This document shows positions 1-64,000 of a stretch of DNA of 64,000 nucleotides, piece by piece; within the stretch, counting starts at the first letter, position 1; the number at the start of each line of letters is the position of its first letter. The notes under the pieces were generated by a model that worked only from the letters and a program-made list of their open reading frames with translations, made no database searches and was not told the origin of the DNA. This DNA comes from Patescibacteria group bacterium. GTDB taxonomy: Bacteria > Patescibacteriota > Microgenomatia > Levybacterales > UBA12049. The stretch is taken from assembly GCA_038063415.1 (NCBI GenBank), contig JBBTVD010000006.1, positions 73,948 to 137,947 on the forward strand. Reading direction: 5' to 3'. The position numbers and the translations under genes are program-made.

Positions 1-1461
1 TTACCTATAGTGCAAGAAGCCACAAGTGTTTTGGAAGAATTTGGTCTAGATTATGATATCAGCATTATTTCTGCACATAGAAATCCAGAAGGGCTTACCA
101 CGCATATTAAATCCGCAGAAGCAAACGGGACAAAACTGTTTATTGGCGCTGTAGGAATGGCAGCACATTTACCTGGGGTTATTGCATCTCAAACAATTCT
201 TCCCGTAATTGGGATACCAATCTTGTCAAAAAGCTTGGGGGGAGCTGATGCACTGTATTCAATTGTTCAGATGCCACCGGGTGTTCCGGTAGCAACAGTA
301 GGTATTAACGGAGCAAAAAATGCTGGACTGTTGGCAGTACAAATATTGGCACTATCTGATAAAAAACTTGCAAAAAAATTGACTGAATTCAAACAAAAAA
401 TGCGGGACGGTGTTGAAAAAAAATCAGCAAAATTACAACAACTTGGCGTACAACAGTATCTGGAGGAAATGAAAAAACCAACGATGCCCGAATCAAAAGC
501 TACACTTACGGATACGGTAACAAATGTTTTGGAAACAATCGATATCCCAGATCTTGGCAAAAAGTATCAAGGCAAAGTCCGCGACTTTTATATTATTGGT
601 GATAAACGAATTACCATAACGACCGATCGACAATCCGCTTTTGATGTTGTTCTTGGATATATTCCTTATAAAGGTGCTGTGCTTAATCAGCTTGCGGCAT
701 TTTGGTTCCAAAAGACAAAAAAAATCGTTCCCAACCATGTTATTGCTGTCCCCGATCCAAATGTATTAATTTCTAAAAATTGCCAACCCATTCCTGTGGA
801 AATGGTCGTTCGCGGATATCTTTCTGGTGTGACAAAAACGTCGGTTTGGTACTCGTATGAAAAAGGGGAGCGAACAATTTACGGAATGAAATTTCCTAAC
901 GGCATGAAAAAAAATCAAAAATTGCCTATTCCGATTATCACCCCAACAACGCACCCCGAAGCAGGAAGCAAGCTTCATGATGAACGGTTAACCCGAGACG
1001 AGATTATTAAACAAAACATTGTCCCGGCAAAACTCTACAAACAAATGGAAGAAGTTTCATTGGCACTCTTTGCTTTTGGACAAAAACGAGCAAAAAAACA
1101 GGGACTTATCCTGGTTGATACCAAATATGAATTTGGTCTCTTTGATGGCAAGTTGACATTGATTGATGAGATTCATACTCCTGACTCCTCACGGTTTTGG
1201 CTAGAGGATACCTACAAAGAACGACTAAAAAATGAACTTGAACCACAAAGTTTTGATAAGGAATTTTTGCGCCTTTGGTATGTACAACAAGGATATAAAG
1301 GAGATGGTACGCCTCCACCAATGCCAAAAGAAATTGCGATAAAAATGTCTCAACTTTATATTGATGCGTATGAAAAAATCACTGGAGAAAAATTTAAAAT
1401 CTTCCCCTATCCGATCGGAGAAAGAATTAGAAAAAACCTTAAACAGTCAGAAATCTTGTAA
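1..1461 (+). CDS. purE/purC: PurE-PurC fusion (N5-CAIR mutase/AIR carboxylase domain fused to SAICAR synthetase), 5' end outside the window
   Basis: The reading frame is open from nt 1, and ORF-track position 10 is a GTG. The N-terminal part has PurE motifs (SAHRNPE, GAVGMAAHLPGVIASQTILPVIGIP, SIVQMPPGVPVATVGING). After a K/E-rich linker, a complete PurC-like domain follows (FYIIGDKRITITTDRQSAFD, GLILVDTKYEFG, IDEIHTPDSSRFW). Confidence 0.75.
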   Translation, partial: LPIVQEATSVLEEFGLDYDISIISAHRNPEGLTTHIKSAEANGTKLFIGAVGMAAHLPGVIASQTILPVIGIPILSKSLGGADALYSIVQMPPGVPVATVGINGAKNAGLLAVQILALSDKKLAKKLTEFKQKMRDGVEKKSAKLQQLGVQQYLEEMKKPTMPESKATLTDTVTNVLETIDIPDLGKKYQGKVRDFYIIGDKRITITTDRQSAFDVVLGYIPYKGAVLNQLAAFWFQKTKKIVPNHVIAVPDPNVLISKNCQPIPVEMVVRGYLSGVTKTSVWYSYEKGERTIYGMKFPNGMKKNQKLPIPIITPTTHPEAGSKLHDERLTRDEIIKQNIVPAKLYKQMEEVSLALFAFGQKRAKKQGLILVDTKYEFGLFDGKLTLIDEIHTPDSSRFWLEDTYKERLKNELEPQSFDKEFLRLWYVQQGYKGDGTPPPMPKEIAIKMSQLYIDAYEKITGEKFKIFPYPIGERIRKNLKQSEIL

Positions 1462-1490
1462 TTATCCACTGCTTCGATTATGATTACCTC

Positions 1491-2342
1491 ATGTTTTTTC
1501 TTCCTGCTTGGCTAATATTTTCTTTACTGACTGGCATTCTTTCTAACACTTTCAACTTCATGAGTCGATTCATCCTCCGCAAAGGAGATGACTCGACAGT
1601 TTTTTCCTGGTATTTTGAATGTTTCCGTTTTATCATTTTTGCTTCCCTTGCATTCTTTGACTGGCGTCTTGTCATAACACCACAATCTCTTTTATTACTT
1701 TTACTGTTAGGGATGAGTCAATTTCTTTCAAGTTATTATTATATGAAAATGCATGCAAATACTCACCTGTCAATTTCTGCAATTCTTTCCCGGGCGAGAA
1801 TGATTTGGGTCCCAATTCTGGCTTTTATTTTTATCAATGAAAGACTCTTTCTCCTTGACTATCTCGGCATTTTGATCGTTTTCTTGGGTATTAGTATAAC
1901 AACTGCACCCAAAAAATTAGTTTTTGATAAAGGAGCTCGCTATGCAAATCTATTTGCAATTTTTACTGCGGCAAATGTTATCTTTATCAAACTATTGTTA
2001 CCAATCGCCTCAGATTTTGTCATCATAGCAGCAATGTCACTTCCCGGAACTTTCTTATATCCGTTTCTTATGCGTAATGCAAAACAAAGGATATTTACTT
2101 CATTTCGAACTAAATTTCCACTAAAAGTACTCGCGATAGCGATAAGTATCGTTGCGATGTTTTTTCTTACGACTGCTCTACGACTTGGGGATGCAAGTAA
2201 AGTGAATGCGATATATCAGGGCATGATGATTCTTTCGGTCCTAGCAGGGATTATTTTCTTACATGAGAGAAAAGATATTGCAAGAAAACTCATTGGCACA
2301 ACGATAACGGTTATAGGTGTGGTCTTAATTAGTTTTTCATGA
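1491..2342 (+). CDS. EamA/DMT-like multi-pass membrane transporter
   Basis: 283 aa with an ATG start and about 10 hydrophobic helices arranged as a two-fold repeat typical of drug/metabolite transporters. No diagnostic motif was found. Confidence 0.45.
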   Translation: MFFLPAWLIFSLLTGILSNTFNFMSRFILRKGDDSTVFSWYFECFRFIIFASLAFFDWRLVITPQSLLLLLLLGMSQFLSSYYYMKMHANTHLSISAILSRARMIWVPILAFIFINERLFLLDYLGILIVFLGISITTAPKKLVFDKGARYANLFAIFTAANVIFIKLLLPIASDFVIIAAMSLPGTFLYPFLMRNAKQRIFTSFRTKFPLKVLAIAISIVAMFFLTTALRLGDASKVNAIYQGMMILSVLAGIIFLHERKDIARKLIGTTITVIGVVLISFS

Positions 2343-2377
2343 TATTGGTTGGAAATCTTGGGGAAAGTATAGACATA

Positions 2378-2406
2378 TTGACCGCATAAAAACTATAGTT
2401 TACAAT
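2378..2406 (+). promoter_or_regulatory. Sigma70-like promoter of mazEF: TTGACC-N17-TACAAT, with a perfect 10-bp palindrome AACTATAGTT in the spacer
   Basis: ttgacc lies at 2378-2383, a 17-nt spacer follows, and tacaat lies at 2401-2406, 10 nt before the mazE ATG at 2416. The palindrome inside the spacer is a plausible autoregulatory operator. Confidence 0.45.
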
Positions 2407-2415
2407 AGACTCACT

Positions 2416-2649
2416 ATGATGACCAATATCATCGCAACTGATAATTCAAAAAATATACTTGTTCCCAAGATACTTTTAGAGAAGAGCGGCTTAAGCACTG
2501 ACGCAATCGTTCAGACAAAAAAAGGCGAAATTCGTATCATTTCTGCACGTAAACAAACTGTTACTGAAAATACACTCATATCCGAAAAAGCATTAGCAGC
2601 CGACTGGAACAGACCTGAAGAGGAGCAAGCATGGATACATTTGAAATAG
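2416..2649 (+). CDS. mazE: MazE/AbrB (SpoVT-AbrB)-type antitoxin
   Basis: 77 aa, small and acidic at the C-terminus. It lies directly upstream of a PemK/MazF toxin gene and overlaps it, the usual TA arrangement. Confidence 0.55.
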   Translation: MMTNIIATDNSKNILVPKILLEKSGLSTDAIVQTKKGEIRIISARKQTVTENTLISEKALAADWNRPEEEQAWIHLK

Positions 2650-2963
2650 GAGATATTGTTTTAGTCTTATTTCCTTTTTCAGATTTAAAAGGACAAAAAT
2701 TGCGTCCTGCACTCGTTTTGGCAAAAGCCGAATTTAATAACCTCATCCTCTGCCAAATAACTTCAAAATCTTATGCAAGTAAAACAGCAATTTCTCTTAC
2801 GCAAGTAGACTTTGTAGCAGGAGGACTCCCGATTAATAGCTTTATTCGTCCAGATAAAATTTTCACGGCAGAAGCATCGATTATCCAAAATCAAGCAGGT
2901 AAAATAAACTCGAAAAAGAAACACCTTGTTTTAGAGAGAATGCAAAAAATGTTCACTGTCTGA
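2631..2963 (+). CDS. mazF: MazF/PemK family endoribonuclease toxin
   Basis: 110 aa with the motif GDIVLVLFPFSDLKGQKLRPALVL characteristic of PemK/MazF. Its ATG overlaps the stop of the upstream antitoxin gene. Confidence 0.7.
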   Translation: MDTFEIGDIVLVLFPFSDLKGQKLRPALVLAKAEFNNLILCQITSKSYASKTAISLTQVDFVAGGLPINSFIRPDKIFTAEASIIQNQAGKINSKKKHLVLERMQKMFTV

Positions 2964-2964
2964 T

Positions 2965-4962
2965 ATGAAACAACAACAGGATAAACTCGAAATCTGTAAA
3001 CAAACAAGAATGTTTGCAGCTGATTCTCTTTATAAAGTTCTCAAAAAACTGCTGGCATCTCATAAACCAATTTCTGAAGTAAGACTCCGTGACGAGTGGC
3101 TTACCGAGATGCGTAAAAATAAAAATATCTTCCCAGACGGCTGGTATACACCTCCGCCCTTTGGTATCTCTGTATTATTTGGGGATGATAAACATTTGGA
3201 AAGAATAAATTATAAAAGCTTACGAGAAAAGGACAAATGGCCACGAAATAACGTTTTTCTTAATACGAACAGTGGGATTGCATTTTTTTATATATCCCCT
3301 GTTGATAAAGAATCTGGAATTATTGGTGATTTTGCTATTACGCTCTATTTCGGCAAAGATAAAACTATTCAAAATCACTTTTTAAAGTCATTCACTATTA
3401 ATAAAGAAGTATTTATAAACATGACGATTGGAATGTCCTTAAATGATATAAACCAACTAACATATAAACTTTTACAAAAGAATGGTGTCTCCAGTGATCT
3501 ACTTAGCCCAACTGACCCAACAGGGACTAATTATGGGCATACTATTCCCGCTTCTTATGAAAATTGGAATTCTGAAGAAATAAAAGCTCTCCAAAATGGT
3601 AGTAAGGATTGGGAAACAGCTCTTACAATGATTAGTAAAAAAAGAAAATTTGTAAATGCACAAGAGCCTCTAAAAATTAAACCAGGTATGGCAGTTACCA
3701 TAGAATCAAGACCAGAAGTACTCGATAATCCAAAAATCCCGATGACTTTATTTCATATGATTGCCATTTTTAAAGAAGATGGATCAAAAGAATTGTTAAC
3801 TGGTTTTGACAATCTCTTTACATTATCGGGAATGGATTATATGATAGAGCCAGTGAAAAAACAAAAAATTAGCTATAAAGAATCAGGTGTTGATTATGAA
3901 TCGCTCGACCCTGCAAAGACCCTCGCCCAAAAAGCTGGACAGCAAACAGCAAAACATTTAACCAACTATGGATTTAACGAATTGAGTGATACTCGTGGAG
4001 AATCTGCATTTATTTGGAAACAAAAAAATATTTACATGGCATCTGTCACAGAAAGTCTCGGAACCAAAAATTTAGTCGCCGATGCCATGCGGGAAATTAC
4101 TGGAAAAACGTACTATGATGCAATTGGGTATGATACTGTCGCCTCAGCACTTAATGATCTTACCTCGGTTGGCGCAAAACCCTTAACAGTTTTTGCTTTT
4201 TGGGCAGTTGGGAAAAGCAGTTGGCTTGATGATCTAGACAGAACAACGGACCTCGTCAATGGTTGGAAACAAGCCTGTGATGACGCAGAAGCTACCTGGG
4301 GGGGAGGAGAAACGCCTTCTTATAACGATATTGTTCGACCTGAAGTTGTTGCTCTTGGTGGATCAGTGGTGGGCATTATTAAAACAAAAAAACGATTACT
4401 GCTCGATAAAAAAATAAAGGTCGGTGACAGAATACTTTTCTTGAAAAGTTCTGGTATTAATGCTAATGGCATTTCTCTTTCACGAGCTGTTGCAAAGAAA
4501 TTACCAAACGGATATGCAACTAAGTTAAAGACTGGAGAGATGTATGGAGAAGCAATTCTGGCAAAAACGCATATCTATGCAAAGCTAATTCAAGATCTCC
4601 TTGATGCAAACATCGATCTCCATTATATTTCTAATATCACCGGACATGGACTGAGAAAAGTTATGCGTGGACGAGGAAATTTCACTTATGTCGTCGAAAA
4701 AGTATTTGAACCTCAAGAGCTATTTACGTTGATCCAGCACCATGCTGGAATGTCAGATTATGAAATCTATGGCACATATAACATGGGACAAGACTATGCA
4801 CTCTTTTTGCCAGAAAAAGATATCAAAAAAGCACAACAAATTGTCAAAAAAAACAACTTTGAAAGTCTCAATGCAGGCTATGTTACAAAAGGAGAAAGAC
4901 AAGTGATTATCGAACCCAAGAATATTACCTTTACTGGAGACCGACTACAAGTACGAACATAA
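2965..4962 (+). CDS. Two-domain protein: N-terminal M24 (pita-bread/creatinase-prolidase)-like domain fused to a complete C-terminal PurM-like (AIR synthase-related) domain
   Basis: The N-terminal ~300 aa carry M24-like motifs (GIIGDFAITLYFGKD, NYGHTIPASY, LKIKPGMAVTIESRP resembling PGMVFTIEPG). The C-terminal ~360 aa resemble PurM (ASVTESLGTKNLVA, IGYDTVASALNDLTSVGAKPL, VGDRILFLKSSGINANGISL, NITGHGL). Confidence 0.6.
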   Translation: MKQQQDKLEICKQTRMFAADSLYKVLKKLLASHKPISEVRLRDEWLTEMRKNKNIFPDGWYTPPPFGISVLFGDDKHLERINYKSLREKDKWPRNNVFLNTNSGIAFFYISPVDKESGIIGDFAITLYFGKDKTIQNHFLKSFTINKEVFINMTIGMSLNDINQLTYKLLQKNGVSSDLLSPTDPTGTNYGHTIPASYENWNSEEIKALQNGSKDWETALTMISKKRKFVNAQEPLKIKPGMAVTIESRPEVLDNPKIPMTLFHMIAIFKEDGSKELLTGFDNLFTLSGMDYMIEPVKKQKISYKESGVDYESLDPAKTLAQKAGQQTAKHLTNYGFNELSDTRGESAFIWKQKNIYMASVTESLGTKNLVADAMREITGKTYYDAIGYDTVASALNDLTSVGAKPLTVFAFWAVGKSSWLDDLDRTTDLVNGWKQACDDAEATWGGGETPSYNDIVRPEVVALGGSVVGIIKTKKRLLLDKKIKVGDRILFLKSSGINANGISLSRAVAKKLPNGYATKLKTGEMYGEAILAKTHIYAKLIQDLLDANIDLHYISNITGHGLRKVMRGRGNFTYVVEKVFEPQELFTLIQHHAGMSDYEIYGTYNMGQDYALFLPEKDIKKAQQIVKKNNFESLNAGYVTKGERQVIIEPKNITFTGDRLQVRT

Positions 4963-5066
4963 ACTCTCTTGTCGTTTTCCCTTGACAAGCAAAACAACCG
5001 TCTGCTAGTGTAAGATAAGGCGGTGGTTTACTGCTCATATTTCTGTTATATTCAAAAAATTAAATA

Positions 5067-6893
5067 ATGATTAACATACTAGGCATTGGGCAGAAAGATG
5101 ATCAAATCTTACTTTATTATGCTTATACCAAAAGCGGTAAGACGTTCTGTAAAGTTGTAAGCAGTACCGACGGATACCAATTTAATGGACAAACAAAATA
5201 CGTTATCGCCACTGATGAAAAGAATCGTGAAGAGAAAAATTATGATTGGTATAAGGCAAGAATTGCAAAGCAAAAGGACACTTACTTCTTAACCTATAAA
5301 ACACTTTCTAAAACAGCACCCAATCTCCACGGAGCTGTTTCATCAGACTTCTTACGTTGGACAAAAAGTGGACGAATTGAATCTCTTAAAGAAGTGGGGA
5401 CTGTTATCCCTGATTTTAAGGATAAAAATAGGTATGTGATGTACTTTGGGGAACAGACCATCAAATTGGCCTATTCTGGAGATTTGAAAAATTGGAAAGT
5501 TGATGAGACTCCCCTGCTTGAGCCTCGAGTTGGAACTTTTGAAGAAGATAGCAATCTTGAAGTAGCTGGGGTATTCCAAGCATATGACAATATTCTCTTG
5601 CCTTATTACAGCAAAAGGCAAGAAAAAGGAAAGTATTGCTATGAGGTTGGCGCCTGTCTCTTCAATAGAAAAAATCCCAAAGAAATTATTTGGCGATCAG
5701 AAAAACCGCTATGGTCAACGCCACGTGATCTCCATCATGAAAGCTTAAAGCCCCTCGGTATTGCCATGTTTAAAGAACAACTTATTCTTTATTGGACACT
5801 TCACGAAACAACAGTGTTTGCTGTATCCTGTCCAATACCAGGGAAACATGCTCAGGCAACCGACAAGCAGTTTAATGTCGTTCTCAATCGCTACGCAAAC
5901 AATCCAATCATTACTCCTAATCCAAAGAATAAATGGGAATCACGAGCTACTTTTAATAGCGCAGCATTGTATGAAGATGGTAAGGTACATTTCTTGTATC
6001 GAGCGCTAGGAGCCAGTGATATTTCAGTACTCGGCTATGCAAGTAGTTGTGATGGAGTAACGATTGATGAACGCAGCGATTTACCAGCGTATGTCCCACG
6101 AGAGGATTTTGAATTGCCTCAAAATCTTGGTGATCACCAAGCAATTATTGACCCATATATTTCAGGTGGAGGATATGGTGGAATTGAAGATCCTCGCATT
6201 ACACGCATTGAGGATACTATTTATCTTACGTATGTTGCACATAATGGCGCGAGTCCTCCACGAGCCACGATAAGTTCTATCAAGGTTGAGGATTTTCTTA
6301 AGCAACGTTGGGATAAATGGTCAAAGGCAAAACTTATCTCGGCTCCAGGTATTGTCAATAAAAGTGCAGTCATTTTCCCGGAGAAAGTACAGGGGAAATA
6401 TGTTATCTTTCACCGAGTATATCCCAATATTCTTGTGGATTATGTTGACGATCTGAATTTTAATAACTATCTACAGGGGCAATATTTTATCCCACCTCGT
6501 AAAACGCATTGGGATAGTAAAAAACTTAGCGCAGGTGCACCACCAATTCGAACCAAAGATGGCTGGCTCATGATTTATCACTCGGTAGGGTATCAAGACC
6601 CAAGTAGATACAAAATTGGAGCTATGCTACTTGATCTGGAGAATCCAACAAAAGTGCTGTACCGAAGTAATAAACCAATTATTTCACCTGATGCGCCCTA
6701 TGAAAATGAAGGCAAAGCAGGCGTGGTATATCCTTGTGGTGCAGCTGTAGTTGGTGATACTTTGCATGTTTATTATGGTGGTGGTGATACGGTACTCTGC
6801 GCCGCTAGTCAAAATCTCAATACCTTTCTTGAACAAATGAAATATAACCAGGAACCAAAATTGCAAAAAATTCAGAGCCCTATGCTTAACTAA
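5067..6893 (+). CDS. GH130-like (DUF377, beta-mannoside phosphorylase family) protein with two tandem beta-propeller domains; N-terminal domain degenerate
   Basis: The C-terminal domain has NNPIITPNP, GGIEDPRI, KDGWLMIYHSVGY, YKIGAMLLDLENP and VVYPCGAAVVGDTLHVYYGGGD. The N-terminal 265 aa are a divergent copy lacking the EDPR motif. Confidence 0.6.
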   Translation: MINILGIGQKDDQILLYYAYTKSGKTFCKVVSSTDGYQFNGQTKYVIATDEKNREEKNYDWYKARIAKQKDTYFLTYKTLSKTAPNLHGAVSSDFLRWTKSGRIESLKEVGTVIPDFKDKNRYVMYFGEQTIKLAYSGDLKNWKVDETPLLEPRVGTFEEDSNLEVAGVFQAYDNILLPYYSKRQEKGKYCYEVGACLFNRKNPKEIIWRSEKPLWSTPRDLHHESLKPLGIAMFKEQLILYWTLHETTVFAVSCPIPGKHAQATDKQFNVVLNRYANNPIITPNPKNKWESRATFNSAALYEDGKVHFLYRALGASDISVLGYASSCDGVTIDERSDLPAYVPREDFELPQNLGDHQAIIDPYISGGGYGGIEDPRITRIEDTIYLTYVAHNGASPPRATISSIKVEDFLKQRWDKWSKAKLISAPGIVNKSAVIFPEKVQGKYVIFHRVYPNILVDYVDDLNFNNYLQGQYFIPPRKTHWDSKKLSAGAPPIRTKDGWLMIYHSVGYQDPSRYKIGAMLLDLENPTKVLYRSNKPIISPDAPYENEGKAGVVYPCGAAVVGDTLHVYYGGGDTVLCAASQNLNTFLEQMKYNQEPKLQKIQSPMLN

Positions 6894-6899
6894 TTGCTC

Positions 6900-8840
6900 A
6901 TGATACAACTGCAACGATTACCCAATAATCCTATCATCACCCCTAACCCTCAGTCAGTGTGGGAAGCTGTGGGCGCATTCAATGGTTCTGTTGCAAAAGG
7001 ACCAGATGGTTATCATATTGTCTATCGGGCACTTTCTTCCGAACAGGAAATTGAGGGAGTGAGTATGCGTCTTTCCACTATTGGGTATGCAACAAGTACC
7101 GACGGCATTACTTTTGGAGAGCATATACAGCTAATCAAGCCTACAGAAGAATGGGAAAAGTACGGATGCGAAGATCCACGTATTACGTTCTTTAATGGGA
7201 AATATTATATTTTTTATACTGCTCTTTCTACCTATCCTTTTTCTGGTCAAGGCATAAAGACTGCTGTCGCGATTACCAAAGATTTCAAAAATATAGAAAA
7301 ACATCCCGTTAGTACCTTTAATGCCAAAGCTATGGCACTTTTTCCTGAACGAATTAATGGGAAAATGGCTGCACTTATAACGATAAATACAGACTATCCA
7401 CCAGCAAAGATTGCGCTTGCTACGTTTGATCACGAAGAAGAAATTTGGTCACCTTATTTCTGGCAAGAATGGTACGACAACGCAAATGATCACATCATTC
7501 AACATCTCCTTCTTGATATGCGAGATCAGGTTGAATTAGGTTCACAACCAATAAAAACAACAGATGGGTGGCTTATTATTTATTCGTATATCCAAAACTA
7601 CTTAGGCAATGAAAAAATCTTTGGAATTGAAGCTGCTATGCTTGATCTGGAAGATCCACGGAAGCTTTTGGGGAGGATTCGCTCACCGCTACTTATACCA
7701 GAAGAGAAGTACGAGCTGGAGGGAGATATTCCCGATATTATTTTCCCTTCTGGAGCAATTGTTAAAGATGAAACGTTATTGGTGTATTATGGAGCAGCAG
7801 ATACGAGAACAGCCGTTGCAAGCTGTCCGCTACAGTCGCTGGTAGATGAACTTCTCCCACATCCACATACTGATGGAAATCCAGTCCCTGAGGACTTTAG
7901 CAAACTTAAACGATTCTCCGGGAACCCAATTCTGACTCCAGCACTTGAACTTGACTGGCAAGCACGATGCGTGTTCAATCCTGCTGCTATTTATGAAGGT
8001 GGTAAGATTCATATTCTTTACCGTGCACAATCGATGAATGGAACGTCGGTTGTAGGATATGCAAGCACAACTGATGGCTTTCATATCGAAGAGAACCTGG
8101 ATGATCCTATCTATATGCCTCGGGCAGACTTTGAAAAAAAGATAGAGCCAGTAGGGAATTCTGGCTGCGAAGATCCTCGCATTGCAAAAGTCGGGGACAG
8201 AATTATTATGTGTTATACCGCCTACGACGGAGAAAGACCACCTCGAGTTGCTATGACTTCTATTTCTCTTACTGACTTTCTCAAGAAACAATGGGATACA
8301 TGGGAAATGCCCAAACTGATTTCACTTGCCGATGTTGATGATAAAGATGCTTGTATCGTTGAAGGAAAAAAGCCTGGAGCTTATCTCATTTTCCATAGAA
8401 TGCATGGCTCTATTTGGTTACAAGTAGCCGACCATCTTAATTTCGGCGATGGAGAATATATCACCGGTGATATCCTGGCACAAGCGAGGTCTGATAATTG
8501 GGACAATGTCAAACTAGGAATCGCAGGACCTCCACTCCCGACAGAAAAAGGATGGTTGCTTTTGTATCATGCAGTGTGTGATCCTGGGAGTGTCTATAAA
8601 GTTGGTGCAATGCTGCTTGATTACGATGATCCTTTTAAGATTCTTGCTCGAACAGATGCACCTATTTTTGAACCGGAGACAATGTATGAAAAAGTAGGAG
8701 AGATCCCAAACGTTGTTTTCCCTTGTGGAGCCATTATCAAAGATGATACGATTTTTGTCTATTATGGCGGGGCAGATAAGGTTGTTGGAGTCGCAACGAT
8801 GCCGATCAAACAATTATTGCAGTTGTTGACGAAAGAATAA
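6900..8840 (+). CDS. GH130-like (DUF377) protein with two tandem complete beta-propeller domains
   Basis: Two repeats each carry NPI(I/L)TPxP, CEDPRI, (D/K)GWL(I/L)xY, (E/K)xGAMLLD and FP(S/C)GAI...YYG(A/G)AD. The ATG at 6900 is preferred over the TTG at 6894 used by the ORF track. It is paralogous to the upstream gene. Confidence 0.65.
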   Translation: MIQLQRLPNNPIITPNPQSVWEAVGAFNGSVAKGPDGYHIVYRALSSEQEIEGVSMRLSTIGYATSTDGITFGEHIQLIKPTEEWEKYGCEDPRITFFNGKYYIFYTALSTYPFSGQGIKTAVAITKDFKNIEKHPVSTFNAKAMALFPERINGKMAALITINTDYPPAKIALATFDHEEEIWSPYFWQEWYDNANDHIIQHLLLDMRDQVELGSQPIKTTDGWLIIYSYIQNYLGNEKIFGIEAAMLDLEDPRKLLGRIRSPLLIPEEKYELEGDIPDIIFPSGAIVKDETLLVYYGAADTRTAVASCPLQSLVDELLPHPHTDGNPVPEDFSKLKRFSGNPILTPALELDWQARCVFNPAAIYEGGKIHILYRAQSMNGTSVVGYASTTDGFHIEENLDDPIYMPRADFEKKIEPVGNSGCEDPRIAKVGDRIIMCYTAYDGERPPRVAMTSISLTDFLKKQWDTWEMPKLISLADVDDKDACIVEGKKPGAYLIFHRMHGSIWLQVADHLNFGDGEYITGDILAQARSDNWDNVKLGIAGPPLPTEKGWLLLYHAVCDPGSVYKVGAMLLDYDDPFKILARTDAPIFEPETMYEKVGEIPNVVFPCGAIIKDDTIFVYYGGADKVVGVATMPIKQLLQLLTKE

Positions 8841-8965
8841 AGAATGATGCTTGAGTTTGGGGTTGTGTTCGTAACACTCCGGAGAGCATAGAGTCTTTCA
8901 CATTGTGAATCTGAAAGAATGAAATCATTAGCAGTAAGATAGTGGCAATATCTTTAACAAACTTC

Positions 8966-9796
8966 TTACACTCTTGCACCTGTCAGATTGCCACTCTCGT
9001 AACGTTTCCGTCCAATATTGAGGAACGAAATAGCAAAAAACGTCCAGACGATTGCCACAATCCAAATCGTAAGCACTTTCTCCCAGCTTATTTCCTGTAC
9101 CGCTTCAATGGGAAGACCTCCCATAATAAGGGCTGGGAAGATAAAGATAAAAAAGAATCGTACTCCTCCTTGAAAGATTCCCGCAGGGTAAAGGCTTGGG
9201 CCAAAAACAATCTCAAAAGCAGCTTTTCCAAGCTCTCTGGCATCAGGGATAAAAAAACCAAGACACGATGTGATAAGGAGTAAATTAATCATAAATAAGG
9301 TTGCCGGGATAAGTAGACTAATAAGCACACCTATCTGGATTAGGTTAAGCTGAGCAAGGAGCACATACCCAATCAAAAAAAGAACCCCAAAAAGAATATC
9401 TCCAATAGCAGATATACGAGTAACCAGTGTCAAAATCCGTAAATAGAGATTTTTTGGCGTAAGTAATAAACTATCAAAAAATCCATTATGTAAAGCAACA
9501 GGGAGTTCGGCTGCCCCAGAAAAAAAAGAAAATGCGAGACCATAAGCAAGGGCAGTAAACGCCTGTAACCCAATCACTTCAGTACTCCCCCACCCATTGA
9601 TCTTACCAAATGCCTGAAAGAAAAATATCCAAATAAGAAGAAAGGAACAATTATTAATCATCATCCCAACAACCTGCATCGTAAATGATACTCGTAGCTC
9701 GGCTGCTGCAAGCATATTGTATCGAATGTATGTACCGACCATCCGAAACTCGCTTATCCATTCTTGCCCCAATGACTGTTTTGTTTCTCTTTTCAT
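8966..9796 (-). CDS. ABC-2 family transporter permease
   Basis: 276 aa with six hydrophobic helices and an ATG start preceded by a GGAGGA RBS. It lies in an operon with an ABC ATPase. Confidence 0.55.
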   Translation of the reverse strand: MKRETKQSLGQEWISEFRMVGTYIRYNMLAAAELRVSFTMQVVGMMINNCSFLLIWIFFFQAFGKINGWGSTEVIGLQAFTALAYGLAFSFFSGAAELPVALHNGFFDSLLLTPKNLYLRILTLVTRISAIGDILFGVLFLIGYVLLAQLNLIQIGVLISLLIPATLFMINLLLITSCLGFFIPDARELGKAAFEIVFGPSLYPAGIFQGGVRFFFIFIFPALIMGGLPIEAVQEISWEKVLTIWIVAIVWTFFAISFLNIGRKRYESGNLTGARV

Positions 9797-10588
9797 TTAT
9801 CCTCCATTCACAGACAACGATTTTTGCGCTTTATGAAAAACAAGAATAATCATCAAAAGAAAAAAGGATATCCAAAAAGCTTGTACGGTAAGAAGCGCCA
9901 CCCACTGCGAAGAAAAACTTGGATTAAACATTTGTGTTGCAAACATCGGTGCACCAAAGGGACTAACTGAAGCAAAAAACTGGACATTATCAGGGAGCAA
10001 AGCAATGGGGATATAAGCACCTCCCAAGATCATCACCGCTTTATCAACAATCCAAAAAAATGGTTCTGCATCATCTATCCAAAGAGCTGGTAGTGAAATA
10101 AGGATATAAAGACAAGCCGATACCAGTGTTCCTCCGAACATTAATAAAATTCCGCCAACAATCATTGATGTGTTCAATGAGACCTGTGGACCACCAGTCA
10201 ACAGAAGCAGTATCGGTACAGCAGTAAGTAAGCTAACCAGAAAAATTGGTAGTCCTTTACCAAGTTGCTCCCAAAACTTATAGAGTAAATACTGATATGG
10301 CTTATTCAAATGGACTTCAAGAATTCCTTGTTTGATCTCCGCACTAATGGTTCTAAAAATACCTCGAAACTGGGTAAATAACAAAATCTGATAGACTACG
10401 ATACTCCAGATAGCAACTGAGGCAGTAATGCCATTAACTGCCTCTCCTCTATACGAGAAAGCATAGCTATAGATCAGCAATAAGACAACTAAACGTGTCG
10501 GAACCAGTAGTGCCGTTGTCAGTAGCTGCTGTGGATAAACAAGCAATTCTCTTACCGCAACAAGAAAGATCCCTCCATATGCTCCCAT
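9797..10588 (-). CDS. ABC-2 family transporter permease
   Basis: 263 aa polytopic membrane protein located directly downstream of the ATPase gene (7-nt gap). Confidence 0.55.
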   Translation of the reverse strand: MGAYGGIFLVAVRELLVYPQQLLTTALLVPTRLVVLLLIYSYAFSYRGEAVNGITASVAIWSIVVYQILLFTQFRGIFRTISAEIKQGILEVHLNKPYQYLLYKFWEQLGKGLPIFLVSLLTAVPILLLLTGGPQVSLNTSMIVGGILLMFGGTLVSACLYILISLPALWIDDAEPFFWIVDKAVMILGGAYIPIALLPDNVQFFASVSPFGAPMFATQMFNPSFSSQWVALLTVQAFWISFFLLMIILVFHKAQKSLSVNGG

Positions 10589-10594
10589 AGATAG

Positions 10595-11590
10595 CTACAT
10601 CCCCTTCCCTTCATAAATTTCTCTTATTACTTCCTCAAGTGGAGGATCTTCGATAGTAATATCCGCAATACGTTTTCCTTGAATAACTTCTTTGAGGATC
10701 GTGTCAAGCGAAATTTGTGTTGTATCAACGGTAAATATTGCTTCTTTTTTATTATTTTTTTCACTGTGGACACCTTGCATCTTTAGATCAATTCCTTTCT
10801 CATTGCCATCGCCAAAAAGAATATGAATTACTTTTTTATTGAGGTACTCCTTTTTAAGCATGCTCGTATTCCCATCAAAGATTATCTTGCCATTATTAAC
10901 CACAATTGTCCGATCACAGACTGACTCAATATCCCCTGCATCGTGAGAAGTCAAAAAAATAGTGGTGTTAAAAGTCTTATTGATTTCATTCAAATTCTCA
11001 CGAAGGGTTCTTTTGGCGATCACATCTAGCCCAATTGTCGGCTCATCAAGAAAAATTATTGGAGGATTATGCAGGAGAGCTGCTGCAACTTCTGCACGCA
11101 TCCGCTGCCCCAGAGAAAGCTTGCGCACAGGTTGATCAATAATATCCTCAAGTTGGAAAAGAGAGATGATATGTTCTTTTTGCTTCTGATAGTTTTTTTC
11201 TTCGATGTTATAGACCTTGGCAAATAAATCAAACGAGTCACGAATGGGAAGGTTAAAAAGTAACTGTGACCGTTGACCAAATACTGTTCCAATGTTGTAT
11301 GCAAGTTCTTTACGATCATTTTGCGGATTAAGTCCAAGAACACTGACCTTGCCTGAAGTAGGGTATAAAATACCAGTAAGCATTTTAATTGTCGTTGACT
11401 TACCTGCACCATTTGGTCCGATAAAAGCAATTTTTTCTCCTGGTTCTACGATAAAAGAGATAGTATTTACTGCATTTACCGTTTTTTTTGCTGGGGCAAA
11501 AAGATTAGACCAGAATCCTTTTTTTGAATTTTTGATAGGGAAAGTAAATTGTTTGGTAAGTTGCTGGACAACAACAGCTTTATCATTCAT
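10595..11590 (-). CDS. ABC transporter ATP-binding protein
   Basis: Carries Walker A (GPNGAGKST), the ABC signature (LSLGQRMR) and Walker B ([12 protein letters not shown]). Confidence 0.85.
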
Positions 11591-11690
11591 AATAGTTATT
11601 GTACCAGAAAAGGAGATAAATAAAGTTTAGTGTATAGTAAGTTTTCTTCTTGAATTTCGTACAGATAAGTAACTAAAATAAAGGGGAGCC

Positions 11691-13451
11691 ATGAGATGTA
11701 TATCAAAACAAACAGGGGGATATAAAGTTTATGCTGTAAGTGGTGTAAATACGATTTCGTTTGCGATTGATTTTGCTCATGCTGATACAAAAGGGCTCCT
11801 TGGTTTTGCTGTTGAGCGACTGGATTTACAAAATAATGAACGATATTTTGTCAAAGGTTTTAAAGTTTTTAAAGAGGTTGTCCAAAATCCTAATGAAAAT
11901 ACTGTCGTCAGTACATATGATCAACCTGTACAAAGTTTTGTTTGGGATGATTTTACGGCCAAACCAGACAATAAATATAGCTACTTCTTTTATCCGATAA
12001 AGGGTTCACCAAAAAAACTCGATAGATCTGCTCCACCCATTGAAATAACCGTACAAGCAGAACCTCTCTACAGCCAAACAGATGCTCATGATATTTTTTT
12101 TAACCGTGGCGTCGCGAGTAGTCAGGCCTATATTCGAAGATTCCACAACATTGCGCCTGATCAAGTGGCAGATTTTCAGAAGAAAAAAGAGATACTTTCC
12201 TGGTTAGCAAGGGATCTTGAAGACGCACTCATCGCATTTATTAACCAAGCACAAAAGGGAGATACCTTGCTTGCCTGCTTTTATGAATTCCGTTACAAAC
12301 CAGTCGCCGTTGCTTTTAAACAAGCAATCGATCGAGGAGTAACCGTCAACATACTTATTGATGCCAAAGAGAATAAAGAGAATTTTCCTCGGGATGACAA
12401 TCTCAAACTTATTAAAGAGGTAGGCATCCCTCAGAAATATATCAGCAAACGGACTGCCAATTCAGGAAAAATTCAACATAATAAATTTATCGTTTTTCTG
12501 AAAGGAAAAAGCAAAAAACCGACAGCTGTCTGGACTGGCTCGACAAATATCTCTATGGGAGGAATTTTTGGACAAACCAATGTCGGGCATTGGGTTCGAG
12601 ATACCAAAACAGCAAAACAATTTACCAAATACTGGGAACTATTGAGTACTGATCCTGGTGCATTATCTTCCGATACCCGAGAAGAAAAGATTAAAAAAAA
12701 CAAAGCATTTAAGAAAAAGGTTATTGCCCTCCAACAAGATATTTCTCCTGACGACTTATCAAACATTCCAGTAGGAGTAACACCAATCTTTAGTCCACGA
12801 ACCAATGTAACAATGCTGCATACCTATGCACACCTTCTTGATAGCGCGGATCATTATGCGGCAATTACGCTCGCTTTTGGGATAAATGATGCCTTTAAAA
12901 CGCTCCTTACTGACAACACCGCAAAAGATCAAATAACGTTTATGCTTTTGGAGAAGAAGGATAAACCTGTTCCAGGAAGTAAAAAGAAATTTACCTATCT
13001 GGGAGTACGTAACAATGTCTATCAGGCATGGGGTTCGTATATCAAAGATCCTCTGTATCAATGGACAAAAGAAGTAAATACACAACTACTTAAGCTCAAT
13101 AACCATGTCATGTATATACATTCAAAATTTCTTTTGGTTGATCCATTGGGAGAGACGCCGGTTATCGTTACCGGCTCTGCGAATTTTAGTAATGCCTCAA
13201 CGACTGACAACGACGAAAATATGCTTATAATCAAAGGCAATAAGCGGGTAGCAGATATTTATTTTACTGAGTTTAATCGTCTTTTCAATCATTATTATTT
13301 CCGTTCTATCTACGAAAGTCACAAAAAGAAGGACTATGCAAAAGACAGTAGTCTTTTTCTCTCACCAAATGATAGTTGGCTGAGTAAATACGAAAAAGGT
13401 AAACTGCGATACAAAAGAGTGATGATGTTCCGAAAAATTAAGCTGTCTTAG
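11691..13451 (+). CDS. Phospholipase D superfamily protein with two HKD motifs and an N-terminal ~180-aa beta-rich domain
   Basis: HKD motif 1 is HNKFIVFLKG...TGSTNIS and HKD motif 2 is HSKFLLVDP...TGSANFS. An AAAGGGGAG RBS precedes the ATG at 11691. Confidence 0.7.
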   Translation: MRCISKQTGGYKVYAVSGVNTISFAIDFAHADTKGLLGFAVERLDLQNNERYFVKGFKVFKEVVQNPNENTVVSTYDQPVQSFVWDDFTAKPDNKYSYFFYPIKGSPKKLDRSAPPIEITVQAEPLYSQTDAHDIFFNRGVASSQAYIRRFHNIAPDQVADFQKKKEILSWLARDLEDALIAFINQAQKGDTLLACFYEFRYKPVAVAFKQAIDRGVTVNILIDAKENKENFPRDDNLKLIKEVGIPQKYISKRTANSGKIQHNKFIVFLKGKSKKPTAVWTGSTNISMGGIFGQTNVGHWVRDTKTAKQFTKYWELLSTDPGALSSDTREEKIKKNKAFKKKVIALQQDISPDDLSNIPVGVTPIFSPRTNVTMLHTYAHLLDSADHYAAITLAFGINDAFKTLLTDNTAKDQITFMLLEKKDKPVPGSKKKFTYLGVRNNVYQAWGSYIKDPLYQWTKEVNTQLLKLNNHVMYIHSKFLLVDPLGETPVIVTGSANFSNASTTDNDENMLIIKGNKRVADIYFTEFNRLFNHYYFRSIYESHKKKDYAKDSSLFLSPNDSWLSKYEKGKLRYKRVMMFRKIKLS

Positions 13452-13818
13452 AGACGACCTCAGTTACTTTCTGAATGACCTCGTCAGGCGTAGTCCGCAC
13501 TTTGACGATATAATATGCAGGCTTTGCTTCAAGGATATCATGGAGTATTTGTCCAGTCGCATCCAGATTACTCAATACTATTACAGGAGTTGCTTTGCCC
13601 CACTCCGTTTGTCGAAGCCGCTTTAGAAGCTCCATTCCATCCATACCACCAGGCAGAAGAATATCCAAAAGTATCAAGTCTGGATGGACCTGTGAAGCTT
13701 GACTTAGACCTTCTTCTCCACTACTAGCAAGTGAGACATCATAGCCTGTATTCTTTAGCTTTTGTGAAAAAAGTGCTCGGATGGCATCGTCATCATCCAC
13801 AACTAATATACGTATCAT
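13438..13818 (-). CDS. Stand-alone response-regulator receiver (CheY-like REC) protein
   Basis: 126 aa with VVDDD, LILLDILLPGGMDG and VIVLS motifs and no output domain. Its 3' end overlaps the PLD gene 3' end by 14 bp in convergent orientation. Confidence 0.8.
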   Translation of the reverse strand: MIRILVVDDDDAIRALFSQKLKNTGYDVSLASSGEEGLSQASQVHPDLILLDILLPGGMDGMELLKRLRQTEWGKATPVIVLSNLDATGQILHDILEAKPAYYIVKVRTTPDEVIQKVTEVVSKTA

Positions 13819-13979
13819 ATAGGTATCCTATAAAACGCTCCATCAACTGAGAAGTACTGACGACTTCTTCATAAAGATGAAGGTATATCTTATCCTAACA
13901 TCTCTCTTCTCATCCCCGCAAGAGGTAGTAATGAGTTGCCATCTTTTGATACAGATGCTATCGTTATCCGAGAGTCCCT

Positions 13980-15608
13980 ATGAGAAAAAAATTCCTGGTC
14001 ACATTTGTTTTGTTAAGCATCATACTCCTTGGAGCATTTCTTCGTTTGCATGCAGTTTCTCCTTTTAAAATCTATCCTGATAGCTATCAAAGTCTCGTCG
14101 TGACACAAAATATCTTGACCTATCATAGTGTACTTGGCTATCTTGGCCCACAAGGGATGGTATATCCTGACTTCTTTAGTTGGACACGACCTGTCTATCC
14201 GCTCCTTATTATTTTGGGAATGTTCGTGAGTAACAACATGACACACGTTGCACAAACGATTGCCTTTCTTGCAGGACTTCTTGCTTTACCAGTAGCATTT
14301 CTGTTATGCAGCCTGATTGTTCCTCCGTCTAAAAATGACCTCCGTACGGTCATTTTTTGTGGCATTGCTGGAGCTTTTCTTTTGGCAGCCTCTTTTCATC
14401 ATACTATTTGGAGCGGATTTATCATGACAGATACCACCGGGATATTTTTTCTCTTTGTCTTTCTTGTTAGCTTCTTTTGGAATCTTCCTACACAGCATAG
14501 GTTACGAGACTTTTTGACTGGTATCTTTTTTGCTTTTGCGGTAATGACCCGTTATGAGTATGTAGTTCTCGTTCTCCCAGTAACAATTTTTCTGTTTCTC
14601 CAAAAAATACCTGTCTTTAGCAAACTTTTCTTTCTTTTCTTGGGTTTTACTGTCGTAGTAACGATTGTCATAGTAGCACTCTTCCCTGCTCAATCAATTG
14701 GAGCTATTCTCATTACACAATTGCAAGATTTTTTGCCATTTTTTCTCTTGAGCATCGTATTCCTTCCCATACTTATTAGTCTAACTCGACGCTTTCTAAA
14801 AAGGCTTACACAAGGATTATTTTATACCGTACTTCTTCTTTTTGCTGTCAGTTTTCTTAGCGAGGGTTTTCTTGGAATTCGGGCATTTATTTTACACGAT
14901 TTCCTCCTTATTTGCTTTTTTGTAGCGGGTAGTTTTCTTCTCCTTAAAAAGCAAACACCGCTTCTCTTTTTTGTGCTTCTTGCCGTTCTGACACTCGGAG
15001 CTACCTACTACCGAGTTAACCCGGCTATGGATCGCTACCTTACCCATGTCATCCCCTTCTTTCTTATCCCAGCCAGTTATGCTTTCAAAGAAATCTTCCT
15101 CACAAAAAAACCTTTCCTATGGGAAAAGTTAGTACGCATATTACTGATACTTCTCATACTCTTACAAATTTGCTTTACGTACCAAGGTCTTGGATATCTC
15201 CGTGACAATTCATGGTTTAAGATAGCGTATGAAGAAAAGGCGGCACATGATATAAAAAAATACGTACCCAAAAATACGTTGCTTATAACTTCACAACCAG
15301 AACCATACTTCACCGTATTACAGAGATCAACGCAAAGCATTACCAATACCTATCCTTATGTATTTCTCGACACGTTCCCAAAGAATCAGCAGATTATCAT
15401 TGTCGAAGATATGGGCATGCATGTCTACTTTCCCCAATTTAGCTCCTTCCTCAAAAAAAATATGCAAGACAAGAAGATTGCGGTATTGTGGATACATAAA
15501 AACTATCATTTTGGAGATAGTGTTTATAAAGAAAAATTTCCACTCATCATCTATCGTGCAACTATCGGAGAACTTCAGACAAAAACTGGACAAAAAAAAG
15601 ACAATTGA
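13980..15608 (+). CDS. GT-C fold membrane glycosyltransferase (GT39/ArnT/PMT-like)
   Basis: 542 aa with about 12 TM helices and a C-terminal soluble domain. It heads a cluster of glycosyltransferases. Confidence 0.45.
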   Translation: MRKKFLVTFVLLSIILLGAFLRLHAVSPFKIYPDSYQSLVVTQNILTYHSVLGYLGPQGMVYPDFFSWTRPVYPLLIILGMFVSNNMTHVAQTIAFLAGLLALPVAFLLCSLIVPPSKNDLRTVIFCGIAGAFLLAASFHHTIWSGFIMTDTTGIFFLFVFLVSFFWNLPTQHRLRDFLTGIFFAFAVMTRYEYVVLVLPVTIFLFLQKIPVFSKLFFLFLGFTVVVTIVIVALFPAQSIGAILITQLQDFLPFFLLSIVFLPILISLTRRFLKRLTQGLFYTVLLLFAVSFLSEGFLGIRAFILHDFLLICFFVAGSFLLLKKQTPLLFFVLLAVLTLGATYYRVNPAMDRYLTHVIPFFLIPASYAFKEIFLTKKPFLWEKLVRILLILLILLQICFTYQGLGYLRDNSWFKIAYEEKAAHDIKKYVPKNTLLITSQPEPYFTVLQRSTQSITNTYPYVFLDTFPKNQQIIIVEDMGMHVYFPQFSSFLKKNMQDKKIAVLWIHKNYHFGDSVYKEKFPLIIYRATIGELQTKTGQKKDN

Positions 15609-15840
15609 TCTATTACTATACATATTGCCATCTTGCATTAATCTCATTTTCTGATAAGCTTGTTTTTACTCCTAAATCCTCTATCGTCTACAAAGGCAGA
15701 TGGATGAAATACCACTTTTTTCATCTATCACGCATTATGAGATAGTTCGTTGTGAGAAAAACAAGAACTAAGTATTACAGACAATAAACAGACATTTAGT
15801 AGATTTCTAACACCGTTGTGTTGGGGAAATTTTTTGCAAA

Positions 15841-16887
15841 ATGAAACTTATTGTACAAATACCATGTCTAAATGAAGAAAAAACCTTGCCTTTGGTTGTC
15901 AATTCAATACCAAAGTATATCGATGGGATTGATGCTATTGAGATACTTATTATTGATGACGGCTCTACAGATAATACGTTATCTGTAGCAAAAAAACTTG
16001 GAGTGCAGCATGTCGTACGTCATACGAAAAACAAGGGGCTTGCGATTTCTTTTGCTGATGGGATTCATTATGCATTAGAAGTCGGAGCAGATATTATTGT
16101 CAATACTGATGCAGATAACCAATATCCACAAAAGGACATACCACGATTAATTCAACCAATCCTTAACAATCAAGCGGAGATTGTCATTGCCGATAGACAG
16201 ACAGCAAAAATACGTCATTTCTCACCACTAAAAAAGTTTTTACAAAAAGTAGGTTCTGGAATGGTACGGAAACTGTCTGGGACATCTGTTCCTGATGCGG
16301 TTTCAGGATTTCGAGCATATTCTCGTCAGGCAGCTCTTGAGCTCAATATTGTTACTGATTTTTCATACGTTATCGAAACCATTATCCAAGCCCAATACAA
16401 GCGAATAGCAATAGCAAGTATTCCTATTGAAACAAATCCACCAACCCGTAAATCTAGACTTTTTAAGAACATGTTCCAACATATTCGGCAGAGTACGGCA
16501 ACTATGATCAGAATTTATACGATGTATCGGACACTAACAGTTTTTATGATTGTTGGTTTTTCCATATGCGCTATCGGTTCATTGTTTGCTTTACGATTTC
16601 TTTACTTCTTCGTACTTGGGGAAGGAGCAGGCCATATTCAGTCACTCATCTTTTCTGCCATCTTAATCACCGTTGGGTTTCAAGTAATGATGACCGGACT
16701 TATCGGAGATATTATTGGCATCAATAGAAAGCTGCTTGAGAATATGTTACGTCGGGTGAAAAATATTGAGCTTTTGCACTATAAAAAACCACGAGTACGA
16801 GCACAAAGAAAAAATAATGGTAATGGCACTAAATTGCCGAGTTACCGAGATTCAAAATTGCAAAGACACTACACGATGCAACTCTAG
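15841..16887 (+). CDS. GT2 glycosyltransferase, dolichyl-/polyprenyl-phosphate sugar synthase-like (DPM1-like) with C-terminal TM helices
   Basis: Motifs ILIIDDGSTDNT and TDADNQYP (DxD), with two C-terminal TM segments. Confidence 0.75.
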   Translation: MKLIVQIPCLNEEKTLPLVVNSIPKYIDGIDAIEILIIDDGSTDNTLSVAKKLGVQHVVRHTKNKGLAISFADGIHYALEVGADIIVNTDADNQYPQKDIPRLIQPILNNQAEIVIADRQTAKIRHFSPLKKFLQKVGSGMVRKLSGTSVPDAVSGFRAYSRQAALELNIVTDFSYVIETIIQAQYKRIAIASIPIETNPPTRKSRLFKNMFQHIRQSTATMIRIYTMYRTLTVFMIVGFSICAIGSLFALRFLYFFVLGEGAGHIQSLIFSAILITVGFQVMMTGLIGDIIGINRKLLENMLRRVKNIELLHYKKPRVRAQRKNNGNGTKLPSYRDSKLQRHYTMQL

Positions 16888-16890
16888 TTT

Positions 16891-17949
16891 ATGAAAAATG
16901 ACATTCGTTTGCTCTATATTACAAGAAAATATCCACCTATGGTTGGGGGGATGGAGAGCATGAGCGCAGCTCTTGCAAAAGAATTTACTAAACAAGTGCC
17001 AACAACAGTAATCTCATGGGGGAAATCTCAAAAATATCTTCCTTATTTTATTTTTGTTGCCTTTATACGATCATGTATTATTATCCCAACGCAAAAAATT
17101 ACCCATATTCATATTGGTGATGGCTTACTTGCACCACTTGGATTACTTCTTAAATATTTTTTTAGTACTAAAGCATCAATTAGCATTGCCGGGTTAGATA
17201 TTACTTTTACTTTTCCAGGATATCAATTGATCATTCCCCGAGCGGTTGCAAAACTTGATCGTATTATCTGCATTAGTAACGCAACACTTGCTGAATGTCT
17301 TAAACGAGATATCCCACAAGAGAAATGTGTTGTTATCCCTTGCGGGATTTATGCAGATGACTGGAAGAAGCAGGCTTCTCGTGAGGACCTTACAAATATT
17401 ATTACACATGATGTCTCTAAGAAAAAAGTTATTGTTACTGTTGGACGTCTGGTAAAAAGAAAAGGGGTTTTATGGTTTCTTGAACAAGTTTTTCCACATC
17501 TACAAAGCAATGTTTTGTACCTCATTATAGGCGATGGGCCAGAGAGAAGAAATATTCAAGAATATATTGCCAAAATGCGTATACAAAAACGTGTATTTTT
17601 ACTCGGCAAAGTATCAGATGAAAATCTTAAAATTATCTACAACACAGCCGATGTATTTGTTATGCCAAATATCATCATTCCAGGGACAATAGAAGGTTTC
17701 GGGATAGTTGCTATTGAAGCATCTGCAGCGGGACTACCAGTCGTTGCTTCAAACTGTGAAGGTATCCAAGACGCTGTCATTCCTGGGAAAACAGGTGTGC
17801 TTGTTGATGCAATGGACAATAGAACCTTTGTCGAGACAATCAATCATCTGCCACAGTTTACAAAAGAGCACATACGACAAGAAACAAAAGCGCATTATTC
17901 CTGGAATGCTATTGGAAAAAACTACATAAGCAATTTTCAACAATTATAA
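16891..17949 (+). CDS. GT4 (group 1) glycosyltransferase
   Basis: EGFGIVAIEASAAGLPVVAS...GKTGVLV motif of retaining GT-B enzymes. Confidence 0.75.
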   Translation: MKNDIRLLYITRKYPPMVGGMESMSAALAKEFTKQVPTTVISWGKSQKYLPYFIFVAFIRSCIIIPTQKITHIHIGDGLLAPLGLLLKYFFSTKASISIAGLDITFTFPGYQLIIPRAVAKLDRIICISNATLAECLKRDIPQEKCVVIPCGIYADDWKKQASREDLTNIITHDVSKKKVIVTVGRLVKRKGVLWFLEQVFPHLQSNVLYLIIGDGPERRNIQEYIAKMRIQKRVFLLGKVSDENLKIIYNTADVFVMPNIIIPGTIEGFGIVAIEASAAGLPVVASNCEGIQDAVIPGKTGVLVDAMDNRTFVETINHLPQFTKEHIRQETKAHYSWNAIGKNYISNFQQL

Positions 17950-17954
17950 AAATT

Positions 17955-19064
17955 ATGTATACGAAAAATCTTACCGTTGGTGTTTTTACTCATGATTTCT
18001 TTCCCTTTATTGGAGGTCAAGGAAGACATATTTATCAAATGTATCAACAAAATCTATTACATAAAAAAACATCTATGGTTGTTTTTTCTCCTGCCAAAAA
18101 CTCATTACCAAATCATGTGCAACTCTTTCCGGAGACAGGAAGGAGTAAGCTTAAAAATATTGAATACTCATGGAAACTTAATAATATTTTTGAAAAATTG
18201 ATTGAGCAGTATAGGCTTGATTTAGTACACATTCATGGAGGACCGGGAGGGCTTTTCTTATTAAAAAAACTTTCAGTCCCTGTGGTATATACAACACATC
18301 ATACCTACTGGCAGCAATATAGCTATATTAGAACACAACGTTGGAAATACCTTTTATACGTTTTAGAAAAACAAAGCTATCGTTATGCTGACGAAATTAT
18401 TTGCGTCTCAACAGATACGCAACAAATACTCTCAAAATACTATCAAGTAGAAAAACCCTATCTGCATTATATCCCCAATGGTATTGAACAAAAAAATTCT
18501 ATTTTTGCAAATACCAACACGTATAAAAAAGCAAAAGATATCCTCTACGTTGGAAGGATAGACAAAAGAAAAGGTGTTGATTTTTTACTCAAAAGCATGG
18601 TTTCTGTTAATAAAATTGATCCAGATATTAGACTACATATTGTTGGAACAGGAAAAGACAAAGATGAACTTGAATACTTTAGTGTTCATTACAACTTACC
18701 GGTAACTTTTTATAATCATGTCTCTGACCAGGATTTGCAAAAAATTTATACAAAAGTCTCCGCACAGATCGTCCCTTCAATATTCGAAGGATTTGGCATT
18801 AGCATTCTTGAAGGGATGGCAAATGGGGTGCCTATTATAGCAACCAATGTTGATGGAATACGAAGTATTGTAAAACATAATTATTCGGGCATACTGGTCC
18901 CCTACAATGATCATGATGCGCTTGCCGACGCAATTGTTTATTTACTGGCAAATAGCAGTATTCAAAAGCAACTACTCACTAACGCGTATCGCGAGTTACC
19001 AAAATATAACTGGCAAAAAAGTTATTTCCAGACGGTACAGCTTTATGAAAAAATTATCCACTAA
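17955..19064 (+). CDS. GT4 (group 1) glycosyltransferase
   Basis: EGFGISILEGMANGVPIIATNVDG...SGILV motif. Confidence 0.75.
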   Translation: MYTKNLTVGVFTHDFFPFIGGQGRHIYQMYQQNLLHKKTSMVVFSPAKNSLPNHVQLFPETGRSKLKNIEYSWKLNNIFEKLIEQYRLDLVHIHGGPGGLFLLKKLSVPVVYTTHHTYWQQYSYIRTQRWKYLLYVLEKQSYRYADEIICVSTDTQQILSKYYQVEKPYLHYIPNGIEQKNSIFANTNTYKKAKDILYVGRIDKRKGVDFLLKSMVSVNKIDPDIRLHIVGTGKDKDELEYFSVHYNLPVTFYNHVSDQDLQKIYTKVSAQIVPSIFEGFGISILEGMANGVPIIATNVDGIRSIVKHNYSGILVPYNDHDALADAIVYLLANSSIQKQLLTNAYRELPKYNWQKSYFQTVQLYEKIIH

Positions 19065-20694
19065 ATCTATCTTGCAATTCATGCTGATAGTCCTTCTTCT
19101 TTGTTTTTTTGGTGTGCTCTATTCACAAACGACTCTTACACTACCATTATTTGGTGATGCTACCATCCATGGAGCAAATGCTATCGACGTACTTATAAAG
19201 GGGTGGACAGGGCTCGAAGCGGAATATCCAGCATTTTATTCATATACAATGGCATTATTCTATCCTTTTTTTGGAGAGAAAGGATTTAATATGATACCAT
19301 TTATTGGTTTCATCTTTTTATTAGGTGGCACTTTTCTTTTTATTCGACAGCTCACCAAAAATTATTACTTGGGACTTCTTTCTATTATCCTGGTTGGCTG
19401 TTCACCAAAAATTATTTTTTATAGTGCTCGTATGTATCAGGAGATACTCATTGGGGCTTTTTTTATTTTCTGCATTTATCTTTTGTTTCATTATGTAGAA
19501 ACAAAAAAAAGAATCTTTTTGATTTTACTCGCTTTTTTTGTTGGCATAACCTTATCAATAAAACAACAAGGTCTTTTTATCTTATATCCAACAATTATTC
19601 TTTTTTTTATCATCTACTTTTTAAAAGAAAAAATATTTCGCAAACAGATTGCAAATATTGCAATAATTATTCTTTTCCCTCTCGTAATCGGAATGGGATT
19701 TTATGGTGTACTCTTTCATACAACAGGAAAGTTGCAACCAGGAAGTAATGAATTTACTGCACTTGAAGTAATTAATACTTTCGGGCAAAAACTCTTTTCT
19801 TATCAAAAAAAAGATTCTGATACAGGGGATGAAACATTAGAAAGAGCCTTGATGACTGTAGAAACAAAATATAGCAAATTGGCCTTTAAACGTGCTGAAG
19901 AGAGACATATTTGGCCCACAGATGTCTTTACTGATTTTGATAGATTTAATCAAGCAAATAATCTGTATATCCCTTTTCAAGGCATCACGGGAAACATTTT
20001 TGTTACCCTTGCCTTATGCATAGGACTGATTGGAGGATTTATTTATTGTCTTTTTCACTACAAAAAGTATCAAGATTTACTTCTTTTTTCTTTTGTTTTT
20101 CTACCAATTAATTATCTCCTTTTTGTGAGAAATAGTGATCAACAACGTTATCATTTATTTGTCCCAATTTTTCTTCTTGCTTTCGTTTTAGTTTTTTTTC
20201 AAATTATTTTTCGCCGTCTCCATGTACCAATTACCACTACATTACTGATAACAATACCCCTTATGCTACTCCTTTTCCTTCCATTACTTGTCCCACGAAT
20301 ACTTCTTAATACCAGATGGAGTAATTCACAACTATACTCTCCAAGTGAAGGTGGTATTGCGTCAATAAAAGAAGCCGGGCAATGGATGCAAAAAAAGTCA
20401 AATCCTACAACAATAGTTGGACAACAATGTAATAATGAGACGCATTATTATTTCCAAAGACCTGTGGTTGGTGACTGGCGGATATACTTTCTTGATCCAA
20501 AAAATTTACAGACATATTTCATGAATAAAAATATTTCTTATTATGTTATCTATACCTCACAAATAGTAAAAGATAATGAATGGGTAATTATTTGTTGGGT
20601 GCCTGAAAGTTTTTATAAACGAATGGAAGAAAATTATGATCGTGTTTATACAACACAGAGTGAAGATGTGATCATTTATCAAGTACATCATTAG
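19045..20694 (+). CDS. Polytopic membrane protein, GT-C/ArnT-like glycosyltransferase candidate
   Basis: The ORF-track start at 18907 lies inside the preceding gene. The ATG at 19045 (MKKLSTKSILQFML, the first TM helix) is the likely start and overlaps the upstream stop by 20 nt. The protein has about 12 TM helices and a C-terminal soluble domain. Confidence 0.45.
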   Translation: MKKLSTKSILQFMLIVLLLCFFGVLYSQTTLTLPLFGDATIHGANAIDVLIKGWTGLEAEYPAFYSYTMALFYPFFGEKGFNMIPFIGFIFLLGGTFLFIRQLTKNYYLGLLSIILVGCSPKIIFYSARMYQEILIGAFFIFCIYLLFHYVETKKRIFLILLAFFVGITLSIKQQGLFILYPTIILFFIIYFLKEKIFRKQIANIAIIILFPLVIGMGFYGVLFHTTGKLQPGSNEFTALEVINTFGQKLFSYQKKDSDTGDETLERALMTVETKYSKLAFKRAEERHIWPTDVFTDFDRFNQANNLYIPFQGITGNIFVTLALCIGLIGGFIYCLFHYKKYQDLLLFSFVFLPINYLLFVRNSDQQRYHLFVPIFLLAFVLVFFQIIFRRLHVPITTTLLITIPLMLLLFLPLLVPRILLNTRWSNSQLYSPSEGGIASIKEAGQWMQKKSNPTTIVGQQCNNETHYYFQRPVVGDWRIYFLDPKNLQTYFMNKNISYYVIYTSQIVKDNEWVIICWVPESFYKRMEENYDRVYTTQSEDVIIYQVHH

Positions 20695-20695
20695 T

Positions 20696-21580
20696 ATGAA
20701 AAAAATAACAGTATCTATTATTATTTTAAATTGGAATGGGATAGAAAATACTAAAAAATGTCTTGATTCTTTGCTTATCATTCATGATGTAGCATATGAA
20801 GTAATCGTAATTGATAATGGATCGCGTGTTGATGAAGCAGCAGAACTCAAAAAAATATATACTACAAAAATAACTGTCTATCGACAAACAGAAAATACAG
20901 GATTTACTGGTGGATGTAATTTGGGAATTACACAAGCAAAAAAAAATAACCCGGATTTCTACTTGCTCCTTAACAACGATACGCAAGTAACGCCACCGTT
21001 TCTAAAAGAACTCATACAAACTGCTCGCTCTAATAAAAAAATTGGTATAGTTAGTCCGGTAATTTATGATAGCAAAAGGGAAAATATTCTTTTTTCTGGA
21101 GGTTCGATTAACTGGTTCTTGGGTAAAACCTTTCATAAAAAAGAGTATCTTATAAAGGTAAAAGCGAATGAATTTATTACTGGATGTTGTTTCTTAATAA
21201 AAAAACAAGTAATCGAATCAATTGGTCTCTTGGATAAACAATTTTTTGCCTATTTCGAAGACGCAGCGTATTGTATTTCTGCACGAAAGGCGGGGTATTA
21301 CTGCGTATGTGCGCCAAGAGCCATCATCTTTCATCAACAGACGGCTTCTTCTGATAAACGAGGTCCATTTAACACCTATCTTATGGCACGCAATAGAATT
21401 CTATTTGTGAATAACTATGCTCCAAAGGTTATCAAATATTATTTCTTCTTTTTTAATGCTCTTAAACTTATCATAGCATTTAGTTTTTTTCTTATCACTC
21501 GACAACAGGAACGTGCATATGCCTATTACAAAGGATATCTTGATGGCACACTAGGAAGAGGAGGTGTACCACGCATATGA
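20696..21580 (+). CDS. GT2 family glycosyltransferase
   Basis: IIILNWNG...VIVIDNGS and LLNNDT motifs typical of GT2 (rhamnosyltransferase-like). Confidence 0.7.
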   Translation: MKKITVSIIILNWNGIENTKKCLDSLLIIHDVAYEVIVIDNGSRVDEAAELKKIYTTKITVYRQTENTGFTGGCNLGITQAKKNNPDFYLLLNNDTQVTPPFLKELIQTARSNKKIGIVSPVIYDSKRENILFSGGSINWFLGKTFHKKEYLIKVKANEFITGCCFLIKKQVIESIGLLDKQFFAYFEDAAYCISARKAGYYCVCAPRAIIFHQQTASSDKRGPFNTYLMARNRILFVNNYAPKVIKYYFFFFNALKLIIAFSFFLITRQQERAYAYYKGYLDGTLGRGGVPRI

Positions 21581-22986
21581 GAACGACATTGAAAAAAGGT
21601 ACCATGTATCTTACTGTGGCTTCAGGAATCTTTATCTTTGTAGGCTATCTTACCAATATTTTGCTCGGAAGATTTTTGGGGCCGGTTGACTATGGAAACT
21701 ACGGCGTTATTGTTTCTTTGATCAGTTTAGTTAATATTATTCAGACGTCAGGTCTCACACAATCTGTTGCAAAATATATTGCACAAGATGAACAATTAGC
21801 AGATGAGATACTAAAGAGCGCCTTTACGTTACAACTTGTAGTCACAGGAGTAATTACAATTCTTTTTTTCCTTTTAGCACCAATGCTTGCAGCACTTCTC
21901 AATGATGAATCACTTACTCCTTATTTACAACTCGCATCAGCTAGTTTTCCAGTTTATGGCATGTATGCCCTTTATGTAGATTATGCAAATGGAAGACATT
22001 TTTTTAAAAAACAAGCATTACTCAACAGTCTTTATTCGGTAACCAAAGCTATTGGAGTTGTGAGTTTAGGATACTTGTTTCATCTCAAAGGAGTCTTGTG
22101 GGGATTTATTATAGCTCCGTTTTTTTCCTTATTGATTGGATTTTATTACCCGCGAAAAACGCGATTTCATTTCCCTTATAAAAAACTCATTCTTTTTTCA
22201 TTACCGCTTATTGGCTATACACTTTTTTCAACTCTTCTACAGTCAATAGATCTTTATTTTGTAAAATCATTACTTTCTCCAGAGGCATCAGGGTTCTATA
22301 CAGCAAGCCAAAGCGTTGCGCGCATTCTTTACTTTGGAACAATCGCTTTTTCGTCGGTACTACTTCCCAGCATCTCACATAGTGTCCAGCAAAAATTATA
22401 TACAAAAACAAGAGAAACAATAGCACTGGCACTACGAATTATTCTACTTATTATTGCACCAATAACCGCACTCATTGCAGCAACAAGCAAAGACGTATTA
22501 CTCATTCTTTATTCGGCAGCATATATTCCAGCAAGCAGCGCCCTCAGTCTTCTGATCGTGAGTTTTGTTTTTTTCACCTTATTTACGTTACTCTCAACGA
22601 TTCTTATTGCTGCCGGAAAACCAAAAATTCCTTTCGTTTTGGCGGGGTTGGGTCTGTGTGCAAATGCTCTCTTGTGCTTTTTACTCATTCCTCAATTCTT
22701 TTTATCAGGGGCAGCAATAGCAAGCTTATTGAGTAACGCTTTTGTTATGATCCTTGCCGCAATAGCTCTTTACCATCAATGTAATTACTTATTTCCCCAA
22801 AATCGTTTATACAAAATAATCGGTACTTCCTTGTTGCTTTTTATACTTGCAAAAATGATAACCGTAGAGCTATTTTTACTGCCTTTTTTGTACTTATCCT
22901 TTTTATCCCTCTATGTAATCATTTTGATAGTACTCAAAGAAATAACTGATGAAGATTTTTCTTATCTTACGAGGATAAAAGTATGA
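21577..22986 (+). CDS. Wzx-like polysaccharide/oligosaccharide flippase (MOP superfamily)
   Basis: 469 aa with about 12-14 TM helices. Its start overlaps the upstream stop (ATGA), and it lies inside a glycosyltransferase cluster. Confidence 0.6.
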   Translation: MRTTLKKGTMYLTVASGIFIFVGYLTNILLGRFLGPVDYGNYGVIVSLISLVNIIQTSGLTQSVAKYIAQDEQLADEILKSAFTLQLVVTGVITILFFLLAPMLAALLNDESLTPYLQLASASFPVYGMYALYVDYANGRHFFKKQALLNSLYSVTKAIGVVSLGYLFHLKGVLWGFIIAPFFSLLIGFYYPRKTRFHFPYKKLILFSLPLIGYTLFSTLLQSIDLYFVKSLLSPEASGFYTASQSVARILYFGTIAFSSVLLPSISHSVQQKLYTKTRETIALALRIILLIIAPITALIAATSKDVLLILYSAAYIPASSALSLLIVSFVFFTLFTLLSTILIAAGKPKIPFVLAGLGLCANALLCFLLIPQFFLSGAAIASLLSNAFVMILAAIALYHQCNYLFPQNRLYKIIGTSLLLFILAKMITVELFLLPFLYLSFLSLYVIILIVLKEITDEDFSYLTRIKV

Positions 22987-24458
22987 TACAGCAAAGTGAA
23001 AATCATAACCCAATTATGAAATTACGTCTTGTCGGACAATTTCTAGGACTTATTTGTTTAACAGGTTTTCTTGCCTACATTGTCTTACAAAACCTTTCAC
23101 CTTTTGGTGCCACAATTCATTATAGTTCTGCAGTAAACAAAGATAAATCGTTACTTGTACCTGGCCCCAGAGAGAGAGTAAGCATGGAAAAGACGGATCA
23201 AGGTGTTATCTTTAAGCAAACACATGATTTGATCTACTTTACAACCAAGATGCCCTTACGGTTTGATGAGGCAACTGTCAGCTTAACTTACCAAAACACT
23301 CATCCTGAACAAATTGTTTTTGTGGGATTTCAAGATCAACCGACGTGGCATTATGAAAAAAAATTATTTGATGTCCCATTTCTCAATAATCTTAATTGGG
23401 AAACCATGGGTAAAAACCCAACCTTATATCAAAGAGAAAAGGAGTTCTCCTCTATTGAAGATTTTCTGGCTTATCCGCCAAGGCAAGCACTTATTGGAAC
23501 TTACGAGTATGATATCGATATTGGGACTACACAAAAAACAAAATTACTTAATTATCAGACACAAGCAACTGACACAAAAATTGATGTGCCGCTGCGTGGG
23601 AAGCATATCTTATATGCGTATCTAGAAAACGAACCGTTCACAATATCGATAAAAAAACAGGATCTAAATTGGTACGAGGATCCAGATCCCATGACAATTA
23701 TTATTTATAAAGATGGTCAAGTAGTGTATAAAACAATCATTGAGGATGATGGGATAACCGATGCTTCAAAAAAAATCCAGAGCCCACAACAAACAACAAT
23801 CACCCATCCTGGTCCTGGTCTGCCTGAGAATGGTGTCTATAAAATTGTTCTCGACGCAAATAATGATACAATCATTAACCATATTACAACAAATCTCCAT
23901 AAACTTGTTTTTGCAGGATCAATTTTCCCGGCAGCAAATCATGATGTTTACCCAGAAGTTTTCCCACAAACAACAGGAACAACGCTCTATACCAATGCAC
24001 TCATGCTCTCGGCCACAACGTATCATAATGCCAGTATGCAAGATGTCTTTGTCGGCAACAAACGTATCCGTCTTAATACAAAAGATGATGAACAAATGAT
24101 TACTCCTGATGCAGATTTTACTCAGGTAAAAACAACAAAAAATGATGTTATTCTCAATACTTTTGAAGGCTACAGTGCTTTTTCTCCACGACAATTCTTT
24201 ATCCCAATGAATTATCATGTTTTCCCTATCACCAAAAAATCGGACACCTCCTTATCTGATTTTATTTTGACTGATTACAAACCAGGGGAGAACAGGAACG
24301 GTTGGCGTACAAGTAAACGAACATTTGATCTTAGCAATGCATATGTTAAAAATGGTCAACTGACATGGGTCATTATGGCACCAAAATTACAAGAGCATAA
24401 GAGTGAAATACAAATTGGCAATATACAAGTAACGCTTGATAAAAAACCTTGGTTTTAA
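22983..24458 (+). CDS. Hypothetical membrane-anchored extracytoplasmic protein
   Basis: 491 aa with one N-terminal TM helix followed by a large soluble domain with no motif I recognise. It is translationally coupled to the flippase gene. Confidence 0.45.
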   Translation: MIQQSENHNPIMKLRLVGQFLGLICLTGFLAYIVLQNLSPFGATIHYSSAVNKDKSLLVPGPRERVSMEKTDQGVIFKQTHDLIYFTTKMPLRFDEATVSLTYQNTHPEQIVFVGFQDQPTWHYEKKLFDVPFLNNLNWETMGKNPTLYQREKEFSSIEDFLAYPPRQALIGTYEYDIDIGTTQKTKLLNYQTQATDTKIDVPLRGKHILYAYLENEPFTISIKKQDLNWYEDPDPMTIIIYKDGQVVYKTIIEDDGITDASKKIQSPQQTTITHPGPGLPENGVYKIVLDANNDTIINHITTNLHKLVFAGSIFPAANHDVYPEVFPQTTGTTLYTNALMLSATTYHNASMQDVFVGNKRIRLNTKDDEQMITPDADFTQVKTTKNDVILNTFEGYSAFSPRQFFIPMNYHVFPITKKSDTSLSDFILTDYKPGENRNGWRTSKRTFDLSNAYVKNGQLTWVIMAPKLQEHKSEIQIGNIQVTLDKKPWF

Positions 24459-24463
24459 CACTA

Positions 24464-24741
24464 TGGAAATACTTATACTTATTTATATTCTTTACCTCTT
24501 TTTGCCGGGGTTTATATTGTCTTTGATTTTGTTTGAGAAGAATACACTTGACCCCTTTGAACGAATTATCTTTTCCTATGCTTTCTCGTTGACGATTCTC
24601 CCCTGTATTGCTTTTTATGCCAATCTTCTTGGTATACCGATTACTGCAAAAAGCGTCTCTTTACAAGTACTGATTATAACGTTGGTATTTATCTCCATCT
24701 TTATCATACAGAAAGGAGGAAAAACCCATGAAAAAACATAA
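24464..24741 (+). CDS. Small hypothetical membrane protein
   Basis: The ATG at 24464 is preferred over the TTG at 24436. The protein has three hydrophobic helices. It may be the first half of a split gene together with 24728-25096. Confidence 0.3.
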
Positions 24742-25096
24742 GTTATCATTGCATATTATTAGTCGAGAAGTCTTTCTCTATTCGCTTCTCACGTATCTTA
24801 TTCTCCTTATTGCTGAAACACTTAAAAAGGACATTGTTAATTTTTTCTTTAATCTGAATATTCTTCTTGTTATTGTTTTGCTCGGTGGCTTTCTTAGTGT
24901 TTGTACGCATCATGAATTTGTTGATTCTGAAAAAAAATCAGGCATTCTTCTAAAAATAACCAGTATTTTTATCGTTCTATTTTGTGGATTCTTTGTCTTT
25001 CTTATGACACAACAGTTAGGAGAAGTAGGGTTAATTATTACTGGGATCATGGTTCTTATCGTTGTAGTGCTGAGTATATTGGTAAACTTAGAATAA
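24728..25096 (+). CDS. Small hypothetical membrane protein
   Basis: 122 aa with four hydrophobic helices. It overlaps the previous ORF by 14 nt in another frame. Confidence 0.3.
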   Translation: MKKHKLSLHIISREVFLYSLLTYLILLIAETLKKDIVNFFFNLNILLVIVLLGGFLSVCTHHEFVDSEKKSGILLKITSIFIVLFCGFFVFLMTQQLGEVGLIITGIMVLIVVVLSILVNLE

Positions 25097-25212
25097 TGGA
25101 AAGAAAACACTAAGTTTAAGGAGTTTCTGTTCAAGACTTTTTCTCTACGACAATCCGGGAGCACTTGCTCCCGGATATGCCTTACACGCTTCTCTTCAAT
25201 TATGATTATCCA

Positions 25213-25488
25213 TTAATCAAAGAGATCAGAGATTGTGTTATAAACACCAATGCTTATCTGAGCACCTCCATCTGCAATAGCGGTTATCCACGTACCAATA
25301 CTAATATTGGTATTATTCCTTACGGAAAGTCCCGGTGGGCCAGCGTGTACATGATTTGGATCACCAGATCCCCAACCAGGCCTAGCTGATTGCGTCGGCG
25401 CAGGTGCCGCGTAGGCAGATTGCACAGACAGAGATACTGCTGCAAATACGGCCATTACGACAAAAAAATGCATAATTGTTTTTTTCAT
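25213..25488 (-). CDS. Small secreted protein with a cleavable signal peptide
   Basis: The internal ATG at 25488 (MKKTIMHFFVVMAVFAAVSLSVQSAYA) is preferred and has a GGTGAG RBS. The mature part of ~65 aa is Gly/His-containing and has no recognised family. Confidence 0.4.
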   Translation of the reverse strand: MKKTIMHFFVVMAVFAAVSLSVQSAYAAPAPTQSARPGWGSGDPNHVHAGPPGLSVRNNTNISIGTWITAIADGGAQISIGVYNTISDLFD

Positions 25489-25882
25489 TATATTCTCACC
25501 CCCTTTCTCAAAGAATTTCATATACTAATTGATTTTTTAATGTGAAAGCATTTTCCTTGCCACAAAAAACATTAAAGGTTAGAAGAAACTGAGGTGTATA
25601 GAAGGGAAAATGTAGGCATTTCCGGCAAGGAAACGATGTCTTCTATATATATCATTATATTGAAAACGAGTCAAGAGATACAAAAGGGATCAAAGTCTCT
25701 CAATACCTTTATGATCCACAGTTGTCACTTTTCTCTTCAGTCTGTTGAATATGTTCTTTGGTCACCATCTTTTTAAGATATATATCAGGATTTTTATTCT
25801 CTCATTGATATAACATGAGATATCGCGTTACCACAAGGCATGGTATGCATATACGCTACAGCAGAAAGAGAGGACTCAATAG

Positions 25883-26098
25883 TTACGTAACCATATCAGC
25901 AGCATACTCCAATGCAATAATACTTTCCTGAATCTTTTTGGGAGAAATTTTTTTTGGGTCAAAAGTAACCTCAGTAATTTGCTTCGCAAAATTAGTTTTG
26001 GATTCACCTATTCCTTCCAGATCTTCAAGAGTTCCGTCAATATTGAATGCGCAACTACTACAATCAAGTCCACCAATTTTAAACTGCATTTTTTGCAT
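25883..26098 (-). CDS. copZ: Heavy-metal-associated (HMA) copper chaperone, CopZ-like
   Basis: 71 aa with the N-terminal GGLDCSSC metal-binding motif and a ferredoxin-like HMA pattern. It is the last gene of the copper operon. Confidence 0.6.
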   Translation of the reverse strand: MQKMQFKIGGLDCSSCAFNIDGTLEDLEGIGESKTNFAKQITEVTFDPKKISPKKIQESIIALEYAADMVT

Positions 26099-26099
26099 A

Positions 26100-27134
26100 C
26101 TAGATTACTTTTATCGTTCCCCGATACATCCCCATACTGCACATAAAAGCAATTTCACTCCCCGGTTTATCAGGAGCTGTAAAGGTTATGGTATCCGAAT
26201 TACCTTGAGGGACAATCTTTTGTATGTCATATTCGGGCAGAGTAAATGCTTGTGCACATCCCCCCGCTCCCTCATTGACTAAATGAAGCGTAACCGTTGA
26301 TCCTGCTTTCACAGACAAATTTTTGGGTGAATAACCATCATCAGTAATCGTAATCGTTGCACTCTGGACAACTGCAACATCCGATGTATCACAAAATACG
26401 AATAGACAAAAAGTATTCCGTATCGTATTTCCCAAAGTAAACGTATTCCCCGTAAGAGCAATACTATTGTCGAATGTAAAAACGGCAAGTAAAATCAACA
26501 CTCCGGCTGCAATTTTTGTAAATCGCTCTTTAAAAAGATCACCTAATTTAGTCGCAAAATAACCAAGAAGAAAGAATACGGGAGAAGTTCCAAGGACAAA
26601 CGCAAAGAGAATTGCCGCCCCGGATAATGGATTACCTGAAGAAATAGCAAGCGCCATCATGGCTTGCGTCGTCCCACATGGGATAAAAATAGTCAATGCA
26701 CCAAGAAGTGCAGGTGCAAAGATTGCTTGGCTTTTTGACTCTTTACGAATATACCGAGTAATAAATCGTGGCGGTTGGATAACGAAATAACGGAAAATAG
26801 GATGCACATGTAACATCTGAAGAGCCGTCCCGAGCATAAAAAGCGCAACCAAAATCTGCATAATAATTGTCATGGTGATTGATACCTGAAAGAGAGACCC
26901 AAGCCAACCAAGAAGCATACCAAGGAACGTATATGCTAGTAACTTTGATAGAAGAAACCAAGCTATTGGAGCAGCATGACCAGCAGTCGTTTTTTGTTGT
27001 AAGGTGTCCTGAGTCTTCTGTGCAATAGTCGTTGCTAAGAGCCCCCCCTGCACCGCTAAGCAACTGAGACCCCCAACAAACAGTCCTGTTAAAAAGACTG
27101 TCCAGATATTCATATTGTTGGTAAATTCAAACAT
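26100..27134 (-). CDS. DsbD_2/CcdA-like polytopic membrane protein fused to a C-terminal cupredoxin-like domain
   Basis: The N-terminal ~240 aa have six TM helices with conserved Cys in TM1 (GGLSCLAV) and TM4 (FIPCG). The C-terminal ~100 aa form a beta-sandwich with a CxMxMxxG tail (AFMCSMGMYRGTIKV). Confidence 0.5.
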   Translation of the reverse strand: MFEFTNNMNIWTVFLTGLFVGGLSCLAVQGGLLATTIAQKTQDTLQQKTTAGHAAPIAWFLLSKLLAYTFLGMLLGWLGSLFQVSITMTIIMQILVALFMLGTALQMLHVHPIFRYFVIQPPRFITRYIRKESKSQAIFAPALLGALTIFIPCGTTQAMMALAISSGNPLSGAAILFAFVLGTSPVFFLLGYFATKLGDLFKERFTKIAAGVLILLAVFTFDNSIALTGNTFTLGNTIRNTFCLFVFCDTSDVAVVQSATITITDDGYSPKNLSVKAGSTVTLHLVNEGAGGCAQAFTLPEYDIQKIVPQGNSDTITFTAPDKPGSEIAFMCSMGMYRGTIKVI

Positions 27135-27148
27135 ACGACGATATAAAA

Positions 27149-29530
27149 TTATACCTTGTATCTCTTCAATAATAAAGAATTAGTTACGACAGAAATAGAA
27201 CTGCTTGCCATAGCAATTGATGCAAAAATCGGATTCAACAAAATGCCAAAAAATGGATACAGCAGCCCCATCGCTACTGGAATTAAAATGATATTGTACC
27301 CAAAAGCCCAGAATAAATTGAGTCGTATCGTCCGCATTGTTTTTTTAGAAAGGGTGATTGCTTTGGCGACACTACGTAAGTCTTTATTGATAAGCGTTAT
27401 AGCAGCAGCTTCAATAGCAACATCAGTCCCTTTCCCCATGGCAATACCAATATCAGCTACGGCAAGTGCTGGCGCGTCATTGATGCCATCACCAACAAAA
27501 GCCACCAGCCCCTTGTCATTCCCGCGCAGGCGGGAATCTACTGTCATTAATTTTTTAACGATTTTCTCCTTTTCTTGTGGCAATACATCTGCATAGACCT
27601 GTGTAATCCCAACCTGTTTTGCAATTGCATCTGCCGTACGTTTATTGTCGCCTGTAACCATCGAGACCGCTATGCCCATCTGTTGTAATGCAGCAACACC
27701 AGCTTTTGCTGACTCTTTAACCGTATCAGCAACAGCAATCACACCGAGGATTCCTGGATCCCCACCTCCGCGGGAATGAAGAGAGGAGGCGAGCATCATG
27801 ACTGTCTTTCCTTCCGATTCGAGTCTCTGAATTTGTTGATCAACTGTCATTCTGGCTCGTCCAGAATCAGATCCTGGATGCGCTTCTCCTCCAGCTGGCG
27901 GAGCGTTTACCAGGATGACGTCAAGTGATATTTTCTCCATCTCCATCAATCGTCTATTCCCCAACAGTACTCGTTGTTTCTGAATTATTCCTGAGACACC
28001 CTTTCCTGCAATAGCTTCAAACCCCTCGACTTTTTCCAGAGAGATTTTCTCCTCCTCAGCTTTCTTCACAATCGCATCTGCCAATGCATGTTCTGACCCT
28101 TTTTCAAGAGATGCAGCAAGCCGTAGCATGTCATCCTGAACTTGTTTCAGGATCTTTTCTTTATGGATTCCCGCCTCCGCGGGAATGACAAAAGGGATAA
28201 TATCCGTCACCTCAGGCTTTCCATTCGTGAGAGTTCCCGTCTTATCAAAAACAACTGTTGTAATGTTATTTGCCAATTCCAGACTTTGCGCATCTTTGAT
28301 AAGAATCCCAAGCTCTGCACCTTTGCCAGTACCGACCATAATAGCTGTCGGTGTCGCAAGGCCCATCGCGCAAGGACAAGCAATGATAAGGACAGCAACC
28401 GTATTGAGCATGGCATAGAGGAAAGCAGGCTGCGGACCAAAAAGATACCAGATACCAAAGGTAGCAAATGCAAGCATAACCACGATGGGAACAAAATAAG
28501 AAGAAACGGTATCTGCCAGACGTTGAATTGGAGCCTTACTCCCCTGAGCCTCCTGAACAAGTTTAATAATTTGAGAAAGCACTGTCTCTGATCCTACTTT
28601 GGTTGCTGTATAGAGAAATGTTCCGTGTTTATTAAACGTCGCTCCGACAATCACATCACCTTTTTGTTTCTCAACAGGAATACTTTCTCCCGTAATCATT
28701 GATTCGTCAATCGAAGAGGTTCCTTCAAGAATCTCTCCATCAACGGGAATCTTCTCTCCTGGACGAACACGGAGTACATCCCCAACCTGTACCTGTTCAA
28801 TAGGGATATCAATCTCCTTACCATCTCGAAGTACCCTTGCTGTCTTTGCCTGTAATCCAATAAGCTTGGTAATCGCTTGAGAAGTTCCTGCTTTTGCCTT
28901 TGCCTCAATATATCTCCCAAGTAAAATAAGACCGATCACAATCGTCGCCACATCAAAATAGGGCATAATCTCAACACCTAATCCCATAAAAATCGTTGGG
29001 AAAAACGTAACAAAAGCAGAATACCCATAGGCAACGGTAGTACCCAATGCGACAAGGGTGTCCATATTGGATGTACGGTGTTTAAATGCGGAAAAAGCTG
29101 TTTGGTAAAATGCTGCTCCCGCCCAGAATTGTACGGGTGTTGCAAGAAGTAGCTGTAGCCAGAAATTTTGTAGAAATGCTGGAGCCGTCGTCATAAGTCC
29201 AGGGAAGCTCCCCCAAAGAATGAGACCCCCCAACACCAAACTCACAATAACTTTCGTTCGCAGCATGGCTAGTTCATTTTGCTTTTCTTTTGCTTGCATA
29301 TCCTCACTTTTTTCGGCAATCTCCATTGTATAGCCTGTTTTGGCAATGGCATCCGCAAGCTGTTCTGGAGTACAGGTATCGGTATTATACGTAATGGTTG
29401 CTTTTTCCGTCGCCAGATTAACGACCGCATCAGTTACACCTGGTGTCTTTTTCAATGCACGCTCAGTCACACGAATACACGAGGCACAATGCAGACCTTT
29501 GATTGGAAATGATTTTTTAACGTTAGTCAT
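27149..29530 (-). CDS. copA: Copper-translocating P1B-type ATPase carrying four in-frame hairpin-repeat insertions
   Basis: N-terminal HMA domain (GLHCASC), CPC (ACPCAMGL), DKTGTLT and [12 protein letters not shown] motifs are all present. The ORF is intact at 793 aa. The extra peptides [59 protein letters not shown] and [11 protein letters not shown] coincide with the repeat elements. Confidence 0.9.
27515..27539. repeat. GTCAT-hairpin repeat unit inside copA (gtcattcccgc-gcag-gcgggaatc)
   Basis: 7-bp stem with a 4-nt loop. In the copA frame it is translated as [11 protein letters not shown]. Confidence 0.7.
27748..27785. repeat. Degenerate GTCAT-hairpin repeat unit inside copA (...ccacctccgcgggaatga)
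   Basis: It shares the ctccgcgggaatga arm with the unit at 28166-28189. In the copA frame it is translated as [12 protein letters not shown]. Confidence 0.5.
27846..27919. repeat. Composite GTCAT-hairpin element inside copA (gtcattctggctcgtccagaatc + gatcctgg...ccaggatgac)
   Basis: The first unit is identical to 38265-38287. In the copA frame the whole element is translated as [28 protein letters not shown]. Confidence 0.7.
28130..28189. repeat. Two GTCAT-hairpin units inside copA (gtcatcctgaacttgtttcaggatc ... gattcccgcctccgcgggaatgac)
   Basis: The first unit differs by 1 nt from 38226-38250. In the copA frame the pair is translated as [19 protein letters not shown]. Confidence 0.7.
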
Positions 29531-29928
29531 ATTTTATTAACCTTTCTCCAACTCTTTATGAGTTCTTTCCAGTAGAAAACCCCAATAATTTCAAAGACAA
29601 TATTTGTTATAACTCCAGGATAATAGTTAAACGTTCTTATGGCATCAATCAAATGATGTAACTCGAAAATAAAGAAAATACCATACAGTGTTAATACCCT
29701 CAATGTCCATTTCCCGCCTAAGACAAGAAGAGCGACTGGTCCAATCATCAGAATCCATATTATGTGTGAAGAATAATATGTTGCTTGAGGGATTGTCTGA
29801 AACAAACTACTAAAATATAACATGATCCAATCATTATGGTAAAAACCAGAAATAATTTCTTCAAAGAAATGTAAATACACAACAATTATTGAAAAAATGA
29901 AAAGCCTTTTTAATTTTTTTGATAGCAT
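29527..29928 (-). CDS. HXXEE-motif small membrane protein
   Basis: The ATG at 29928 is preferred over the TTG at 29940. The protein has four TM helices and the motif YLHFFEEI. It overlaps the copA start by 4 nt. Confidence 0.4.
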
Positions 29929-29929
29929 A

Positions 29930-30295
29930 TTATTGAACAATTATCTTTCCATGAAACATATTCATGCCACAGGAAATTTCGTATGTACCCTCTTTTTCAG
30001 GCGTAACAGAGATTGCTATTGTCTTATGCAGAGGGAGATATTTTCGTATCTTAAAATCTGGCAGAACTACTTCTTCGAGGCACGAGCTTGGATCACGACG
30101 GATGAAGTTGAGGGTTGTCTGTTTCCCTTTTGGAATTGAAATGACATTGGGAGAATAACCTCCTTCAACGACAATATCGACACGCTTTGTTTTTACGACT
30201 ATCGCTGCTTCTTCTTTTTTCATCAAGAAGAACCAATAGGTAAAGACAATACCAGTGATACTAAATAGAGCGACGAATAATGTATCAAGTTGCAT
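29930..30295 (-). CDS. Membrane-anchored cupredoxin-like (Cupredoxin_1-type) protein
   Basis: 121 aa with an N-terminal TM helix and a beta-sandwich ending in EISCGMNMFHGKIIVQ. It is paralogous to the C-terminal domain of 26100-27134. Confidence 0.5.
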   Translation of the reverse strand: MQLDTLFVALFSITGIVFTYWFFLMKKEEAAIVVKTKRVDIVVEGGYSPNVISIPKGKQTTLNFIRRDPSSCLEEVVLPDFKIRKYLPLHKTIAISVTPEKEGTYEISCGMNMFHGKIIVQ

Positions 30296-30332
30296 AAATA
30301 AGTTATCTCCTAAAATTAATTTTTAAAACATT

Positions 30333-30408
30333 GTCATTCCTGCGAAAGCAGGAATCCAGCTTGTTAAACTCTTTTTATTAGCTAGATCCCCGCATTCGCG
30401 AGGATGAC
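30333..30408. repeat. Two GTCAT-hairpin units in the DUF305/cupredoxin intergenic gap
   Basis: gtcattcctgcgaaagcaggaatc lies at 30333-30356 and gatccccgcattcgcgaggatgac at 30386-30408. Confidence 0.65.
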
Positions 30409-30426
30409 AAAAATACATAACAAGTG

Positions 30427-31023
30427 TTACCAGCTCAGGAGCCAGTCACGCATCTGATTAATCTCAGTCGTCTGTGCTGCGATAATATCATCTGCGAGCT
30501 TACTCATTTCTGGTCTCTCTGTCCCGCTTTTGAGCATATTTGCCATCATCACTGCCATCTGATGATGTGGGATCATCTCCTCGACAAAAACTTTGTCAAA
30601 ATCCTCCGCTTCTTCGAGACGATGAAAATCTGTTTCATCACCCATCATACCCATATGCATTGCGGGCGCGCCCATCATACCGTGGCCAGACATCACTTCT
30701 TGCCCTTGCGGGACATCTTTACCAAACCAGTCATTATACCACTGCTTCATTTGGGTAATCTCGTTACTTTGTGAATCAATGATATTTTGAGCAAGCTGCT
30801 TAACCTCTTCTCGTTGTGCCTTTTGCAACGCAAGCTTTGCCATCGTGATTGCATCTTCGTGGTGTGGAATCATTTGTTCGATAAAATGTGCATCAATCGT
30901 ATCTGAACGAGCCATCGTAGCTTGATTTCCGTAACCAATACCCATCATCTGCATCATCCCCAGCCAAACAAGCCCACCACCAGTCAAGAGTCCGATTAAG
31001 CCATACTTTATTTCTTTTTTCAT
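30427..31023 (-). CDS. DUF305 family protein (periplasmic, copper-related) with a Met/His-rich segment
   Basis: The ATG at 31023 (MKKEIKYGLIGLL, signal/TM) is preferred over the overlapping longer ORF, and is preceded by a GGGGGTGAG RBS. Two MIPHH repeats (FIEQMIPHHEDAITMA, FVEEMIPHHQMAVMMA) are present, together with the Met-rich stretch MSGHGMMGAPAMHMGMMG. Confidence 0.6.
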   Translation of the reverse strand: MKKEIKYGLIGLLTGGGLVWLGMMQMMGIGYGNQATMARSDTIDAHFIEQMIPHHEDAITMAKLALQKAQREEVKQLAQNIIDSQSNEITQMKQWYNDWFGKDVPQGQEVMSGHGMMGAPAMHMGMMGDETDFHRLEEAEDFDKVFVEEMIPHHQMAVMMANMLKSGTERPEMSKLADDIIAAQTTEINQMRDWLLSW

Positions 31024-31027
31024 ATTC

Positions 31028-31300
31028 TCACCCCCTTTTCTTAAAAACCTGCATAATTTCCGTAATCGATTCATCAGCTTTTCCTTTTGTAATCGATTCA
31101 GCGACACACCCTTTGAGATGGTTTTCAAGAAGGACATTCCCTGTTTCCTTGAGTCCACTTTCAACTGCTTGCATTTGATGGAGAACATCGATACAGTATG
31201 CATCAGCTTCAACCATAGAGATCACTTTATCTAAATGTCCCCGGGCAATTTTGAGTCGATGGAGTATCCTCTCTTGTGTATTTTTTGGTCTATATGTCAT
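31028..31300 (-). CDS. csoR: CsoR/RcnR family metal-sensing transcriptional repressor
   Basis: 90 aa with the motifs RLKIARGHLDKVISMVE, YCIDVLHQ and HLKGCV matching the Cys-His-Cys Cu(I) ligand pattern of CsoR. Confidence 0.7.
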   Translation of the reverse strand: MTYRPKNTQERILHRLKIARGHLDKVISMVEADAYCIDVLHQMQAVESGLKETGNVLLENHLKGCVAESITKGKADESITEIMQVFKKRG

Positions 31301-31346
31301 ATCCCCCCTATAGGGATATTATGGAACTAGTCACAGAAGTTGTCAA
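31299..31346 (-). promoter_or_regulatory. csoR-operon promoter (TTGACA-N17-CATAAT) with a candidate CsoR operator palindrome ATATCCC-N7-GGGATAT immediately downstream
   Basis: On the minus strand, the -35 element lies at 31341-31346 and the -10 at 31318-31323. A perfect 7-bp inverted repeat lies at 31299-31319 and spans the RBS and start codon of csoR. CsoR operators are GC-cored pseudo-palindromes. Confidence 0.45.
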
Positions 31347-31358
31347 CTGGGGAAATTG

Positions 31359-32213
31359 TTACCGGATAAAATAAGTAACGATATCTAAAAAAGCATCCTC
31401 ATCCACACTTTTTCCAATAAAATACTTCCCTTCACCTTTTGTCTTTGCTCGTGATTGCAACTCGGGGCTTATATTACCAACCGTCCCGACATACTGACAA
31501 TGTTGCATAAAATGCCAATCACCGAGCGTGTCTCCTATACCCAATGTCTCTGAAAAGTCTATGCCTAGATGCGTAAGAACATCAGCTACTGCTTGTCCTT
31601 TTGAGGCACCTTTCTTGGTGATAACAGCTGACTCAAAAGGAGACATCGCAGGATGACCGCTCCACATATAATTGATATCTTCTTTGAATTCTTCTAAGAC
31701 AGCTTCTATCTTTTTCTTATCCGTATCATTATCAAATAATGCCACTATCTTTATAAGATCAAAATCGATAACATGTTCGGAGAGAGAAGTAACAGCGATA
31801 TGCTCTTTCTGTAAAATGGCAACTCTTTTTTCTGTCAACAAATCTCGTTGATTACTTTGAATAAAATAGTCATCGATTCCGTAACATTCGAGATAGATAT
31901 TTTTTCTGACAAGTTGCTTAATTAGTTGTGTGGCAAGGTCCCTTGCTAAAAGATGTTTCTTGCTAAAATTATTATTTTTAGGATTAAAAATAACTGCTCC
32001 ACCGTCACTAATATGAGGATTAGAGAGTCCTGTTTTTTTTATAATTTCTTGGATTGAGAAGCCAAACTTGCCGGTACAAAGGATGACGAGCATCCCTTTT
32101 TTGTTTAGATCAGAAAGGCGCCGTAAGACTTTTTCATTGGGAATGGGGAAATTAATACCAAGCTTATCACCAACTAGTACACCATCAACATCAGTAACAA
32201 TTGCTTTGATCAT
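31359..32213 (-). CDS. HAD-IIB (Cof-type) phosphatase
   Basis: Motif I is VTDVDGVL. C-terminal GIGDTLGDWHFM is motif IV. Its start overlaps the stop of the upstream gene (ATGA). Confidence 0.7.
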   Translation of the reverse strand: MIKAIVTDVDGVLVGDKLGINFPIPNEKVLRRLSDLNKKGMLVILCTGKFGFSIQEIIKKTGLSNPHISDGGAVIFNPKNNNFSKKHLLARDLATQLIKQLVRKNIYLECYGIDDYFIQSNQRDLLTEKRVAILQKEHIAVTSLSEHVIDFDLIKIVALFDNDTDKKKIEAVLEEFKEDINYMWSGHPAMSPFESAVITKKGASKGQAVADVLTHLGIDFSETLGIGDTLGDWHFMQHCQYVGTVGNISPELQSRAKTKGEGKYFIGKSVDEDAFLDIVTYFIR

Positions 32214-34117
32214 ATATTTCGATAGACCTCTCTTCTTCTTTTGATATCCACAATTTCAAAGCTTCGTTGACCTGAGGTTGATTCTCCTTCTGTAAGTAAA
32301 ACTCTTACTCCTTTTGCCCCTATATTGATCCTATACGAATATCGCTTCCTTCCATCTGACCCTATCCCCAACATTTTTAGCCTTCCTACTCCTCGTTTAT
32401 TATACTCATTTATTCTTGTTATAACTTTTTCCTGATCACCAGCTGTTAGACCTTTCATAACTTCTCCCATTTCCGCCTGTTCTTTCAGGACAATTATGTT
32501 TCTTGCCTTTCCAGTTTCTAAACTTACCGTTTCTGCGACTACCGAAAGCGCATCTCCACTTTGCCTATGACGTCGTTTGGTACTTGCTACGAGAGTGGTA
32601 GTTCCCGAGTCAGGGGGTATTTTAGGTTGCGGTACTTGATTACCCTTGGGAGGCTCTACTTTTCTTACTACTGTTGCTTTCCTTCTTTCCCATTCGTCCT
32701 TCGTTGTTTTTTCTACCTCTTGCAAAGCTGCCATAACAACCCGTTTTGCTGCCGATGAAAATTGCTGCATTTTATCTGATTCAGGATCTTCGAGATAGTT
32801 CCATTCAAATTCTTGTCTTTTTGCATCCACTCCCAACCAAAGGCTTGTACCTTCATTTTCTGCCTCATACGTTATATCAACCACAAATTCCATTGGCTTA
32901 CCAGGACTAAAGGTAAGGGTTACTGATTGAGGAGGTACAAACTCTGTCCATGAGAGAGCATCAATGTCAATATCGTACACATCCTTATCTCTTGGCTTTT
33001 TTCCAATAATTTTTGCAACAGATACTCTGTAGTCATTAAATGAAGGTGTGTCAGCGATAGCATCCCCCTCCCTTTCTATAAATATCTCCTCTATCTCATC
33101 TGCCGTACGTAACTGGGTAAAAGCAGAGAGGATATCGACATATCCTTCTACCATTCCTGCAAATTTTCGATAAAAATCGCCATGCTCAGGGAGATCTCTT
33201 TGCTCCATGGCTTTTCTAAAAAGATCTTGTAAACCTTCTGCTCTATTGTTGCTAAAAAGGTGAATTAAAAAAGACTGTATTTCAGGGGATGCACCAAAAT
33301 ATTCTTGTATTTTTTCTTTTAGAGCAGTAAATTCTTTTGCGCTAGGATCGATAATAGTCATAGCAAGACCATCTCGGAATTCGTGTGTTTTCTCAAGAAG
33401 TGTTTCAGTTACTGGAGCTGTTAACGGGAATCTTCTTTTTATGTCTCTATATTCTGGCATATCTCTATTATTAGAAAGGTTTATAACTCCAGTCAAAATA
33501 TTTCCTGTTTGGCCAGCAGCCTCTAAGACGATATTTGGGAATTCGCGAGCCAATTCTGAGGGATTTTCTTCCAAGAGAGTACGTTGAAACTGTTCCCCCG
33601 GAAAAAGCTTTAAAGCCATAAAAAAACTGAGCTGAGCTGCCAAAGGAAGTTTGTTTCGTTTCGTCTGTTCTGCTATCTTTCGTAAAGAAACCCCATGCGA
33701 TGCTAAATCAACTGGTAAGATTGAGGAAAAAGCCTCTAATGCTGCAAGTTCACTTGCGTCTTTTCCTCTCCTTTGCAAAGCGGTAAAAAAACGAGAAAGA
33801 GAGTCTCCTATTTTAATCATTGCACCTGCCCTGTGTACGACTTGAGCTCCAAACATTGCATTGGTCACTTCTGCAGAGGTACTTGCATCTTTCTTTAGAC
33901 CAAGAAGCTCCTCTAACGAGGCTTTCCAACTCAGATATAGCTGATTTATTGCGGGCTCAGACAAATAGCTGCTAATACTGTTTGTCAGAGCTCTTTTTCT
34001 ATCCACCAGACTTTTGTCTTCCCACGATAGAGCCCTTTGATCGAAATTAACAGAATGTTCCTGCTTCTTTCTCATTAGAGTATCAGGAGTAACAAAAGCT
34101 GGACCTTCAGTTGTCAT
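32210..34117 (-). CDS. Large hypothetical cytoplasmic protein with a C-terminal RelE/ParE-fold-like domain
   Basis: 635 aa with no TM helix or signal peptide. The last ~90 aa (VITRINEY...RYSYRINIGAKGVRVLLTEGE...SFEIVDIKRRREVYRNI) match the yelRvgdyRiiY...vhRkdvY pattern of RelE/ParE toxins. It sits between secA (9-nt gap) and the HAD gene (overlap). Confidence 0.5.
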   Translation of the reverse strand: MTTEGPAFVTPDTLMRKKQEHSVNFDQRALSWEDKSLVDRKRALTNSISSYLSEPAINQLYLSWKASLEELLGLKKDASTSAEVTNAMFGAQVVHRAGAMIKIGDSLSRFFTALQRRGKDASELAALEAFSSILPVDLASHGVSLRKIAEQTKRNKLPLAAQLSFFMALKLFPGEQFQRTLLEENPSELAREFPNIVLEAAGQTGNILTGVINLSNNRDMPEYRDIKRRFPLTAPVTETLLEKTHEFRDGLAMTIIDPSAKEFTALKEKIQEYFGASPEIQSFLIHLFSNNRAEGLQDLFRKAMEQRDLPEHGDFYRKFAGMVEGYVDILSAFTQLRTADEIEEIFIEREGDAIADTPSFNDYRVSVAKIIGKKPRDKDVYDIDIDALSWTEFVPPQSVTLTFSPGKPMEFVVDITYEAENEGTSLWLGVDAKRQEFEWNYLEDPESDKMQQFSSAAKRVVMAALQEVEKTTKDEWERRKATVVRKVEPPKGNQVPQPKIPPDSGTTTLVASTKRRHRQSGDALSVVAETVSLETGKARNIIVLKEQAEMGEVMKGLTAGDQEKVITRINEYNKRGVGRLKMLGIGSDGRKRYSYRINIGAKGVRVLLTEGESTSGQRSFEIVDIKRRREVYRNI

Positions 34118-34126
34118 AGGGTACTT

Positions 34127-36913
34127 TTATTGTACTTCAGGATAGTGGCATTTCTTCCACTTCTTGCCACTCCCACACCAGCAGGGATCGTTGCGGTTAA
34201 GCTTTTTCTTCTTTTCGATTGGTGTACTTTTGGTTTCAGAAATTTCACCTTCTGGTCTGTTGGTTATGAGTTTTCGTTGCTTTGGTCTGGGAAGTGGCGC
34301 TTCCGTATGTGCAGGCCCTGAATGAGTTGATCCATCTGCATGCGTATGGGTTTCTGTCTCATGTACATGTCCCGAGGCACCATGGGGAGGATTGGCAGTT
34401 GGGGATTGTTGTACCTGCATTTTAAAGATTCGATGCACTACTTCATCGTCAATGGCAAACATCAACGATTCAAACATTCTAAACCCTTCGTTTTTATATT
34501 CAACGAGGGGATCACGCTGTGCATATCCTCGAAGTCCAATCCCCTGGCGAAGATTATCCATCGCGTCTAGATGACTCATCCACAGGTTATCAATAACAGA
34601 AAGTAACACAAACTTCTCGATCTGACGCATGAGCGGACTCCCTAATTGCTTTTCTTTTTGACCATAGACGTCATCAGCCAACTTCGTGAGGAATGTTGTT
34701 TTCTCCTCTACGCTATGCTGCTGTTCAAGCTGTTTTAAGAGTTGTTCTTGTGAGGCATCATCAAAAGGAATAACGGTCACAAACTCTCCAAGGATTCGCT
34801 TATTCGCATCTGCTTGCTCTTCAGACTGCTCCGCGATAGTCATCGTAACGAGAGATGAAAGAGCGCTTTGGATACGGTTCTGCACCTCTTCGGTAAGAGA
34901 ATCATCTTGTGCATGAGCCTTCTCAAGGATCTTATGACGAAGAGCATAAATGATCTCACGCTGCTTGTTCAGTACATCATCATATTGTACGAGGTGTTTT
35001 CTGGTATCAAAATGAAACCCTTCTACTTTTACCTGTGCATTTTCAATTGATCGAGAGACAAGTGGATGGGTAAGTGGCACATCCTCTGGCATATTAAACC
35101 GTGTCATCATGCCAGCAATTCGCTCGCCACCAAACAGTCGCATGATATCGTCATCAAGTGCTACAAAGAAACGTGATGCACCAGGGTCTCCTTGTCGACC
35201 AGATCGACCTCGTAACTGATTGTCGATACGACGAGACTCATGGCGCTCCGTACCAATCACATACAGTCCACCAAGCTCCAAAATCTCATCATGCTCTTTC
35301 TGCCATTTCTTATAGGCTGGACTACTCGTATGGGTAGTGCCATCTTCATTTTGCGGAGGCTCTCCACCCAAGATAATATCAACTCCACGACCTGCCATGT
35401 TGGTTGCAATGGTCACAGCACCCTTTTTGCCAGCCTGGGAAATAATCTCAGCCTCTCGTAAATGATTCTTTGCATTGAGAAGTTCGTGTTTGATACCTCG
35501 TCTCTTAAGTAATTCTGAAAGGATCTGGTTTTTATCAATAGAGGTAGTACCAACAAGTACTGGTTGCCCTGTTTTATGAGCATTGTCAATTTCGGTCACT
35601 ACTGCTGAAAATTTTGCTCTCCCCGTCTTATACACTGCATCAGCATGATCAGTACGACTTACATTGCGATGCGTTGGGATCACAACCACATCAAGTTTAT
35701 AAATTTTGCGGAATTCTTCAGCTTCGGTCACCGCAGTACCCGTCATACCAGAAAGCCGCTCATACATACGGAAATAGTTTTGTAGAGAGACGGTCGCGAG
35801 CGTCTTTGATTCCCGCTGTATTGGCACATTTTCTTTTGCTTCAATTGCCTGATGAATACCTTCTGAAAGCCGTCGACCTTCCATCAGACGCCCCGTAAAC
35901 TCGTCAACCAAGATTACTTGATTGTCTTTGACAATATATTCTTTCTCACGATGGAAGAGGGTTCGTGCTTTGAGCGCTGCTTCAATATGATAGACCGTAT
36001 CAAAATCCTTTTCATAGACATTGGCTACACCAAAAAGTTTTTCGATCTTACCAATGCCATGATCTGTCAGATGGGCTGTCCGCATTTTTTCATCAACCTT
36101 GTAGTCAATTTCTGAGGAAAGCTTCCCCACGAGCGTTGCATATTCATAATATTTGGCAGAAGGTGATTCATCAGGTGCAGAGATAATATGTGGCGTACGG
36201 GCTTCATCAATAAGCACAGAGTCTACTTCGTCAACAATAGCGAAGTAGTAGCCTCGTTGGCGGATATTTGCCAAGTCTTGCTCCATATTGTCCCGCAGAT
36301 AATCAAAGCCAAACTCTGAATTAATTCCATAGGTGACATCTGCTTGATAGGCTTCACGACGACTAATAGGCTTCAGATGGGTTAACCGTGCGTCAGAGGC
36401 CTTGTCATCGACATAGGTAGGATCGTAGAGGTACGATCGCTCACTAATCATTGAAGCAACTGATACTCCTAAAAAATGAAAGACTGGTCCCATCCAGCCG
36501 GCATCACGACGTGCAAGATAATCGTTCACCGTAACGAGATGCACACCTCTCCCCGTTAATCCATGCAAATAAAGCGCTGGTACGGCAGTAAGCGTTTTTC
36601 CTTCACCGGTTTTTTGCTCAGCAATTTTGCCCTGAAAGAGCGTAATCGCACCCATCAGCTGTGAATCAAAATGGCGAAGCCCAAGTGTTCTCCAGGCCGC
36701 CTCACGGGCAAGTGCAAAGGCTTCTGGAAGAATAAGATCAAGTGATTCACCTGAAGCAACACGCTCTTGGAGTTCTTTTGTTTTCTTAGGAAAATCTTTA
36801 TCTTTCAGTTTTTTAACAGATGCTTCAAGACCATTAATTCCAGATACAATGGTCTGGATGGACGTAATCTCGCGTTTGTTGGAATCGAAGAGTTTGTTAA
36901 TGAAGCTTAACAT
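34127..36913 (-). CDS. secA: Preprotein translocase ATPase SecA
   Basis: 928 aa with the DEAD-like motor, and it ends with the zinc-finger tail CWCGSGKKWKKCH. Confidence 0.95.
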   Translation of the reverse strand: MLSFINKLFDSNKREITSIQTIVSGINGLEASVKKLKDKDFPKKTKELQERVASGESLDLILPEAFALAREAAWRTLGLRHFDSQLMGAITLFQGKIAEQKTGEGKTLTAVPALYLHGLTGRGVHLVTVNDYLARRDAGWMGPVFHFLGVSVASMISERSYLYDPTYVDDKASDARLTHLKPISRREAYQADVTYGINSEFGFDYLRDNMEQDLANIRQRGYYFAIVDEVDSVLIDEARTPHIISAPDESPSAKYYEYATLVGKLSSEIDYKVDEKMRTAHLTDHGIGKIEKLFGVANVYEKDFDTVYHIEAALKARTLFHREKEYIVKDNQVILVDEFTGRLMEGRRLSEGIHQAIEAKENVPIQRESKTLATVSLQNYFRMYERLSGMTGTAVTEAEEFRKIYKLDVVVIPTHRNVSRTDHADAVYKTGRAKFSAVVTEIDNAHKTGQPVLVGTTSIDKNQILSELLKRRGIKHELLNAKNHLREAEIISQAGKKGAVTIATNMAGRGVDIILGGEPPQNEDGTTHTSSPAYKKWQKEHDEILELGGLYVIGTERHESRRIDNQLRGRSGRQGDPGASRFFVALDDDIMRLFGGERIAGMMTRFNMPEDVPLTHPLVSRSIENAQVKVEGFHFDTRKHLVQYDDVLNKQREIIYALRHKILEKAHAQDDSLTEEVQNRIQSALSSLVTMTIAEQSEEQADANKRILGEFVTVIPFDDASQEQLLKQLEQQHSVEEKTTFLTKLADDVYGQKEKQLGSPLMRQIEKFVLLSVIDNLWMSHLDAMDNLRQGIGLRGYAQRDPLVEYKNEGFRMFESLMFAIDDEVVHRIFKMQVQQSPTANPPHGASGHVHETETHTHADGSTHSGPAHTEAPLPRPKQRKLITNRPEGEISETKSTPIEKKKKLNRNDPCWCGSGKKWKKCHYPEVQ

Positions 36914-36968
36914 AAGACTATTATACTACCACATTTTAGCCTGGAAAAGAAGCACTACTCTTAGGTAG

Positions 36969-38219
36969 TTACGATTTCTTTAGTATATCTTTCCCCATAT
37001 ACTTGCGCAATACTTCTGGGACAACAACACTCCCGTCTTCTTGTTGATAATTCTCAAGGATGGCAACTAAGGGTCGGGTAGAAAAGGCTGTTCCATTCAA
37101 AACATTGAGATACTTTTTTTCATTACCGTCCTGATACTTCATATTGAGACGGCGTGATTGGAAATCCGTTACGGTCGACGCAGAAGTCATCTCACGATAC
37201 TTTTGCTGTGTCGGAATCCATGCTTCGATATCATATTTTCTTGCTGCATTAAAACCAAGATCGCCCGTACATACGTTAATCACTTGATAAGGAATCCCAA
37301 GCTGTTGCATAAACCGTTCTTCAATCGAAAGCAGAAACTCATGCTCACGATCATCATCGCCTTCCGCTACAAAAGACACCATCTCTGTCTTATCAAATTG
37401 ATGCACACGAAAAATGCCCCGCGTATCTTTGCCATAACTTCCTGCTTCACGTCGAAACGCAGTTGAAAAGCCAACATATCTTCGTGGCAAATCTTCTTTT
37501 CTCAATACATCATTCATGTGATACGGAACAATTGATTGCTCAGCAGTGCCTACGAGATATAAGTTTTCATCTTCAATTGTGTAGATCTCCTCTTTATCTC
37601 CCATCTGAGTATAGCCAAGCCCTTCCATGATTTCTTTTTTGATCATGACTGGTGGAACAATTGGAATAAAACCTTCTTTGATGAGGGTATCAAAAGCATA
37701 TTGACGAAGCGCAAATTCAAGCAGTGCACCGTCATTTTTCAGATAATAGAACCGTGCACCACTTACCGTTGCAGCTTGTTTGACGTCAATAATACCCAGT
37801 GACTCACCAAGAACCAGATGATCTTTTGGCTCAAAAGAGAAGCTTGTTGGATCGCCAACGACTTTTATTACTTTATTTCCCGTCTCATCTTTGCCGATTA
37901 TCACGTCAGGTTTTGCTGGATTGGGAAGCCTAAGAAGCAGGTTACGGAGAGTTTGTTCTAAATCTTTTAGTTTGGCTTCTTCTTTCTCTAGTTTTTGTTT
38001 ACGAGATTGGGCATGCTCTTTATTAAATTGATCTGGATTTTTTTTAATCTGTTCATTCAGAGCATTTTTTTCTTCACGAAGACTCTGAACCTTTTGAGCA
38101 GTTTCCCGATGAAGGCTATCTACCTGCAAAAGATCATTTATATTAATTTCAACGCCTTTATTTTTAGCAGATTCTTCTACAGCTTTCGGATTTAGACGAA
38201 TATATTTTATATCTAGCAT
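36969..38219 (-). CDS. serS: Seryl-tRNA synthetase
   Basis: 416 aa with an N-terminal coiled-coil arm and class II aaRS motifs (FRRE, GLGYTQ...). Confidence 0.93.
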   Translation of the reverse strand: MLDIKYIRLNPKAVEESAKNKGVEININDLLQVDSLHRETAQKVQSLREEKNALNEQIKKNPDQFNKEHAQSRKQKLEKEEAKLKDLEQTLRNLLLRLPNPAKPDVIIGKDETGNKVIKVVGDPTSFSFEPKDHLVLGESLGIIDVKQAATVSGARFYYLKNDGALLEFALRQYAFDTLIKEGFIPIVPPVMIKKEIMEGLGYTQMGDKEEIYTIEDENLYLVGTAEQSIVPYHMNDVLRKEDLPRRYVGFSTAFRREAGSYGKDTRGIFRVHQFDKTEMVSFVAEGDDDREHEFLLSIEERFMQQLGIPYQVINVCTGDLGFNAARKYDIEAWIPTQQKYREMTSASTVTDFQSRRLNMKYQDGNEKKYLNVLNGTAFSTRPLVAILENYQQEDGSVVVPEVLRKYMGKDILKKS

Positions 38220-38225
38220 AATAAT

Positions 38226-38322
38226 GTCATCCTGAACTCGTTTCAGGATCTTTTTTTAGAATTCGTCATTCTGGCTCGTCCAGAATCTTATATTTATCAT
38301 GCTGAAATAAATTCAGCATGAC
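38226..38322. repeat. Three GTCAT-hairpin units between serS start and rpsT end
   Basis: The three units are gtcatcctgaactcgtttcaggatc, gtcattctggctcgtccagaatc and atcatgctgaaataaattcagcatgac. Confidence 0.7.
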
Positions 38323-38377
38323 AAAGATAATAAGCTGATTATATCGTGTTTGGAAAAGGTGGTCAATGAGGAAGGAG

Positions 38378-38683
38378 TTACTTTTTCTTAGCCTTGGTTG
38401 CTTTAGTAACTTTTTTACTCTTTGCAGGAGCGGCTTTCTTCTCAGTAGGATTACTTAGCTGTTTGGTAAGCGAAGATTTTATTCTTGCTGCTTTATTCTC
38501 ATGGATGATATTCTGTTGTGCAGCCTTATCAATACCACTAAATGCTTTACTGACAGTTTCTGCTGAAGTTTCGGTACGAGCAGCTTTCACCAATTTCTTA
38601 AAGGCTTCTTTTAGTTTTTTGTTTTGCAAGGTTCGTCCTTTATCTTGACGAAGCTTTTTCTTTGCGTGTTTTAACAATGGCAT
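38378..38683 (-). CDS. rpsT: 30S ribosomal protein S20
   Basis: 101 aa, very basic and helical, with the KKRLRQ and KAARTE signatures of bS20. Confidence 0.8.
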   Translation of the reverse strand: MPLLKHAKKKLRQDKGRTLQNKKLKEAFKKLVKAARTETSAETVSKAFSGIDKAAQQNIIHENKAARIKSSLTKQLSNPTEKKAAPAKSKKVTKATKAKKK

Positions 38684-38740
38684 TTCTGCATTTTAGCATG
38701 ATATACTTAAAAATACAATAATTACCCTACGGTAACTACT

Positions 38741-40411
38741 ATGGCAAAAGATTTTCTCTGGAAAAAGAGCCTTGATCTCATTACCAAACGTCAAACCAAT
38801 ATCCTTTCGGCGGCGTTTGTTATCATGGCAACCGTCATTCTCTCCCAAGTTTTAGGATTGATTCGACAGCGACTTCTGGTAGGCATTTTTGGCGCCTCAG
38901 ATACGCTTGGCATCTATTTTTATGCCTCACAGCTACCAGACACCCTCTTTCAGCTTACTATAGCCGCAGCGCTTACCTCAGCCTTTATCCCTGTATTCTC
39001 TGACTTTTTGACCAGAGGCAAAGAAAAACAAGCCAATATTATGGCTTCAACACTCCTTATGCTTAGCTTTTTTGCTTTTTTTGTCCTCGCCATTCTCCTT
39101 GCCATTTTTACTCCCTTTTTTCTTGGTATCTTCAACCTAGGAAATAATTTTTCTCCAGAGCAAATGACCCTTATGGCAAATCTTACCCGTATTATTATTT
39201 TTGGACAGATATTTTTTATCCTGGGAACATTTTTTACCGCCTTACTCCAATCGTATAACCACTTCTTCGTCCCAGGCTTTGCCGCAGCGCTCTATAACTT
39301 AGGTATTATTATTGGCGTTATTGTTTTTGCGCCTCTCTTTGGCATTTACTCGGCAACTATTGGGGTGATACTTGGAGGCATTATTTTCGTTCTCGTACAA
39401 GTCCCGCTTACTCGCAAGGTCGGTTTCAGATTCACTCCAGTACTTTCAGAAATAAAATCTGAAGGGATAAAAAAAATCGGTACCCTTATGTGGCCAAGGA
39501 CCCTTGCTATTGTCGTCTTCCAACTAGGTACTGTTGCCGTTGGCTCACTGATTTCTTTTCTCCCCGACCCAGGAAGGATGAATGTTATTTTTGATTTTGC
39601 AAAGACACTTGCTTTTGCACCGGTCGCATTGTTTGGTCAAACGATTGCACAAGCAGCCTTCCCAGTGCTCTCTCGTGAGAAAGAAAGGATTGCAGATTTT
39701 AAAGTAACCTTTATCACCAGTTTTAATCAAATGTTGTACCTGGTACTACCTGTCTCAGTGCTTATCTTGATCCTTCGTATCCCGCTTGTCAGACTTGTCT
39801 TTGGAGCAAGTAAATTTGACTGGCCAGCAACAGTACTAACAGGACAAACACTCGCATTCTTTAGTCTTTCTATTTTTGCTCAAGCACTGATTACGCTGAT
39901 TCTTCGAGCCTTTTATGCGCTTCATGACACAAAAATACCGCTTATTATTAACGCTCTCTCAACGGCAATACTGGTCATTATTGCTTATCTCTTTATAGTG
40001 GTATATCACTTTGGTGTACAGAGTCTCGCGATTGCCTTTACTATCTCAAGCATCTTTCAGCTTATTATTTTGTTTATTCTGCTTGATAAACGGGTGGGTG
40101 GGTTTAACAAACTACAACTGCTGCTTCCCTGGACCAAATTTTTTATCTCCTCTGTTTTTACCGCTTTTGCTTTGTATATCCCCATCAAACTGCTTGATCA
40201 ACTTGTTTTTGATACGACCAGAACGATTAATTTAATCATCCTTGCGGGTATTTCAAGTCTTGCAGGGTTGTCTCTCTATCTTTTCTTTACCTGGTTCTTT
40301 GATGTTAAGGAGGCACAAAACTATCTCCAGGTTATTAAAAAGGTAGGTAATTGGCGGGCAATTCTTGCCAAGTCGCAAGAAGTGCTTGAGGGTGGGAAGA
40401 TTAATCAGTAA
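38741..40411 (+). CDS. murJ: Lipid II flippase MurJ (MviN)
   Basis: 556 aa with 14 TM helices and the N-terminal motif LSQVLGLIRQRLLVGIFGAS...YFYASQLPD characteristic of MurJ. Confidence 0.8.
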   Translation: MAKDFLWKKSLDLITKRQTNILSAAFVIMATVILSQVLGLIRQRLLVGIFGASDTLGIYFYASQLPDTLFQLTIAAALTSAFIPVFSDFLTRGKEKQANIMASTLLMLSFFAFFVLAILLAIFTPFFLGIFNLGNNFSPEQMTLMANLTRIIIFGQIFFILGTFFTALLQSYNHFFVPGFAAALYNLGIIIGVIVFAPLFGIYSATIGVILGGIIFVLVQVPLTRKVGFRFTPVLSEIKSEGIKKIGTLMWPRTLAIVVFQLGTVAVGSLISFLPDPGRMNVIFDFAKTLAFAPVALFGQTIAQAAFPVLSREKERIADFKVTFITSFNQMLYLVLPVSVLILILRIPLVRLVFGASKFDWPATVLTGQTLAFFSLSIFAQALITLILRAFYALHDTKIPLIINALSTAILVIIAYLFIVVYHFGVQSLAIAFTISSIFQLIILFILLDKRVGGFNKLQLLLPWTKFFISSVFTAFALYIPIKLLDQLVFDTTRTINLIILAGISSLAGLSLYLFFTWFFDVKEAQNYLQVIKKVGNWRAILAKSQEVLEGGKINQ

Positions 40412-40449
40412 ACCTCCAGTTTCTCTCTCTTATCTGATAAGATAATCTA

Positions 40450-41613
40450 ATGAAGGAGATAAGAAAGATATATGTGGTACACTTTCTTGCTGGATTATCA
40501 ACAGCATCTTCTGTTACTTTTACCCTTTACTTTCTTTCTCATGGCATAGACCAATTTCAGATTGCACAATTGTTTGGTTTTTTTATGCTTGCCCTTGCTC
40601 TATTAGAAATTCCAACGGGTGGGGTCGCTGATACATTTGGACACAAAACCTCGGTGACAGTAGGTCTCTTTTTCCAATCAGTAAGTTTTCTTTTGTTCTT
40701 TCTTTTTCCCAGTTACTGGGGAATATTGAGTGGGATGCTTATGAGTGCGTTAGGATTAGCACTGCAGTCGGGGGCAACTTCATCGCTTATCTACGAACTC
40801 CTTAAAAAAGAACACATCCATCAAGAGTTTAAAAAAATCTATGGCCGAGCAAACGGTTACTTTCTTATTGCAGGGTTCGTTGCTGCACCATTAGGTTCGC
40901 TGGTCTATGCGAGCTATCCTAAAGTTCCTTACTTTTTTTCTTTCTTCGTGCTTCTCCTCTCTGCAATTGTCCTATATACAGTTAAATGGGATTTTATAAG
41001 AAAATCAGTAAACTTTGAAAGCTATAAAAATACGCTTATTAGTGGCGTAATGTTAACGCTCAAACATAAACTTCTTATAGCAATTGTTATTATTGGAATC
41101 GCTCTCACGGTAAATAGATTAGTCTTCAATCAAAATATTAGTCAGCCTTATTTGGTTGGAATTGGGGTTGATGTCGCATATATTGGCTTTATTGCGGCTG
41201 GTATTTCTGCCATCCTTGCTTTTATTTCGATATACTCATATAAGATTGCTGAAAAAATTGGCACGAATGCGTCACTTCTCTTAATTATCATTTTGCCAAG
41301 TATTGCCGTATTTATCCTCGGACTCATCAATAACATGCTGGCATTAGCTATAATACTATTCCTCGTTGTAGGTCATGCCTTTAGAGATCCAGTGGTTACG
41401 CATATAGTCCATGAAGAATTAGATTCAGAGAAGAGAGGCACTATGGCTTCAACAATGAGTTTTCTTACAGGTATTGTCGGAAGTGTCATGCTTCCCTTCT
41501 TCGGCGCAGGAATTGATACATTTGGTATGCATACGACACTTTTTCTTCTGGGAATATTTACTTTTGTTATAGGAGGGATTGGATTTATAGTATTTACCTA
41601 TAAAAAAGCATGA
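40450..41613 (+). CDS. MFS transporter
   Basis: 387 aa with 12 TM helices in a 6+6 arrangement and a GGVADTFGHK-like loop after TM2. Confidence 0.6.
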   Translation: MKEIRKIYVVHFLAGLSTASSVTFTLYFLSHGIDQFQIAQLFGFFMLALALLEIPTGGVADTFGHKTSVTVGLFFQSVSFLLFFLFPSYWGILSGMLMSALGLALQSGATSSLIYELLKKEHIHQEFKKIYGRANGYFLIAGFVAAPLGSLVYASYPKVPYFFSFFVLLLSAIVLYTVKWDFIRKSVNFESYKNTLISGVMLTLKHKLLIAIVIIGIALTVNRLVFNQNISQPYLVGIGVDVAYIGFIAAGISAILAFISIYSYKIAEKIGTNASLLLIIILPSIAVFILGLINNMLALAIILFLVVGHAFRDPVVTHIVHEELDSEKRGTMASTMSFLTGIVGSVMLPFFGAGIDTFGMHTTLFLLGIFTFVIGGIGFIVFTYKKA

Positions 41614-41640
41614 GGAAGTAGTGGAATCACTAGCTTTTTA

Positions 41641-43592
<1,952 letters not shown>

Positions 43593-43762
43593 ATAAATGT
43601 TCCTGAGGTTTCTATCAGTTGGACAGTTAGTATGCTTATTTATACAACAAACGCTTTCTATTTGCAATATCCTATAGAAATGTGCGTCGTAGAATAAACA
43701 GGTATACTATACTATAGTAACAAAGCATACTCAGCAAAGAGTAGTCATATTTTGGTTAGTCC

Positions 43763-43797
43763 TTGACAGCATTGTTTTTCTTCTATACGATAAAAAT
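43763..43797 (+). promoter_or_regulatory. Possible promoter upstream of the PKD surface protein gene (TTGACA at 43763)
   Basis: A ttgaca hexamer is followed about 17 nt later by an AT-rich tatacgat/ataaaaat region, 35-70 nt before the ATG at 43831. The -10 element is not canonical. Confidence 0.25.
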
Positions 43798-43830
43798 ACG
43801 GGTTTTTCTAGAAGCTCTCTCTATATATTT

Positions 43831-45039
43831 ATGCGTTTTAGTGGTAAAAAAATTTTTCTTTTTGGATTTTTGGCTGTACTGCTTGTAGGTATTCCTGTAA
43901 CAGTCTTCTTGGTACAGCAGCAACAGCAAGATATACGAAGCCGAGCAGAAAAATCTACCACAATCTCTTTTACTCCTGAATCATCAGAAGCTGCGCCTCT
44001 GGAAAAACAAGTTGGGGATCCAGTTGCACTTGATATCATGGTTAACCCAGGAAATAATCTTGTTTCCTTTGTCAAACTTGAAATTCAATATGATCCAGAA
44101 AAACTTGCGACCACTGGAGCAAACACCTTTCAACCAAATACAGTAGCCTTTCCAACTGTCCTTGAAGGACCCATTTACTCGCCGGGAAAGATAGCTGTCA
44201 CACTTTCTGTTGGACCAGATCCGACAAAAGCAATCCAGCAAGTTGTTAAAGCTGCAACCGTTAACCTTGAGGCTATAGCAAACACCGATTCAGGAGCACC
44301 TACGCTTGTTACCTATGGTACCACTACCCAAGTACTTTCTATTGGGGCAAGTGATGAAGCAAGTGAAAATGTCCTTGCGAGCACTGTCCCTGCTGCCATT
44401 TCTATCGGCGGTGAGACAGCCGAACCGACAGAAACAATCCCGACAGGATCACCTACTCCATCACCTATCTCGACAGTTCAACCAACCACATCGCCGGGGG
44501 GTACACAACCAACAGTTGAACCGACACAGACTACTGGAGGGACTGGAGGAGGAGATCCAAATCAATCACCCTTCTGTAGTAGTCTGACAGTCGATCGCGA
44601 AACCAATGGAACAGCACCATTCTCGATAACCTTTACTGCCAATGGCAATGATAGTGATGGCACAATTACGCAAGTATCATTTAATTTTGGTGATGGAGAA
44701 GTTGCCAATATAACAACAGCAGGAGGAATTGGAACTAATCAAGTAAACGTTCAGACAGCACACACCTACAATAATCCAGGAACCTATCAAGCATCTGGAG
44801 TCCTCACCGATAGTAATAATGGTTCTAGTGGTCTCAATGAATGTGTTCAAACGATCGTTGTGACAGAAGATACTGGTACAGGTGGGACAGGAGGTGGAAA
44901 TACAACAACGACACAATCAACGTCTGCCAGCGCAACGCCATCTATCCCTCCAACAGGGACAACAGAAATGGCTCTTGGTATCGGAGCAATTGCCCTGGCT
45001 CTGATAGTCGGTGGAGGAATCCTCTTCTTCCTATTATAA
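43831..45039 (+). CDS. Secreted surface protein with a PKD-like domain, Thr/Pro/Gly-rich linkers and a C-terminal IPPTG + TM sorting-like tail
   Basis: N-terminal signal/anchor, PKD-like block (FSITFTANGNDSDGTITQVSFNFGDGE...HTYNNPGTYQASGVLTD), and C-terminus SIPPTGTTEMALGIGAIALALIVGGGILFFLL. Confidence 0.6.
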   Translation: MRFSGKKIFLFGFLAVLLVGIPVTVFLVQQQQQDIRSRAEKSTTISFTPESSEAAPLEKQVGDPVALDIMVNPGNNLVSFVKLEIQYDPEKLATTGANTFQPNTVAFPTVLEGPIYSPGKIAVTLSVGPDPTKAIQQVVKAATVNLEAIANTDSGAPTLVTYGTTTQVLSIGASDEASENVLASTVPAAISIGGETAEPTETIPTGSPTPSPISTVQPTTSPGGTQPTVEPTQTTGGTGGGDPNQSPFCSSLTVDRETNGTAPFSITFTANGNDSDGTITQVSFNFGDGEVANITTAGGIGTNQVNVQTAHTYNNPGTYQASGVLTDSNNGSSGLNECVQTIVVTEDTGTGGTGGGNTTTTQSTSASATPSIPPTGTTEMALGIGAIALALIVGGGILFFLL

Positions 45040-45061
45040 ATTACTCATGTTATACATTTTC

Positions 45062-45130
45062 GTCATTCTGGCCGAGTCCAGAATCCGTTTCGCTTAAGAT
45101 CCTGGATGCGCTGCTGCTTATCAGGATGAC
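45062..45130. repeat. Two GTCAT-hairpin units between convergent genes (surface protein / DinB-like)
   Basis: The two units are gtcattctggccgagtccagaatc (a loop variant of the 27846/38265 unit) and gatcctggatgcgctgctgcttatcaggatgac. Confidence 0.65.
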
Positions 45131-45181
45131 GGGTTGTCTAAGGTGAGTAAAACAGAGAAAATTAATGTTTGATGTATAGAG

Positions 45182-45985
45182 TTACGGATTGGGGAAAAGA
45201 GATTTAATTTTGAGAATAAGCCAAGGTTTTCTCCCCCATACAAAAATCTTTCCTGTCAAAAATGGCTTCCATTGACGAATGATTCCAGATGAAACGAGAA
45301 AATACGCCTGAGGATCTGCTGAAATATGACAATCAATTTTTGAAGGAATATTTTTTGTTAGTATAACTGTACCGTTATCTATAATAAGTGCAAATTGCGG
45401 ACCATTGGTAAGGTCTATGACAAAAGAAGCCACAAGATGCTTTCCTTGCTGTTTATCAAAGACCTGCGGTGTTACTTTTTGAAGAAAAGGAAATATGAAA
45501 TCTATATCTTTGCCCGAAATAGGGAATGGTTTGTTGAGCGTTAAGGCAATAGCACTACCGTGCATAAGTAAATGACACAAACAGTATGCTAATCCTTCAG
45601 GTAGCGTTAAGACACCATAATGAGTCGAAAAGGTGTGGCCATCTGGATACTTATCCGTATCACGAAGAAAAGCATTTACTCTTTTGAGAAGTAGCTCTGC
45701 TAACTTATTACCGTCACGAATAGTATATTCTTTAAGGAAGTCGGCATTTTTTTCAGCAATAATTTCCCGTGTCTTCCCAGGATAAGGACTTTTCGCTCCA
45801 TGTAACACGCTTCTGAATACTTGCTTTGTAACAACTAAATGAGCTGCCATTTCACCAATAGTCCATTCTGAATTTTTTACCTTACGTGAAGTATCTGGTG
45901 TAAGAGTAACTAGTTCTGCTACTCGCTCTGTAACAATACGAATTTCATCTGTTAGTTCTTTTCGTGTAAGAGCATGCGTATGCAT
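45182..45985 (-). CDS. Hypothetical protein, DinB_2/MDMPI-N-like N-terminal domain with SCP2-like C-terminal region (tentative)
   Basis: 267 aa. The N-terminus is a four-helix-bundle type (W..GE...HL), but no firm motif was found. Its stop abuts the lepA start. Confidence 0.35.
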   Translation of the reverse strand: MHTHALTRKELTDEIRIVTERVAELVTLTPDTSRKVKNSEWTIGEMAAHLVVTKQVFRSVLHGAKSPYPGKTREIIAEKNADFLKEYTIRDGNKLAELLLKRVNAFLRDTDKYPDGHTFSTHYGVLTLPEGLAYCLCHLLMHGSAIALTLNKPFPISGKDIDFIFPFLQKVTPQVFDKQQGKHLVASFVIDLTNGPQFALIIDNGTVILTKNIPSKIDCHISADPQAYFLVSSGIIRQWKPFLTGKIFVWGRKPWLILKIKSLFPNP

Positions 45986-45988
45986 ATC

Positions 45989-47725
45989 TTATTTGCTATC
46001 CGATATCATTGAGAATAACGCTGACTGAGGAAGGGCAATTTTCCCCGTTTGAATCATTCGCTTCTTTCCTTTTTTTTGTGCTTCAAGAAGTTTGTCTTTT
46101 CGGGTGCGGTCTCCGCCGCTCATTTTGGCCAAAACATCTTTACGGAAAGGAGGAATTTCTTCTCGAGCAACGATATTATTATTGATTGTTCCCTGAATGA
46201 TCTGCCGGAATTGTTGTCGATCAAGGGATTCTTTTAATTTTGCTACTTTCTCTCGTGCAACATAGTTTGCTTCATCTTTGTAGACGAGTTCAGTAAGCAC
46301 ATCAATCGGGTTACCATTAATCAGGATATCAAGCTGTACTAGGTCTGCCTGCTTGTACTCGATAAGTTCATAATCAATACTTCCAAATCCAGCTGTCACT
46401 GATTTAATATCTCCAGCAAGACCTCGGATAAACATTGAGTAGGGCATTTCGTAGGAAAGTACAGCATAAGCTTCATGATACTGCATATCAAGAAGGCTTC
46501 CTTTCTTCTTTTGACAGACATTCATGACATTGCCTACGTATTCTGCCGGGGCATAGACATTCAGCAGCATATATGGCTCTGAAATTTGCCCATCAGGATG
46601 TTTTTCGTAAAGCACTTGTGGCATTGTCAGAAGTAAATCAAGTCCAAACTCTTGATGCAGACGTTCTTTGACAATATCGGCATGCAAAAGTCCCAGAAAT
46701 CCAACCCGAAAACCACTACCAAGATATGCTGAATATTCTTCACTATATGTTAAGGCAGTATCATTAAGCGTAAGCTTGCCAAGCGAATCCCGCAGATGAG
46801 CAAAATCATGAGCGTCGATCGGATACATCCCAAAGAAAACCATCGGCTGAGGCGTGGTGTATCCAGGCAATGGCGCACCTCGTCTGCCTTCAAGCATAAT
46901 CGTATCTCCCACACGACATTGACGGATATCCTTAATGCCTCCTACCAGATAGCCAATTTCACCAGTTTCTAACCCATCGATTTCTTTAAGAAAAGGCGTA
47001 AACATCCCGACTTCCGTCACTTCCGTTGTCATACTATTTTGGTAGAATTCGATTCTCTCCCCCTTCTTGATACTTCCATCAATAATTCTGATATAGGCAA
47101 TTACCCCCCGATACTCGTCATAAACAGCGTCAAAAATCATTGCACGAAGTGGCTTATCACTTTCTCCAGATGGAGGAGGGATTTTGGCAACAACGAGTTG
47201 TAATAACTCTTCAACATTCTCACCTGTCTTGGCAGAAATAAAGAGAATTTCTTCAGGAGAGAAACCAAATGTATCAACAAGTTCTTTTACTACTACTTCC
47301 GTCTGAGCATTTGGGAGATCAATTTTATTGAGAACTGGGATCATAACCAAGCCTTCTTTTTTGGCTACCTGATAATGTGCCACCGTCTGCGCCTGAATAC
47401 CTTGTGTTGCGTCAACAAGGAGCACTGCTCCTTCGCAAGCTGCCAACGTACGGGAAACTTCATAGGAGAAATCAACATGTCCGGGAGTATCAATAAGATT
47501 TAGAGAATACGTAATATCGTTTACTTTGTAACTCATGCGTACTGGCGCAAGCTTGATCGTAATCCCCCGTTGACGGCTGATGACATTTTGGTCCAGGAAT
47601 TGCTCCTGGAGCTTATCCTTGGCAATGGTATGAGTTATCTCAAGCATACGATCAGAGAGTGTCGATTTCCCATGATCGATGTGCGCGATAATGGCAAAAT
47701 TTCGGATTAAATGTTGTTGTTGCAT
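45989..47725 (-). CDS. lepA: Translation elongation factor 4 (LepA)
   Basis: 578 aa with NFAIIAHIDHGKSTL, DTPGHVDF and NKID GTPase motifs and the LepA-specific C-terminal domain. Confidence 0.95.
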   Translation of the reverse strand: MQQQHLIRNFAIIAHIDHGKSTLSDRMLEITHTIAKDKLQEQFLDQNVISRQRGITIKLAPVRMSYKVNDITYSLNLIDTPGHVDFSYEVSRTLAACEGAVLLVDATQGIQAQTVAHYQVAKKEGLVMIPVLNKIDLPNAQTEVVVKELVDTFGFSPEEILFISAKTGENVEELLQLVVAKIPPPSGESDKPLRAMIFDAVYDEYRGVIAYIRIIDGSIKKGERIEFYQNSMTTEVTEVGMFTPFLKEIDGLETGEIGYLVGGIKDIRQCRVGDTIMLEGRRGAPLPGYTTPQPMVFFGMYPIDAHDFAHLRDSLGKLTLNDTALTYSEEYSAYLGSGFRVGFLGLLHADIVKERLHQEFGLDLLLTMPQVLYEKHPDGQISEPYMLLNVYAPAEYVGNVMNVCQKKKGSLLDMQYHEAYAVLSYEMPYSMFIRGLAGDIKSVTAGFGSIDYELIEYKQADLVQLDILINGNPIDVLTELVYKDEANYVAREKVAKLKESLDRQQFRQIIQGTINNNIVAREEIPPFRKDVLAKMSGGDRTRKDKLLEAQKKGKKRMIQTGKIALPQSALFSMISDSK

Positions 47726-47793
47726 GGTGCCTATTGTACCTTATTTCATTTGCCTATGCAAAAAAGACGTGTTAGAATAACAAGACAGCGCGT

Positions 47794-48483
47794 ATGAACA
47801 AGGTTTCGTTGATTATTTGCATTGCGGTGGTAATTCTCTTTGGAGCGATCCTCTACTTAAGCCAAGCAAATAGCTCGTCTCAATCAGCCAAACAAGTTCC
47901 GACTCTGCCGCCTGAAGCAAACTTTTTTATGGCAACAAGATCCGCACAACAACAAACGCAAACCCAACAGCAACCACAGCAGCAGCAACAACAAGTCCAA
48001 GGACAACAAACGCAAACTGACCCAAATGCTCCTGTCTTTGGGGTTGAAGAAGGGGTGAAGGCCTCATATTCTGCGGTAATTAAAACAAGTAAAGGCTCTA
48101 TTACTGTCACGCTCTTTGGTGATCAAGCACCACGAACTGTCAAAAACTTTATTCAGAAAGCAGAGGCCAATTTTTATAAAAATCTGACCTTTCATCGGGT
48201 TGAAGACTGGGTACTGCAAGGTGGAGACCCCAAAGGCAATGGAACAGGCGGTGGGATGATCCAGACAGAACTCAATCAGGTTCCTTTCACGACGGGATCA
48301 CTGGGGGTCGCTCGTAGTAGTGATATCCGGGTATCCAATGACGCGCAATTCTTCTTTACTAAAACTGATGCCCCTTGGCTTAATCAGCAATATACGAATT
48401 TTGGCATGGTGACTGAAGGCATGGATGTAGTGAATGCAATGAAACAGGGAGATAAAATACTCGGAATAACGGTGAGTGAATAA
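47794..48483 (+). CDS. Membrane-anchored cyclophilin-type peptidyl-prolyl isomerase with a poly-Gln linker
   Basis: N-terminal TM helix, a Q-rich linker encoded by a CAA/CAG simple repeat at 47945-48015, and a cyclophilin core (FHRVEDWVLQGGDPKGNGTGG). Confidence 0.8.
   Translation: MNKVSLIICIAVVILFGAILYLSQANSSSQSAKQVPTLPPEANFFMATRSAQQQTQTQQQPQQQQQQVQGQQTQTDPNAPVFGVEEGVKASYSAVIKTSKGSITVTLFGDQAPRTVKNFIQKAEANFYKNLTFHRVEDWVLQGGDPKGNGTGGGMIQTELNQVPFTTGSLGVARSSDIRVSNDAQFFFTKTDAPWLNQQYTNFGMVTEGMDVVNAMKQGDKILGITVSE
47945..48015 (+). repeat. CAA/CAG trinucleotide simple repeat encoding a poly-Gln linker
   Basis: caacaacaaacgcaaacccaacagcaaccacagcagcagcaacaacaa... lies inside the cyclophilin gene. 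Confidence 0.6.
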
Positions 48484-48639
48484 TCTTTATTGGCTAGTAT
48501 AACAACAACATTATGAGCAGATTAGTTGAGGGGCTTAGAGGGCTGAAGGAAACACTACTCGTGGGGGGGCAAAATCGCTACTAGTACGAATTATGACAGA
48601 GATGTCCCACCAGAGGCTTATGATGCCAACGTAAGAAAG

Positions 48640-49206
48640 ATGAAAAGAGAAGCCTTAGCAACAGAAGTAGCCACTGTGGTAGAGAGTTATATCCCACATG
48701 TACGCGGAGATGAAGCTGATTACCATGTTTTGGATATAGCCGCAGGAACTGGTATCGTTTCTCAAGCATTAGCAGGAGAAGGGTTTAACGTTACTGCAAC
48801 AGATGTTAGCACTAAAGCGTTAGGGGCTTTACGCCAACAATCACCAACTATTGCCACAGAACAAGCAGATATGAACCAGGGATTACCATTTGCCGACAGT
48901 TCATTCGATGGTGCTACTTCTGTTTGGGCAAATCGCTTTATAGCGGATACTCCTTTTTTCTTAGAGGAAGTACATCGTGTTTTAAAAGAAGGAGGCGTAT
49001 TTATTTGGCCAATATTTCCAACTGAAATCCCCTTCTGGAAAAAGGAACAAGGACTGAGACAACCAACAAGACCAGGAAAGCTATCTGAACTTGCTCAAGA
49101 AGCAGGATTTTCTGGAATAAAGACTGTACGAAGAGCTGACATAGATGACACTGCTGGAAAACTTCCTTTTCATAGTAGAGCAAATTATCTGATCCTAACA
49201 AAATAA
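48640..49206 (+). CDS. Class I SAM-dependent methyltransferase
   Basis: Motif I VLDIAAGTGIV and motif II NVTATDVS are present. 188 aa. Confidence 0.7.
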   Translation: MKREALATEVATVVESYIPHVRGDEADYHVLDIAAGTGIVSQALAGEGFNVTATDVSTKALGALRQQSPTIATEQADMNQGLPFADSSFDGATSVWANRFIADTPFFLEEVHRVLKEGGVFIWPIFPTEIPFWKKEQGLRQPTRPGKLSELAQEAGFSGIKTVRRADIDDTAGKLPFHSRANYLILTK

Positions 49207-49267
49207 AAAAGGGCTTTACCACCTAAAATTGGAGAATGCGCGGTTGGCTTCTGCTTGACGAACCCTC

Positions 49268-49924
49268 TTACATCACTTCTTTTCTCCCCACTTCTTTTGC
49301 TTTCTCTCTAAAAAAACTCTTAAGCTCTTCCAATGACAGTGGCTTAATCATCTTGGGTAGATAGACAAAGTCCTCTACCTTCAAAAAATCTGCTGACAAA
49401 AGAAATGGCTCAAGCTTTACTTTAAATTTTATTCGTACTCCTTCAATTAAATCCCATATACTGAATTTCTGTAAAAGAAAATACAGATCAACAAAATCCT
49501 TCACTTCATCTCGCTGTGTAATGGTCAATAATTTATTTACTGCAATATCGGTAAGGCTATCAACTTTTACTCCATCGAGAAGTTGTCCTTTCTCTAATCG
49601 AGTATAAGGATAATAAGCAAAATCAACTTTGAGTTCGTTCTTATTGGAAAATACCAGTTGATAGATATACATTACTTCAACAAACTGTGATTGAAACTGA
49701 AACTGCTGTTTGTTGCTCCACTCAGTCATGAGGGTAAAGAGTATCTGATTATCAAATTTCTTCTCGCTAAAAAGATCAATATCATCTGATTCTCGATGAT
49801 GCAGATAAACCGCGCTTAACGCAGTACCTCCGGTGAAATAAAAGTTTTCTTTACAAAAAGCGTTTTCTTTTACTTCATCCAGAATGATTTGTTGTTCTTT
49901 GGTGAGGTCTGGTATTTCCCCCAT
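49268..49924 (-). CDS. AbiEii/AbiGii-family nucleotidyltransferase toxin (DUF1814)
   Basis: 218 aa with N-terminal FYFTGGTALSAVYLHHRESDDIDLF, matching the GGTAL...R.S.DIDLF signature of AbiEii toxins. Confidence 0.6.
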   Translation of the reverse strand: MGEIPDLTKEQQIILDEVKENAFCKENFYFTGGTALSAVYLHHRESDDIDLFSEKKFDNQILFTLMTEWSNKQQFQFQSQFVEVMYIYQLVFSNKNELKVDFAYYPYTRLEKGQLLDGVKVDSLTDIAVNKLLTITQRDEVKDFVDLYFLLQKFSIWDLIEGVRIKFKVKLEPFLLSADFLKVEDFVYLPKMIKPLSLEELKSFFREKAKEVGRKEVM

Positions 49925-50109
49925 AATAACAGTTCAAGCAACCTTTTCTGTAAGGTAAAAAGGTGCAAACGATGCCAATATTTTTTTACCTCAGCAAGCT
50001 TTATCTTGCTTTTTCCTGGACCGTAATTAATCTGCCGCTCCAGTACATGTATTCTCCCTTGCTCTGTCTTCTCCAGTTCTTTCTTATCATAATCCCACAG
50101 CGAACTCAT
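49870..50109 (-). CDS. Small ORF upstream of the AbiEii gene, a possible cognate antitoxin/partner
   Basis: 79 aa from the ATG at 50109 (the ORF-track start at 50124 is a GTG). It overlaps the toxin start by 55 nt in another frame. A TATAAT box lies 7 nt upstream. No recognisable HTH, so this is weakly supported. Confidence 0.2.
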   Translation of the reverse strand: MSSLWDYDKKELEKTEQGRIHVLERQINYGPGKSKIKLAEVKKYWHRLHLFTLQKRLLELLLWGKYQTSPKNNKSFWMK

Positions 50110-50162
50110 AAGGTTATTATACACTATACGCTAATAGAAAAGTATGCAAATTGGAGTTTAGT

Positions 50163-50636
50163 TTACCACCTAAAATTGGAGAATGCACGGTTGGCTTCTG
50201 CTTGTCGCATAGCAAGATCTCGCTTACGAACTGCTTCACCAAGGTTTTGTGCTGCTTCAGTAAGTTCTACAGCAAGTTTCTCAGCAAACGTATGATACTC
50301 TTTGTTTGAGCGCTTGCGTGCGGCTTCAATAATCCAACGAAGAGCAAGAGCTGTACGACGCTCATGTTTAACTTCAACGGGAACCTGGTAGTTAGCTCCT
50401 CCGATACGGCGAGCTTTTACCTCAACCTTTGGTCCGACATTTTGCATTGCCTTCTCAAAGAGCTTGACTGGATCCTCACCTTTGTCAGCAATAATTTGCA
50501 TCGCACCATAGACCTGTGCTTGTGCAACAGTCTTTTTACCATCGTGCATGATGTAATTAATCAGCTTTGCGATAAAAATACTATTGTACATAGTATCTGG
50601 AGCTATTTTTCGTTTTTGGATTTTTGCGTGTCTCAT
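50163..50636 (-). CDS. rpsG: 30S ribosomal protein S7
   Basis: 157 aa beginning MRHAKIQKRKIAPD and ending RAFSNFRW. Confidence 0.95.
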   Translation of the reverse strand: MRHAKIQKRKIAPDTMYNSIFIAKLINYIMHDGKKTVAQAQVYGAMQIIADKGEDPVKLFEKAMQNVGPKVEVKARRIGGANYQVPVEVKHERRTALALRWIIEAARKRSNKEYHTFAEKLAVELTEAAQNLGEAVRKRDLAMRQAEANRAFSNFRW

Positions 50637-50642
50637 AGGTTA

Positions 50643-51062
50643 TTATTTTGCTGCCTTTGGCATCTTGGTTCCATAAATACTTCGTGAAGTCTTTCGACCA
50701 TCAACACCTTGTAAATCAAACTTACCCCGAACTGCATGATACTTCACACCTGGCAAGTCACGAACACGACCACCACGGATAAGAACGATACCGTGCTCAG
50801 AAAGGGTGTGACCAACACCTTGAATATAGGCGGTGACTTCCATTTTGTTGGAAAGTTTCACACGAGCAACTTTACGAAGCGCTGAGTTCGGTTTCTTAGG
50901 AGTCATGGTTTTGACAAGGGTAACCACTCCCCGCTTCTGTGGAGAATCAAAATCAGTGTACTGACGATCTTTGGCATTAAAAATACTCTTTAAAGCCGTT
51001 GAGCGGGTCTTTTTGATTCTCTTTGATCTTCCTCTTTTTGCTAATTGTGATAATGTTGGCAT
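50643..51062 (-). CDS. rpsL: 30S ribosomal protein S12
   Basis: 139 aa beginning [12 protein letters not shown], with [18 protein letters not shown]. Confidence 0.95.
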
Positions 51063-51085
51063 ATATTTTTCACCTTGTGCTTGGT

Positions 51086-51094
51086 ATTATAGCA
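51086..51094 (-). promoter_or_regulatory. Extended -10 element (TGcTATAAT) upstream of rpsL
   Basis: On the minus strand, aatgTGcTATAAT lies 29 nt upstream of the rpsL ATG with an AAGGTGA RBS between them. The -35 element is weak. Confidence 0.3.
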
Positions 51095-51189
51095 CATTTT
51101 CCAAACGAAGTAGAAAGTAGATGTATAAAATATTAGGTACCTTCAGTATAACTAATACTTACTCCTGAATACTTTATACTTAGTTCGGA

Positions 51190-54100
51190 CTAGGCAGCAA
51201 CAACTGCTTCAGCTGCACGTGTTTCTTCTTGACCTTCTTCAACAAATTCACCAGTCATTCCAGCAACTGGAATAAGTCGTCCGATAATAACATTTTCTTT
51301 GAGACCGATCAGTTTATCTTCACGTGCTTCAAGCGCTGCTTCGGTTAAGACTTTGGTTGTTTCCTGGAAGGATGCTGCTGACAACCAAGAGTCTGAGAAC
51401 AGAGCTGCTTTGGTAATACCAAGGACTACTTGTCGGCCAGTTGCTGGCTCTCCACCTTCAGCGAGCACCTCGCCATTCATCTCTTCAAATCGAGCTTTGG
51501 TTACAAAATCTCCTGGGATAAGTGAGGTGTCACCAACACTCTCAACGATAACCTTGTCAGACATCTTTCGAGTAATAACTTCAAAATGCTTATCATTAAT
51601 ACCAATACCCTGTGATTCATATACTCTCTGTACTTCAGTGATCAGATAGCGCTGTGCCATTGGGATACCACCGACTTTGAGTACTTCCTTTGGATCAAGA
51701 TCACCTTCTGCAAGTGGTGTTCCAGCGATCACTTCATCACCATCAGCAACGGTCAGGGTCATAGACAGTGGGACAAAGTATTCCTGTGTATCAATTGGTT
51801 TGATTCGAGTGTTTTTGATTTGTACATGGTGACCATCCTCGTTTGTTTCAACGGTTACTTTACCAGTAATTTCAGCAATTGGTGTCAAATTCTTTGGTGT
51901 ACGCATTTCAAAGAGTTCCTCAACACGTGGAAGACCTTGGGTCACGTCAGACATAACGATACCTCCATAGTGCTTCACCTTCATGGTCAGCTGTGTTCCT
52001 GGTTCACCAATACTTTGCGCAGCCATAACACCGACTGGAACACCTTTACCGATTAATTGCTTGGTTGAGAAGTCCCATCCATAACAGGCGGCACACAGTC
52101 CGTAAGAAAGCTTACAGGTAAGTGCTGATCGTACCACTGCTTCCTCAACTTCATGTTCGTCAAAGAGTTTTGCTTCTTCTTCACTGATTTCAGTTCCAGC
52201 CTTCAAGATAACTTTCTTGGTTTTCTTTGAAACAACATCTGCTCCAAGCACACGACCAAGAACTCTTTCTGACAAAGCCGCAGTTCTGTTCTTTTCGGTA
52301 TGATACATGGTTATGCCATCGGTTGTACCACAATCATCTTCCCGGATAATCACTTCATGAGCCACATCAACCAAACGTCGAGTTAAGTATCCTGCGTTTG
52401 CTGTTTTCAAAGCTGAATCGGTCAAACCTTTTCGTGAACCACGGGCTGATGACACGTATTCAAAGATTGAAAGACCTTCACGGAAGTTAGATTTAATTGG
52501 TAACTCAACGATCTTTCCGGTTGGATCAACGATAAGACCACGGATAGCTGAAAGCTGTTTGAGCTGTTCGAGACCTGCACGAGAACCTCCAGAATCAATA
52601 CTGATTTTGATAGGATTGTGCTTTTCAAGAGCCTTCCAGGTAAGATCACCAACAACATCCGTTACTTTCATCCAAACTTCATTTGAAAGTCTTTTCTTTT
52701 CGTTAATGGTAATCAAACCATTCTGATAGTCACTGTCGATCTTGGCAACCTTTACTTCGGCTTCAGCAACATATTTTTGTTTCTCAGGGATAATGTCGTT
52801 GTCAAAAGCAGCGACACTCACACCAGAAATGGTTGCACCCTTAAATCCAAGATTCTTAATGCGGTCAATAAGAGCTGCAACTTCATCAGATGAGTACATC
52901 TTCATAGCCCGCATAATAAGCTTTTTGATACCACCCGCATTGACACTCTCGTTAATAAAGCCATATGATTCAGGAAGGAGTTCATTGAATTTCAATCGAC
53001 CAGCACTTGTTTCAACAAGCTTTGCCTCTTTATCACCATAGGCTGTCAGGCGAACCTGGATTGTTTCTTGCAGTTGAATCTTACCAAGGTCATAGGCAAG
53101 GAGTGCTGCGTTTTTGTTTTCAAAGTATGCTTGTTCTTCTGCTGGCTTAACCAATCTCTCATCAAGTGATGTCAAGAAGAATGAACCAAGTGCCATTTCT
53201 TTGTTTGGCAAGGTGATTGGATCTCCGTTTGCAGGTTTGAGCAAGTTATGGTTAGGCATCATAAGCGCAATTGCTTCTTCTTGTGCTTTCTTAGAAAGTG
53301 GAATATGCACAGCCATTTGATCACCGTCAAAGTCAGCGTTATAACCGGCACAGACACAAGGGTGAAGCTGAATCGCAGCACCTTCAATAAGGACTGGATA
53401 GAATGCCTGAATACCAAGTTTATGAAGCGTAGGAGCACGGTTTAGAAGAACCGGATGATTCTTGGTAATTTCTTCAAGGATATCAAAAACCTCTGGTGGA
53501 CGCTTCTCGATATATCGTTTTGCTGACTTAATATTGGTAGCAAGGCCACGAACGATTACTTCACGAAGAATAAACGGCTTAAACATTTCAAGTGCCATTT
53601 CTTTTGGTAATCCACACTGGTTCAGTTCAAGATCAGGTCCAACAACGATAACAGAACGACCGGAGTAATCAACACGTTTTCCAAGCAAATTCTGTCGGAA
53701 TCGACCTTGTTTTCCACGAAGCATGTCTGAGAGAGATCGAAGCTGTGCCGCACTTTGACTTGTTCGCTGTGATGAATCAATAAGTGCGTCGACTGATTCC
53801 TGGAGCATTCTCTTCTCGTTTCGAAGAATGATTTCAGGTGCACCAAGTGCAAGCAAATGCTTCAAACGATTGTTTCGGTTAATCACACGGCGATACAAAT
53901 CGTTCAAATCTGACGTTGCAAATCGTCCTCCTGAAAGCTGAACCATCGGACGAAGATCTGGTGGAATAACAGGAAGTACGGTCATAATCATCGCAGATGG
54001 TGATACTCCTGCTTTGCGCATGAATTCGATCAATCGAAGTCTTTTCACAATCTTTAAGTAGCGCTGTCCAGTTGCTTTTTCTGATTCGGTACGAAGATCA

Positions 54101-54978
54101 GCAATTAATGCTGAAAGGTCTAAGTTATTTACAACTTCTGCAAGTGCTTCAGAACCAGTCTTAATAGTAAAGAAGATTGGGGTATCGTATTCAAGCAGTT
54201 TGAAGTACTCATCTTCTGATAACACACTACCAACGCGAAGACTCTTCAAAAGTTTGGTGAACGTATCTGAAATTTCATCAAGTTTCTTCATTTCTGAAGT
54301 AAGGGTTTCACCTGTATGGACAAGTTTCTGGCGAAGAGCAATATCTACTTCTTCAGCAATCATTTGCTTTTGTTCGCTTGGGAATTTACTGCCTGTTACT
54401 TCTTTCTTTTTCTCTTCTGCTTCAGTCGTCAGTTTTGTTTCTTCATCTTTGATTCGCTGCTCAAGTGCATCTTTTCGCTTTGCAAAAGTGTCAGCAAAGG
54501 CATCAAGTGCTTCTTTTTTCTTTTCTTCATCAACGGTTGTAATGAAGTAAGATGCATAGTAGATAATAGATTCAAGACTCTTTTGTGGGACATCCAATAA
54601 GAGTGAGAGTGCACTTGAAGCACCTTTGAAATACCATACATGTGAGACAGGAGCTGCAAGCGTGATGTGACCCAATCGCTCACGTCGAACACGAGAAAGA
54701 GTTACTTCAACGCCACATTTGTCACAAACAATACCACGATAACGGATTCTCTTGTACTTTCCACAATAGCATTCCCAATCTTTGGTAGGACCAAAAATTC
54801 TTTCATCAAAAAGACCATCTTTTTCTGGACGAAGCGTACGATAGTTAATCGTTTCTGGCTTGGTTACTTCTCCATATGACCATTGCATGATGTCATCGTT
54901 GGTTGCAAGAAGTAATTTCAATGACTTGAAGTCAGAAATATTAAGATCTTTTAAGATGTTTTTCCCTTTGTTATTCAT
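51190..54978 (-). CDS. rpoC: DNA-directed RNA polymerase subunit beta'
   Basis: 1262 aa with zinc-binding CxxC motifs and the NADFDGDQM catalytic motif. Confidence 0.97.
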   Translation of the reverse strand: MNNKGKNILKDLNISDFKSLKLLLATNDDIMQWSYGEVTKPETINYRTLRPEKDGLFDERIFGPTKDWECYCGKYKRIRYRGIVCDKCGVEVTLSRVRRERLGHITLAAPVSHVWYFKGASSALSLLLDVPQKSLESIIYYASYFITTVDEEKKKEALDAFADTFAKRKDALEQRIKDEETKLTTEAEEKKKEVTGSKFPSEQKQMIAEEVDIALRQKLVHTGETLTSEMKKLDEISDTFTKLLKSLRVGSVLSEDEYFKLLEYDTPIFFTIKTGSEALAEVVNNLDLSALIADLRTESEKATGQRYLKIVKRLRLIEFMRKAGVSPSAMIMTVLPVIPPDLRPMVQLSGGRFATSDLNDLYRRVINRNNRLKHLLALGAPEIILRNEKRMLQESVDALIDSSQRTSQSAAQLRSLSDMLRGKQGRFRQNLLGKRVDYSGRSVIVVGPDLELNQCGLPKEMALEMFKPFILREVIVRGLATNIKSAKRYIEKRPPEVFDILEEITKNHPVLLNRAPTLHKLGIQAFYPVLIEGAAIQLHPCVCAGYNADFDGDQMAVHIPLSKKAQEEAIALMMPNHNLLKPANGDPITLPNKEMALGSFFLTSLDERLVKPAEEQAYFENKNAALLAYDLGKIQLQETIQVRLTAYGDKEAKLVETSAGRLKFNELLPESYGFINESVNAGGIKKLIMRAMKMYSSDEVAALIDRIKNLGFKGATISGVSVAAFDNDIIPEKQKYVAEAEVKVAKIDSDYQNGLITINEKKRLSNEVWMKVTDVVGDLTWKALEKHNPIKISIDSGGSRAGLEQLKQLSAIRGLIVDPTGKIVELPIKSNFREGLSIFEYVSSARGSRKGLTDSALKTANAGYLTRRLVDVAHEVIIREDDCGTTDGITMYHTEKNRTAALSERVLGRVLGADVVSKKTKKVILKAGTEISEEEAKLFDEHEVEEAVVRSALTCKLSYGLCAACYGWDFSTKQLIGKGVPVGVMAAQSIGEPGTQLTMKVKHYGGIVMSDVTQGLPRVEELFEMRTPKNLTPIAEITGKVTVETNEDGHHVQIKNTRIKPIDTQEYFVPLSMTLTVADGDEVIAGTPLAEGDLDPKEVLKVGGIPMAQRYLITEVQRVYESQGIGINDKHFEVITRKMSDKVIVESVGDTSLIPGDFVTKARFEEMNGEVLAEGGEPATGRQVVLGITKAALFSDSWLSAASFQETTKVLTEAALEAREDKLIGLKENVIIGRLIPVAGMTGEFVEEGQEETRAAEAVVAA

Positions 54979-54979
54979 A

Positions 54980-57900
54980 TTATTTTTGTGCTACCTCCAT
55001 TTCAGGTTCTACTATTTCTTCTGTTTCGGCTTCTCCAGCAACAGCCTGCGCATTGAGTGATTCGTCAACAACTTCTTCTGCTGCAAGGGCGACTTCAAGA
55101 GCTTTTACTTCTTCTTTAACAGCTTCTGAGGCTTTCTCTTCTGCTACTTCTGTCGCTTCATTATACACCTGTGCGTCAGTTGGCACAACATTGAGTGCGA
55201 GTGACTGTAATTCTTTAATAAGCACCTTGAATGACTCAGGAACCTTTGGTGTTGGGATATCAGTCCCTTTCACAATTGCTTCAAAAGCTTTAGCCCTTCC
55301 AACGACATCGTCAGATTTGATGGTTAACATTTCCTGTAAGATATATCGTGCACGATGTGATTCAAGAGCCCAAACTTCCATTTCTCCAAGACGCTGACCT
55401 CCCATTTGGGCTTTACCACCAAGTGGCTGCTGGGTAACCAGAGAGTATGGACCAGTTGAACGAGCGTGCGTCTTGTCCTCAACCATGTGGATAAGCTTCA
55501 TGATGTAGGAGATACCGACAACAACTGGGTTTTCGTATGCTTCACCACTTCGACCGTCAAAGAGTTGTACTTTTCCATTCATTGGAAGACCTGCTTGCTT
55601 AAGAAGTTCAGTAATTTTTTCTTCTTTTACTTTTTCAAATGCTGGGATACCGACTTTAATACCAAGCTTTTCTGCTGCAAATCCAAGGTGGGCTTCAAGA
55701 ATCTGTCCCAAATTCATACGGGCAAGAATACTCACCGGTGAAATAATAATATCAACAGGAGTTCCGTCAGCCATGTACGGCATGTCAGCAATAGGCATAA
55801 TTCGAGAGATGATACCTTTGTTTCCGTGACGTCCAGCAAGTTTGTCTCCAACAGAGATATGTCGGAACTGTGCTACTTCAACAATAATTTTTCGCATAGC
55901 ACCTGGTTCAAGTTCATCACCTTGCTTGCGGTCAAGAATCTGGACACTAATAACGGTTCCTCGCTCACCATGAGGCATACGAAGACTGGTATCTCGTACT
56001 TCACGAGCTTGTTCACCAAAGATCGCCCGAAGTAGTCTCTCTTCTGCAGTAAGCTCTGTTTCACCTTTTGGAGCGATTTTACCAACAAGAATTGATCCTG
56101 GACGAACTTCACTTCCAAGGACAACAATACCCTCTTCATCAAGGTTTGCAAGATCTTCTTCTGAAACGTTTGGAATATCTCGAGTTGTTTCTTCCATACC
56201 AAGCTTAGTTTCAACAACGGTTGCTTCATACTTTTCAATATGAATTGATGAAAGTACGTTATCTTTTACCAATCGCTCAGAGACCACAATAGCGTCTTCG
56301 TAACCAAGACCATCAAGTGAAGTATACGCAATAAGCAAGTTGCGTCCGAGTGCCAATTCTCCCTTTTGACTTGAAGGACCATCGATAAGTAGATCTCCTT
56401 CTTTGATCACTTGGCCATCTTTCACAACTGCACGCTGTGTGTACGCTGTTGCATTCGAAGTACGTTCAAATGTTTCAAGAGAATAGGTAGCACGCTGTCC
56501 TGCTCCACCTTCAAGCACAACTCGCTTTGCATCAACAAAAGAAATCTTTCCAGCAAATGGTGCCCGTACAACTCTTCCCATAACTTCAGCAACGGTTCCT
56601 TCCATACCTGTTCCAACAACAGGACTTTCAGGATTAACGAGCGGAACAGCCTGACATTGCATGTGCGTTCCCATCAGTGCACGGTTAGCTTCATCGTGTT
56701 CAATAAAAGGAATAAGTGAGGCACTTGTCCCGACAACCTGTCGTGGAACAATATCAATGTAAGAGATCATCTCACGATCAACTTCAATAAATTCACCTCG
56801 GTAACGTGCAGGCACACGTGCATCAAGAATTTCACCGTCTTCTGAGATATTGATACCAAGATGTGTTACATATTGATCTCGCTCATCATCTGCAGAGAGA
56901 TAGACTACTTCATCAGCAATTTTAACAATTTCGCGGCTGCCCTTCTTCTCTCGTACTACCTTTTTGTAAGGAGTTTCTAAGAATCCATAATCATTTACTC
57001 GTGAATAGAGTGCCATATAGGTAACAAGTCCAATGTTTGGTCCCTCGGGACTCCTGATAGGGCAAATTCTTCCGTATTGTGAACTGTTGATATCTCGGAT
57101 CGAGAAAGCTGCGCGTTCTCGTGAGATACCACCAGTACCCATAACCGTCAGACGGTTTAAGTTATCAATTTCAGAAAGTGGGTTTGTCTGATCAAGAATT
57201 GTTGAAAGCTGTGATGTTCGGAAGAATTCATTGATAGCAGCCATAATAGGACGTGCATTAATAAGATTAGCAACGGTGATTGGCACATCAGCCTGCAAAA
57301 GACTCATACGCTCTTTGATACTTCGCTCAACACGAAGCACACCAACACGGAAAGCATTGATAGCAACAAGTTCTCCAACACTTCGGACACGGCGGTTTGA
57401 AAGACTATCAATATCATCAACGTCGCCCTTACCTTGCTCAAGCGTAATAAGGTAAGCAAGTGAAGCAACGATATCGTCAACCGTCAAGACACGGTCTTCG
57501 GTTGGGACAAATCCTGGAACTGATTGAAGTCTCTTGTTTGTTTTGTAACGACCCACTTCACCAAGATCATAGCGTCGTGCATTGAAAAAGAGGTTTGTGA
57601 AGTATTCACGAACTTTGTCGAGAATAACTGGCTCGCCTGGATGCATTTTCTTAAAAATTTCAACAAGTGCTTCAGTTTCACTTGTTGTTTCATCTTTTTG
57701 GAGAGTGTTTTCGATAAGATCTATTTTGCCATCTTTCCCTGCATACTCAGCAAACTTTGCTTTGATTGCCTCATTGTCTGAAATACCAAGTGCTCGAAGG
57801 AAAGTTGTTGCGAGGAATTTTCGACGTCGGTCGATCTTAACAGTAATAGTACCGTAGCGAGTTGTTGCAAATTCAAGCCATGAACCATGTACTGGTCGAA

Positions 57901-58387
57901 TTTCACTTGAATAGAGTGATTTACCAGTGATGGGGTCTTGTGCACCAGTAAAGAAAACACCAGGTGAACGAACGAGCTGGTTAACAACTGCACGCTCAAT
58001 ACCATTCACAATAAAAGTTCCACGCTCAGTCATTTGTGGGATATCACCAAGGAAAACTTCAGCACTTTGGTGCTCATCAGTTTTTTTGTTTGTCAGGGTA
58101 ACAGAAACAGTAAGAGGAGCACTATAGGTAAGGCCTTTAACGAGTGCTACTTCTGGATCAATAGTTGCTTCACCAAGTTTGTGTTTGTGGAAGGCAAGCG
58201 CCCAGTTTTTGCCAGTAAAATCATCAACAGGAGTAATTTCTTTGACGATTTCAGCAATCCCTTCTTCTTGGAATATTTTGTATGATTTCTTTTGAACTGC
58301 GAGAAGATCAAGCTTTGGCAGCATTGTGTATGTTTTCCCCCAGTTTTGTCGTATAGATTGGTCGGTTTGGTCTGAGTGCTTAGGCAT
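54980..58387 (-). CDS. rpoB: DNA-directed RNA polymerase subunit beta
   Basis: 1135 aa with conserved beta-subunit blocks (GEQLVN-like, PSRMNIGQ-like ARMNLGQILE, GGQRLGEMEVWALE). Confidence 0.97.
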   Translation of the reverse strand: MPKHSDQTDQSIRQNWGKTYTMLPKLDLLAVQKKSYKIFQEEGIAEIVKEITPVDDFTGKNWALAFHKHKLGEATIDPEVALVKGLTYSAPLTVSVTLTNKKTDEHQSAEVFLGDIPQMTERGTFIVNGIERAVVNQLVRSPGVFFTGAQDPITGKSLYSSEIRPVHGSWLEFATTRYGTITVKIDRRRKFLATTFLRALGISDNEAIKAKFAEYAGKDGKIDLIENTLQKDETTSETEALVEIFKKMHPGEPVILDKVREYFTNLFFNARRYDLGEVGRYKTNKRLQSVPGFVPTEDRVLTVDDIVASLAYLITLEQGKGDVDDIDSLSNRRVRSVGELVAINAFRVGVLRVERSIKERMSLLQADVPITVANLINARPIMAAINEFFRTSQLSTILDQTNPLSEIDNLNRLTVMGTGGISRERAAFSIRDINSSQYGRICPIRSPEGPNIGLVTYMALYSRVNDYGFLETPYKKVVREKKGSREIVKIADEVVYLSADDERDQYVTHLGINISEDGEILDARVPARYRGEFIEVDREMISYIDIVPRQVVGTSASLIPFIEHDEANRALMGTHMQCQAVPLVNPESPVVGTGMEGTVAEVMGRVVRAPFAGKISFVDAKRVVLEGGAGQRATYSLETFERTSNATAYTQRAVVKDGQVIKEGDLLIDGPSSQKGELALGRNLLIAYTSLDGLGYEDAIVVSERLVKDNVLSSIHIEKYEATVVETKLGMEETTRDIPNVSEEDLANLDEEGIVVLGSEVRPGSILVGKIAPKGETELTAEERLLRAIFGEQAREVRDTSLRMPHGERGTVISVQILDRKQGDELEPGAMRKIIVEVAQFRHISVGDKLAGRHGNKGIISRIMPIADMPYMADGTPVDIIISPVSILARMNLGQILEAHLGFAAEKLGIKVGIPAFEKVKEEKITELLKQAGLPMNGKVQLFDGRSGEAYENPVVVGISYIMKLIHMVEDKTHARSTGPYSLVTQQPLGGKAQMGGQRLGEMEVWALESHRARYILQEMLTIKSDDVVGRAKAFEAIVKGTDIPTPKVPESFKVLIKELQSLALNVVPTDAQVYNEATEVAEEKASEAVKEEVKALEVALAAEEVVDESLNAQAVAGEAETEEIVEPEMEVAQK

Positions 58388-58512
58388 CGTGCGTTATATA
58401 TATTTTGGTAGGCAGTCCCCTAACAGACAATAAAAGACACAGAGGGACTTGCCCCTTGTATCTTTATATGACAGAGAGTGTTTCTATGTATATCATATAT
58501 ATCCTTATTCTG

Positions 58513-59430
58513 TCAAGGGTTTGATACTAATTGCTCTACCTGTATGGCGTCATTTATTCGCTCTTGAGCAAAATTTGTTACATCTCGTACACCCTGTTGA
58601 TTCAAAATAGGGTCTTGTGAGTTACTAACACTCGCACTCGTTCTGTACCTTTTGCTCCGCTCAGGAAATTCTGCACCAATTACCGTACGGATAGTATACC
58701 CATCATCCTCTTTTTGTACACCAATTGAAAAAACGTCAGGCAAACCCATAATAAGATGACCGCCAATTGCAGCCTCAGGATTCGTCGACCACGAGACGGA
58801 TATACTGTCTATTTTCTCAGCAGGGAGTATGCCATCGGGAAGATATCGACTTGCATTCTCGTTCCACCAACGATCATCTACTTTTGCACTAATGGTATAA
58901 ATGACACCATTAACACCTTTCTTTGTCAATAATATCTCATGATTTCCCCCTTCGATTGCAGCCATAAAGCCATTATCACCAACGCGGAGTAGCCATGGTT
59001 TCTTTGGCTCAACCAGAACCTGACCAAGCTCTGACATATTACCCTTTAAAGGGGTTTCTAAGGATGCATGTGCAAAGAGCTCAGTAATTTGTGTCGAGGA
59101 ACTTGTCAGATACTCTTGTAAGATATCGTCAGTAGTAGGCTTTTCATTTGGAGAAATTGCTTCATATGCAGGTGCTGGTATCTTTGGTTCTTGCTGTATA
59201 TGCATTCCTGCAGCAATGCCTGTAACGACTGCTGCTCCAACTGCAACTGTATTTCTAGTTCGCCTAAATCTAGGTTGTGTCAATCTTGGATGACGCCCAA
59301 ATATATTTTTCTTTTTAGATCTCGGTATCGGTAGTGGAACTGTGTCAGCTTGGCTAACGTCAGTTGGACGACGAATCTCCATCGTATCAGCTCGGCGACG
59401 ATGAAGATCCAGTGTATTTTCGTTAGACAT
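58513..59430 (-). CDS. Hypothetical membrane-anchored protein
   Basis: The ORF-track start at 59505 is a TTG. The ATG at 59430 (MSNENTL...) is preferred and abuts the upstream ORF. One TM helix (TVAVGAAVVTGIAAGM) is followed by a ~250-aa soluble domain. Confidence 0.4.
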   Translation of the reverse strand: MSNENTLDLHRRRADTMEIRRPTDVSQADTVPLPIPRSKKKNIFGRHPRLTQPRFRRTRNTVAVGAAVVTGIAAGMHIQQEPKIPAPAYEAISPNEKPTTDDILQEYLTSSSTQITELFAHASLETPLKGNMSELGQVLVEPKKPWLLRVGDNGFMAAIEGGNHEILLTKKGVNGVIYTISAKVDDRWWNENASRYLPDGILPAEKIDSISVSWSTNPEAAIGGHLIMGLPDVFSIGVQKEDDGYTIRTVIGAEFPERSKRYRTSASVSNSQDPILNQQGVRDVTNFAQERINDAIQVEQLVSNP

Positions 59431-59434
59431 ATTT

Positions 59435-59893
59435 TTATAAACCCATACTTTTCCGAATTTTTTGCCACAATGTTTCTTCTTGTTGAGGTGCTGGAAGAGC
59501 AGCAAGTATTTGCTGGGCTTGCTCAGGAGAGAGTTGCACTACTTGCCCGTTATTCCCTGACTGTTGTGAGACAACCTGCTGCACCATACCATTCTTAAAG
59601 AGATCTCCAATTGGCATTTGCATCAGTTGATTATTGCTTGTAGCCGAAAGCATCTGTTGTAATTGTGCAGGAGTAATTCGCATTGCTTGCATTACCATGC
59701 CCTGAGCATGGGTATTATTCTTAAGAAGCTCTCCAAGTGTTTGTTGCAGGATACCTGAAGACTGAGATTGACTGCTTTGTATCTGTTGGGTGGCTACCTG
59801 TGGGAGACTATCAGTATTCACAAACTTAGTATAACGTTTTTTTGAACCACTGTACAGAAAGCCTGTTAAACTCTTCCCTCCATGCTGGATCAT
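59435..59893 (-). CDS. Gln-rich hypothetical protein (start uncertain)
   Basis: The ORF-track start at 59971 is a GTG. The ATG at 59893 was chosen, although it still overlaps the hydrolase 3' end by 68 nt. The protein is Q/S-rich and low-complexity with an N-terminal hydrophobic segment. Confidence 0.25.
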   Translation of the reverse strand: MIQHGGKSLTGFLYSGSKKRYTKFVNTDSLPQVATQQIQSSQSQSSGILQQTLGELLKNNTHAQGMVMQAMRITPAQLQQMLSATSNNQLMQMPIGDLFKNGMVQQVVSQQSGNNGQVVQLSPEQAQQILAALPAPQQEETLWQKIRKSMGL

Positions 59894-60539
59894 CGAGACT
59901 ATGAGACGATTCTTTAATGACTGATGCTTCTTTCTGTTTTGCAGCAACAGCCTGAGACAGATATGCTTCACACATTCTTTCCGGAATAACTGTATCTTTT
60001 TCAGAAATCACAACGAGGAGCCTTCCAGTGAACGTACTCATTGCTTGGATAGCAGTTGTTTCTTCCATTTTTTTCATGGTCTGAAAAAAAATTTCTTCTT
60101 TCTCCATGATCTGCGTGTAGGAAACCATATCATTTGGATATGCAGCTGGAGCTCGGAGGACAAGTGATGCTACTTTCCGCTTTCTTGCAATGAGTGACGC
60201 AATCGTCCCTCCAAAACTTGAGCCGCAGAGACCAATACGTTCAGTATCAATCCCCTTCTGGTTTGCCAAGAAATCATAGGCGGTAAGACCATCACGAACT
60301 CCATCTGCTATGGTGAGCTTTGCAAAATCGCCTTCACTTGCTCCATGCCCTCGAAGATCAATTGACAATCCTGCAATTCCTTGTTCAGTAAGCTTCTGGG
60401 CAAGTGGAAGATAATTCTTTTGACTGCTTGTCATGCCATGAAAGAAAATAACACCTGGGAATTTTTGCCGTGAAGGGCTGGGTTCAAAATAGGTTCCAGA
60501 AATCTTTTGCCCATCGACGAGGAACTGAATCTTTTCCAT
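59826..60539 (-). CDS. Alpha/beta hydrolase (dienelactone hydrolase/esterase-like)
   Basis: Nucleophile elbow GSSFGG (GxSxG), with HG and D/H in the expected order. 237 aa. Confidence 0.7.
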   Translation of the reverse strand: MEKIQFLVDGQKISGTYFEPSPSRQKFPGVIFFHGMTSSQKNYLPLAQKLTEQGIAGLSIDLRGHGASEGDFAKLTIADGVRDGLTAYDFLANQKGIDTERIGLCGSSFGGTIASLIARKRKVASLVLRAPAAYPNDMVSYTQIMEKEEIFFQTMKKMEETTAIQAMSTFTGRLLVVISEKDTVIPERMCEAYLSQAVAAKQKEASVIKESSHSLDDPAWREEFNRLSVQWFKKTLY

Positions 60540-60540
60540 A

Positions 60541-61443
60541 CTATTTCTTTCGCTTCTCTATCCAGTCCTGCCAGGCGACCAGAAGCTGTGCCGCGTTGAA
60601 GATTGAAGAATATGTCCCACTCAGCATACCGATAAAGAGCGCAAATACAAACCAGCGGATTGTTTCTCCTCCAAAGAGTAATAAGGTAAAGAGTACCAAC
60701 AGTGTTGTCCACGACGTATTGAGTGAACGAACAAGAGTCTGTAAAAGTGAGTCATTCACCACTTGGCCAAAAGGCACACCTGCAGTTCTCTTCAGATTCT
60801 CACGAATACGATCAAAGACAACAATAGTATCGTGAACAGAGAATCCAATAACCGTTAAGATCGCCGTTACAAATAAGCTATCAACTTCGACTCCAAAGAA
60901 ATGACCAAGTATGGAGAATACCCCAATGACAAAAAGGGCGTCATGAATCAGTGCAGCAATTGCACAAACACCAAAGCGCCAACTACTGGCTGGTTTCCTT
61001 ACGCCACGGAATGACCAGGCAATATAGAAGATAATGACAAGTGAAGCCACACCGATAGCTTTAAACGCATTCAGGGTAATCTCTTGACCAATTACCGGAC
61101 CAATGGTTTCAAATTCATCTTGGGTAAACTCTCCGGCTGTTTTTTTGAGCTCTACAAGAACGGCTGCATTTTGCTTATCATCTAATGGCTTTGTCCTGAC
61201 AACTACTCGATCACCGGAGGGCTGAATCGTTACCACATCAATTCCTTTTGCTTCAAAAGCTTTCTCAACGGTCTCGATCTTCTGTTCATTGACTGGCTGT
61301 GGAAAGACAAGTGTCGTTCGTGAGCCTCCGGTAAAGTCAATCGAAAGATTAAGCCCCCAGAGGAACAATGAAACAACTCCTGGAACAATCATCAGGAATG
61401 AAAAAAGAAAATACCATTTTCGTTTACCAATAATATCAAACAT
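60541..61443 (-). CDS. secF: Protein-export membrane protein SecF
   Basis: 300 aa with six TM helices and SecF motifs (GIDFTGG, HDALFVIGVF). Confidence 0.9.
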   Translation of the reverse strand: MFDIIGKRKWYFLFSFLMIVPGVVSLFLWGLNLSIDFTGGSRTTLVFPQPVNEQKIETVEKAFEAKGIDVVTIQPSGDRVVVRTKPLDDKQNAAVLVELKKTAGEFTQDEFETIGPVIGQEITLNAFKAIGVASLVIIFYIAWSFRGVRKPASSWRFGVCAIAALIHDALFVIGVFSILGHFFGVEVDSLFVTAILTVIGFSVHDTIVVFDRIRENLKRTAGVPFGQVVNDSLLQTLVRSLNTSWTTLLVLFTLLLFGGETIRWFVFALFIGMLSGTYSSIFNAAQLLVAWQDWIEKRKK

Positions 61444-61449
61444 AATTTT

Positions 61450-62808
61450 TTACTCCTTATAAAACGTACGCAAGAACGTACGAGTGACCACAATTGCTGA
61501 AAACAATGAAACAAAGACTCCAAGAGCAAGGGTAACCGCGAAACCTTTAATCACGCCCGTACCAAAATAAAACAAAATAGCACTAATGAGAAGACTGGCG
61601 ACATTTGAGTCACGGATAGATAACCATGCTCGAGAAAACCCAAGCCTAATTGCAGCTTCTCGTGAACGGCCTCTCCGTAATTCTTCTTTGACACGTTCAA
61701 AGATGAGGATATTGGCGTCAACAGCAATACCAATCGATAAAATAAAGCCAGCTATCCCAGCAAGTGTCAGCGTTACAGGAATTAACCTGAACAATGCAAG
61801 CATGAGTAAGGTATACACAATCAGTGCCATACTTGCAATAACACCAAGTCTTCCATACAGTCCTATCATAAAGACCACAATGACGACAAAGCCCAATGAT
61901 CCAGCAATTAGACTCTTTTGAATAGAATCATTACCCAAGCTTGCTCCAATAGCATGTTGTTCAAGAACCGTTAAGGATATGGGGAGAGCACCAGCATTGA
62001 GTTGAATCTGCACAGTCTTTGCCTGATCGGTCGTAAACTCACCACTGATTACGGCCTGTCCTCCATAGATCGCTTCATTGACTCGGGGCGCCTCGATAAT
62101 TTGATCATCAAGTGCAATTGCCAGAATCTTTCCCACATTGTCTTTGGTTATCTGACCAAATTTCTTGGCTCCTGCGCTGGTAAAGTTAAGACCAACCTGT
62201 GGTTTTCCTGTACTTGGATCAAAAGTAACGGTTGCCTCCTTCAGGTCTGCCCCGGTAAGATCAGTTTTCTTGGCAGTTGGCCCCATGAATTGCGCTATCC
62301 CAATTGGTACCCCTGATGTTGAAGCAATCTGAGCCGCTTCACTTGCTTCAAATGTCCCCTCTCCTTCTTGCCAAAAGGTCAGCTTGGCAGTCTTTCCTAC
62401 AAGCGCTACAGCCTGATTAACATCCGTAACACCTGGGATCTCAACGATAATACGATAATCATCGTTTACTTTTGCTGTCTGTACCACAGGCTCTGAGACA
62501 CCAAAGAAATTGATTCTGCGTTCAATGACTTCTTTTGCTGAATCAAGTGCCGCCTGTTTTCGAGCATCAGGGATATCATCCATTTCCGCACGGAGCGTAA
62601 CACTTGTGCCTCCCGCAAGATCAAGACCTTCATGCAAGGAAAAATCAGGCTTCAAACTAAGGAATCCTAGATAGGTGCTTGGAGCAAGACCAGGAATGGA
62701 AATCGTCGTTCCAAAAGCTTTTATCTGGTACGGTTGAGAAAAATTGATCAGCAAAGAAATAGCTGTCAAAAAAAGGATTAAGATGAAGAACCAGCGATTT
62801 TGTTTCAT
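61450..62808 (-). CDS. secD: Protein-export membrane protein SecD
   Basis: 452 aa with an N-terminal TM helix, a periplasmic domain and a C-terminal six-TM bundle (LAGIAGFILSIGIAVDANILIFERV). Confidence 0.9.
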   Translation of the reverse strand: MKQNRWFFILILFLTAISLLINFSQPYQIKAFGTTISIPGLAPSTYLGFLSLKPDFSLHEGLDLAGGTSVTLRAEMDDIPDARKQAALDSAKEVIERRINFFGVSEPVVQTAKVNDDYRIIVEIPGVTDVNQAVALVGKTAKLTFWQEGEGTFEASEAAQIASTSGVPIGIAQFMGPTAKKTDLTGADLKEATVTFDPSTGKPQVGLNFTSAGAKKFGQITKDNVGKILAIALDDQIIEAPRVNEAIYGGQAVISGEFTTDQAKTVQIQLNAGALPISLTVLEQHAIGASLGNDSIQKSLIAGSLGFVVIVVFMIGLYGRLGVIASMALIVYTLLMLALFRLIPVTLTLAGIAGFILSIGIAVDANILIFERVKEELRRGRSREAAIRLGFSRAWLSIRDSNVASLLISAILFYFGTGVIKGFAVTLALGVFVSLFSAIVVTRTFLRTFYKE

Positions 62809-63380
62809 GCAAGCATGGCCTCCTCATCACCAATTAACAGCAATCGTGAACCGAGCAAGATCGATGTTAAAAAAGGATCATTACGTTGTTTTCTAAATTT
62901 AAATTCTTCCTCAGTCATCGCTGTATAATTTACCTCTGTCCCAATCCGCATTTCTTCATCCCGAACCAGAAGTGCTAGCTCTGGAAGCACAACCGTCCCA
63001 ACAACCATCAGATCCACTTCATCTGGTGACTGTTTTTCTTTTTTAACAAATTTGCCGGAGAACATAGCATATTTGATCTTGCCAAGTTTGGTTCGATTCG
63101 CAAGCATTTTCTGACCAAGCCCAATGGTCTTTGATCCAACTCTCAGTAGGTCAGTATAAAAGGGATAATCTTTAGCGAGAAAATAATACACTCTATTTGC
63201 ACGGTTTTCTTTATTGAGGACTCCTTGCTTCTCCAGATGAATCAATTCCCGACGGACAGCATTTATTTCTTCATCGACCCTGCGGACGCATTCACGAACA
63301 TGATACATCTCTGAGGGCTTCGTGAGAAAGAGGTTAAGTATTTTTACTCGGGTTTTGGAAGTGATGAGATCTGACAACAT
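62805..63380 (-). CDS. Winged-helix transcriptional regulator-like protein with an uncharacterised C-terminal domain
   Basis: 191 aa. The N-terminal ~90 aa resemble ArsR/MarR-like wHTH proteins (RVKILNLFL...VRREL.HLEKQGVL). Its start overlaps the secD stop. Confidence 0.4.
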   Translation of the reverse strand: MLSDLITSKTRVKILNLFLTKPSEMYHVRECVRRVDEEINAVRRELIHLEKQGVLNKENRANRVYYFLAKDYPFYTDLLRVGSKTIGLGQKMLANRTKLGKIKYAMFSGKFVKKEKQSPDEVDLMVVGTVVLPELALLVRDEEMRIGTEVNYTAMTEEEFKFRKQRNDPFLTSILLGSRLLLIGDEEAMLA

Positions 63381-63517
63381 AGGATAATCTATCAGATTAT
63401 AGCATCTATTTGCTCATTTTTGGAAAGAAAAATAATCACTTCTTTTTCGGCTTTTCTTTCGTTATAGTATCATTCGTAATAAGAACCAATGATTCTTTTA
63501 CAGATGTATCCATATAG

Positions 63518-64000
63518 TCAATTTACTTCTACCAATGACCCCACAGGTTGTATTTCAAACCAGATTTTACCTTTGTTAAAAGCAATTTCTTCACCTTGAG
63601 CATCCATGATGACAAGTGGATCAACTCGTCGGGCTTTCTTCCAGGTTCCTTCAATCTCTTTCCCATCCATAAAGATAGTTACATTCCCAGTACCTGTGGT
63701 TCCATAGATCATATGAGCGTTCCCTTCATAGCCATCGTTTGCACGGCTTTCTTCCATAGAGAGTATGACAAGATTCTTGGTAGCAATCTGTTTTTTGGTA
63801 TTCCGATCGTTGTGTTTGATGCCACCATTCTCACGGAGATACGTATTTGTCTTGGGATCATAGGTCCATTCCACAGCATAATCAGGATTATTCCAGAAGT
63901 CAATGTGTATTGAATCTGTTTGAGGAGCAGCCGCAGGAGCATCATCTTTAAAGGTATATTCGGTAAAACTCGAATCCCATGACTTGCCATTTTTATCAAC
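63518..64000 (-). CDS. Hypothetical protein, 5' end outside the window
   Basis: The ORF-track start at 63874 is a GTG. The same frame stays open upstream to the window edge (...YTFKDDAPAAAPQTDSIHIDFWNNPDYAVEWTYDPK...). No recognised domain. Confidence 0.35.
   Translation of the reverse strand, partial: VDKNGKSWDSSFTEYTFKDDAPAAAPQTDSIHIDFWNNPDYAVEWTYDPKTNTYLRENGGIKHNDRNTKKQIATKNLVILSMEESRANDGYEGNAHMIYGTTGTGNVTIFMDGKEIEGTWKKARRVDPLVIMDAQGEEIAFNKGKIWFEIQPVGSLVEVN

Follow-up and report, generated by a model that had tools for sequence, protein, structure and literature searches.

In-frame CGTC-tagged palindromic repeats at four loop sites of a Patescibacteria copper-exporting ATPase gene

The window analysed in this study is a 64-kb stretch of DNA, in which copA occupies positions 27149..29530 on the minus strand. 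The gene is an uninterrupted open reading frame (ORF) of 793 aa that encodes a Cu(I)-exporting P1B-type ATPase, and the exact protein is recorded as P0001 from a 'Patescibacteria group bacterium' metagenome-assembled genome (MAG). In a comparison with solved structures, it matched A. fulgidus CopA (3J09) with E = 6e-188. All of the features that define P1B-1 Cu(I) ATPases were found in the product, namely the N-terminal HMA CxxC motif (C15-xx-C18), TGE (280), CPC (385), DKTGT (429), MVTGD (624, counted as the TGDN motif), GDGIND (680) and the transmembrane motifs YN(x4)P (Y745-N746...P751) and M(xx)SS (M774-xx-S777-S778). The clade-invariant CopA residues were also kept. The N-domain motif is SEHA in this protein and SEHS in the clade consensus, neither of which is SEHP; the 'HP' at residue 551 belongs to the second insert and is not this catalytic motif. 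A preliminary description of this DNA had reported that the 793-aa frame is intact despite insertions and that DKTGT, CPC and GDGIND are preserved, and our analysis bears this out and adds TGE and MVTGD. Its label of an essential-type gene was dropped, since copA is an accessory copper-resistance gene. Twelve related loci had tblastn matches that exceeded the gene length by about 1.2 kb, which pointed to a possible large insertion in copA; this candidate was rejected, as the excess corresponds to a downstream copZ-like HMA gene that matches the N-terminal domain.

The CopA product contains four extra peptide segments at residues 449-467, 538-565, 583-594 and 663-673, encoded at window positions 28130-28186, 27836-27919, 27749-27784 and 27512-27544 (sites 1 to 4, respectively). 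Alignment with A. fulgidus CopA (3J09/3J08) placed gaps of 14, 23, 8 and 9 residues exactly at these sites. The product is 53 aa longer than a 740-aa core common to the 119 closest homologues, and this excess is made up of 13, 24, 8 and 8 aa at sites 1 to 4 (net gains of 39, 72, 24 and 24 nt). The four segments first proposed for this gene were thus recovered, with their original lengths of 57, 84, 36 and 33 nt now seen to include native codons. Codon alignments revealed the unit boundaries and the native codons between units; no pre-existing tag (GTC/GAC) and no target-site duplication was seen at the empty sites examined in these alignments. The segments were missing from approximately 80% of the 120 closest homologues and from every solved CopA structure in the comparison. 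The preliminary description had called for a search for insertion-free alleles, which were found in most of the CopA clade, and had held that equivalent segments in homologues from unrelated lineages would speak against insertion. Segments do occur at these same positions in related CopA alleles; however, because most of the clade and the compared structures lack them, the segments still count as insertions, some shared and some independent.

Six hairpin units of the form (C/T)GTC-AT-stem-loop-stem-AT-C were identified at the four sites. Site 1 consists of two separate single units flanking native (H)KEK codons. The site 1a unit (28166..28189, minus strand) is a canonical 24-nt CGTC-1 unit, GTC-ATTCCCGC-GGAG-GCGGGAAT-C, which is tag-first in the mRNA sense and encodes VIPAEAGI (aa 448-455). 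The native codons CAT AAA GAA AAG (HKEK; 28154..28165, minus strand) correspond to GGA AAA GAA AAA (GKEK) in insert-free alleles (codon alignment of P0006 and P0014). The site 1b unit (28130..28154, plus strand) is a 25-nt sequence, GTC-ATCCTGAA-CTTG(T)-TTCAGGAT-C, tag-last in the mRNA sense; it encodes ILKQVQDD (aa 460-467) and differs from an intergenic unit at 38226 by a single loop base. At site 2, the A unit (site 2a; 27870..27919, minus strand) reads GTC-ATCCTGG-(30-nt loop)-CCAGGAT-C, contains a CCAGCTGG palindrome within its loop and encodes a 17-residue peptide, and the B unit (site 2b; 27846..27868, plus strand) reads GTC-ATTCTGG-CTCGT-CCAGAAT-C, encodes DSGRARM and is identical to an intergenic unit at 38265. 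The A and B units together form the 72-nt net insert, with their tags pointing outward and acting as terminal inverted repeats (GTCATYCTGG); the same A+B dimer recurs in intergenic DNA (45062-45130) and, in the relative P0005, at a second site within copA. Site 3 (27757..27780, minus strand) contains a decayed CGTC-1 unit with the tag CTTC and the stem ATTCCCGC/GTGGGGAT, which has two G.U positions in the mRNA. This unit is 84% identical over 32 nt to the site 1a copy, reads (L)HSRGGGD in frame +2 and folded no better than shuffled sequences (z = +0.4). The site 4 unit (27515..27538, plus strand) is again a canonical 24-nt CGTC-1 unit, GTC-ATTCCCGC-GCAG-GCGGGAAT-C, tag-last in the mRNA sense, and encodes DSRLRGND (aa 665-672). 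The earlier claim that each segment coincides exactly with a hairpin copy therefore holds in that every segment carries one or two GTCAT-tagged hairpins, but not in its exactness, as site 1 comprises two units plus native codons and site 3 is degenerate.

Further units were identified at four intergenic loci in the window. Each locus lies downstream of an ORF and is flanked by unidirectional or convergent genes, and three of the four loci are dimers or clusters. An inverted dimer of CGTC-1 units (30333..30408; 30333-30356 plus strand, 30385-30408 minus strand) sits between a DUF305 gene and a cupredoxin gene of the same copper operon (fold z = -5.4). A cluster of three units (38226..38322; 38226 and 38265 plus strand, 38298-38322 minus strand) sits between rpsT and serS (fold z = -4.6), and a B+A dimer (45062..45130; 45062-45085 plus strand, with a long-loop unit at 45096-45130 on the minus strand) lies between convergent genes. 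The remaining locus (31296..31320, plus strand; GTC-ATATCCC-loop-GGGATAT) is a probable unit of uncertain membership with an atypical stem composition. Perfect GTCAT hairpins were found 11 times in the window versus 0.075 expected by chance, and the strict pattern TCCCGCNNNNGCGGGAAT had a chance expectation of 0 matches. Unit density was 1.7/kb in copA and 0.9/kb in intergenic DNA, with other coding sequence at the shuffle background. GTCAT hairpins within other window genes (6369, 35103, 51254 and 51758) were set aside as apparent chance matches; one of them (51254) encodes IPVAGMT close to the C-terminus of the probable rpoC. A DNA scan of 80 GTDB loci revealed no significant enrichment of copA over other coding sequence (5 matches versus about 4 background), in a set that is biased because two of the six peptide patterns used in the locus search overlap the inserts. 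No transposase, and no PF01797-type (Y1/RAYT) match, was detected among the 50 ORFs of the window, so we infer mobility of the units from their dispersal only. Rfam and tRNA scans of the window gave no match. Removal of the segments as inteins or introns was also considered and rejected: inteins are at least about 130 aa in size, and the segments are only 8-24 aa with no intein-like boundaries and no Rfam match in the window.

CGTC-tagged REPs were defined by Di Nocera, De Gregorio and Rocco (2013, BMC Genomics 14:522; PMC3733652) as multicopy, dispersed elements with an unpaired tag at one end (CGTC, often TGTC or CCTC), a stem of 8-9 bp whose first two residues are complementary A and T, a loop of 4 nt in family 1 and 5 nt in families 2-4, and a short unpaired tail with the consensus CCA. 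In that account most copies lie in intergenic DNA flanked by unidirectional or convergent ORFs, and inverted dimers are frequent; CGTC-1 is equated with RPE-6 of Rickettsia conorii and dRS3 of Neisseria, RPE-4 is placed in the same class, and in-frame intragenic CGTC-1 copies encoding VIPAKAGI, SFPRKRES, DSRFRGND and HSRxxGN-type peptides are tabulated. The 14 units tabulated from our window have the tags TGTC (8), CGTC (5) and CTTC (1, site 3). All start AT...AT, with stems of 7-8 bp that are perfect in 11. The ATTCCCGC-type units have a 4-nt loop, and those of the ATCCTGAA and ATTCTGG types one of 5-6 nt; two variants with longer loops, of 30 and about 19 nt, lie outside the canonical range. 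The tails agree with the CCA consensus in part: CCA and CTT each occur three times, CTA occurs twice, and CAG, CT, CCG and CTTAA are found in a single unit each, with TAT and GAT in two atypical units. The dispersal, intergenic location and dimer formation described for the class were likewise observed across the 64 kb surveyed. Identity of the CGTC-1 core was judged via the encoded peptides tabulated for R. conorii, where VIPAEAGI (site 1a) matches VIPAKAGI, DSRLRGND (site 4) matches DSRFRGND and HSRGGGD (site 3) has a counterpart in CHSRESGNP. By these features the window units are CGTC-tagged REPs, of the class that includes Rickettsia RPE-6 and RPE-4 and Neisseria dRS3.

The window units resemble CGTC-1 in the tag (CGTC/TGTC), in an 8-bp stem that starts with AT, in a loop of 4-5 nt and in a tail that is short or a single base. 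They also share its inverted dimers, its preference for intergenic positions downstream of ORFs and its occasional intragenic copies in frame. They differ in the tail, which is C plus variable bases rather than CCA, in the additional presence of 7-bp-stem and long-loop (30-60 nt) variants, and in their host, a Patescibacteria (Microgenomates-like) MAG. PMC3733652 deals with five phyla, mostly Alphaproteobacteria, and reports at most two sites per gene, in contrast to six units at four sites in copA. CGTC-type repeats in Patescibacteria/CPR were not found in the literature searched, the RepRanger paper included. RPE-1 of Rickettsia and its relatives, the subject of work by Ogata et al. in Science in 2000, are reportedly palindromic repeats that lie in frame in protein-coding genes, and RPE-1 is said to be translated at surface positions compatible with the fold and to measure about 100-150 bp. 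The elements described here share this in-frame habit and differ from RPE-1 in sequence and in size, being 23-25 nt units and 60-90 nt dimers. The likeness to Rickettsia palindromic elements noted in the preliminary description is therefore closer than supposed, given that the definition of CGTC-tagged REPs applies and the same peptides are tabulated for R. conorii. GTAG-tagged REPs and BIMEs, which are mobilised by RAYT (IS200/IS605-like Y1) transposases, are also short tagged hairpins that form inverted dimers and favour intergenic DNA, with some copies inside genes, but the tag here is (C/T)GTC and no Y1 transposase was found in the 64-kb window. Bacterial MITEs such as Coxiella QMITE1/2 (PMC5896051) and the Neisseria Correia elements are likewise non-autonomous repeats that at times extend or interrupt ORFs in frame, and the A+B dimer is MITE-like in its 10-bp terminal inverted repeats; however, MITEs are 100-400 bp with target-site duplications, and the copA sites show no duplication.

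The canonical unit is 24 nt (8 codons) and stop-free in five of the six frames, and the copA units are read in their stop-free frames. Little special selection for frame would be needed because of this geometry, and the earlier suggestion that the inserts are selected to preserve the frame is toned down to mostly survivorship and geometry. As had been anticipated, an AlphaFold model placed all four sites in N- and P-domain loops, with site 1a predicted as coil, site 2 as coil with pLDDT below 50 (residues 543-559), site 3 as a turn between strands 575-582 and 593-604, and site 4 as coil (669-674) between a helix and the strand preceding GDGIND. Taken together, these data make it likely that the six CGTC-tagged REP units at four N- and P-domain loops are tolerated passengers of copA, translated as loop expansions. 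The units would be transcribed and translated with the gene, and their length, their scarcity of stops and their placement between secondary-structure elements of a tolerant accessory transporter would account for their persistence, with the same family filling intergenic DNA downstream of ORFs as is usual for REPs.

Conservation of the site 2 dimer, compared across four alleles, bears on whether the passengers are passive. This analysis revealed 94-96% identity in the arms and tags, compared with 58-67% in the 30-nt flanking codons and 44-50% at third codon positions. The only arm change was a compensatory pair in P0005 (ATC..GGAT to ATT..GAAT), and the loops ranged from 39 to 69 nt with every indel a multiple of three. 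The B-unit loop CTCGT was shared with the genome's own intergenic copy at 38265 and not with the orthologous copies (two CTTGT, one CTTGA), and at site 1 relatives kept the same forward-spacer-reverse layout and frame despite different stems. Protein-level constraint on site 2 is unlikely, as its peptide was modelled as disordered. Plain neutral hitch-hiking leaves the conservation pattern of the site 2 dimer unexplained. Since the arms and tags are conserved (about 95-100% identity) while synonymous sites are near saturation, and the four carriers are not monophyletic (not mutual nearest relatives) on core columns, intragenic CGTC hairpins might conceivably be actively maintained at defined copA positions, through site-directed re-copying (gene conversion or homing) or selection on RNA/DNA structure. 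The hairpins could serve as mRNA stabilisers, pause sites at domain boundaries or protein-binding DNA/RNA sites, or could be homogenised by repeated re-copying from other genomic copies via gene conversion or site-specific re-insertion. We hold this departure from passive carriage to be possible and somewhat doubtful: maintenance does not extend to every copy, since the decayed site 3 unit has lost its fold, and the sample is four alleles with one compensatory pair. A sense-strand test of G.U versus A.C mismatches for RNA-level selection gave 9 to 3, which was not significant and is confounded by forced 8-bp stems and non-independent copies; unit orientation relative to transcription was 3 to 3, and PMC3733652, where it treats intragenic CGTC REPs, assigns them no known function.

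Five loops of the CopA clade (one A-domain, three N-domain and one P-domain loop) hold units or other small palindromes in many alleles, with up to five sites occupied in a relative. Under the tolerated-passenger reading, this recurrence would most likely reflect selection in which only insertions in those five loops survive. A target-site preference of the insertion machinery, acting beyond such a filter, seems unlikely. Alleles dispersed across a neighbour-joining (NJ) tree do carry different hairpin subtypes at identical codon positions, most empty sites are Gly-Lys turns encoded by GGA-AAA-type codons, and P0005 carries the A+B dimer at two different loops of one gene; but the flanks of intergenic insertions in the window show no GGAAAA-like motif, the empty sites examined held no tag, and unrelated palindromes and simple repeats (DLPAGRQ, RQAQGK, PSRVGEPRRR and AT-rich repeats) also occupy these loops, as expected for generally indel-tolerant turns. 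The NJ tree is itself poorly resolved (sequences about 70-76% identical), and because its pattern is near-star and regional nearest neighbours disagree, independent gains are not reliably countable. It is extremely improbable that the segments are loops native to the lineage, that they are artefacts of assembly or that they mark a pseudogene. Their presence at the same positions in related alleles would fit native loops, but the insert-free majority of homologues and structures does not, and the segment DNA equals intergenic repeats elsewhere in the window. The uninterrupted ORF with its catalytic motifs and clade-invariant residues argues against a pseudogene; independent assemblies (NCBI, JGI, ENA and Logan) agree on the same copA architecture, and 24-nt units are probably too short to cause mis-assembly.

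The insertion of palindromic or CGTC repeats in frame is a known phenomenon, of which copA is a dense example in a new phylum. What is new is a Patescibacteria host for the RPE-6/dRS3-type class, which extends the in-frame intragenic habit to CPR, together with the density of units in one gene, the occupation of the same loops across related CopA alleles and hairpin arms far better conserved than the flanking codons. In CPR metagenome-assembled genomes such repeats make predicted proteins longer and more varied, and recurrent repeat-encoded strings such as DSGQARMT can mislead homology searches, clustering and annotation. Nucleotide-level conservation of the arms amid fast-evolving coding sequence is a hint that these repeats are not inert, and bears on how CGTC REPs spread, for which the account in PMC3733652 knows no dedicated transposase. 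If active maintenance is true, Patescibacteria, with their small genomes, would be a tractable system in which to compare how CGTC REPs propagate.

The copA gene of the window (27149-29530, minus strand) is an uninterrupted open reading frame encoding a 793-aa P1B-type copper ATPase (E = 6e-188 against A. fulgidus CopA), which retained the DKTGT, CPC, TGE, TGDN and GDGIND motifs and all clade-invariant residues; an identical protein had already been recorded, its source MAG bearing the label 'Patescibacteria group bacterium'. The preliminary description had reported an intact frame, intact DKTGT, CPC and GDGIND motifs and four extra peptide segments, and all were recovered, the segments at the same coordinates. 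HMMER alignment to A. fulgidus CopA revealed gaps of 14, 23, 8 and 9 residues opposite the four segments. The 119 closest homologues (67-73% identity; Levybacteria, Daviesbacteria and other Microgenomates-type MAGs) have a common core of 740 aa, and the excess of the window protein (13 + 24 + 8 + 8 = 53 aa) lay solely at the four sites. The gene had also been called essential-type; copA is instead accessory, being part of a copper-resistance operon (DUF305, cupredoxin, HXXEE protein, CopA, DsbD-cupredoxin), which may explain its tolerance of insertions. The HXXEE-domain membrane protein (137 aa; 29527-29940, minus strand) is encoded between the cupredoxin gene and copA with a few-base overlap with both, and a gene at this position is missing from most related loci.

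The segments consist of short tagged hairpin units with the form (C/T)GTC, a 7-8 bp stem starting AT, a 4-6 nt loop, and a complementary arm ending AT followed by C. Codon alignment resolved site 1 into a pair of single units (GTCATTCCCGCGGAGGCGGGAATC, and GTCATCCTGAACTTGTTTCAGGATC in the opposite orientation) separated by four native codons (HKEK) that read GKEK in the insert-free alleles found among relatives. Site 2 holds an inverted dimer (net +72 nt) of a long-loop unit (ATCCTGG...CCAGGAT) followed by the reversed GTCATTCTGGCTCGTCCAGAATC, and site 4 holds a reversed, perfect unit of 24 nt. The unit at site 3 is of the same type as the first site-1 unit but has decayed; it has the tag CTTC and two G.U stem positions, and its folding was no better than that of shuffled sequence. 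An AlphaFold2 model built from a 120-sequence alignment (mean pLDDT 74) placed site 1a in the coil directly before the first N-domain helix, site 2 in an unstructured region (pLDDT <50 at residues 543-559), site 3 at a beta-hairpin turn (strands 575-582 and 593-604) and site 4 in the coil from helix 651-668 to the strand leading into GDGIND. Site 1b was modelled as an N-terminal extension of the first N-domain helix. Together with the retained invariant residues, the sites are consistent with tolerated loop expansions of the predicted protein.

As the preliminary description had stated, the repeat also occurs between genes, with the same units at 30333-30408, 38226-38322, 45062-45130 and probably 31296; one intergenic copy matched a copA unit exactly, and a second differed at one loop base. 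These copies lie downstream of open reading frames, between unidirectional or convergent genes, and are REP-like in placement. Hairpin occurrence exceeded chance, with zero matches to the strict unit pattern expected in the window and 11 perfect GTCAT hairpins observed against 0.075 expected. A unit-like sequence at 51254-51273 (plus strand), GTCATTCCAGCAACTGGAAT, encodes IPVAGMT near the 3' end of a 1262-aa open reading frame (probable rpoC, assigned via synteny with S12/S7 only) and was judged a chance look-alike. An AbiEii nucleotidyltransferase toxin gene (49268-49924, minus strand) adjoins the rpsG-rpsL-rpoC-rpoB block, and a MazF/PemK-like toxin-type gene (2631-2963, plus strand) lies among purine-biosynthesis genes. 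Two long plus-strand open reading frames (17955-19064 and 18907-20694; GT4 glycosyltransferase and PMT_2-like membrane protein) overlap by 158 nt, which could reflect a start-codon overcall or a frameshift.

The window units fit the definition of CGTC-tagged REPs (Di Nocera, De Gregorio and Rocco 2013; PMC3733652), since both features and encoded peptides agree. In that class the terminal CGTC is frequently altered to TGTC, the stem is 8-9 bp with A-T pairs almost always first, the loop is 4-5 nt, the tail is short, inverted dimers are common and no dedicated transposase is known (PMC3733652). No transposase gene was found among 50 open reading frames of the window. Neisseria dRS3 and Rickettsia RPE-6 are treated as equivalents of CGTC-1, and RPE-4 as the equivalent of CGTC-4 (PMC3733652), which bears out the likeness to Rickettsia palindromic elements suggested earlier. 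In-frame intragenic copies are reported, most commonly in R. conorii; they occupy no more than two sites in any one gene, and dimers among them code for 20-30 aa (PMC3733652). The tabulated R. conorii CGTC-1 peptides include VIPAKAGI, SFPRKRES, DSRFRGND and CHSRESGNP (PMC3733652, Additional file 3), to which the window peptides at sites 1a, 4 and 3 correspond. The sole weak point is the tail, which is C plus variable bases in the window but CCA in the family. Window copA also differs from the reported genes in having four sites.

Many related CopA alleles carried insertions at the same positions, with an additional fifth position (site 0) in the A domain after RDGK; a site-1 insertion of at least 11 aa was present in at least 19 of 120 alleles. 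The inserted peptides of relatives (VILSKRSEAEDL, VIARSETTKQS, SPRHSERSEES, DSGQARMT, VIPAKAGIQ) are predicted translations of other tagged-hairpin family members. Window copA is not the extreme case, as an 843-aa Levybacteria protein (P0005) has five occupied sites. In codon alignments with nine relatives, five alleles had the forward-spacer-reverse layout and frame of site 1 in common with different stems, and four had the site-2 dimer. The copA loops also gather small palindromes and simple repeats unrelated to tagged hairpins. Non-GTCAT-tagged occupants of sites 0, 3 and 4 in five loci (L021, L025, L072, L002, L048) included GACCTGCCTGCCGGCAGGCAG (DLPAGRQ), CGACAAGCTCAGGGTAAA (RQAQGK), PSRVGEPRRR and AT-rich tandem copies of 'LEIGNWKLEIGN'. 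An ILKQVQDD-type unit (GATCCTGAAACAAGTTCAGGATGAC) occurred at site 2 of P0017, P0023, P0065 and P0104, at site 4 of P0003, P0078 and P0081, and in the copA of L088; in these homologues it added only 1 or 2 aa net and seems to have replaced similar native residues (e.g. KTVTEQ to KQVQDD), either by insertion accompanied by deletion or by conversion of partly similar native sequence. The related loci L003 and L004 have heavily colonised copA genes, and directly upstream of each lies a small gene (2615-2974 and 295-645, respectively) encoding a 23S_rRNA_IVP (bAvd-like) domain. Many of the GTDB loci L007-L086 are auto-labelled 'uncultured Gammaproteobacteria bacterium' or 'Candidatus Saccharibacteria' despite a Microgenomates-type CopA, and these labels are probably not the true taxonomy.

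Among the four dimer-bearing alleles, identity was 44-50% at third codon positions (738 core codons), 58-67% in the 30 nt on each side of the site-2 insert, and 94-96% across the dimer tags and arms, where the sole arm change was one compensatory pair; the loops ranged from 39 to 69 nt. Constraint at the protein level is unlikely, because the model predicts disorder for the peptide that the dimer encodes. The four carriers were not mutual nearest relatives in any core-alignment region, and copies of the same dimer occur both at a second P0005 loop and between genes of the window. This pattern is compatible with either selection acting on the hairpin or recurrent copying by gene conversion or re-insertion. 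A strand-specific comparison of G.U with A.C mismatches gave 9 to 3, a difference that was not significant and was confounded by the forced stem length and by copies that are not independent.

It had been suggested that the inserts are selected to preserve the frame, but an intact frame is not evidence of special selection here. At exactly 24 nt, the canonical unit reads without a stop in five of the six frames and meets one in the other, a TGA from the ATGAC tag. Stop-free frames number three in the 25-nt variant and five in the 23-nt variant, and copA and its homologues use open frames only. Retention of the frame thus follows largely from the element itself, together with survivorship. Hairpins occurred in the window at 1.7/kb within copA and at 0.9/kb between genes, with the remaining 55 kb of coding sequence at shuffle background, and in six close relatives the units lay almost exclusively within copA. 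In contrast, a DNA scan of 80 GTDB representative loci revealed no significant copA excess, in a set biased because two peptide patterns used to find the loci overlap the inserts. The copA preference is thus clear for the lineage of the window and no more than suggestive beyond it.

In the best-supported account, which we consider quite probable, known CGTC-type REP units would have inserted into tolerant copA loops and would be read through as part of the predicted protein. The papers searched contained no description of these repeats in Patescibacteria. The repeats belong to an already known class; their interest lies in the phylum of the host, their density, their recurrence in the same loops and the nucleotide-level conservation of the arms.

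Follow-up and report, generated by a model that had tools for sequence, protein, structure and literature searches.

The 64-kb stretch of DNA analysed here (the window) contains 13 short hairpin units at seven loci, and all the sequences described in the original prediction of at least 13 GTCAT hairpins at seven loci are present. Four loci are located in frame within a copA-type gene (27149-29530, minus strand), which codes for a heavy-metal P-type ATPase of 793 aa (NCBIfam TIGR01525 and CopA). The other three are intergenic.

The first of the copA loci is a single NTS-type unit, GTCATTCCCGCGCAGGCGGGAATC, on the plus strand at 27515-27538. Its minus-strand reading, DSRLRGND, occupies CopA residues ~664-672 in the P-domain loop before GDGINDAP. 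The second, TTCATTCCCGCGGAGGTGGGGATC (27757-27780, minus strand), is read as HSRGGGD (residues ~584-591). This degenerate copy had been predicted at 27748-27785; it begins with TTCAT and includes G-T pairs. The adjoining stretch 27746-27756 (CCAGGAATC) possibly belongs to a second unit, as its 3' half, and the region is 84% identical to 28164-28195 over 32 nt. The remaining two copA loci are inverted doublets. The one at 27846-27919 (74 bp) is built of two CTGG units, a short one on the plus strand (27846-27868) and a long-loop one on the minus strand (27870-27919), with a 1-nt spacer between them, and encodes 25 residues (CopA 538-562). The one at 28130-28189 (60 bp) includes a CTGAA unit (28130-28154, plus strand), an 11-nt spacer and an NTS-type unit (28166-28189, minus strand); it encodes 20 residues (CopA 448-467) just past DKTGT.

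An inverted doublet of 76 bp (30333-30408; units 30333-30356 on the plus strand and 30385-30408 on the minus strand) lies in a gap of the cop operon, where it separates the DUF305/CopM gene from the cupredoxin gene. A three-unit cluster of mixed orientation (38226-38322) is flanked by the stop of rpsT and the start of serS. It comprises a CTGAA-type unit (38226-38250, plus strand), a CTGG-type unit (38265-38287, plus strand) and a third unit (~38297-38322, minus strand), a divergent GTCATGCTGAA... variant lacking the 3' C and scoring weakly (E ~0.64). The last locus, an inverted doublet of 69 bp (45062-45130) between the convergent genes 43831-45039 (plus strand) and 45182-45985 (minus strand), consists of a short CTGG unit (45062-45085, plus strand), a 12-nt spacer and a medium-loop unit (45098-45130, minus strand).

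Anatomy and covariation of the hairpins

The unit is asymmetric. It begins with (Y)GTC; the 7-8 bp stem that follows starts with AT[T/C]C and, beyond the loop, closes with G[A/G]AT before a final C. The unit can thus be written as GTCAT[T/C]C...G[A/G]ATC. Most units are 23-25 nt long, while in some an expanded loop brings the unit to as much as 50 nt. The (C/T)GTC directly 5' of the stem and the C directly 3' of it are unpaired (the GTC and the C are each found in 12 of the 13 units), and the inner stem covaries freely. The consensus GTCATyC...GrATGAC, initially given for one hairpin, describes an inverted doublet of two units, because its ...GrATGAC end belongs to the second, inverted unit. 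In predicted single-stranded DNA folds (-5 to -9 kcal/mol, z -3 to -6; for 27515-27538, -8.9 kcal/mol and z -5.1) the GTC and the C stay unpaired, and the doublet at 28130-28189 forms two separate hairpins (-16.6 kcal/mol, z -5.6).

Eleven GTCAT-anchored perfect hairpins (stem of at least 7, loop of 3-8) were found in the window against a chance expectation of ~0.4, derived from 200 dinucleotide-preserving shuffles (mean 0.4, maximum 3 hairpins). A covariance model trained on nine units recovers ten strong copies (its own training sequences) with E from 5e-6 for 27515-27538 to 3e-4 for the degenerate unit, likewise a training sequence. Two further, weaker matches of the model are 45098-45130 (E 0.09) and ~38298-38322 (E 0.6); no comparable match was found in the rest of the 64 kb. 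The long-loop unit 27870-27919 was detected by hairpin scans. The predicted compensatory changes are borne out: all 63 of 63 stem cells are paired, both sides have changed at four of the seven stem positions, and the observed covariation score was reached by none of 500 shuffles, while slid registers leave only 18-56% of the cells paired. These data confirm that the short GTCAT hairpins are a genuine dispersed family of palindromes at the DNA level, whose termini are conserved and whose stems covary.

As predicted, some copies are nearly or fully identical between loci: 27846-27868 equals 38265-38287 (23 of 23 nt), and 28130-28154 differs from 38226-38250 by a single loop base. The 'loop flipping' proposed for 45062 (CCGAGT versus CTCGT) is just a different loop, and no test supports an inversion.

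Another reading takes the hairpins for rho-independent terminators, which are GC-rich and have a U tract behind them on the transcribed strand where a transcription unit ends, or for other regulatory hairpins of RNA. A terminator-like scan of the plus strand did pick up three units (28133, 38229, and 38268), and the CTGAA unit bears a T-rich tail. However, these three units are antisense to, or upstream of, the surrounding minus-strand genes, most units have no T tract, seven lie within a reading frame, the same units are found in either orientation and in differing reading frames, and an Rfam search gave no family match. Termination at a U-tract, which the original prediction had named as a possible refutation, thus fails, and an RNA-level role as the reason for the repeats is extremely unlikely.

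In-frame insertions within copA

The copA insertions add 53 aa to cytoplasmic loops of the protein. copA makes up 3.7% of the window yet hosts four of its seven insertion loci (binomial P ~6e-5, calculated in this analysis). Its frame is intact, and alignment to A. fulgidus CopA shows that the CPC, DKTGT, TGDN, and GDGINDAP motifs are kept. The identical CopA protein is encoded on two contigs, one from NCBI and one from ENA. The 27515-27538 insert is missing in CopA orthologues, and 740-aa orthologues have none of the four. Some of the sites were used repeatedly. Among the 120 closest orthologues, 29 bear their own, differing insertions at one common hot spot, the one occupied here by the 28130-28189 doublet, and 12 orthologues use the site of the degenerate unit (core 545). 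The extra CopA loops are therefore in-frame hairpin insertions with empty orthologous sites and recurrent hot spots.

Could the copA segments be selected protein features, such as conserved loop peptides, whose palindromy is incidental? Recurring peptides (e.g., DSGQARMT in nine of 15 ORF-embedded copies) and the in-frame state of the inserts fit this reading. Against it, units with the same nucleotide sequence are also present between genes (38265 and 45062), and frames and orientations differ by orthologue (ILKQVQDD here, VILNLFQD in P0017 and P0040). The inserts are also missing in most orthologues, and the local confidence of the predicted CopA structure, a poor model overall, falls at each of them. 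It is lowest at 27846-27919 (pLDDT 40-41), within a domain otherwise well modelled (~80). We regard selection for the peptides as highly improbable.

The seven units that landed at four sites within copA probably persist because the inserts are multiples of three in length, most unit frames are stop-free and the sites are surface loops of the N and P domains, both of them cytoplasmic. Not every copy need have been inserted in this genome. In two other loci, L005 and L006, units are found only within copA and none in 20 kb of flanks, so some copA copies may have come with the gene.

In behaviour only, these insertions resemble Rickettsia palindromic elements (RPE), which are likewise palindromic repeats placed in frame in coding genes at permissive surface positions with the host motifs kept. 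RPE were inserted in frame into unrelated housekeeping genes, are ~100-150 bp long and encode their own conserved peptide (Ogata et al., 2000, as cited in PMC10969869). The elements of the window, in contrast, are 24-76 bp long, fall into several stem classes and also form the ends of a nuclease gene.

Similarity to NTS/dRS3 and Ssn-related motifs

Compared with the 28-nt Neisseria NTS consensus CGTCATTCCCGCGMAVGCGGGAATCYRG, three units have 2-3 mismatches (expected 0), two for 27515-27538 and three for 30333-30356; the published definition of NTS allows at most one. The dRS3 pattern ATTCCC-N8-GGGAAT has two exact matches (27518-27537 and 28167-28186; expected 0), the remaining units having other stems. 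NTS and dRS3 belong to the Ssn-related motifs (SRMs), and the window units share with them the oriented hairpin (C)GTCAT-stem-loop-stem-C, the many copies and the clustering.

Ssn proteins are small single-domain GIY-YIG nucleases which bind SRM hairpins in single-stranded DNA and cut a few bases upstream; binding needs the stem and the 3' C, and cleavage needs the three bases before the stem (Chenal et al., 2025, PMC11893778). The invariant positions of our units coincide with this functional map (the stem with the 3' C, and the 3 nt upstream). An SRM is a 20-50 nt inverted repeat that is predicted to fold into a hairpin when single-stranded, which the window units are by their predicted folds (7-8 bp stems), and its flanks are oriented as they are here, with GTC upstream and C downstream of the palindrome. 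The published SRM search motif is matched by only two of the 13 units (27515-27538 and 30385-30408). The CTGG and CTGAA classes fall outside it, and their units were placed in the SRM class by architecture and by association with ssn in other genomes.

dRS3 is cited as the target of a phage recombinase in Neisseria filamentous prophages (PMC11893778), and at least 120 viral or prophage contigs (39-72% GC) carry the exact NTS-type 24-mer. The hairpins might accordingly be mainly attachment or target sites for a phage or IS110/IS1111-type recombinase, with their spread a by-product. Yet no integrase, IS110 element or prophage adjoins any of the seven loci, and doublets mirroring the ends of ssn elements are left unexplained. 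As the main account this seems very unlikely; it is compatible with the SRM assignment rather than an alternative to it.

Ssn-like genes in relatives and a proposed origin of the doublets

Scanning with GTCATTCTGGCNNGTCCAGAATC found this unit type in species-representative genomes of Patescibacteria, Nitrospirota, and other phyla, in at least 117 stretches. In related Patescibacteria, inverted units of the types seen in the window, with their GTCAT ends outward, surround an Ssn-like gene of ~285 bp. Phmmer and hmmsearch identified ~95-aa ORFs that code for one GIY-YIG domain and have inverted units directly on both sides in six loci (L202, L169, L198, L190, L224, and L245); the three ORFs from Patescibacteria match Pfam PF01541 with E from 2e-10 to 8e-13. 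In L190, a unit identical to one of the window, GTCATTCTGGCTCGTCCAGAATC, adjoins one ssn gene, and a CTGAA unit that differs from that of the window by one base adjoins a second, different ssn gene. Unbiased clustering of the ORFs near units placed the GIY-YIG family first by a narrow margin (five loci versus four for three other clusters).

In alignments, the left-hand and right-hand units of the doublets line up with the ends of ssn elements 338-381 bp long. The 27846-27919 doublet has the architecture and right end of both these ends and the L005/L006 copA doublets, and the 45062-45130 type is shared with a Gammaproteobacteria MAG (L200, 5062-5123) and with L005 copA. The terminal inverted repeats (GTCATYCTGG...CCAGRATGAC) are identical to the ends of the longer gene-carrying unit, the gene being missing. 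As the doublets look like ssn-element ends minus the gene, they can be called MITE-like. This part of the original prediction holds for the terminal inverted repeats and the gene-less doublets, but not for the classical DDE type: no target-site duplication is visible around eight doublets or six ssn elements, and the parent unit, itself not a proven transposon, encodes no DDE transposase.

The original prediction compared the hairpins to REPs. In Enterobacteria and Pseudomonas, REP, BIME, and REPIN elements with their RAYT are likewise short imperfect hairpins with an oriented 5' motif, paired in inverted order and free of target duplications. REP elements are probably processed, in single-stranded form, by a domesticated nuclease encoded by a gene that REPs flank. 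The form, the inverted doublets, the absence of target-site duplications and the intergenic copies at gene ends agree with such elements being mobilised here by a RAYT, a Y1 transposase of the IS200/IS605 type, whose gene would lie outside the window. The placement agrees only in part, as seven of the 13 copies lie within the copA frame and REPs are extragenic. The 5' motif also differs, being (C/T)GTC-AT in 12 of the 13 units and reportedly GT[A/G]G in REPs. As predicted, no RAYT-type transposase is encoded in the window, nor is any other transposase, and no transposase family is recurrent near the units in the at least 117 genome stretches listed; the recurrent bracketed partner in related loci encodes a GIY-YIG nuclease, not an HUH Y1 enzyme. 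Doublet arms often differ in stem, unlike those of REPINs, so no long REPIN hairpin forms. On the evidence of the window and these stretches, assignment to REP/RAYT is very unlikely.

We consider it probable that the repeats are SRMs, the class which includes Neisseria NTS/dRS3, and that the doublets are ssn-less, MITE-like derivatives spread in trans. The doublets of 60-76 bp would be two ssn-element ends with 1-28 nt between them and the gene missing; they and the solo units may have been spread by a putative Ssn encoded elsewhere. An ssn gene is absent from the window and from ~4 kb past its right end, and the source contig of 380,378 bp is absent among the 120 best matches of two Ssn queries. 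The window units are in this respect unlike SRM-ssn-SRM systems. Their route of spread is suggested by likeness to the elements of relatives, and in this organism an Ssn may act on the copies, which may in turn influence uptake or recombination of single-stranded DNA. Ssn is not known to move DNA, and PMC11893778 goes no further than likening the SRM-ssn-SRM arrangement to an insertion sequence.

The host also sets this case apart from the systems in PMC11893778, whose main text does not include Patescibacteria (CPR), the group of the present MAG, and which do not seem to include gene-less inverted doublets. There, 2% of the units are reported as intragenic for N. meningitidis, in contrast to 54% in the window, all in frame. 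The class is known across phyla, and its hairpins placed in frame in a copper-pump gene of a CPR bacterium add loops to the protein.

Hairpin units and their likeness to Ssn-related motifs

Hairpin sequences are present at seven loci of the window, as the original prediction described. Perfect hairpins anchored on GTCAT (stem of at least 7, loop of 3-8) number 11 in the window, compared to a mean of 0.4 and a maximum of 3 in 200 dinucleotide-preserving shuffles. Aligned on GTCAT, a unit covers 23-25 nt and consists of GTC, a 7-8 bp stem opening with AT[T/C]C, a 4-6 nt loop, the closing stem ending in G[A/G]AT, and a C. The predicted compensatory variation of the stem is real: pairing is complete in 63 of 63 cells, with changes on both sides at four of the seven stem positions. 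No shuffle attained the observed covariation score, and when the register is slid, just 18-56% of cells pair. A covariance model built from nine units and run without filters over the 64 kb recovered the 10 copies of training type with E values of 5e-6 to 3e-4, added 45098-45130 (E 0.09) and 38298-38322 (E 0.6) and located nothing comparable elsewhere. The total is 13 units, including the long-loop unit 27870-27919. As single-stranded DNA, the units are predicted to fold with -5 to -9 kcal/mol (z -3 to -6). Tandem-repeat and Rfam searches found nothing.

The outer consensus GTCATyC...GrATGAC, initially taken for one hairpin, is in fact formed by two inverted units with their GTCAT ends outward. 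Since this pattern mixes two units, GTCATYC-N(10-30)-GRATGAC has no matches in the window. Such inverted pairs (doublets) are located at 27846-27919, 28130-28189, 30333-30408 and 45062-45130; three units are clustered at 38226-38322, and single units are found at 27515 and 27757. The reported identities hold, the unit at 27846 being the same as that at 38265 and the units at 28130 and 38226 being one base apart. The loop flipping proposed at 45062 comes down to a different loop. A nested palindrome, CTCCGCCAGCTGGAGGAG (27886-27903), explains the 18 additional bases in the loop of the long-loop unit 27870-27919, and a similar palindrome, CTCCGCCAGCTGGCGG, lies at another copA site of an orthologous locus, L005 (about 11390-11420). 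These two may represent a second small palindromic element.

The units resemble the Neisseria Transformation Sequence (NTS), CGTCATTCCCGCGMAVGCGGGAATCYRG, which encompasses the old dRS3 repeat ATTCCC-N8-GGGAAT, and the broader class of Ssn-related motifs (SRMs) defined by Chenal et al. (2025, PMC11893778). This Ssn/SRM system was described in 2025, mainly in RefSeq genomes of Pseudomonadati (PMC11893778). SsnA is a 94-aa single-domain GIY-YIG protein (cd10448), which binds and cuts the motif as single-stranded DNA only and on one strand only; binding depends most on the C that directly follows the palindrome, and cutting most on the three bases preceding the palindrome (PMC11893778). The invariant GTC, stem and 3' C of the window family correspond to these functionally critical positions. 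Three window units lie within 2-3 mismatches of the 28-nt NTS consensus (0 expected), and two match dRS3 exactly. The published degenerate SRM search motif matches only two units and is therefore unfit as a census tool for the window. The CTGG and CTGAA units fail it, and these stem classes distinguish the window family from the described SRMs, as does its host phylum, Patescibacteria, which is unmentioned in the main text of PMC11893778.

At least 120 IMG/VR contigs of viral or prophage origin, with GC contents of 39-72%, contain the exact NTS-type 24-mer GTCATTCCCGCGNAGGCGGGAATC, which confirms cross-phylum spread. Among the matches listed, some contigs carry up to 13 copies (L022), and a few contain Neisseria uptake sequences.

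Ssn-like nuclease genes and a proposed origin of doublets

In the described system the ssn gene typically has the motif on both sides (PMC11893778). The sequence GTCATTCTGGCNNGTCCAGAATC was found in at least 117 stretches of species-representative genomes, its hosts among the matches listed including many Patescibacteria lineages, Nitrospirota/Thermodesulfovibrionales, Nitrospinota, gammaproteobacterial MAGs and others. A comparison of every ORF of the loci retrieved with one Ssn-like protein, and then with a profile, has revealed GIY-YIG ORFs of about 95 aa (Pfam PF01541) that have an inverted unit immediately on either side, the GTCAT ends facing outward. In the Levyibacteriota locus L202, a unit at 4126-4167 (+) is followed by the ssn-like gene and a unit at 4458-4480 (-), and the same arrangement is seen in L169, L198, L190, L224 and L245. 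Two different ssn genes are present in L190, one adjoining the exact window unit GTCATTCTGGCTCGTCCAGAATC and the other a CTGAA unit one base off that of the window, which suggests that each stem class may have its own nuclease. Ssn-like genes are abundant in Patescibacteria and often occur on very short contigs, like repeated elements. When ORFs in the vicinity of the units were clustered without bias, the Ssn-like family was the largest cluster by a narrow margin (five loci vs four), and there was no transposase, both among the matches listed.

In L202 (4173-4490), as well as in L169, L198 and L245, the Ssn reading frame extends across the right-hand hairpin to a terminal ...DSGQARMT*. In another locus, L247 (3365-5324), an Ssn-like GIY-YIG gene adjoins seemingly split aminoacyl-tRNA synthetase ORFs (tRNA-synt_2b, 210 + 174 aa; ArgRS, 89 + 473 aa).

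No ssn gene, RAYT or other transposase is encoded in the window or just beyond, so the original prediction was right about the missing RAYT. For ssn, neither a GIY-YIG regular expression nor an HMM built from 13 Ssn-like ORFs gave a match in the window, and the 380,378-bp contig of the MAG was not among the best 120 matches of either of two Ssn protein-database queries. One close Ssn homologue comes from a different well of the same aquifer, on contigs of about 950 bp, and is no proof of an Ssn in this genome. As an Ssn homologue is present in 81% of SRM-rich genomes (PMC11893778), its absence here would not be unprecedented.

The repeat family is real and was correctly seen but assigned to the wrong system, being probably a member of the SRM/Ssn class. 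REP elements mobilised by a RAYT fit neither the 5' motif, nor the location, nor the gene associated with the units in related genomes, and a literature search on REP in Patescibacteria returned nothing relevant. Three of the seven loci are intergenic, and four lie inside the copA reading frame. Ordinary terminators with a U-tract fail as an explanation on account of the strand, the T tract and the copies inside coding sequence. Recombinase target sites would be compatible with membership in the SRM/Ssn class, and this proposal found no support here.

The ssn elements (338-381 bp) read GTCATYCTGG...CCAGRATC, then ssn, then GATTCTGGAC(A/G)AGCCAGAATGAC. Doublets of 62-89 bp from the window, from copA of L005 and L006 (another orthologous locus) and from a gammaproteobacterial MAG have both ends as in ssn elements, 1-22 nt apart. 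In the simplest reading, the doublets would be internal-deletion (MITE-like) derivatives of ssn elements. No target-site duplication flanks any of the ssn elements or doublets compared, which speaks against a mechanism of DDE type and is consistent with processing of single strands. Gene-less doublets are a distinguishing feature of this family.

In-frame hairpins in copA

Four hairpin loci fall within a single ORF (27149-29530, minus strand) coding for a 793-aa CopA-type P1B ATPase, the protein MEK7570960.1. The ORF occupies 3.7% of the window and holds four of the seven insertion loci (binomial P about 6e-5, our own calculation). The nearest homologues belong to Patescibacteria (Levy-, Daviesbacteria), and an identical protein is recorded on one NCBI and one ENA contig, the ENA contigs being from Hainich groundwater. 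Alignment to solved CopA structures has shown four extra segments which coincide exactly with the hairpins: a 20-aa peptide at residues 448-467 (28130-28189), a 25-aa peptide at 538-562 (27846-27919), an 11-letter peptide at about 582-595 (27757-27780) and VDSRLRGND at about 664-672 (27515-27538). The CPC, DKTGT, TGDN and GDGINDAP motifs are intact. An explanation of these segments at the protein level fails, as the same DNA units also lie between genes and are translated in more than one frame and orientation. The units are open in most of their reading frames (50 of 72, and 5 of 6 in the NTS and short CTGG types), so in-frame survivors are easily obtained. The AlphaFold model of CopA is poor overall (mean pLDDT 61, pTM 0.45, 15-sequence alignment) and was used for local dips only; pLDDT falls to 59, 40-41, 60 and 57 at the inserts, compared to about 80-88 in the well-modelled N and P domains, which would fit surface loops.

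The heavy in-frame load in copA is a distinguishing feature of the family, and so is the return of insertions to the same hot spots in different orthologues. In-frame carriage as such is not peculiar to copA, as among the matches listed for genome loci with a CTGG unit (L128-L244), 15 of 126 copies are situated deep within ORFs of 150 aa or longer, for the most part in Patescibacteria but including a 921-aa ORF of Thermodesulfovibrionales. DSGQARMT is the commonest reading of the right-hand unit inside host genes (9 of these 15 copies among the matches listed). Literature searches with the encoded peptides (IPAKAGI, DSGQARMT and others) found no paper. In predicted CPR proteins, VIPA.AGI, DSG[QR]ARMT, HSR..GN and similar peptides should be regarded as repeat-derived loops rather than domains.

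The modal CopA orthologue has 740 aa and is devoid of all four segments, which add 53 residues to the window protein. In a codon alignment with three orthologous loci, the 740-aa gene (L007) has clean in-frame gaps, and the 791- and 843-aa genes of L005 and L006 carry other hairpin units in the same architecture. Among the best 120 orthologues, insertions were found at core positions (740-aa alignment) 448-451 in 29, 545 in 12, 620-622 in 11, 524 in four and 236-238 in three. The peptides at 448-451 are highly varied, including VILSKRS.SKDL..IL, VIARS..TKQS and VIPAKAGIQ; at least 11 different peptides are inserted at one loop across the 120 orthologues, about six of them recognisably hairpin-derived. 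The CTGAA unit of the window is present at 448-451 in orthologues P0017 and P0040 in the opposite orientation. Varied peptides and both orientations point to repeated independent events, or replacements, at this loop. The doublet at 524, common to four orthologues, is probably one older insertion.

We tentatively propose, at somewhat less than even confidence, that gene-less inverted Ssn-type hairpin pairs of CPR are mobile mini-elements, which time and again insert in-frame, or take each other's place, at a small number of hot-spot loops in CopA and similar cases. If so, they would constitute a route to protein-loop innovation resembling that of Rickettsia palindromic elements, driven by a GIY-YIG single-strand nuclease, and would give a first comparative handle on SRM spread, with no target duplication and with existing hairpins as preferred landing sites. 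The spread route of these hairpins is not established even in Neisseria (PMC11893778). To the SRM class the window brings a Patescibacteria host, stem classes missed by the published motif, gene-less doublets and in-frame insertion into an intact membrane-pump gene. With occupied sites in some copA orthologues and vacant ones in others, nature supplies a series for studying insertion specificity.

In L005 and L006 no units were found in 20 kb of flanks, the units being confined to copA. The cop cluster of L007 (csoR, DUF305, cupredoxin, copA, dsbD, HMA) adjoins a large serine recombinase (6978-8528), suggesting that the cluster is carried on an integrative element. Taken together, these observations imply that part of the copA hairpin load may have arrived with the gene. 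Base composition gives no sign of a foreign origin of the cop cluster. Against arrival with the gene, the copA units are identical or nearly so to intergenic units of the window, a similarity which indicates recent exchange or spread of units within this genome.

Look-alikes and neighbouring features

Several look-alikes were rejected. The sequence at 17776-17800 (GTCATTCCTGGGAAAACAGG) codes for VIPGKTG, a conserved motif in a GT4 glycosyltransferase; 51254-51274, at the 3' end of an rpoC-like ORF, is a weak model match (E 0.24) without the 3' C; 3710 and 35103 are long-loop pairings by chance. The GTCAT at 31296 contains a start codon, which places this CsoR-operator-like candidate outside the hairpin family. 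Its palindrome, ATATCCCCCCTATAGGGATAT (31298-31318), lies at the start of a CsoR-like repressor gene (31028-31300, minus strand) and is overlapped by a promoter-like site, TTGACA-17-CATAAT (31346-31318, minus strand). The palindrome resembles a CsoR operator serving the cop operon.

Immediately after rpsT, at 38338-38366 on the minus strand, there is a strong promoter-like site, TTGACC-17-TATAAT (11/12). Should serS be transcribed from this site, its 5' leader would include the three hairpins at 38226-38322. A 46-nt direct repeat, 96% identical, at 49215-49260 and 50162-50207 brackets an AbiEii toxin gene (49268-49924) beside rpsG (50163-50636). This locus resembles a toxin-antitoxin cassette whose insertion duplicated the 3' end of rpsG.

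Follow-up and report, generated by a model that had tools for sequence, protein, structure and literature searches.

A hitherto undescribed protein family of Patescibacteria that ends in a divergent RelE/ParE-like module

RelE/ParE toxins are two-gene addiction and defence modules. Here we describe a RelE/ParE-like domain at the end of a 635-residue protein whose gene stands, with no partner of that kind beside it, between secA and a HAD phosphatase gene in a Patescibacteria genome. In the window, i.e. the whole stretch of 64,000 nucleotides that was analysed (contig JBBTVD010000006.1), the locus is arranged as follows.

31359-32213, minus strand: Cof-type HAD hydrolase gene (Pfam), downstream
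32210-32213, minus strand: stop/start overlap ATGA of the 635-aa ORF with the HAD gene
32210-34117, minus strand: gene of the protein with the RelE-like tail, complete ORF (ATG start, 635 aa and TGA stop)
34118-34126, minus strand: 9-nt spacer AAGTACCCT between the secA stop and the ATG of the 635-aa ORF
34127-36913, minus strand: secA (Pfam), upstream, co-directional
36969-38219, minus strand: serS, upstream, co-directional

The original prediction of a cytoplasmic protein at this position holds: the ORF is real, with its ATG at 34115-34117 and its TGA at 32210-32212, and the C-terminal peptide quoted for it is exact. Its strand, left out of that prediction, is the minus strand. Neither a transmembrane segment (best 19-residue Kyte-Doolittle mean 1.12) nor a signal-like N-terminus or signal peptide was detected in the protein. 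The predicted junctions agree in their coordinates, and Pfam confirms both neighbours: the secA stop codon TAA (34127-34129) precedes the spacer, in which no obvious Shine-Dalgarno sequence was seen, and the ATG of the Cof-type HAD (Hydrolase_3) gene occupies 32211-32213. No small antitoxin-like ORF adjoins the gene among the ORFs of the window, as had been claimed. The GC content of the gene is 0.403 vs 0.398 in the window, where an Rfam scan returned 0 matches.

AlphaFold2 (AF2) models the full-length protein with a pLDDT of 89.7 and divides it into three parts.

32663-34117, minus strand: N-terminal body, residues 1-485 (AF2; pLDDT mostly >90, folded from about 27 to 485)
32504-32662, minus strand: flexible, basic, Pro-rich linker, residues 486-538 (AF2 pLDDT 41-67, disordered)
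32213-32503, minus strand: RelE/ParE-superfamily module, residues 539-635 (AF2, Foldseek, sub-threshold Pfam, tblastn and hhalign)

The body consists mostly of helices over residues 27-373; a beta-meander (380-439) comes next, and a long helix (451-485) closes it. Within the body, P194, P258, R301, Y316, W439, P445 and L465 are near-invariant; in the linker, conservation is confined to a weak Y..R / P....L motif. Foldseek found no fold match for the body in the PDB (best E=0.035, TM ~0.1) and no match in BFVD, the family profile matched no PDB sequence over the body, and Pfam gave singletons only for the body in 73 members. With the query itself, Pfam, NCBIfam, PADLOC, PHROGs and PDB sequences yielded noise only, such as DUF1609 at E=0.005-0.05 and mS71 at E=0.57, and residues 1-538 had 0 matches of any kind in Pfam, PDB and Foldseek. 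The earlier statement that the first ~540 aa match nothing is borne out against all of these resources. No antitoxin domain (YefM/Phd, RHH, HTH, HigA or BrnA) was recognisable in the same chain, and no catalytic-looking motif in the body. The body is a confidently predicted fold without a relative in PDB or BFVD.

For the C-terminal module, modelled at pLDDT ~90-97, AF2 predicts a RelE/ParE-superfamily fold with a strand (539-543), two helices (547-553 and 559-575), four further strands (580-585, 591-597, 604-610 and 617-627) and a short helix (628-631), a topology that agrees with the published description of RelE (PMC11980606). The domain that had been proposed here is in this respect recovered in a model of the full protein. 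Comparison with known toxin structures is more equivocal, as RelE-family toxins receive the highest Foldseek probabilities in the PDB, but none reaches E<0.1: HP0892 matches with E=0.1 (prob 0.66), YoeB with E=0.21 (prob 0.57) and RelK with E=0.24 (prob 0.72, TM 0.41/0.49), TM values span 0.37-0.49, and NTF2- and cystatin-like folds are interleaved. In BFVD, three unnamed phage proteins of ~100 aa match the module only, with probabilities of 1.00, 0.98 and 0.90 and TM up to 0.59; the entries of interest there are A0A345M764, A0A6M5C8J8 and S5W9W6.

Sequence comparisons point the same way. ParE_toxin (PF05016) is the sole Pfam family matched by more than one member, always in one register and always below threshold (18.3, 17.7 and 15.0 bits for the best members; gathering cut-off 23). 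The query module had no RelE/ParE match in Pfam, NCBIfam returned no RelE/ParE match and only singletons for 75 modules, and BLASTP of the module against E. coli RelE found nothing. Since an isolated NCBIfam match at E~0.003 is a chance event, single Pfam matches were not counted alone. A bridge is provided by P0067, which its body alone places in the family (E=4e-137), as tblastn of this protein against 7.3 Gb of plasmids gave just two matches, both annotated as RelE/ParE toxins (WP_281009461 and WP_104925420) and both genuine members of PF05016. With the query's own module, tblastn against phages returned a single match, a chance one within a tape-measure gene. Using hhalign, a profile of 72 members from which the bridging members were left out aligned to the two plasmid toxins with P=5.6e-6 (86%) and P=2.5e-4 (43%), values that retain some selection bias even after that removal, the toxins having been found via a family member. 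The true scores of 33 and 25 exceed those of shuffled nulls (10-11 +/- 2.4, maximum 21; z-scores ~7-9), and the alignments reach the exact C-termini of the toxins. Against an E. coli RelE profile P was 0.0015, and 0/200 and 1/200 shuffles reached the true score. As no single standard search reaches significance, the support for homology lies in this convergence of remote tests, i.e. AF2, Foldseek, sub-threshold Pfam, tblastn and hhalign, which together sustain the proposed RelE/ParE-like C-terminal domain. We conclude that the module is remotely but demonstrably related to RelE/ParE toxins, and very divergent.

The RelE catalytic constellation reportedly consists of K52, K54, R61, R81 and Y87 (E. 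coli numbering), and four residues of the module are relevant to it.

32330-32332, minus strand: codon of R596 (Arg/Lys in 94/124 members; aligned to RelE K54)
32303-32305, minus strand: codon of R605 (Arg in 121/124 members; aligned to RelE R61)
32234-32236, minus strand: codon of R628 (Arg in 116/124 members; RelE R81/R83 region)
32222-32224, minus strand: codon of Y632 (Tyr in 81 and Phe in 36 of 124 members; aligned to RelE Y87)

R628 is the Arg of the 'hRkd.Y' motif of canonical toxins and is offset from R81 by 2 in the alignment. Together with K/R629, these positions form a conserved basic patch (R605, R628, R/K596, K/R629 and Y/F632), and family proteins end 3-6 residues after the Y632 position. 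The Arg/Tyr constellation is accordingly RelE-like in part: conservation is seen for R605, R628 and Y/F632, but it fails at the equivalent of K52, which is the non-basic S594, and Tyr is replaced by Phe in 29% of members. On the basis of these two deviations, catalysis may be weak, different or absent.

The family was recovered only through exhaustive HMMER; a word-indexed protein search returned the query alone, whether it was given the single sequence or a profile of 108 members. HMMER detected about 194 representatives at E<=1e-3, of which 130 remain at E<=1e-10; almost all have 600-700 aa and align from end to end. They fall into ~190 clusters at 50% identity, with ~20% identity among clusters and a uniform architecture: body and RelE-like module are both present in 145 of the 150 best members, and two of these 150 carry the same body with a different, His-type RelE/HigB-like module. 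Wherever the RelE-like module occurs, it closes a 600-700 aa protein, and no small stand-alone form was found within the family; short matches, among them P0139, P0141, P0147 and P0148, which were rejected as stand-alone toxins, are fragments of full-length members. At this locus the protein has diverged far more rapidly than the neighbouring ones (38% identity vs 64-80%), and the body evolves about twice as fast as the adjoining genes. The module is better conserved than the body (52% vs 39%), and the C-terminus is the most conserved part of family proteins. Such fast evolution fits a conflict gene as well as a weakly constrained regulator.

Inspection of ~15 homologous loci revealed no conserved small partner or antitoxin-like gene, and a conserved operon partner of any kind was rejected. 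No adjacent cognate antitoxin gene in a bicistronic operon, as in type II TA systems, was found. Family genes have housekeeping neighbours that are syntenic within lineages and differ between them; fmt-def or glyA-folA-thyA repeatedly adjoin the family gene, and the downstream gene, a Cof-type HAD here, is another one in every lineage. As the neighbours are lineage-specific, the predicted linkage to secA and the HAD gene is local: it is real at this locus, but it is no property of the family, the secA-serS synteny (34127-38219) being common only to the closest relative. In the inspected loci the gene was never found in a defence island or beside a mobile element, and no copies were found on viral contigs. 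The family is hitherto undescribed, apparently vertically inherited, of Patescibacteria (CPR; both organism-named homologous loci, n=2, are from this group) and its proteins have ~650 aa.

Compared to monodomain RelE/ParE type II toxins of PF05016 and its clan (E. coli RelE 4V7K, M. tuberculosis RelK 3OEI, H. pylori HP0892 2OTR and S. aureus YoeB 7V6W, and the two plasmid toxins), the module, of ~95 aa, is about equal in size and shares Arg, Arg and Tyr at the R61, R81-region and Y87 positions of RelE. It differs in scoring below every curated threshold, in the absent K52 equivalent, in family-specific inter-strand insertions and a conserved N573-x2-G-x-G loop, and in being joined to the end of a 540-residue N-terminal region, encoded on the chromosome among housekeeping genes and with no antitoxin gene. 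The original prediction also held that the arrangement had not been described. This is true of the kind of partner and of the context, but multidomain RelE/ParE proteins as such have been described: the survey of Gerdes 2025 includes antitoxin-toxin single-gene fusions, N-terminally extended RelE, PtuZ of PtuXYZ and membrane-bound ToxM (PMC11980606). As in those BECR-fold proteins, a RelE/ParE-fold domain resides here inside a larger chain and one gene replaces the bicistronic pair. However, their partners are antitoxin domains (YefM, RHH, HTH/YiaG, HigA), PIN-like domains or transmembrane helices, and they are read as defence (PMC11980606), whereas the partner here is a ~480-aa domain of no known fold, encoded among core genes, in a family that is invisible to Pfam seeding and whose named loci are all Patescibacteria. 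Multidomain proteins in which no antitoxin could be identified were explicitly left out of that survey (PMC11980606).

Based on these analyses, our preferred, if still tentative, reading is that the protein belongs to the RelE/ParE (BECR-fold) superfamily, combines several domains in a single chain without an antitoxin, and is regulated in cis, its gene having been domesticated on the chromosome of Patescibacteria and passed on vertically. Domestication is suggested by the housekeeping contexts syntenic within lineages, the background GC, the missing viral copies and the lack of PADLOC and PHROGs matches. As to the function of the RelE-type module, we infer the following sequence of events. 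The module would be of the RelE (ribosome/mRNA-directed) rather than the ParE (gyrase) type; in the A site of the ribosome it would attach to mRNA, with cleavage as the probable outcome. Regulation in cis would fall to the body, which would replace the missing antitoxin by keeping the module docked and sterically barred from the ribosome, until a signal would free it on the ~50-residue tether. In that case the protein would serve the physiology of the cell itself, by controlling translation or mRNA turnover conditionally, and not plasmid addiction. The AF2 model is consistent with the docked state: a pTM of 0.86 for 635 residues exceeds the maximum of ~0.76 attainable from the ~480 body residues alone, hence AF2 places the module confidently against the body, and by this arithmetic the module may be docked there in cis.

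A bolder version, which we consider possible but rather unlikely, is that a RelE toxin captured at an early stage of Patescibacteria evolution has become a core single-chain translation factor, in which an A-site mRNA endonuclease or sensor would be gated in cis by a 55-kDa domain of novel fold and would serve routine mRNA turnover, ribosome rescue, or the coupling of translation to one-carbon/formyl-Met status. The last of these roles is proposed because the gene repeatedly stands beside fmt-def or glyA-folA-thyA.

About equally doubtful is a fused sensor-toxin for abortive-infection phage defence, in which the body would sense a phage protein and free the RelE-type module so that translation stops. 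Multidomain or fused RelE/ParE proteins are generally read as defence toxins (PMC11980606), and the fast-evolving body with its better conserved module, the exchange for another RelE/HigB-type module in 2/150 members, the absence of a separate antitoxin, and the predicted docking and flexible tether, which would suit an open/closed switch, are all compatible with such a function. The proposed arrangement resembles CapRel (PMC9712102) in combining a toxin and a neutralising or sensing domain in one chain with closed and open states. However, CapRel has a toxSAS tRNA pyrophosphokinase fold, the opposite domain order, a prophage or defence-island context and a demonstrated phage trigger (PMC9712102), whereas the present family is known from sequences and models. 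Against defence also argue the syntenic housekeeping contexts, with neither defence island nor mobile element nearby, the absence of PADLOC matches and viral copies, and the single architecture maintained across ~190 clusters that share ~20% identity, a pattern resembling vertical inheritance.

Slightly less probable still, the RelE fold may be catalytically dead and serve as a ribosome-, RNA- or protein-binding adaptor, with the real activity in the body. The non-basic K52 equivalent and the frequent Phe at position 632 would agree with this, a harmless module would need no antitoxin, and the length of the body and the conservation of its core (W439, P194, R301) are as in an enzyme or scaffold. 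Conversely, R605 and R628 are 94-98% invariant and the basic patch is maintained, the body has neither a catalytic-looking motif nor a match to any family, and catalytic sets vary widely across active RelE/YoeB/HigB subfamilies.

We regard it as improbable that the likeness is convergent and the C-terminus an unrelated small alpha/beta domain, e.g. of uS5 N-domain/dsRBD-like or NTF2-like type. The profile does rank mitochondrial uS5 (E=0.17-0.8) at or above RelE among PDB sequences, all Foldseek E-values in the PDB are >=0.1 with other folds interleaved, and chance singletons in NCBIfam reach E~0.003. However, five independent kinds of test point to one superfamily, and the hhalign alignments stand far above their shuffles and run to the toxin C-termini. 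The uS5m similarity itself was rejected, uS5 being missing from the top 50 Foldseek matches.

More improbable again is a ParE-type DNA gyrase inhibitor instead of an RNase, as the name of the best Pfam signal, PF05016 'ParE_toxin', might suggest. The C-terminal tail that ParE presumably uses against gyrase is missing from the module, in which the chain stops shortly after the Tyr of the retained RelE-type Arg/Arg/Tyr pattern. PF05016 itself mixes RelE-type mRNases, E. coli RelE included, with ParE (PMC11980606). The RelE type is favoured because R605 corresponds to R61, R596 to K54 and Y632 to Y87, with R628 beside R81, and ParE toxins are without such residues (PMC11980606). Finally, a secreted or polymorphic effector toxin that ends in a BECR domain and is followed by its immunity gene is hardly credible: the large N-terminal region before a BECR-type domain recalls BECR-fold RNase toxins such as CdiA-CT (PMC3482391), a CdiA-CT structure (6vek) appears weakly in Foldseek at rank 24 and the next gene overlaps the stop codon, but polymorphic toxins are secreted and have variable C-terminal cassettes followed by immunity genes (PMC3482391), whereas this family is cytoplasmic, with signal peptide, transmembrane segment and secretion or trafficking domain all absent, keeps its C-terminus constant in 145/150 members with no variable cassette, and has no conserved downstream gene.

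In conclusion, a RelE-type module is here permanently fused to a large protein of novel predicted fold, with no antitoxin and apparently passed on vertically among core genes, in bacteria that are ultra-small, depend on a host and retain few genes. Pfam, NCBIfam, PADLOC and PHROGs do not detect the family, and toxin and defence censuses built on such profiles therefore overlook it. An active module would represent a natural case of toxin control in cis, and perhaps a level of translational regulation specific to the CPR; an inactive one, a toxin fold put to new use as an adaptor for the ribosome or RNA. Should the reading as a core translation factor be true, it would be the first 'housekeeping RelE' and a lineage-defining component of CPR translation.

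Based on exhaustive family searches, structure prediction and comparison with known toxins, we show that the 635-aa protein studied here, from a Patescibacteria MAG of Hainich groundwater, represents a conserved Patescibacteria family. Its members combine a novel-fold body (residues 1-485), a flexible basic tether (486-538) and a cryptic RelE/ParE-superfamily module (539-635), without an antitoxin and in a vertical housekeeping context. The gene and its junctions are arranged as follows.

34127-34129, minus strand: secA stop codon TAA, upstream of the gene
Between the secA stop and the ATG, minus strand: 9-nt spacer AAGTACCCT, no obvious Shine-Dalgarno
34115-34117, minus strand: start codon ATG
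32210-34117, minus strand: open reading frame with ATG start, 635 aa
32210-32212, minus strand: stop codon TGA, sharing bases with the ATG of the next gene (ATGA)

The C-terminal peptide quoted in the original prediction occurs exactly in the translated frame, and the start 9 nt past secA and the stop overlapping the HAD start lie where it had placed them. It was also right that no small antitoxin-like neighbor exists, as no adjacent ORF at this locus is fit to be an antitoxin. The flanking genes are by Pfam secA (five SecA domains), itself preceded by serS, and a Cof-type HAD hydrolase (Hydrolase_3, 1e-29). The protein contains no hydrophobic segment (Kyte-Doolittle, best 19-residue mean 1.12), and the GC content of its gene equals the background (0.403 vs 0.398).

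The protein is not an orphan. The query matched nothing in Pfam, NCBIfam, PADLOC, PHROGs or PDB sequences, and a word-indexed protein search recovered nothing beyond the query itself, with the single sequence as well as with a 108-member profile. An exhaustive HMMER search of 1.84 billion cluster representatives identified 194 relatives with E<=1e-3, of which 130 pass E<=1e-10 and 26 pass E<=1e-30, a divergence beyond the reach of the faster word-indexed tool. Nearly all are 600-700 aa long and align from about residue 100-250 through the last residue; the few relatives of ~100 aa were rejected as stand-alone homologues, being fragments of full-length members. Body and module occur together in 145 of the 150 best matches, while three are truncated in the linker and two (P0108 and P0146) carry a different C-terminus of ~120 residues on the same body. 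The latter still looks RelE/HigB-type, with His replacing Arg ('LLKIGNHRQ', 'IEGVYHHNEF'), which suggests module exchange inside the superfamily or extreme divergence. P194, P258, R301, Y316, W439, P445, L465, N573, R605 and R628 are near-invariant. Organism names exist for two homologous loci, one from a Patescibacteria bin and one from Candidatus Levybacteria.

Given the 108-member alignment, AlphaFold2 yielded a model with mean pLDDT 89.7 and pTM 0.86, in which the body is helical at ~27-373, continues as a beta-meander (380-439) and ends in a long helix (451-485), and the linker is disordered (pLDDT 41-67), basic and Pro-rich. The N-terminal part had been called unrecognizable, and so it proved: the body matched nothing among BFVD structures or, as a family profile, among PDB sequences, the full model found only generic helical repeats in the PDB by Foldseek (best E=0.035, TM ~0.1), and Pfam gave singleton noise outside the module in 73 full-length members. 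By every test run, the body has no known relative, either in fold or in family. As the ~480 body residues of the 635 could alone contribute at most ~0.76 to the pTM, the score implies that AlphaFold2 docks the module on the body with confidence.

The assignment of the module, predicted to be RelE/ParE-like, comes from convergence, as no single standard test was significant. The query module had no Pfam match, the best members reaching 15-18 bits on PF05016 (ParE_toxin; cut-off 23), and the family profile against PDB sequences gave uS5m (E=0.17), RelE 9G12 (E=0.31) and RelG 3G5O (E=0.4); kinship to uS5 found no support in the Foldseek PDB search. Modeled alone, the module adopts the same structure as in the full model (pLDDT 90.5), with the topology described for RelE (PMC11980606). 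Foldseek against the PDB returned nothing below E=0.1 for the module. The top probabilities among full-length small-domain matches were RelE-family toxins, namely M. tuberculosis RelK (0.72, TM 0.41/0.49), HP0892 (0.66) and YoeB (0.57), all at E>=0.1. The best structural matches are three BFVD phage proteins of ~100-130 aa (A0A345M764, A0A6M5C8J8 and S5W9W6) that match the module only, at probabilities from 1.00 through 0.98 to 0.90 and TM up to 0.59, and are probably RelE/HigB/Gp49-like toxins. In per-member Pfam scans, ParE_toxin was the sole family matched by several members, in one register throughout that reaches the profile end, and Gp49 of the same clan was matched by two further members; in an NCBIfam control scan, chance yielded singletons only. 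Moreover, P0067, which the family-body HMM places in the family by the body alone (E=4e-137), gave exactly two tblastn matches at E<=1 in 7.3 Gb of plasmids, both in annotated RelE/ParE family toxin genes in a classic toxin-antitoxin arrangement and genuine PF05016 members (47.5 and 24.2 bits). The module profile minus three bridging members was aligned by hhalign to these toxins and to an E. coli RelE profile (seed identical to 4V7K chain y).

Pseudanabaena toxin: probability 86%, P=5.6e-6, score 33.0; shuffled null 10.8 +/- 2.4, max 21.2
Rahnella toxin: probability 43%, P=2.5e-4, score 25.0; shuffled null 10.0 +/- 2.1, max 17.8
E. coli RelE profile: probability 17%, P=0.0015, score 22.4; reached by 0/200 column and 1/200 block shuffles; with bridges removed, probability 13%, P=0.0021, score 21.7

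Jointly, these tests make domain-level homology to the RelE/ParE superfamily highly probable, with topology and profile homology in agreement and scores below curated thresholds. The protein is not a type II toxin-antitoxin system on either defining test, having no adjacent antitoxin and not being a small stand-alone toxin. RelE/ParE proteins that are fused or multidomain have already been described as a category (Gerdes 2025, PMC11980606), which narrows the novelty suggested in the original prediction. That survey was seeded from Pfam, never mentions Patescibacteria and explicitly left aside multidomain proteins without an identifiable antitoxin gene or domain (PMC11980606). What stands of the claimed novelty are four differences: the present family scores below Pfam thresholds, has a large partner domain whose fold lacks a match, is without any antitoxin element and is placed among core genes. 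Hence, we do not regard it as a new kind.

The linkage to secA and the HAD gene is real at this locus but confined to this lineage. In P0003, the nearest relative with shared synteny (38% identity), the order is serS, secA, isochorismatase, the family gene, permease, NUDIX and rpoBC; other lineages show def-fmt followed by the family gene with an M50 protease gene nearby, divergent glyA, the family gene and folA-(dNK)-thyA (four loci), or neighboring HU, AdoMet_dc and miaA. Two independent lineage-specific arrangements thus put the gene beside def-fmt, or glyA with folA, dNK and thyA.

L013, 6749-10052: folate/formyl-Met-adjacent locus
L012, 1596-6111: folate/formyl-Met-adjacent locus
L004, L005, L018, L019, L023: glyA / family gene / folA-thyA

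This could be chance in genomes of ~800 genes, or hint that the gene is tied to one-carbon status or to the initiation of translation. Directly downstream of the HAD gene in the window lies a copper cluster.

26100-31300, minus strand: copper/metal homeostasis cluster
27149-29530, minus strand: P-type, copA-like copper ATPase
27509-27538, 27755-27786 and 28164-28195: palindromic element GTCATTCCCGCG.AGGCGGGAATC, 26-32 nt, within the copA-like ORF

The cluster encodes a CsoR-like repressor (Trns_repr_metal), DUF305/DUF4142, a cupredoxin, an HXXEE protein, the CopA-type ATPase and another membrane protein, whose C-terminus is cupredoxin-like. The three GC-rich palindromes are in frame, contribute peptides to the ATPase (among them 'IPAEAGIH' and 'SRLRGNDKG'), and resemble small hairpin or MITE-like insertions that the coding sequence tolerates. 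No Rfam family reached its gathering score on either strand of the window (1-64000).

Between two syntenic genomes (window 32210-34117 vs L009 7001-8965), the protein is 38% identical (body 39%, module 52%), compared to 80% for rpoB, 76% for secA and 64% for serS; the gene is kept in place yet fast-evolving. The fast-evolving body and the module swapped in 2/150 members would suit a CapRel-like defense sensor-toxin. The genomic context speaks against this, as no inspected family locus holds a conserved partner, small antitoxin-like gene, mobile element or defense gene and no member lies on a viral contig, and we consider it unlikely.

Residues were paired with RelE in the hhalign register and conservation was counted in 124 members.

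R596: RelE K54; Arg or Lys in 94/124
R605: RelE R61; Arg in 121/124
R628: RelE R81/R83 region; Arg in 116/124
Y632: RelE Y87; Tyr in 81/124, Phe in 36/124
S594: RelE K52; not basic

The catalytic roles of these RelE residues were reportedly described by Neubauer 2009 and Griffin 2013. The Arg/Tyr constellation, which the original prediction proposed to check, is partly RelE-like: R605 and R628 are mostly Arg, Y632 is Tyr or Phe, and the K52 equivalent is not basic. As the Arg/Arg/Tyr pattern is kept, the proteins end 3-6 residues past the Tyr, and ParE toxins lack such residues (PMC11980606), the module looks RelE-type (RNA- or ribosome-directed) rather than ParE-type, and may be catalytically competent. 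An inactive RelE fold that acts as an adaptor appears slightly less plausible still than the defense sensor, convergent resemblance is improbable, and ParE-type action on gyrase more so. A polymorphic or secreted toxin is the least probable.

We tentatively propose that the protein is a domesticated RelE-type toxin. The module would be aimed at the ribosome or mRNA, and the body would take the place of an antitoxin in cis, keeping the module docked until a signal frees it on the tether. In this way, a domesticated toxin may be used for the cell's own translational control.

Follow-up and report, generated by a model that had tools for sequence, protein, structure and literature searches.

A two-gene AbiEii-type cassette lies between two copies of the rpsG terminus in a patescibacterial genome

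To our knowledge, the movement of addiction modules without the aid of a plasmid, phage or transposon is largely unexplained, and the sole footprint of such movement to have been described is the long target duplication, linked until now with restriction-modification systems and without a mechanistic explanation known to us. Insertion with long target duplication of restriction-modification gene complexes was reportedly described by Nobusato et al. in 2000 (Gene 259:99). A later survey by Furuta, Abe and Kobayashi in 2010 found restriction-modification systems, devoid of mobility genes, that had been inserted with target duplications of 46-423 bp (PMC2853133). The criteria applied were repeats of more than 30 bp surrounding an insert of less than 20 kb, which had to contain a complete module and no mobility gene, and the species concerned were mostly naturally competent; the cases found in H. 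influenzae have 46-bp repeats with 44/46 identity, overlapping the 3' ends of genes (PMC2853133). This is the closest precedent for the locus described here, in which the terminus of a ribosomal protein gene is found on either side of a pair of genes.

[quoted passage not shown] The MenT toxins nucleotidylate the 3' ends of tRNA, and are blocked by the direct binding of their antitoxins (PMC7450476, PMC10435456), of which MenA1 is 68 aa long (PMC10435456).

The locus lies within a 64,000 nt stretch of DNA from a groundwater Patescibacteria group bacterium, referred to here as the window, in which rpsG (50163-50636, reverse strand), encoding the 157 aa ribosomal protein S7, was identified from the open reading frame (ORF) list and a match to Pfam family PF00177 (Ribosomal_S7, 8.3e-54). 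This is the final gene of an rpoB-rpoC-rpsL-rpsG run, and it is the terminus of rpsG that the insertion targets. A repeat search, a search with the 46-mer and translation identified two directly repeated copies of this terminus, both on the reverse strand. The first (50162-50207) is the working 3' end of rpsG, comprising its final 14 sense codons (RQAEANRAFSNFRW), its stop and a further 1 nt; the second (49215-49260) is an orphan fragment composed of 15 codons, including the stop, with neither a start codon nor a gene body. An earlier reading, made from the sequence alone, had reported a 43-bp duplication with 42/43 identity and a single mismatch in a synonymous arginine codon, which was confirmed; the real repeat is slightly longer at 46 nt, with 44/46 positions identical, a longest identical block of 25 nt and a spacing of 947 nt from start to start. 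The second mismatch (CGA/CGT) is also in a synonymous arginine codon, giving two synonymous and no non-synonymous differences, and both copies translate to the same peptide followed by a stop.

Between the copies is a 901 nt segment (49261-50161, reverse strand), delimited by sequence, ORFs, repeats and composition, that contains a promoter and two overlapping genes and nothing else. These consist of a 52 nt leader (50110-50161) in which the cassette promoter is located, an ORF encoding 79 aa from its ATG (49870-50109) and a gene for a 218 aa DUF1814/AbiEii nucleotidyltransferase (49268-49924), all on the reverse strand. The orphan copy lies 7 nt past the stop codon of the latter and 9 nt from that of a convergent class I SAM methyltransferase gene (48640-49206, forward strand), which was identified through Pfam and marks the native downstream side of the insertion site; alignment with homologues found its C terminus to be intact. 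The reconstructed empty site therefore has rpsG converging on the methyltransferase gene, with 9 nt between the two stop codons. The insert has a GC content of 35.5%, whereas that of rpsL-rpsG is 43.0% and that of the methyltransferase gene 41.4%.

Apart from the origin of the data in metagenome assemblies, nothing favours reading the repeat as a match arising by chance, as a motif with a function in the rpsG region or as an error of assembly, and we consider such an explanation vanishingly improbable. A search for the duplicated sequence elsewhere, as had been suggested originally, identified just two sites in the window matching the 46-mer with up to three mismatches, when none was expected by chance on the basis of 100 shuffles, and no other direct repeat with copies less than 8 kb apart, anywhere in the 64 kb, is as long or as good as this pair. 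The 1151 nt stretch extending from the end of rpsG to the end of the methyltransferase gene is 100% identical in four independent assemblies (L001-L004) of the same population, and a contig from a fifth assembly of the same strain (L171) is identical over the 625 nt that it covers; hence neither the repeat nor the cassette is an artefact of assembly. A duplicated tail was found in none of the 81 other S7 loci examined, which argues against a functional motif and leads us to reject the duplication as a general trait of rpsG loci.

That reading had also placed an AbiEii-type toxin gene and a small upstream ORF between the copies, and both identifications were upheld. The 218 aa protein matches PF08843 (5.9e-20; 72.7 bits against a cut-off of 22.5) over residues 20-211, 17 PADLOC AbiEii models (the best at 2.2e-13) and the PDB entries 4o8s and 4ok0 (E = 2e-4), and its 1825 homologues are nearly all 218 aa in length. 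The GG..L and S-D-D-I-D-L-F motifs are present as FTGGTALS and SDDIDLF. In an alignment of 38 family members that includes this protein, G32, S46, D48, D50, K99 and D101 are invariant, as are K131, R138, K142, D143 and D146, with the C-terminal residues having been assigned to motifs III and IV by inspection only. The protein is presumed to be the toxin of an addiction pair.

The 79 aa partner, presumed to be the antitoxin, is conserved upstream of the toxin gene in nearly all of the 87 loci examined, and its last 55 nt overlap the toxin gene in a different frame. The possibility that the two represent one frameshifted gene was rejected, as the homologues are consistently 218 aa long and the 55 nt overlap is conserved in the closest relatives. 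With 59 representative relatives among 1.84 billion proteins, the partner is conserved over a core of some 65 aa (WDYD..L.KTE.GRI..LER.INYG......IKL.EVKKYW..L.L...Q.RLLELL.WGK). The protein matches nothing in Pfam or PADLOC and nothing meaningful in NCBIfam, even with E values of up to 10 allowed; the best phmmer hit among PDB chains, a set in which the presence of the MenT1-MenA1 complex is unconfirmed, has E = 1.4. A single-sequence structural model predicts three helices with a pLDDT of 74, and at this moderate confidence Foldseek retrieved nothing with E below 4. In one distant family member, L116, an ArsR-type winged helix is fused in front of the partner. The partner most likely acts as an antitoxin.

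The sequence of the leader contains a TATAAT box (50116-50121), preceded by TG, which lies 6 nt ahead of the partner ATG, and a promoter scan found an overlapping TTTGCA-16-TATAGT site in the same leader. A comparison of 21 loci found that nearly every member of the family retains a -10 box 6-12 nt ahead of the ATG. As the box is conserved so near to the ATG, the cassette's own promoter is likely to give a leaderless or very short-leader mRNA.

The view of the segment as a foreign two-gene insertion is borne out by the dip in GC content, by the absence of the cassette from the rpsG locus of every relative and by the occurrence of the same pair in unrelated neighbourhoods. Relatives with 75-83% identical S7 proteins lack both the cassette and any duplication of the rpsG tail, and carry other genes in the interval; rpsG loci at S7 identities of up to 83% have a single terminus, no cassette and different downstream genes. 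In the collections searched, the closest S7 match is 83% identical and the closest methyltransferase match 52%, with no empty site or donor locus being found for any repeat-bearing case. A 142 aa S7 variant (P0143) was considered as a candidate empty site, and proved to come from the same strain, with the insertion. The relatives are too diverged for the two window copies to be polarised against them. It had also been noted that the insertion separates rpsG from the genes after it, with no fusA or tuf following. A separation of rpsG from fusA and tuf by the insertion is not supported: four cassette-free loci (L005, L006, L007 and L172) likewise lack fusA and tuf after rpsG, neither gene is among the window ORFs tested, and on the evidence of gene order their absence from this position is a trait of the lineage.

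The partner-toxin pair recurs as an overlapping unit with a conserved -10 box on many Patescibacteria contigs, in unrelated neighbourhoods. Of the 51 cassette loci with enough flanking sequence, ten have direct repeats with a score of 18 or more on either side. This falls to nine with the removal of L092, the repeat of which is a three-copy REP/IS200-type hairpin beside a Y1 transposase gene; such an arrangement of subterminal hairpins and a Y1 transposase was seen in this locus only. The same threshold was reached by 0.12% of mismatched-locus flank pairs, by 2 of 341 mock placements in the same loci and by 1 of 51 loci in inverted orientation. Overall, about a fifth of related loci are bracketed by repeats, compared with 0.1-0.6% in controls, and around 80% of cassette loci have no flanking repeat. 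Since the same gene pair is bracketed by local repeats in such a proportion of loci, the repeats appear to be the footprint of this cassette family's insertion.

These repeats are composed of local host sequence, 23-158 nt in length, and are often the 3' terminus of an adjacent gene, which may point either way with respect to the cassette. The targets include the 3' ends of rpsG, Wzy_C, panB, an S1-domain gene and a dockerin gene, as well as non-coding DNA. Upstream, the repeat ends 16-145 nt short of the partner ATG; downstream, it begins 0-32 nt past the toxin stop codon. The spacing is always 912-1129 nt, and hence only two genes are enclosed. No Rfam family overlaps the repeats in L141, L086, L092, L100 or L170, and structured RNA was therefore rejected as their nature, whilst a search at the protein level for more diverged repeats found none beyond the set detected from DNA. 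Nor were any conserved cassette termini or inverted repeats found, the promoter being the only conserved feature. The insertion had been described as site-specific, a description that does not survive the comparison, given that related cassettes are bracketed by quite different host sequences and that the edges of the insert vary.

A non-autonomous, CIME-like integrative element would also be expected to leave direct repeats by which the 3' end of a conserved gene is restored. In that case the two copies would represent attL and attR, and a site-specific recombinase, encoded elsewhere in the genome or by a helper element, would integrate a circle carrying an attP that mimics the end of rpsG. 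Selection on an element-borne mimic of the gene's end would be expected to result in synonymous-only divergence, and tyrosine recombinases need only a 6-8 bp identical core, which is present even in repeats of 68-74% identity. At L086/L087, moreover, synteny breaks off sharply at the repeat's left edge, beside type IV secretion genes, as would be found at the end of a conjugative element, and this edge could equally mark the att site of a larger element. However, there is no recombinase inside or beside the insert, in keeping with the original observation that the element lacks an integrase (it has two ORFs only, neither a recombinase), and no integrase or resolvase family is among the 25 of 36 Pfam families listed for 34 neighbouring ORFs. 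With unrelated targets, repeats of 23-158 nt and variable insert edges, a different integrase would be needed for almost every case. Close relatives of the cassette are absent from the viral contigs of IMG/VR, which holds only relatives of 23-28% identity, and no mimic of the S7 terminus was found in the same database. We regard a CIME-like origin as rather unlikely.

A more extreme version of an integrase-mediated origin is that the pair is the last remnant of a larger island or prophage, the integrase and cargo having been deleted and the toxin-antitoxin genes kept because their loss is lethal. Addiction modules do outlive their vehicles, and att-like repeats around a rebuilt gene end fit such a history; however, random decay would leave variable amounts of other DNA, when in fact the repeats enclose only two genes in every repeat-bearing locus (912-1129 nt), and intermediates with extra genes were not seen among about 70 loci. 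This makes a remnant very unlikely. Searches of short contigs for terminal overlaps found no unit-length circular or tandem forms of the cassette, two candidates of about 0.92 kb being just truncated contigs. The sequence P0045 is found on 24 contigs, with the same neighbourhood in all 10 places listed.

The intact and orphan copies were also compared for the nature of their differences. The pN/pS ratio for the two copies is 0.11 in L134, 0.13 in L090 and 0.04 in L118, and neither of the two differences in the window is non-synonymous. Under a null model of in situ duplication followed by neutral decay, such patterns have P values of 1e-6, 8e-4 and 8e-3 for these three sister loci respectively, and of 1e-8 for all five coding loci combined; the window alone (P = 0.12) is compatible with plain duplication. 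As the differences in the three sister loci are mostly synonymous, the copies resemble two functional alleles, rather than the products of a fresh duplication undergoing decay. Furthermore, the intact copy in L134 has a terminator of its own after it; this terminator lies between that copy and the cassette and is not duplicated.

These data bear on whether the locus arose by a classical long target duplication, in which the resident 46 nt would have been copied in place, for instance through the filling in of widely staggered breaks around captured DNA, and then have drifted. The structure matches the published operational description for restriction-modification systems, the window copies are 96% identical, with two differences that do not reject the model, and the repeat at L100 is perfect (23/23). 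Against this are the far too few non-synonymous changes in the orphans of L134, L090 and L118, and the position of the L134 terminator, in view of which copying in place seems unlikely. The same two observations lend indirect support to the earlier proposal that the element supplied a replacement 3' end for rpsG, which fits the locus even though the site-specific part of that proposal does not.

We favour, with a probability of roughly 0.55, the reading in which the cassette is a selfish, recombinase-free module with a repeat footprint, installed by host recombination using a gene terminus that it carried. Under this proposal, the 901 nt two-gene module would have entered this Saccharimonadia-like genome at the junction of the convergent rpsG and methyltransferase genes, leaving the last 46 nt of rpsG on either side. 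The cassette would travel on the DNA of a related genome together with a short piece of a neighbouring gene's terminus, and host recombination would pair this piece with the resident terminus. This pairing might lead to the Campbell-type integration of a circular cassette-plus-repeat molecule or, equivalently, to a double crossover, for instance following natural transformation, in which the orphan copy provides a portable arm of homology. One copy would rebuild the gene, and the other would stay as an orphan. If it acts as MenT/AbiEii enzymes do, the toxin would halt translation through the addition of nucleotides to the 3' ends of tRNA. Post-segregational killing would then act against cells that lose the cassette through recombination of its flanking repeats, and we propose this as the reason that such footprints survive around addiction modules.

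A repeat of 46 nt, in which the longest identical block is 25 nt, is about the shortest on which RecA could carry out homologous recombination. At L134 and L090, with repeats of 68-74% identity and identical blocks of no more than 11 nt, such recombination is implausible, and these repeats are diverged enough that another joining step, or later allele replacement, would be needed. As no empty site was found, the mechanism of insertion can only be inferred; we likewise infer the toxicity, the role of the antitoxin, the recombination pathway and the direction of transfer.

The Patescibacteria are a phylum of very small genomes in which classical mobile elements are few and natural competence is known. 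Saccharibacteria have such competence (PMC10633639). We suggest tentatively, as a possibility with the odds against it, that patescibacterial AbiEii-type cassettes in general constitute a recombinase-free mobile element, to which the orphan terminus would supply either a portable arm of homology or the one repeat present in a circular form, with host recombination acting after transformation and killing preventing loss. Were this so, the 'long target duplications' around addiction modules would generally consist of donor and recipient alleles, and not be true duplications. The allele-like divergence of the copies is a clue that the incoming DNA brings its own copy of the end of the host gene. 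The locus also shows that a cassette can settle at the terminus of even an essential ribosomal protein gene without doing harm and, with more than 1,800 homologues, the available dataset is sufficient for a decisive comparative study.

With respect to known systems, a protein toxin-antitoxin-type cassette thus displays a footprint like that of restriction-modification systems, recurring in roughly a fifth of its loci. Shared with those systems are a small, selfish, addiction-type module without an integrase or transposase, hosts that are mostly naturally transformable, and repeats of host sequence that vary in length (46-423 bp there, 23-158 nt here) and are often the 3' ends of genes; in the window, the 46 nt repeat exceeds 30 bp, and the 901 nt insert has a complete pair and no mobility gene. 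The published cases were defined by comparison with empty sites, whereas the present one is defined by the repeats around the insert. The cargo also differs, being a nucleotidyltransferase toxin pair rather than a restriction-modification system, and hence the proposed role of restriction-made DNA breaks is not applicable; furthermore, in three coding loci the copies behave as different functional alleles.

Integrative islands, ICEs/IMEs and CIMEs likewise have direct repeats, one of which completes the target gene, and an element-side copy that stays compatible with the coding sequence. Unlike these, the cassette has no integrase, is less than 1 kb in size, varies in the length and edges of its repeats, and shares no target with related cassettes. 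It is also unlike IS200/IS605 (Y1) elements or REP passengers, as the repeat search found no hairpin or inverted repeat at the junctions in the window. The resemblance to AbiE lies in a toxin with the DUF1814/AbiEii domain and its N-terminal motifs, and in a two-gene operon with the partner upstream and overlapping; by contrast, the 79 aa partner has no detectable AbiEi/COG5340 domain or winged helix, and the 218 aa toxin is at the short end of the AbiEii family. In pairing a DUF1814 toxin with a short antitoxin unrelated to AbiEi, the cassette is similar to MenT1-MenA1 of Mycobacterium tuberculosis, in which MenA1 also has no DNA-binding domain, but differs in that its partner has no detectable similarity to PDB chains and in that its function is read from sequence.

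The 3' end of rpsG (50163-50636, minus strand; Pfam S7, 8e-54) is present twice in the window. The true end of the gene lies within a 46 nt sequence (50162-50207) that recurs at 49215-49260 as an orphan without a gene body, in the same minus strand orientation. The two copies start 947 nt apart, are 44/46 identical and both encode RQAEANRAFSNFRW-stop, the two mismatches (CGA/CGT and CGT/CGC) each being synonymous at an arginine codon. This is the top direct repeat within 8 kb across the whole window, and the 46-mer, allowing up to three mismatches, matched only these two sites in the window, with none expected from shuffled sequences. The observation made in the sequence-only reading, of a 43 bp repeat at the rpsG end, is therefore confirmed, the repeat being slightly longer than claimed, and the search for further copies it proposed, run here as the 46-mer within the window, found no additional site. 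Across the 1151 nt spanning the structure, four independent assemblies from the same Hainich groundwater population show 100% identity, and a fifth contig is identical to the window over the 625 nt it covers; hence an assembly artefact is ruled out. Chance is likewise excluded as an explanation.

On the minus strand, rpoB, rpoC, rpsL and rpsG are followed by a 52 nt spacer, then by a 79 aa ORF (49870-50109) and a 218 aa ORF (49268-49924), which share a 55 nt overlap; 7 nt beyond these lies the orphan copy. A further 9 nt separate it from the stop codon of a gene convergent on rpsG that encodes a SAM-methyltransferase (48640-49206, plus strand); a cyclophilin gene and lepA lie beyond. The 901 nt insert has a GC content of 35.5%, compared with 43.0% for rpsL-rpsG and 41.4% for the methyltransferase gene. 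By sequence, a TATAAT box lies in the spacer, 6 nt before the ATG of the smaller ORF; a promoter scan gave an overlapping TTTGCA-16-TATAGT site. The 218 aa protein is a DUF1814/AbiEii nucleotidyltransferase (PF08843, 5.9e-20, over the curated cut-off; 17 PADLOC AbiEii models) that retains all the residues invariant in an alignment of 38 family members, and the family profile matches PDB chains 4o8s and 4ok0 at E = 2e-4. Its 79 aa partner has no match in Pfam, NCBIfam, PADLOC or the PDB; a single-sequence model predicts three helices, and a fold search with this model found no match. The DUF1814 toxins MenT1, MenT3 and MenT4 nucleotidylate tRNA acceptor ends and halt translation, and the antitoxins of such toxins are diverse, the 68 aa MenA1 binding its toxin directly (PMC7450476, PMC10435456). 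By analogy with this family, the cassette probably encodes a tRNA-modifying toxin and its antitoxin.

The C terminus of the methyltransferase aligns through to the end of its homologues, and hence the event left this gene untruncated. The reconstructed empty site consists of two convergent genes with stop codons 9 nt apart, an equally tight layout being found in one relative (L005). Further upstream, a frameshift in a stretch of seven G (48563-48569) divides the methyltransferase gene into pieces at 48513-48585 and 48640-49206: MSRLVEGLRGLKETLLVGG... resumes in another frame as ...KIATSTNYDRDVPPEAYDANVRK-MKREALA, which when joined correspond to the N termini of 230-245 aa homologues. The G stretch is identical in four assemblies, and could represent a pseudogene, a phase-variable gene or a systematic homopolymer error. 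The cyclophilin-type isomerase has a polyglutamine tract (CAA/CAG-rich, 47947-48023) in its N terminal region.

The closest genomes are Saccharimonadales-like MAGs, with S7 proteins 75-83% identical to that of the window. Their rpsG loci (L005, L006, L007 and L172) keep rpoC-rpsL-rpsG, with the cyclophilin gene also kept in the last three and lepA beside it in L007 and L172. Different genes fill the space from rpsG to the cyclophilin gene in each (L005 6474-8380, L006 4313-6075, L007 6474-7619 and L172 4690-5542): a LanC-like gene, a HicB-like gene with a 419 aa ORF, two small ORFs or a CrtO-like gene. This interval is a gene-turnover hotspot; the HicB-like gene is of an antitoxin type. The cassette, the methyltransferase gene and a second rpsG terminus are absent from all of these loci, and a duplicated rpsG tail was found in 0/81 other S7 loci examined. 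The collections searched held no relative close enough to provide a true empty site, such that the comparison suggested by the sequence-only reading returned rpsG loci free of the cassette, but with other genes downstream. That reading also had the insertion separating rpsG from the genes after it, and remarked that no fusA or tuf comes next. Neither gene follows rpsG in any of the four cassette-free relatives, and hence their absence is a trait of the lineage and not an effect of the insertion; no EF-G or EF-Tu was found among the large window ORFs tested.

Homologues of the toxin number 1825, and almost all of them are 218 aa long and patescibacterial. A homologue of the small ORF precedes the toxin gene in nearly all of 87 loci examined, with an overlap that measures 55 nt within the closest subfamily and less in members further removed. 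In nearly all of 21 loci compared in detail, the partner ATG is preceded at a distance of 6-12 nt by a -10 box, usually TGnTATAAT (50110-50124 in the window, with equivalents in the other 20), a proximity that would imply that translation of the first gene is leaderless or nearly so. The neighbouring genes are unrelated between loci, including type IV secretion, ilv, YcaO/Wzy, PIN/Phd and rplJ-rplL genes; the two-gene cassette is a unit occurring in many places. In one distant member (L116 3594-4016, a long ORF as read), the partner has an ArsR-type winged helix at its N terminus (HTH_5, 1.9e-5), which would be fitting for an antitoxin that regulates its own expression. The window contains three copies (27755-27786, 28164-28195 and 30383-30414) of a palindromic, GC-rich motif, TGGATCCCCNCCTCCGCGGGAATGA..., and a similar motif follows the cassette in another locus (L096); these genomes may carry it as a REP-like element.

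When the 250 nt 5' of the partner ATG were aligned with the 250 nt 3' of the toxin stop codon, a same-strand local score of at least 18 was obtained in 10 of 51 non-redundant loci, as against 0.12% of 2,550 mismatched-locus flank pairs, 2/341 mock segments of equal length in the same loci and 1/51 in the inverted orientation. Flanks of 700 nt gave the same result, and two further loci on shorter contigs were added. One locus (L092) was dropped from the count, leaving 9/51, as its repeat is a hairpin in three copies, also found around an IS200-like Y1 transposase gene. The hairpin, TCGAGGTTGAACCTCGA, is perfect at 3654-3672 and 4677-4695 and has one mismatch at 2905-2923; the copies enclose the transposase gene, followed by the cassette, and a MazF/PemK gene comes immediately afterwards; the cassette may here be a passenger of a hairpin-ended element. 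Around 80% of cassette loci have no flanking repeats.

The family repeats are 23-158 nt long and 68-100% identical, the upstream copy stopping 16-145 nt before the ATG and the downstream copy beginning 0-32 nt past the stop codon. In every case the copies start 912-1129 nt apart, and so have just the two genes between them; that the cassettes are remnants of decayed islands is unlikely, given that the repeats always enclose these two genes alone. In one such locus (L141), the repeat-flanked cassette has a second, divergent AbiEii-domain gene (376-981, minus strand) approximately 450 nt upstream of it. What is repeated is frequently the 3' terminus of an adjacent gene, with the intact copy on whichever side that gene lies: the target is upstream and co-directional in the window (rpsG), L134 (an S1-domain gene) and L113 (a dockerin gene), and downstream and convergent in L090 (Wzy_C) and L118 (panB). 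For 34 ORFs adjoining repeat-bearing cassettes, 36 Pfam families were found, and the 25 of them that were listed included no integrase or resolvase. The sequence-only reading is partly supported: insertion supplying a replacement gene end, by an element with no integrase, survives, whilst site specificity and disruption of an rpsG-fusA link do not. Two loci with type IV secretion genes beside the cassette are approximately 100% identical for over 4.9 kb, starting at the left-hand boundary of the upstream repeat copy (L086 ~3732, L087 ~237) and reading rightwards, and are unrelated leftwards of it; a natural recombination breakpoint, or else the terminus of a larger element, therefore falls at the edge of a repeat.

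Intact and orphan coding repeats were compared by Nei-Gojobori counts. Synonymous and non-synonymous differences numbered 28.8 and 13.2 in L134 (pS ~1.2, saturated; pN 0.13), 19.5 and 9.5 in L090 (pS 0.85, pN 0.11), 6 and 1 in L118 (pS 0.44, pN 0.02), and 2 and 0 in the window (pS 0.23, pN 0). Had the repeats arisen by duplication in place, with the orphan drifting and only the intact copy constrained, approximately 65% of differences should be non-synonymous. This null is rejected for L134 (P = 1e-6), L090 (8e-4), L118 (8e-3) and all five coding loci together (1e-8); non-synonymous differences being too few in these three loci, the orphan was therefore recently part of a working gene, and the copies come from different alleles. 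For the window alone the null is not rejected (P = 0.12), and plain in-situ duplication is a possible origin there. In L134, a strong terminator hairpin 3' of the intact copy is not repeated after the orphan, which fits the gene end, terminator and cassette having arrived together.

We infer that the best fit for the arrival of the cassette at rpsG is recombinase-free insertion, of the 'insertion with long target duplication' kind, refined in that the incoming DNA would carry its own copy of the host gene terminus. A circular molecule of cassette plus repeat, recombining with the resident terminus, would yield exactly the structure seen, in either gene orientation; a double crossover, for which the orphan copy would be the only downstream homology on offer, would yield the same. 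Natural competence is known in Saccharibacteria (PMC10633639), and the published restriction-modification cases are mostly in competent species (PMC2853133). The longest identical run in the 46 nt repeat is at most 25 nt, marginal for RecA, and homologous pairing within the repeat is implausible in L134 and L090 (68-74% identity), such that another joining step or later allele replacement is needed there. Neither an empty site nor a donor locus was found for any case. A recombinase acting in trans on a CIME-like element would account for the rebuilt gene end and the coding-compatible divergence, and fits the sharp L086/L087 breakpoint, with its repeat edge next to conjugation genes; however, it would need a different specificity for almost every locus and no such gene was seen nearby, making it improbable. 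Under recombinase-free insertion, addiction would select against loss of the cassette by recombination between the repeats, which may explain the survival of such footprints at addiction modules. The main interest lies in the family-wide repeat pattern and the allele-like copies, which make recombinase-free movement of addiction modules directly testable.

Although the toxin is an AbiEii family member, the pair is not a canonical AbiE system, since the AbiEi antitoxin is absent. In working mode MenT1-MenA1 appears to be the closest analogue, albeit with a partner here that lacks homology to any solved chain. A review treating restriction-modification and toxin-antitoxin systems jointly describes long target duplication for the former only (PMC3874152), and our literature search found no report of it for AbiE, for other protein toxin-antitoxin cassettes or in Patescibacteria. 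Its operational description is of repeats over 30 bp, a small insert and no mobility genes (PMC2853133, Furuta et al. 2010), and the published cases include 46 bp repeats, 44/46 identical, overlapping gene ends (PMC2853133). The footprint in the window agrees with this description, whilst the sister loci call into question 'duplication' as the origin of both copies.
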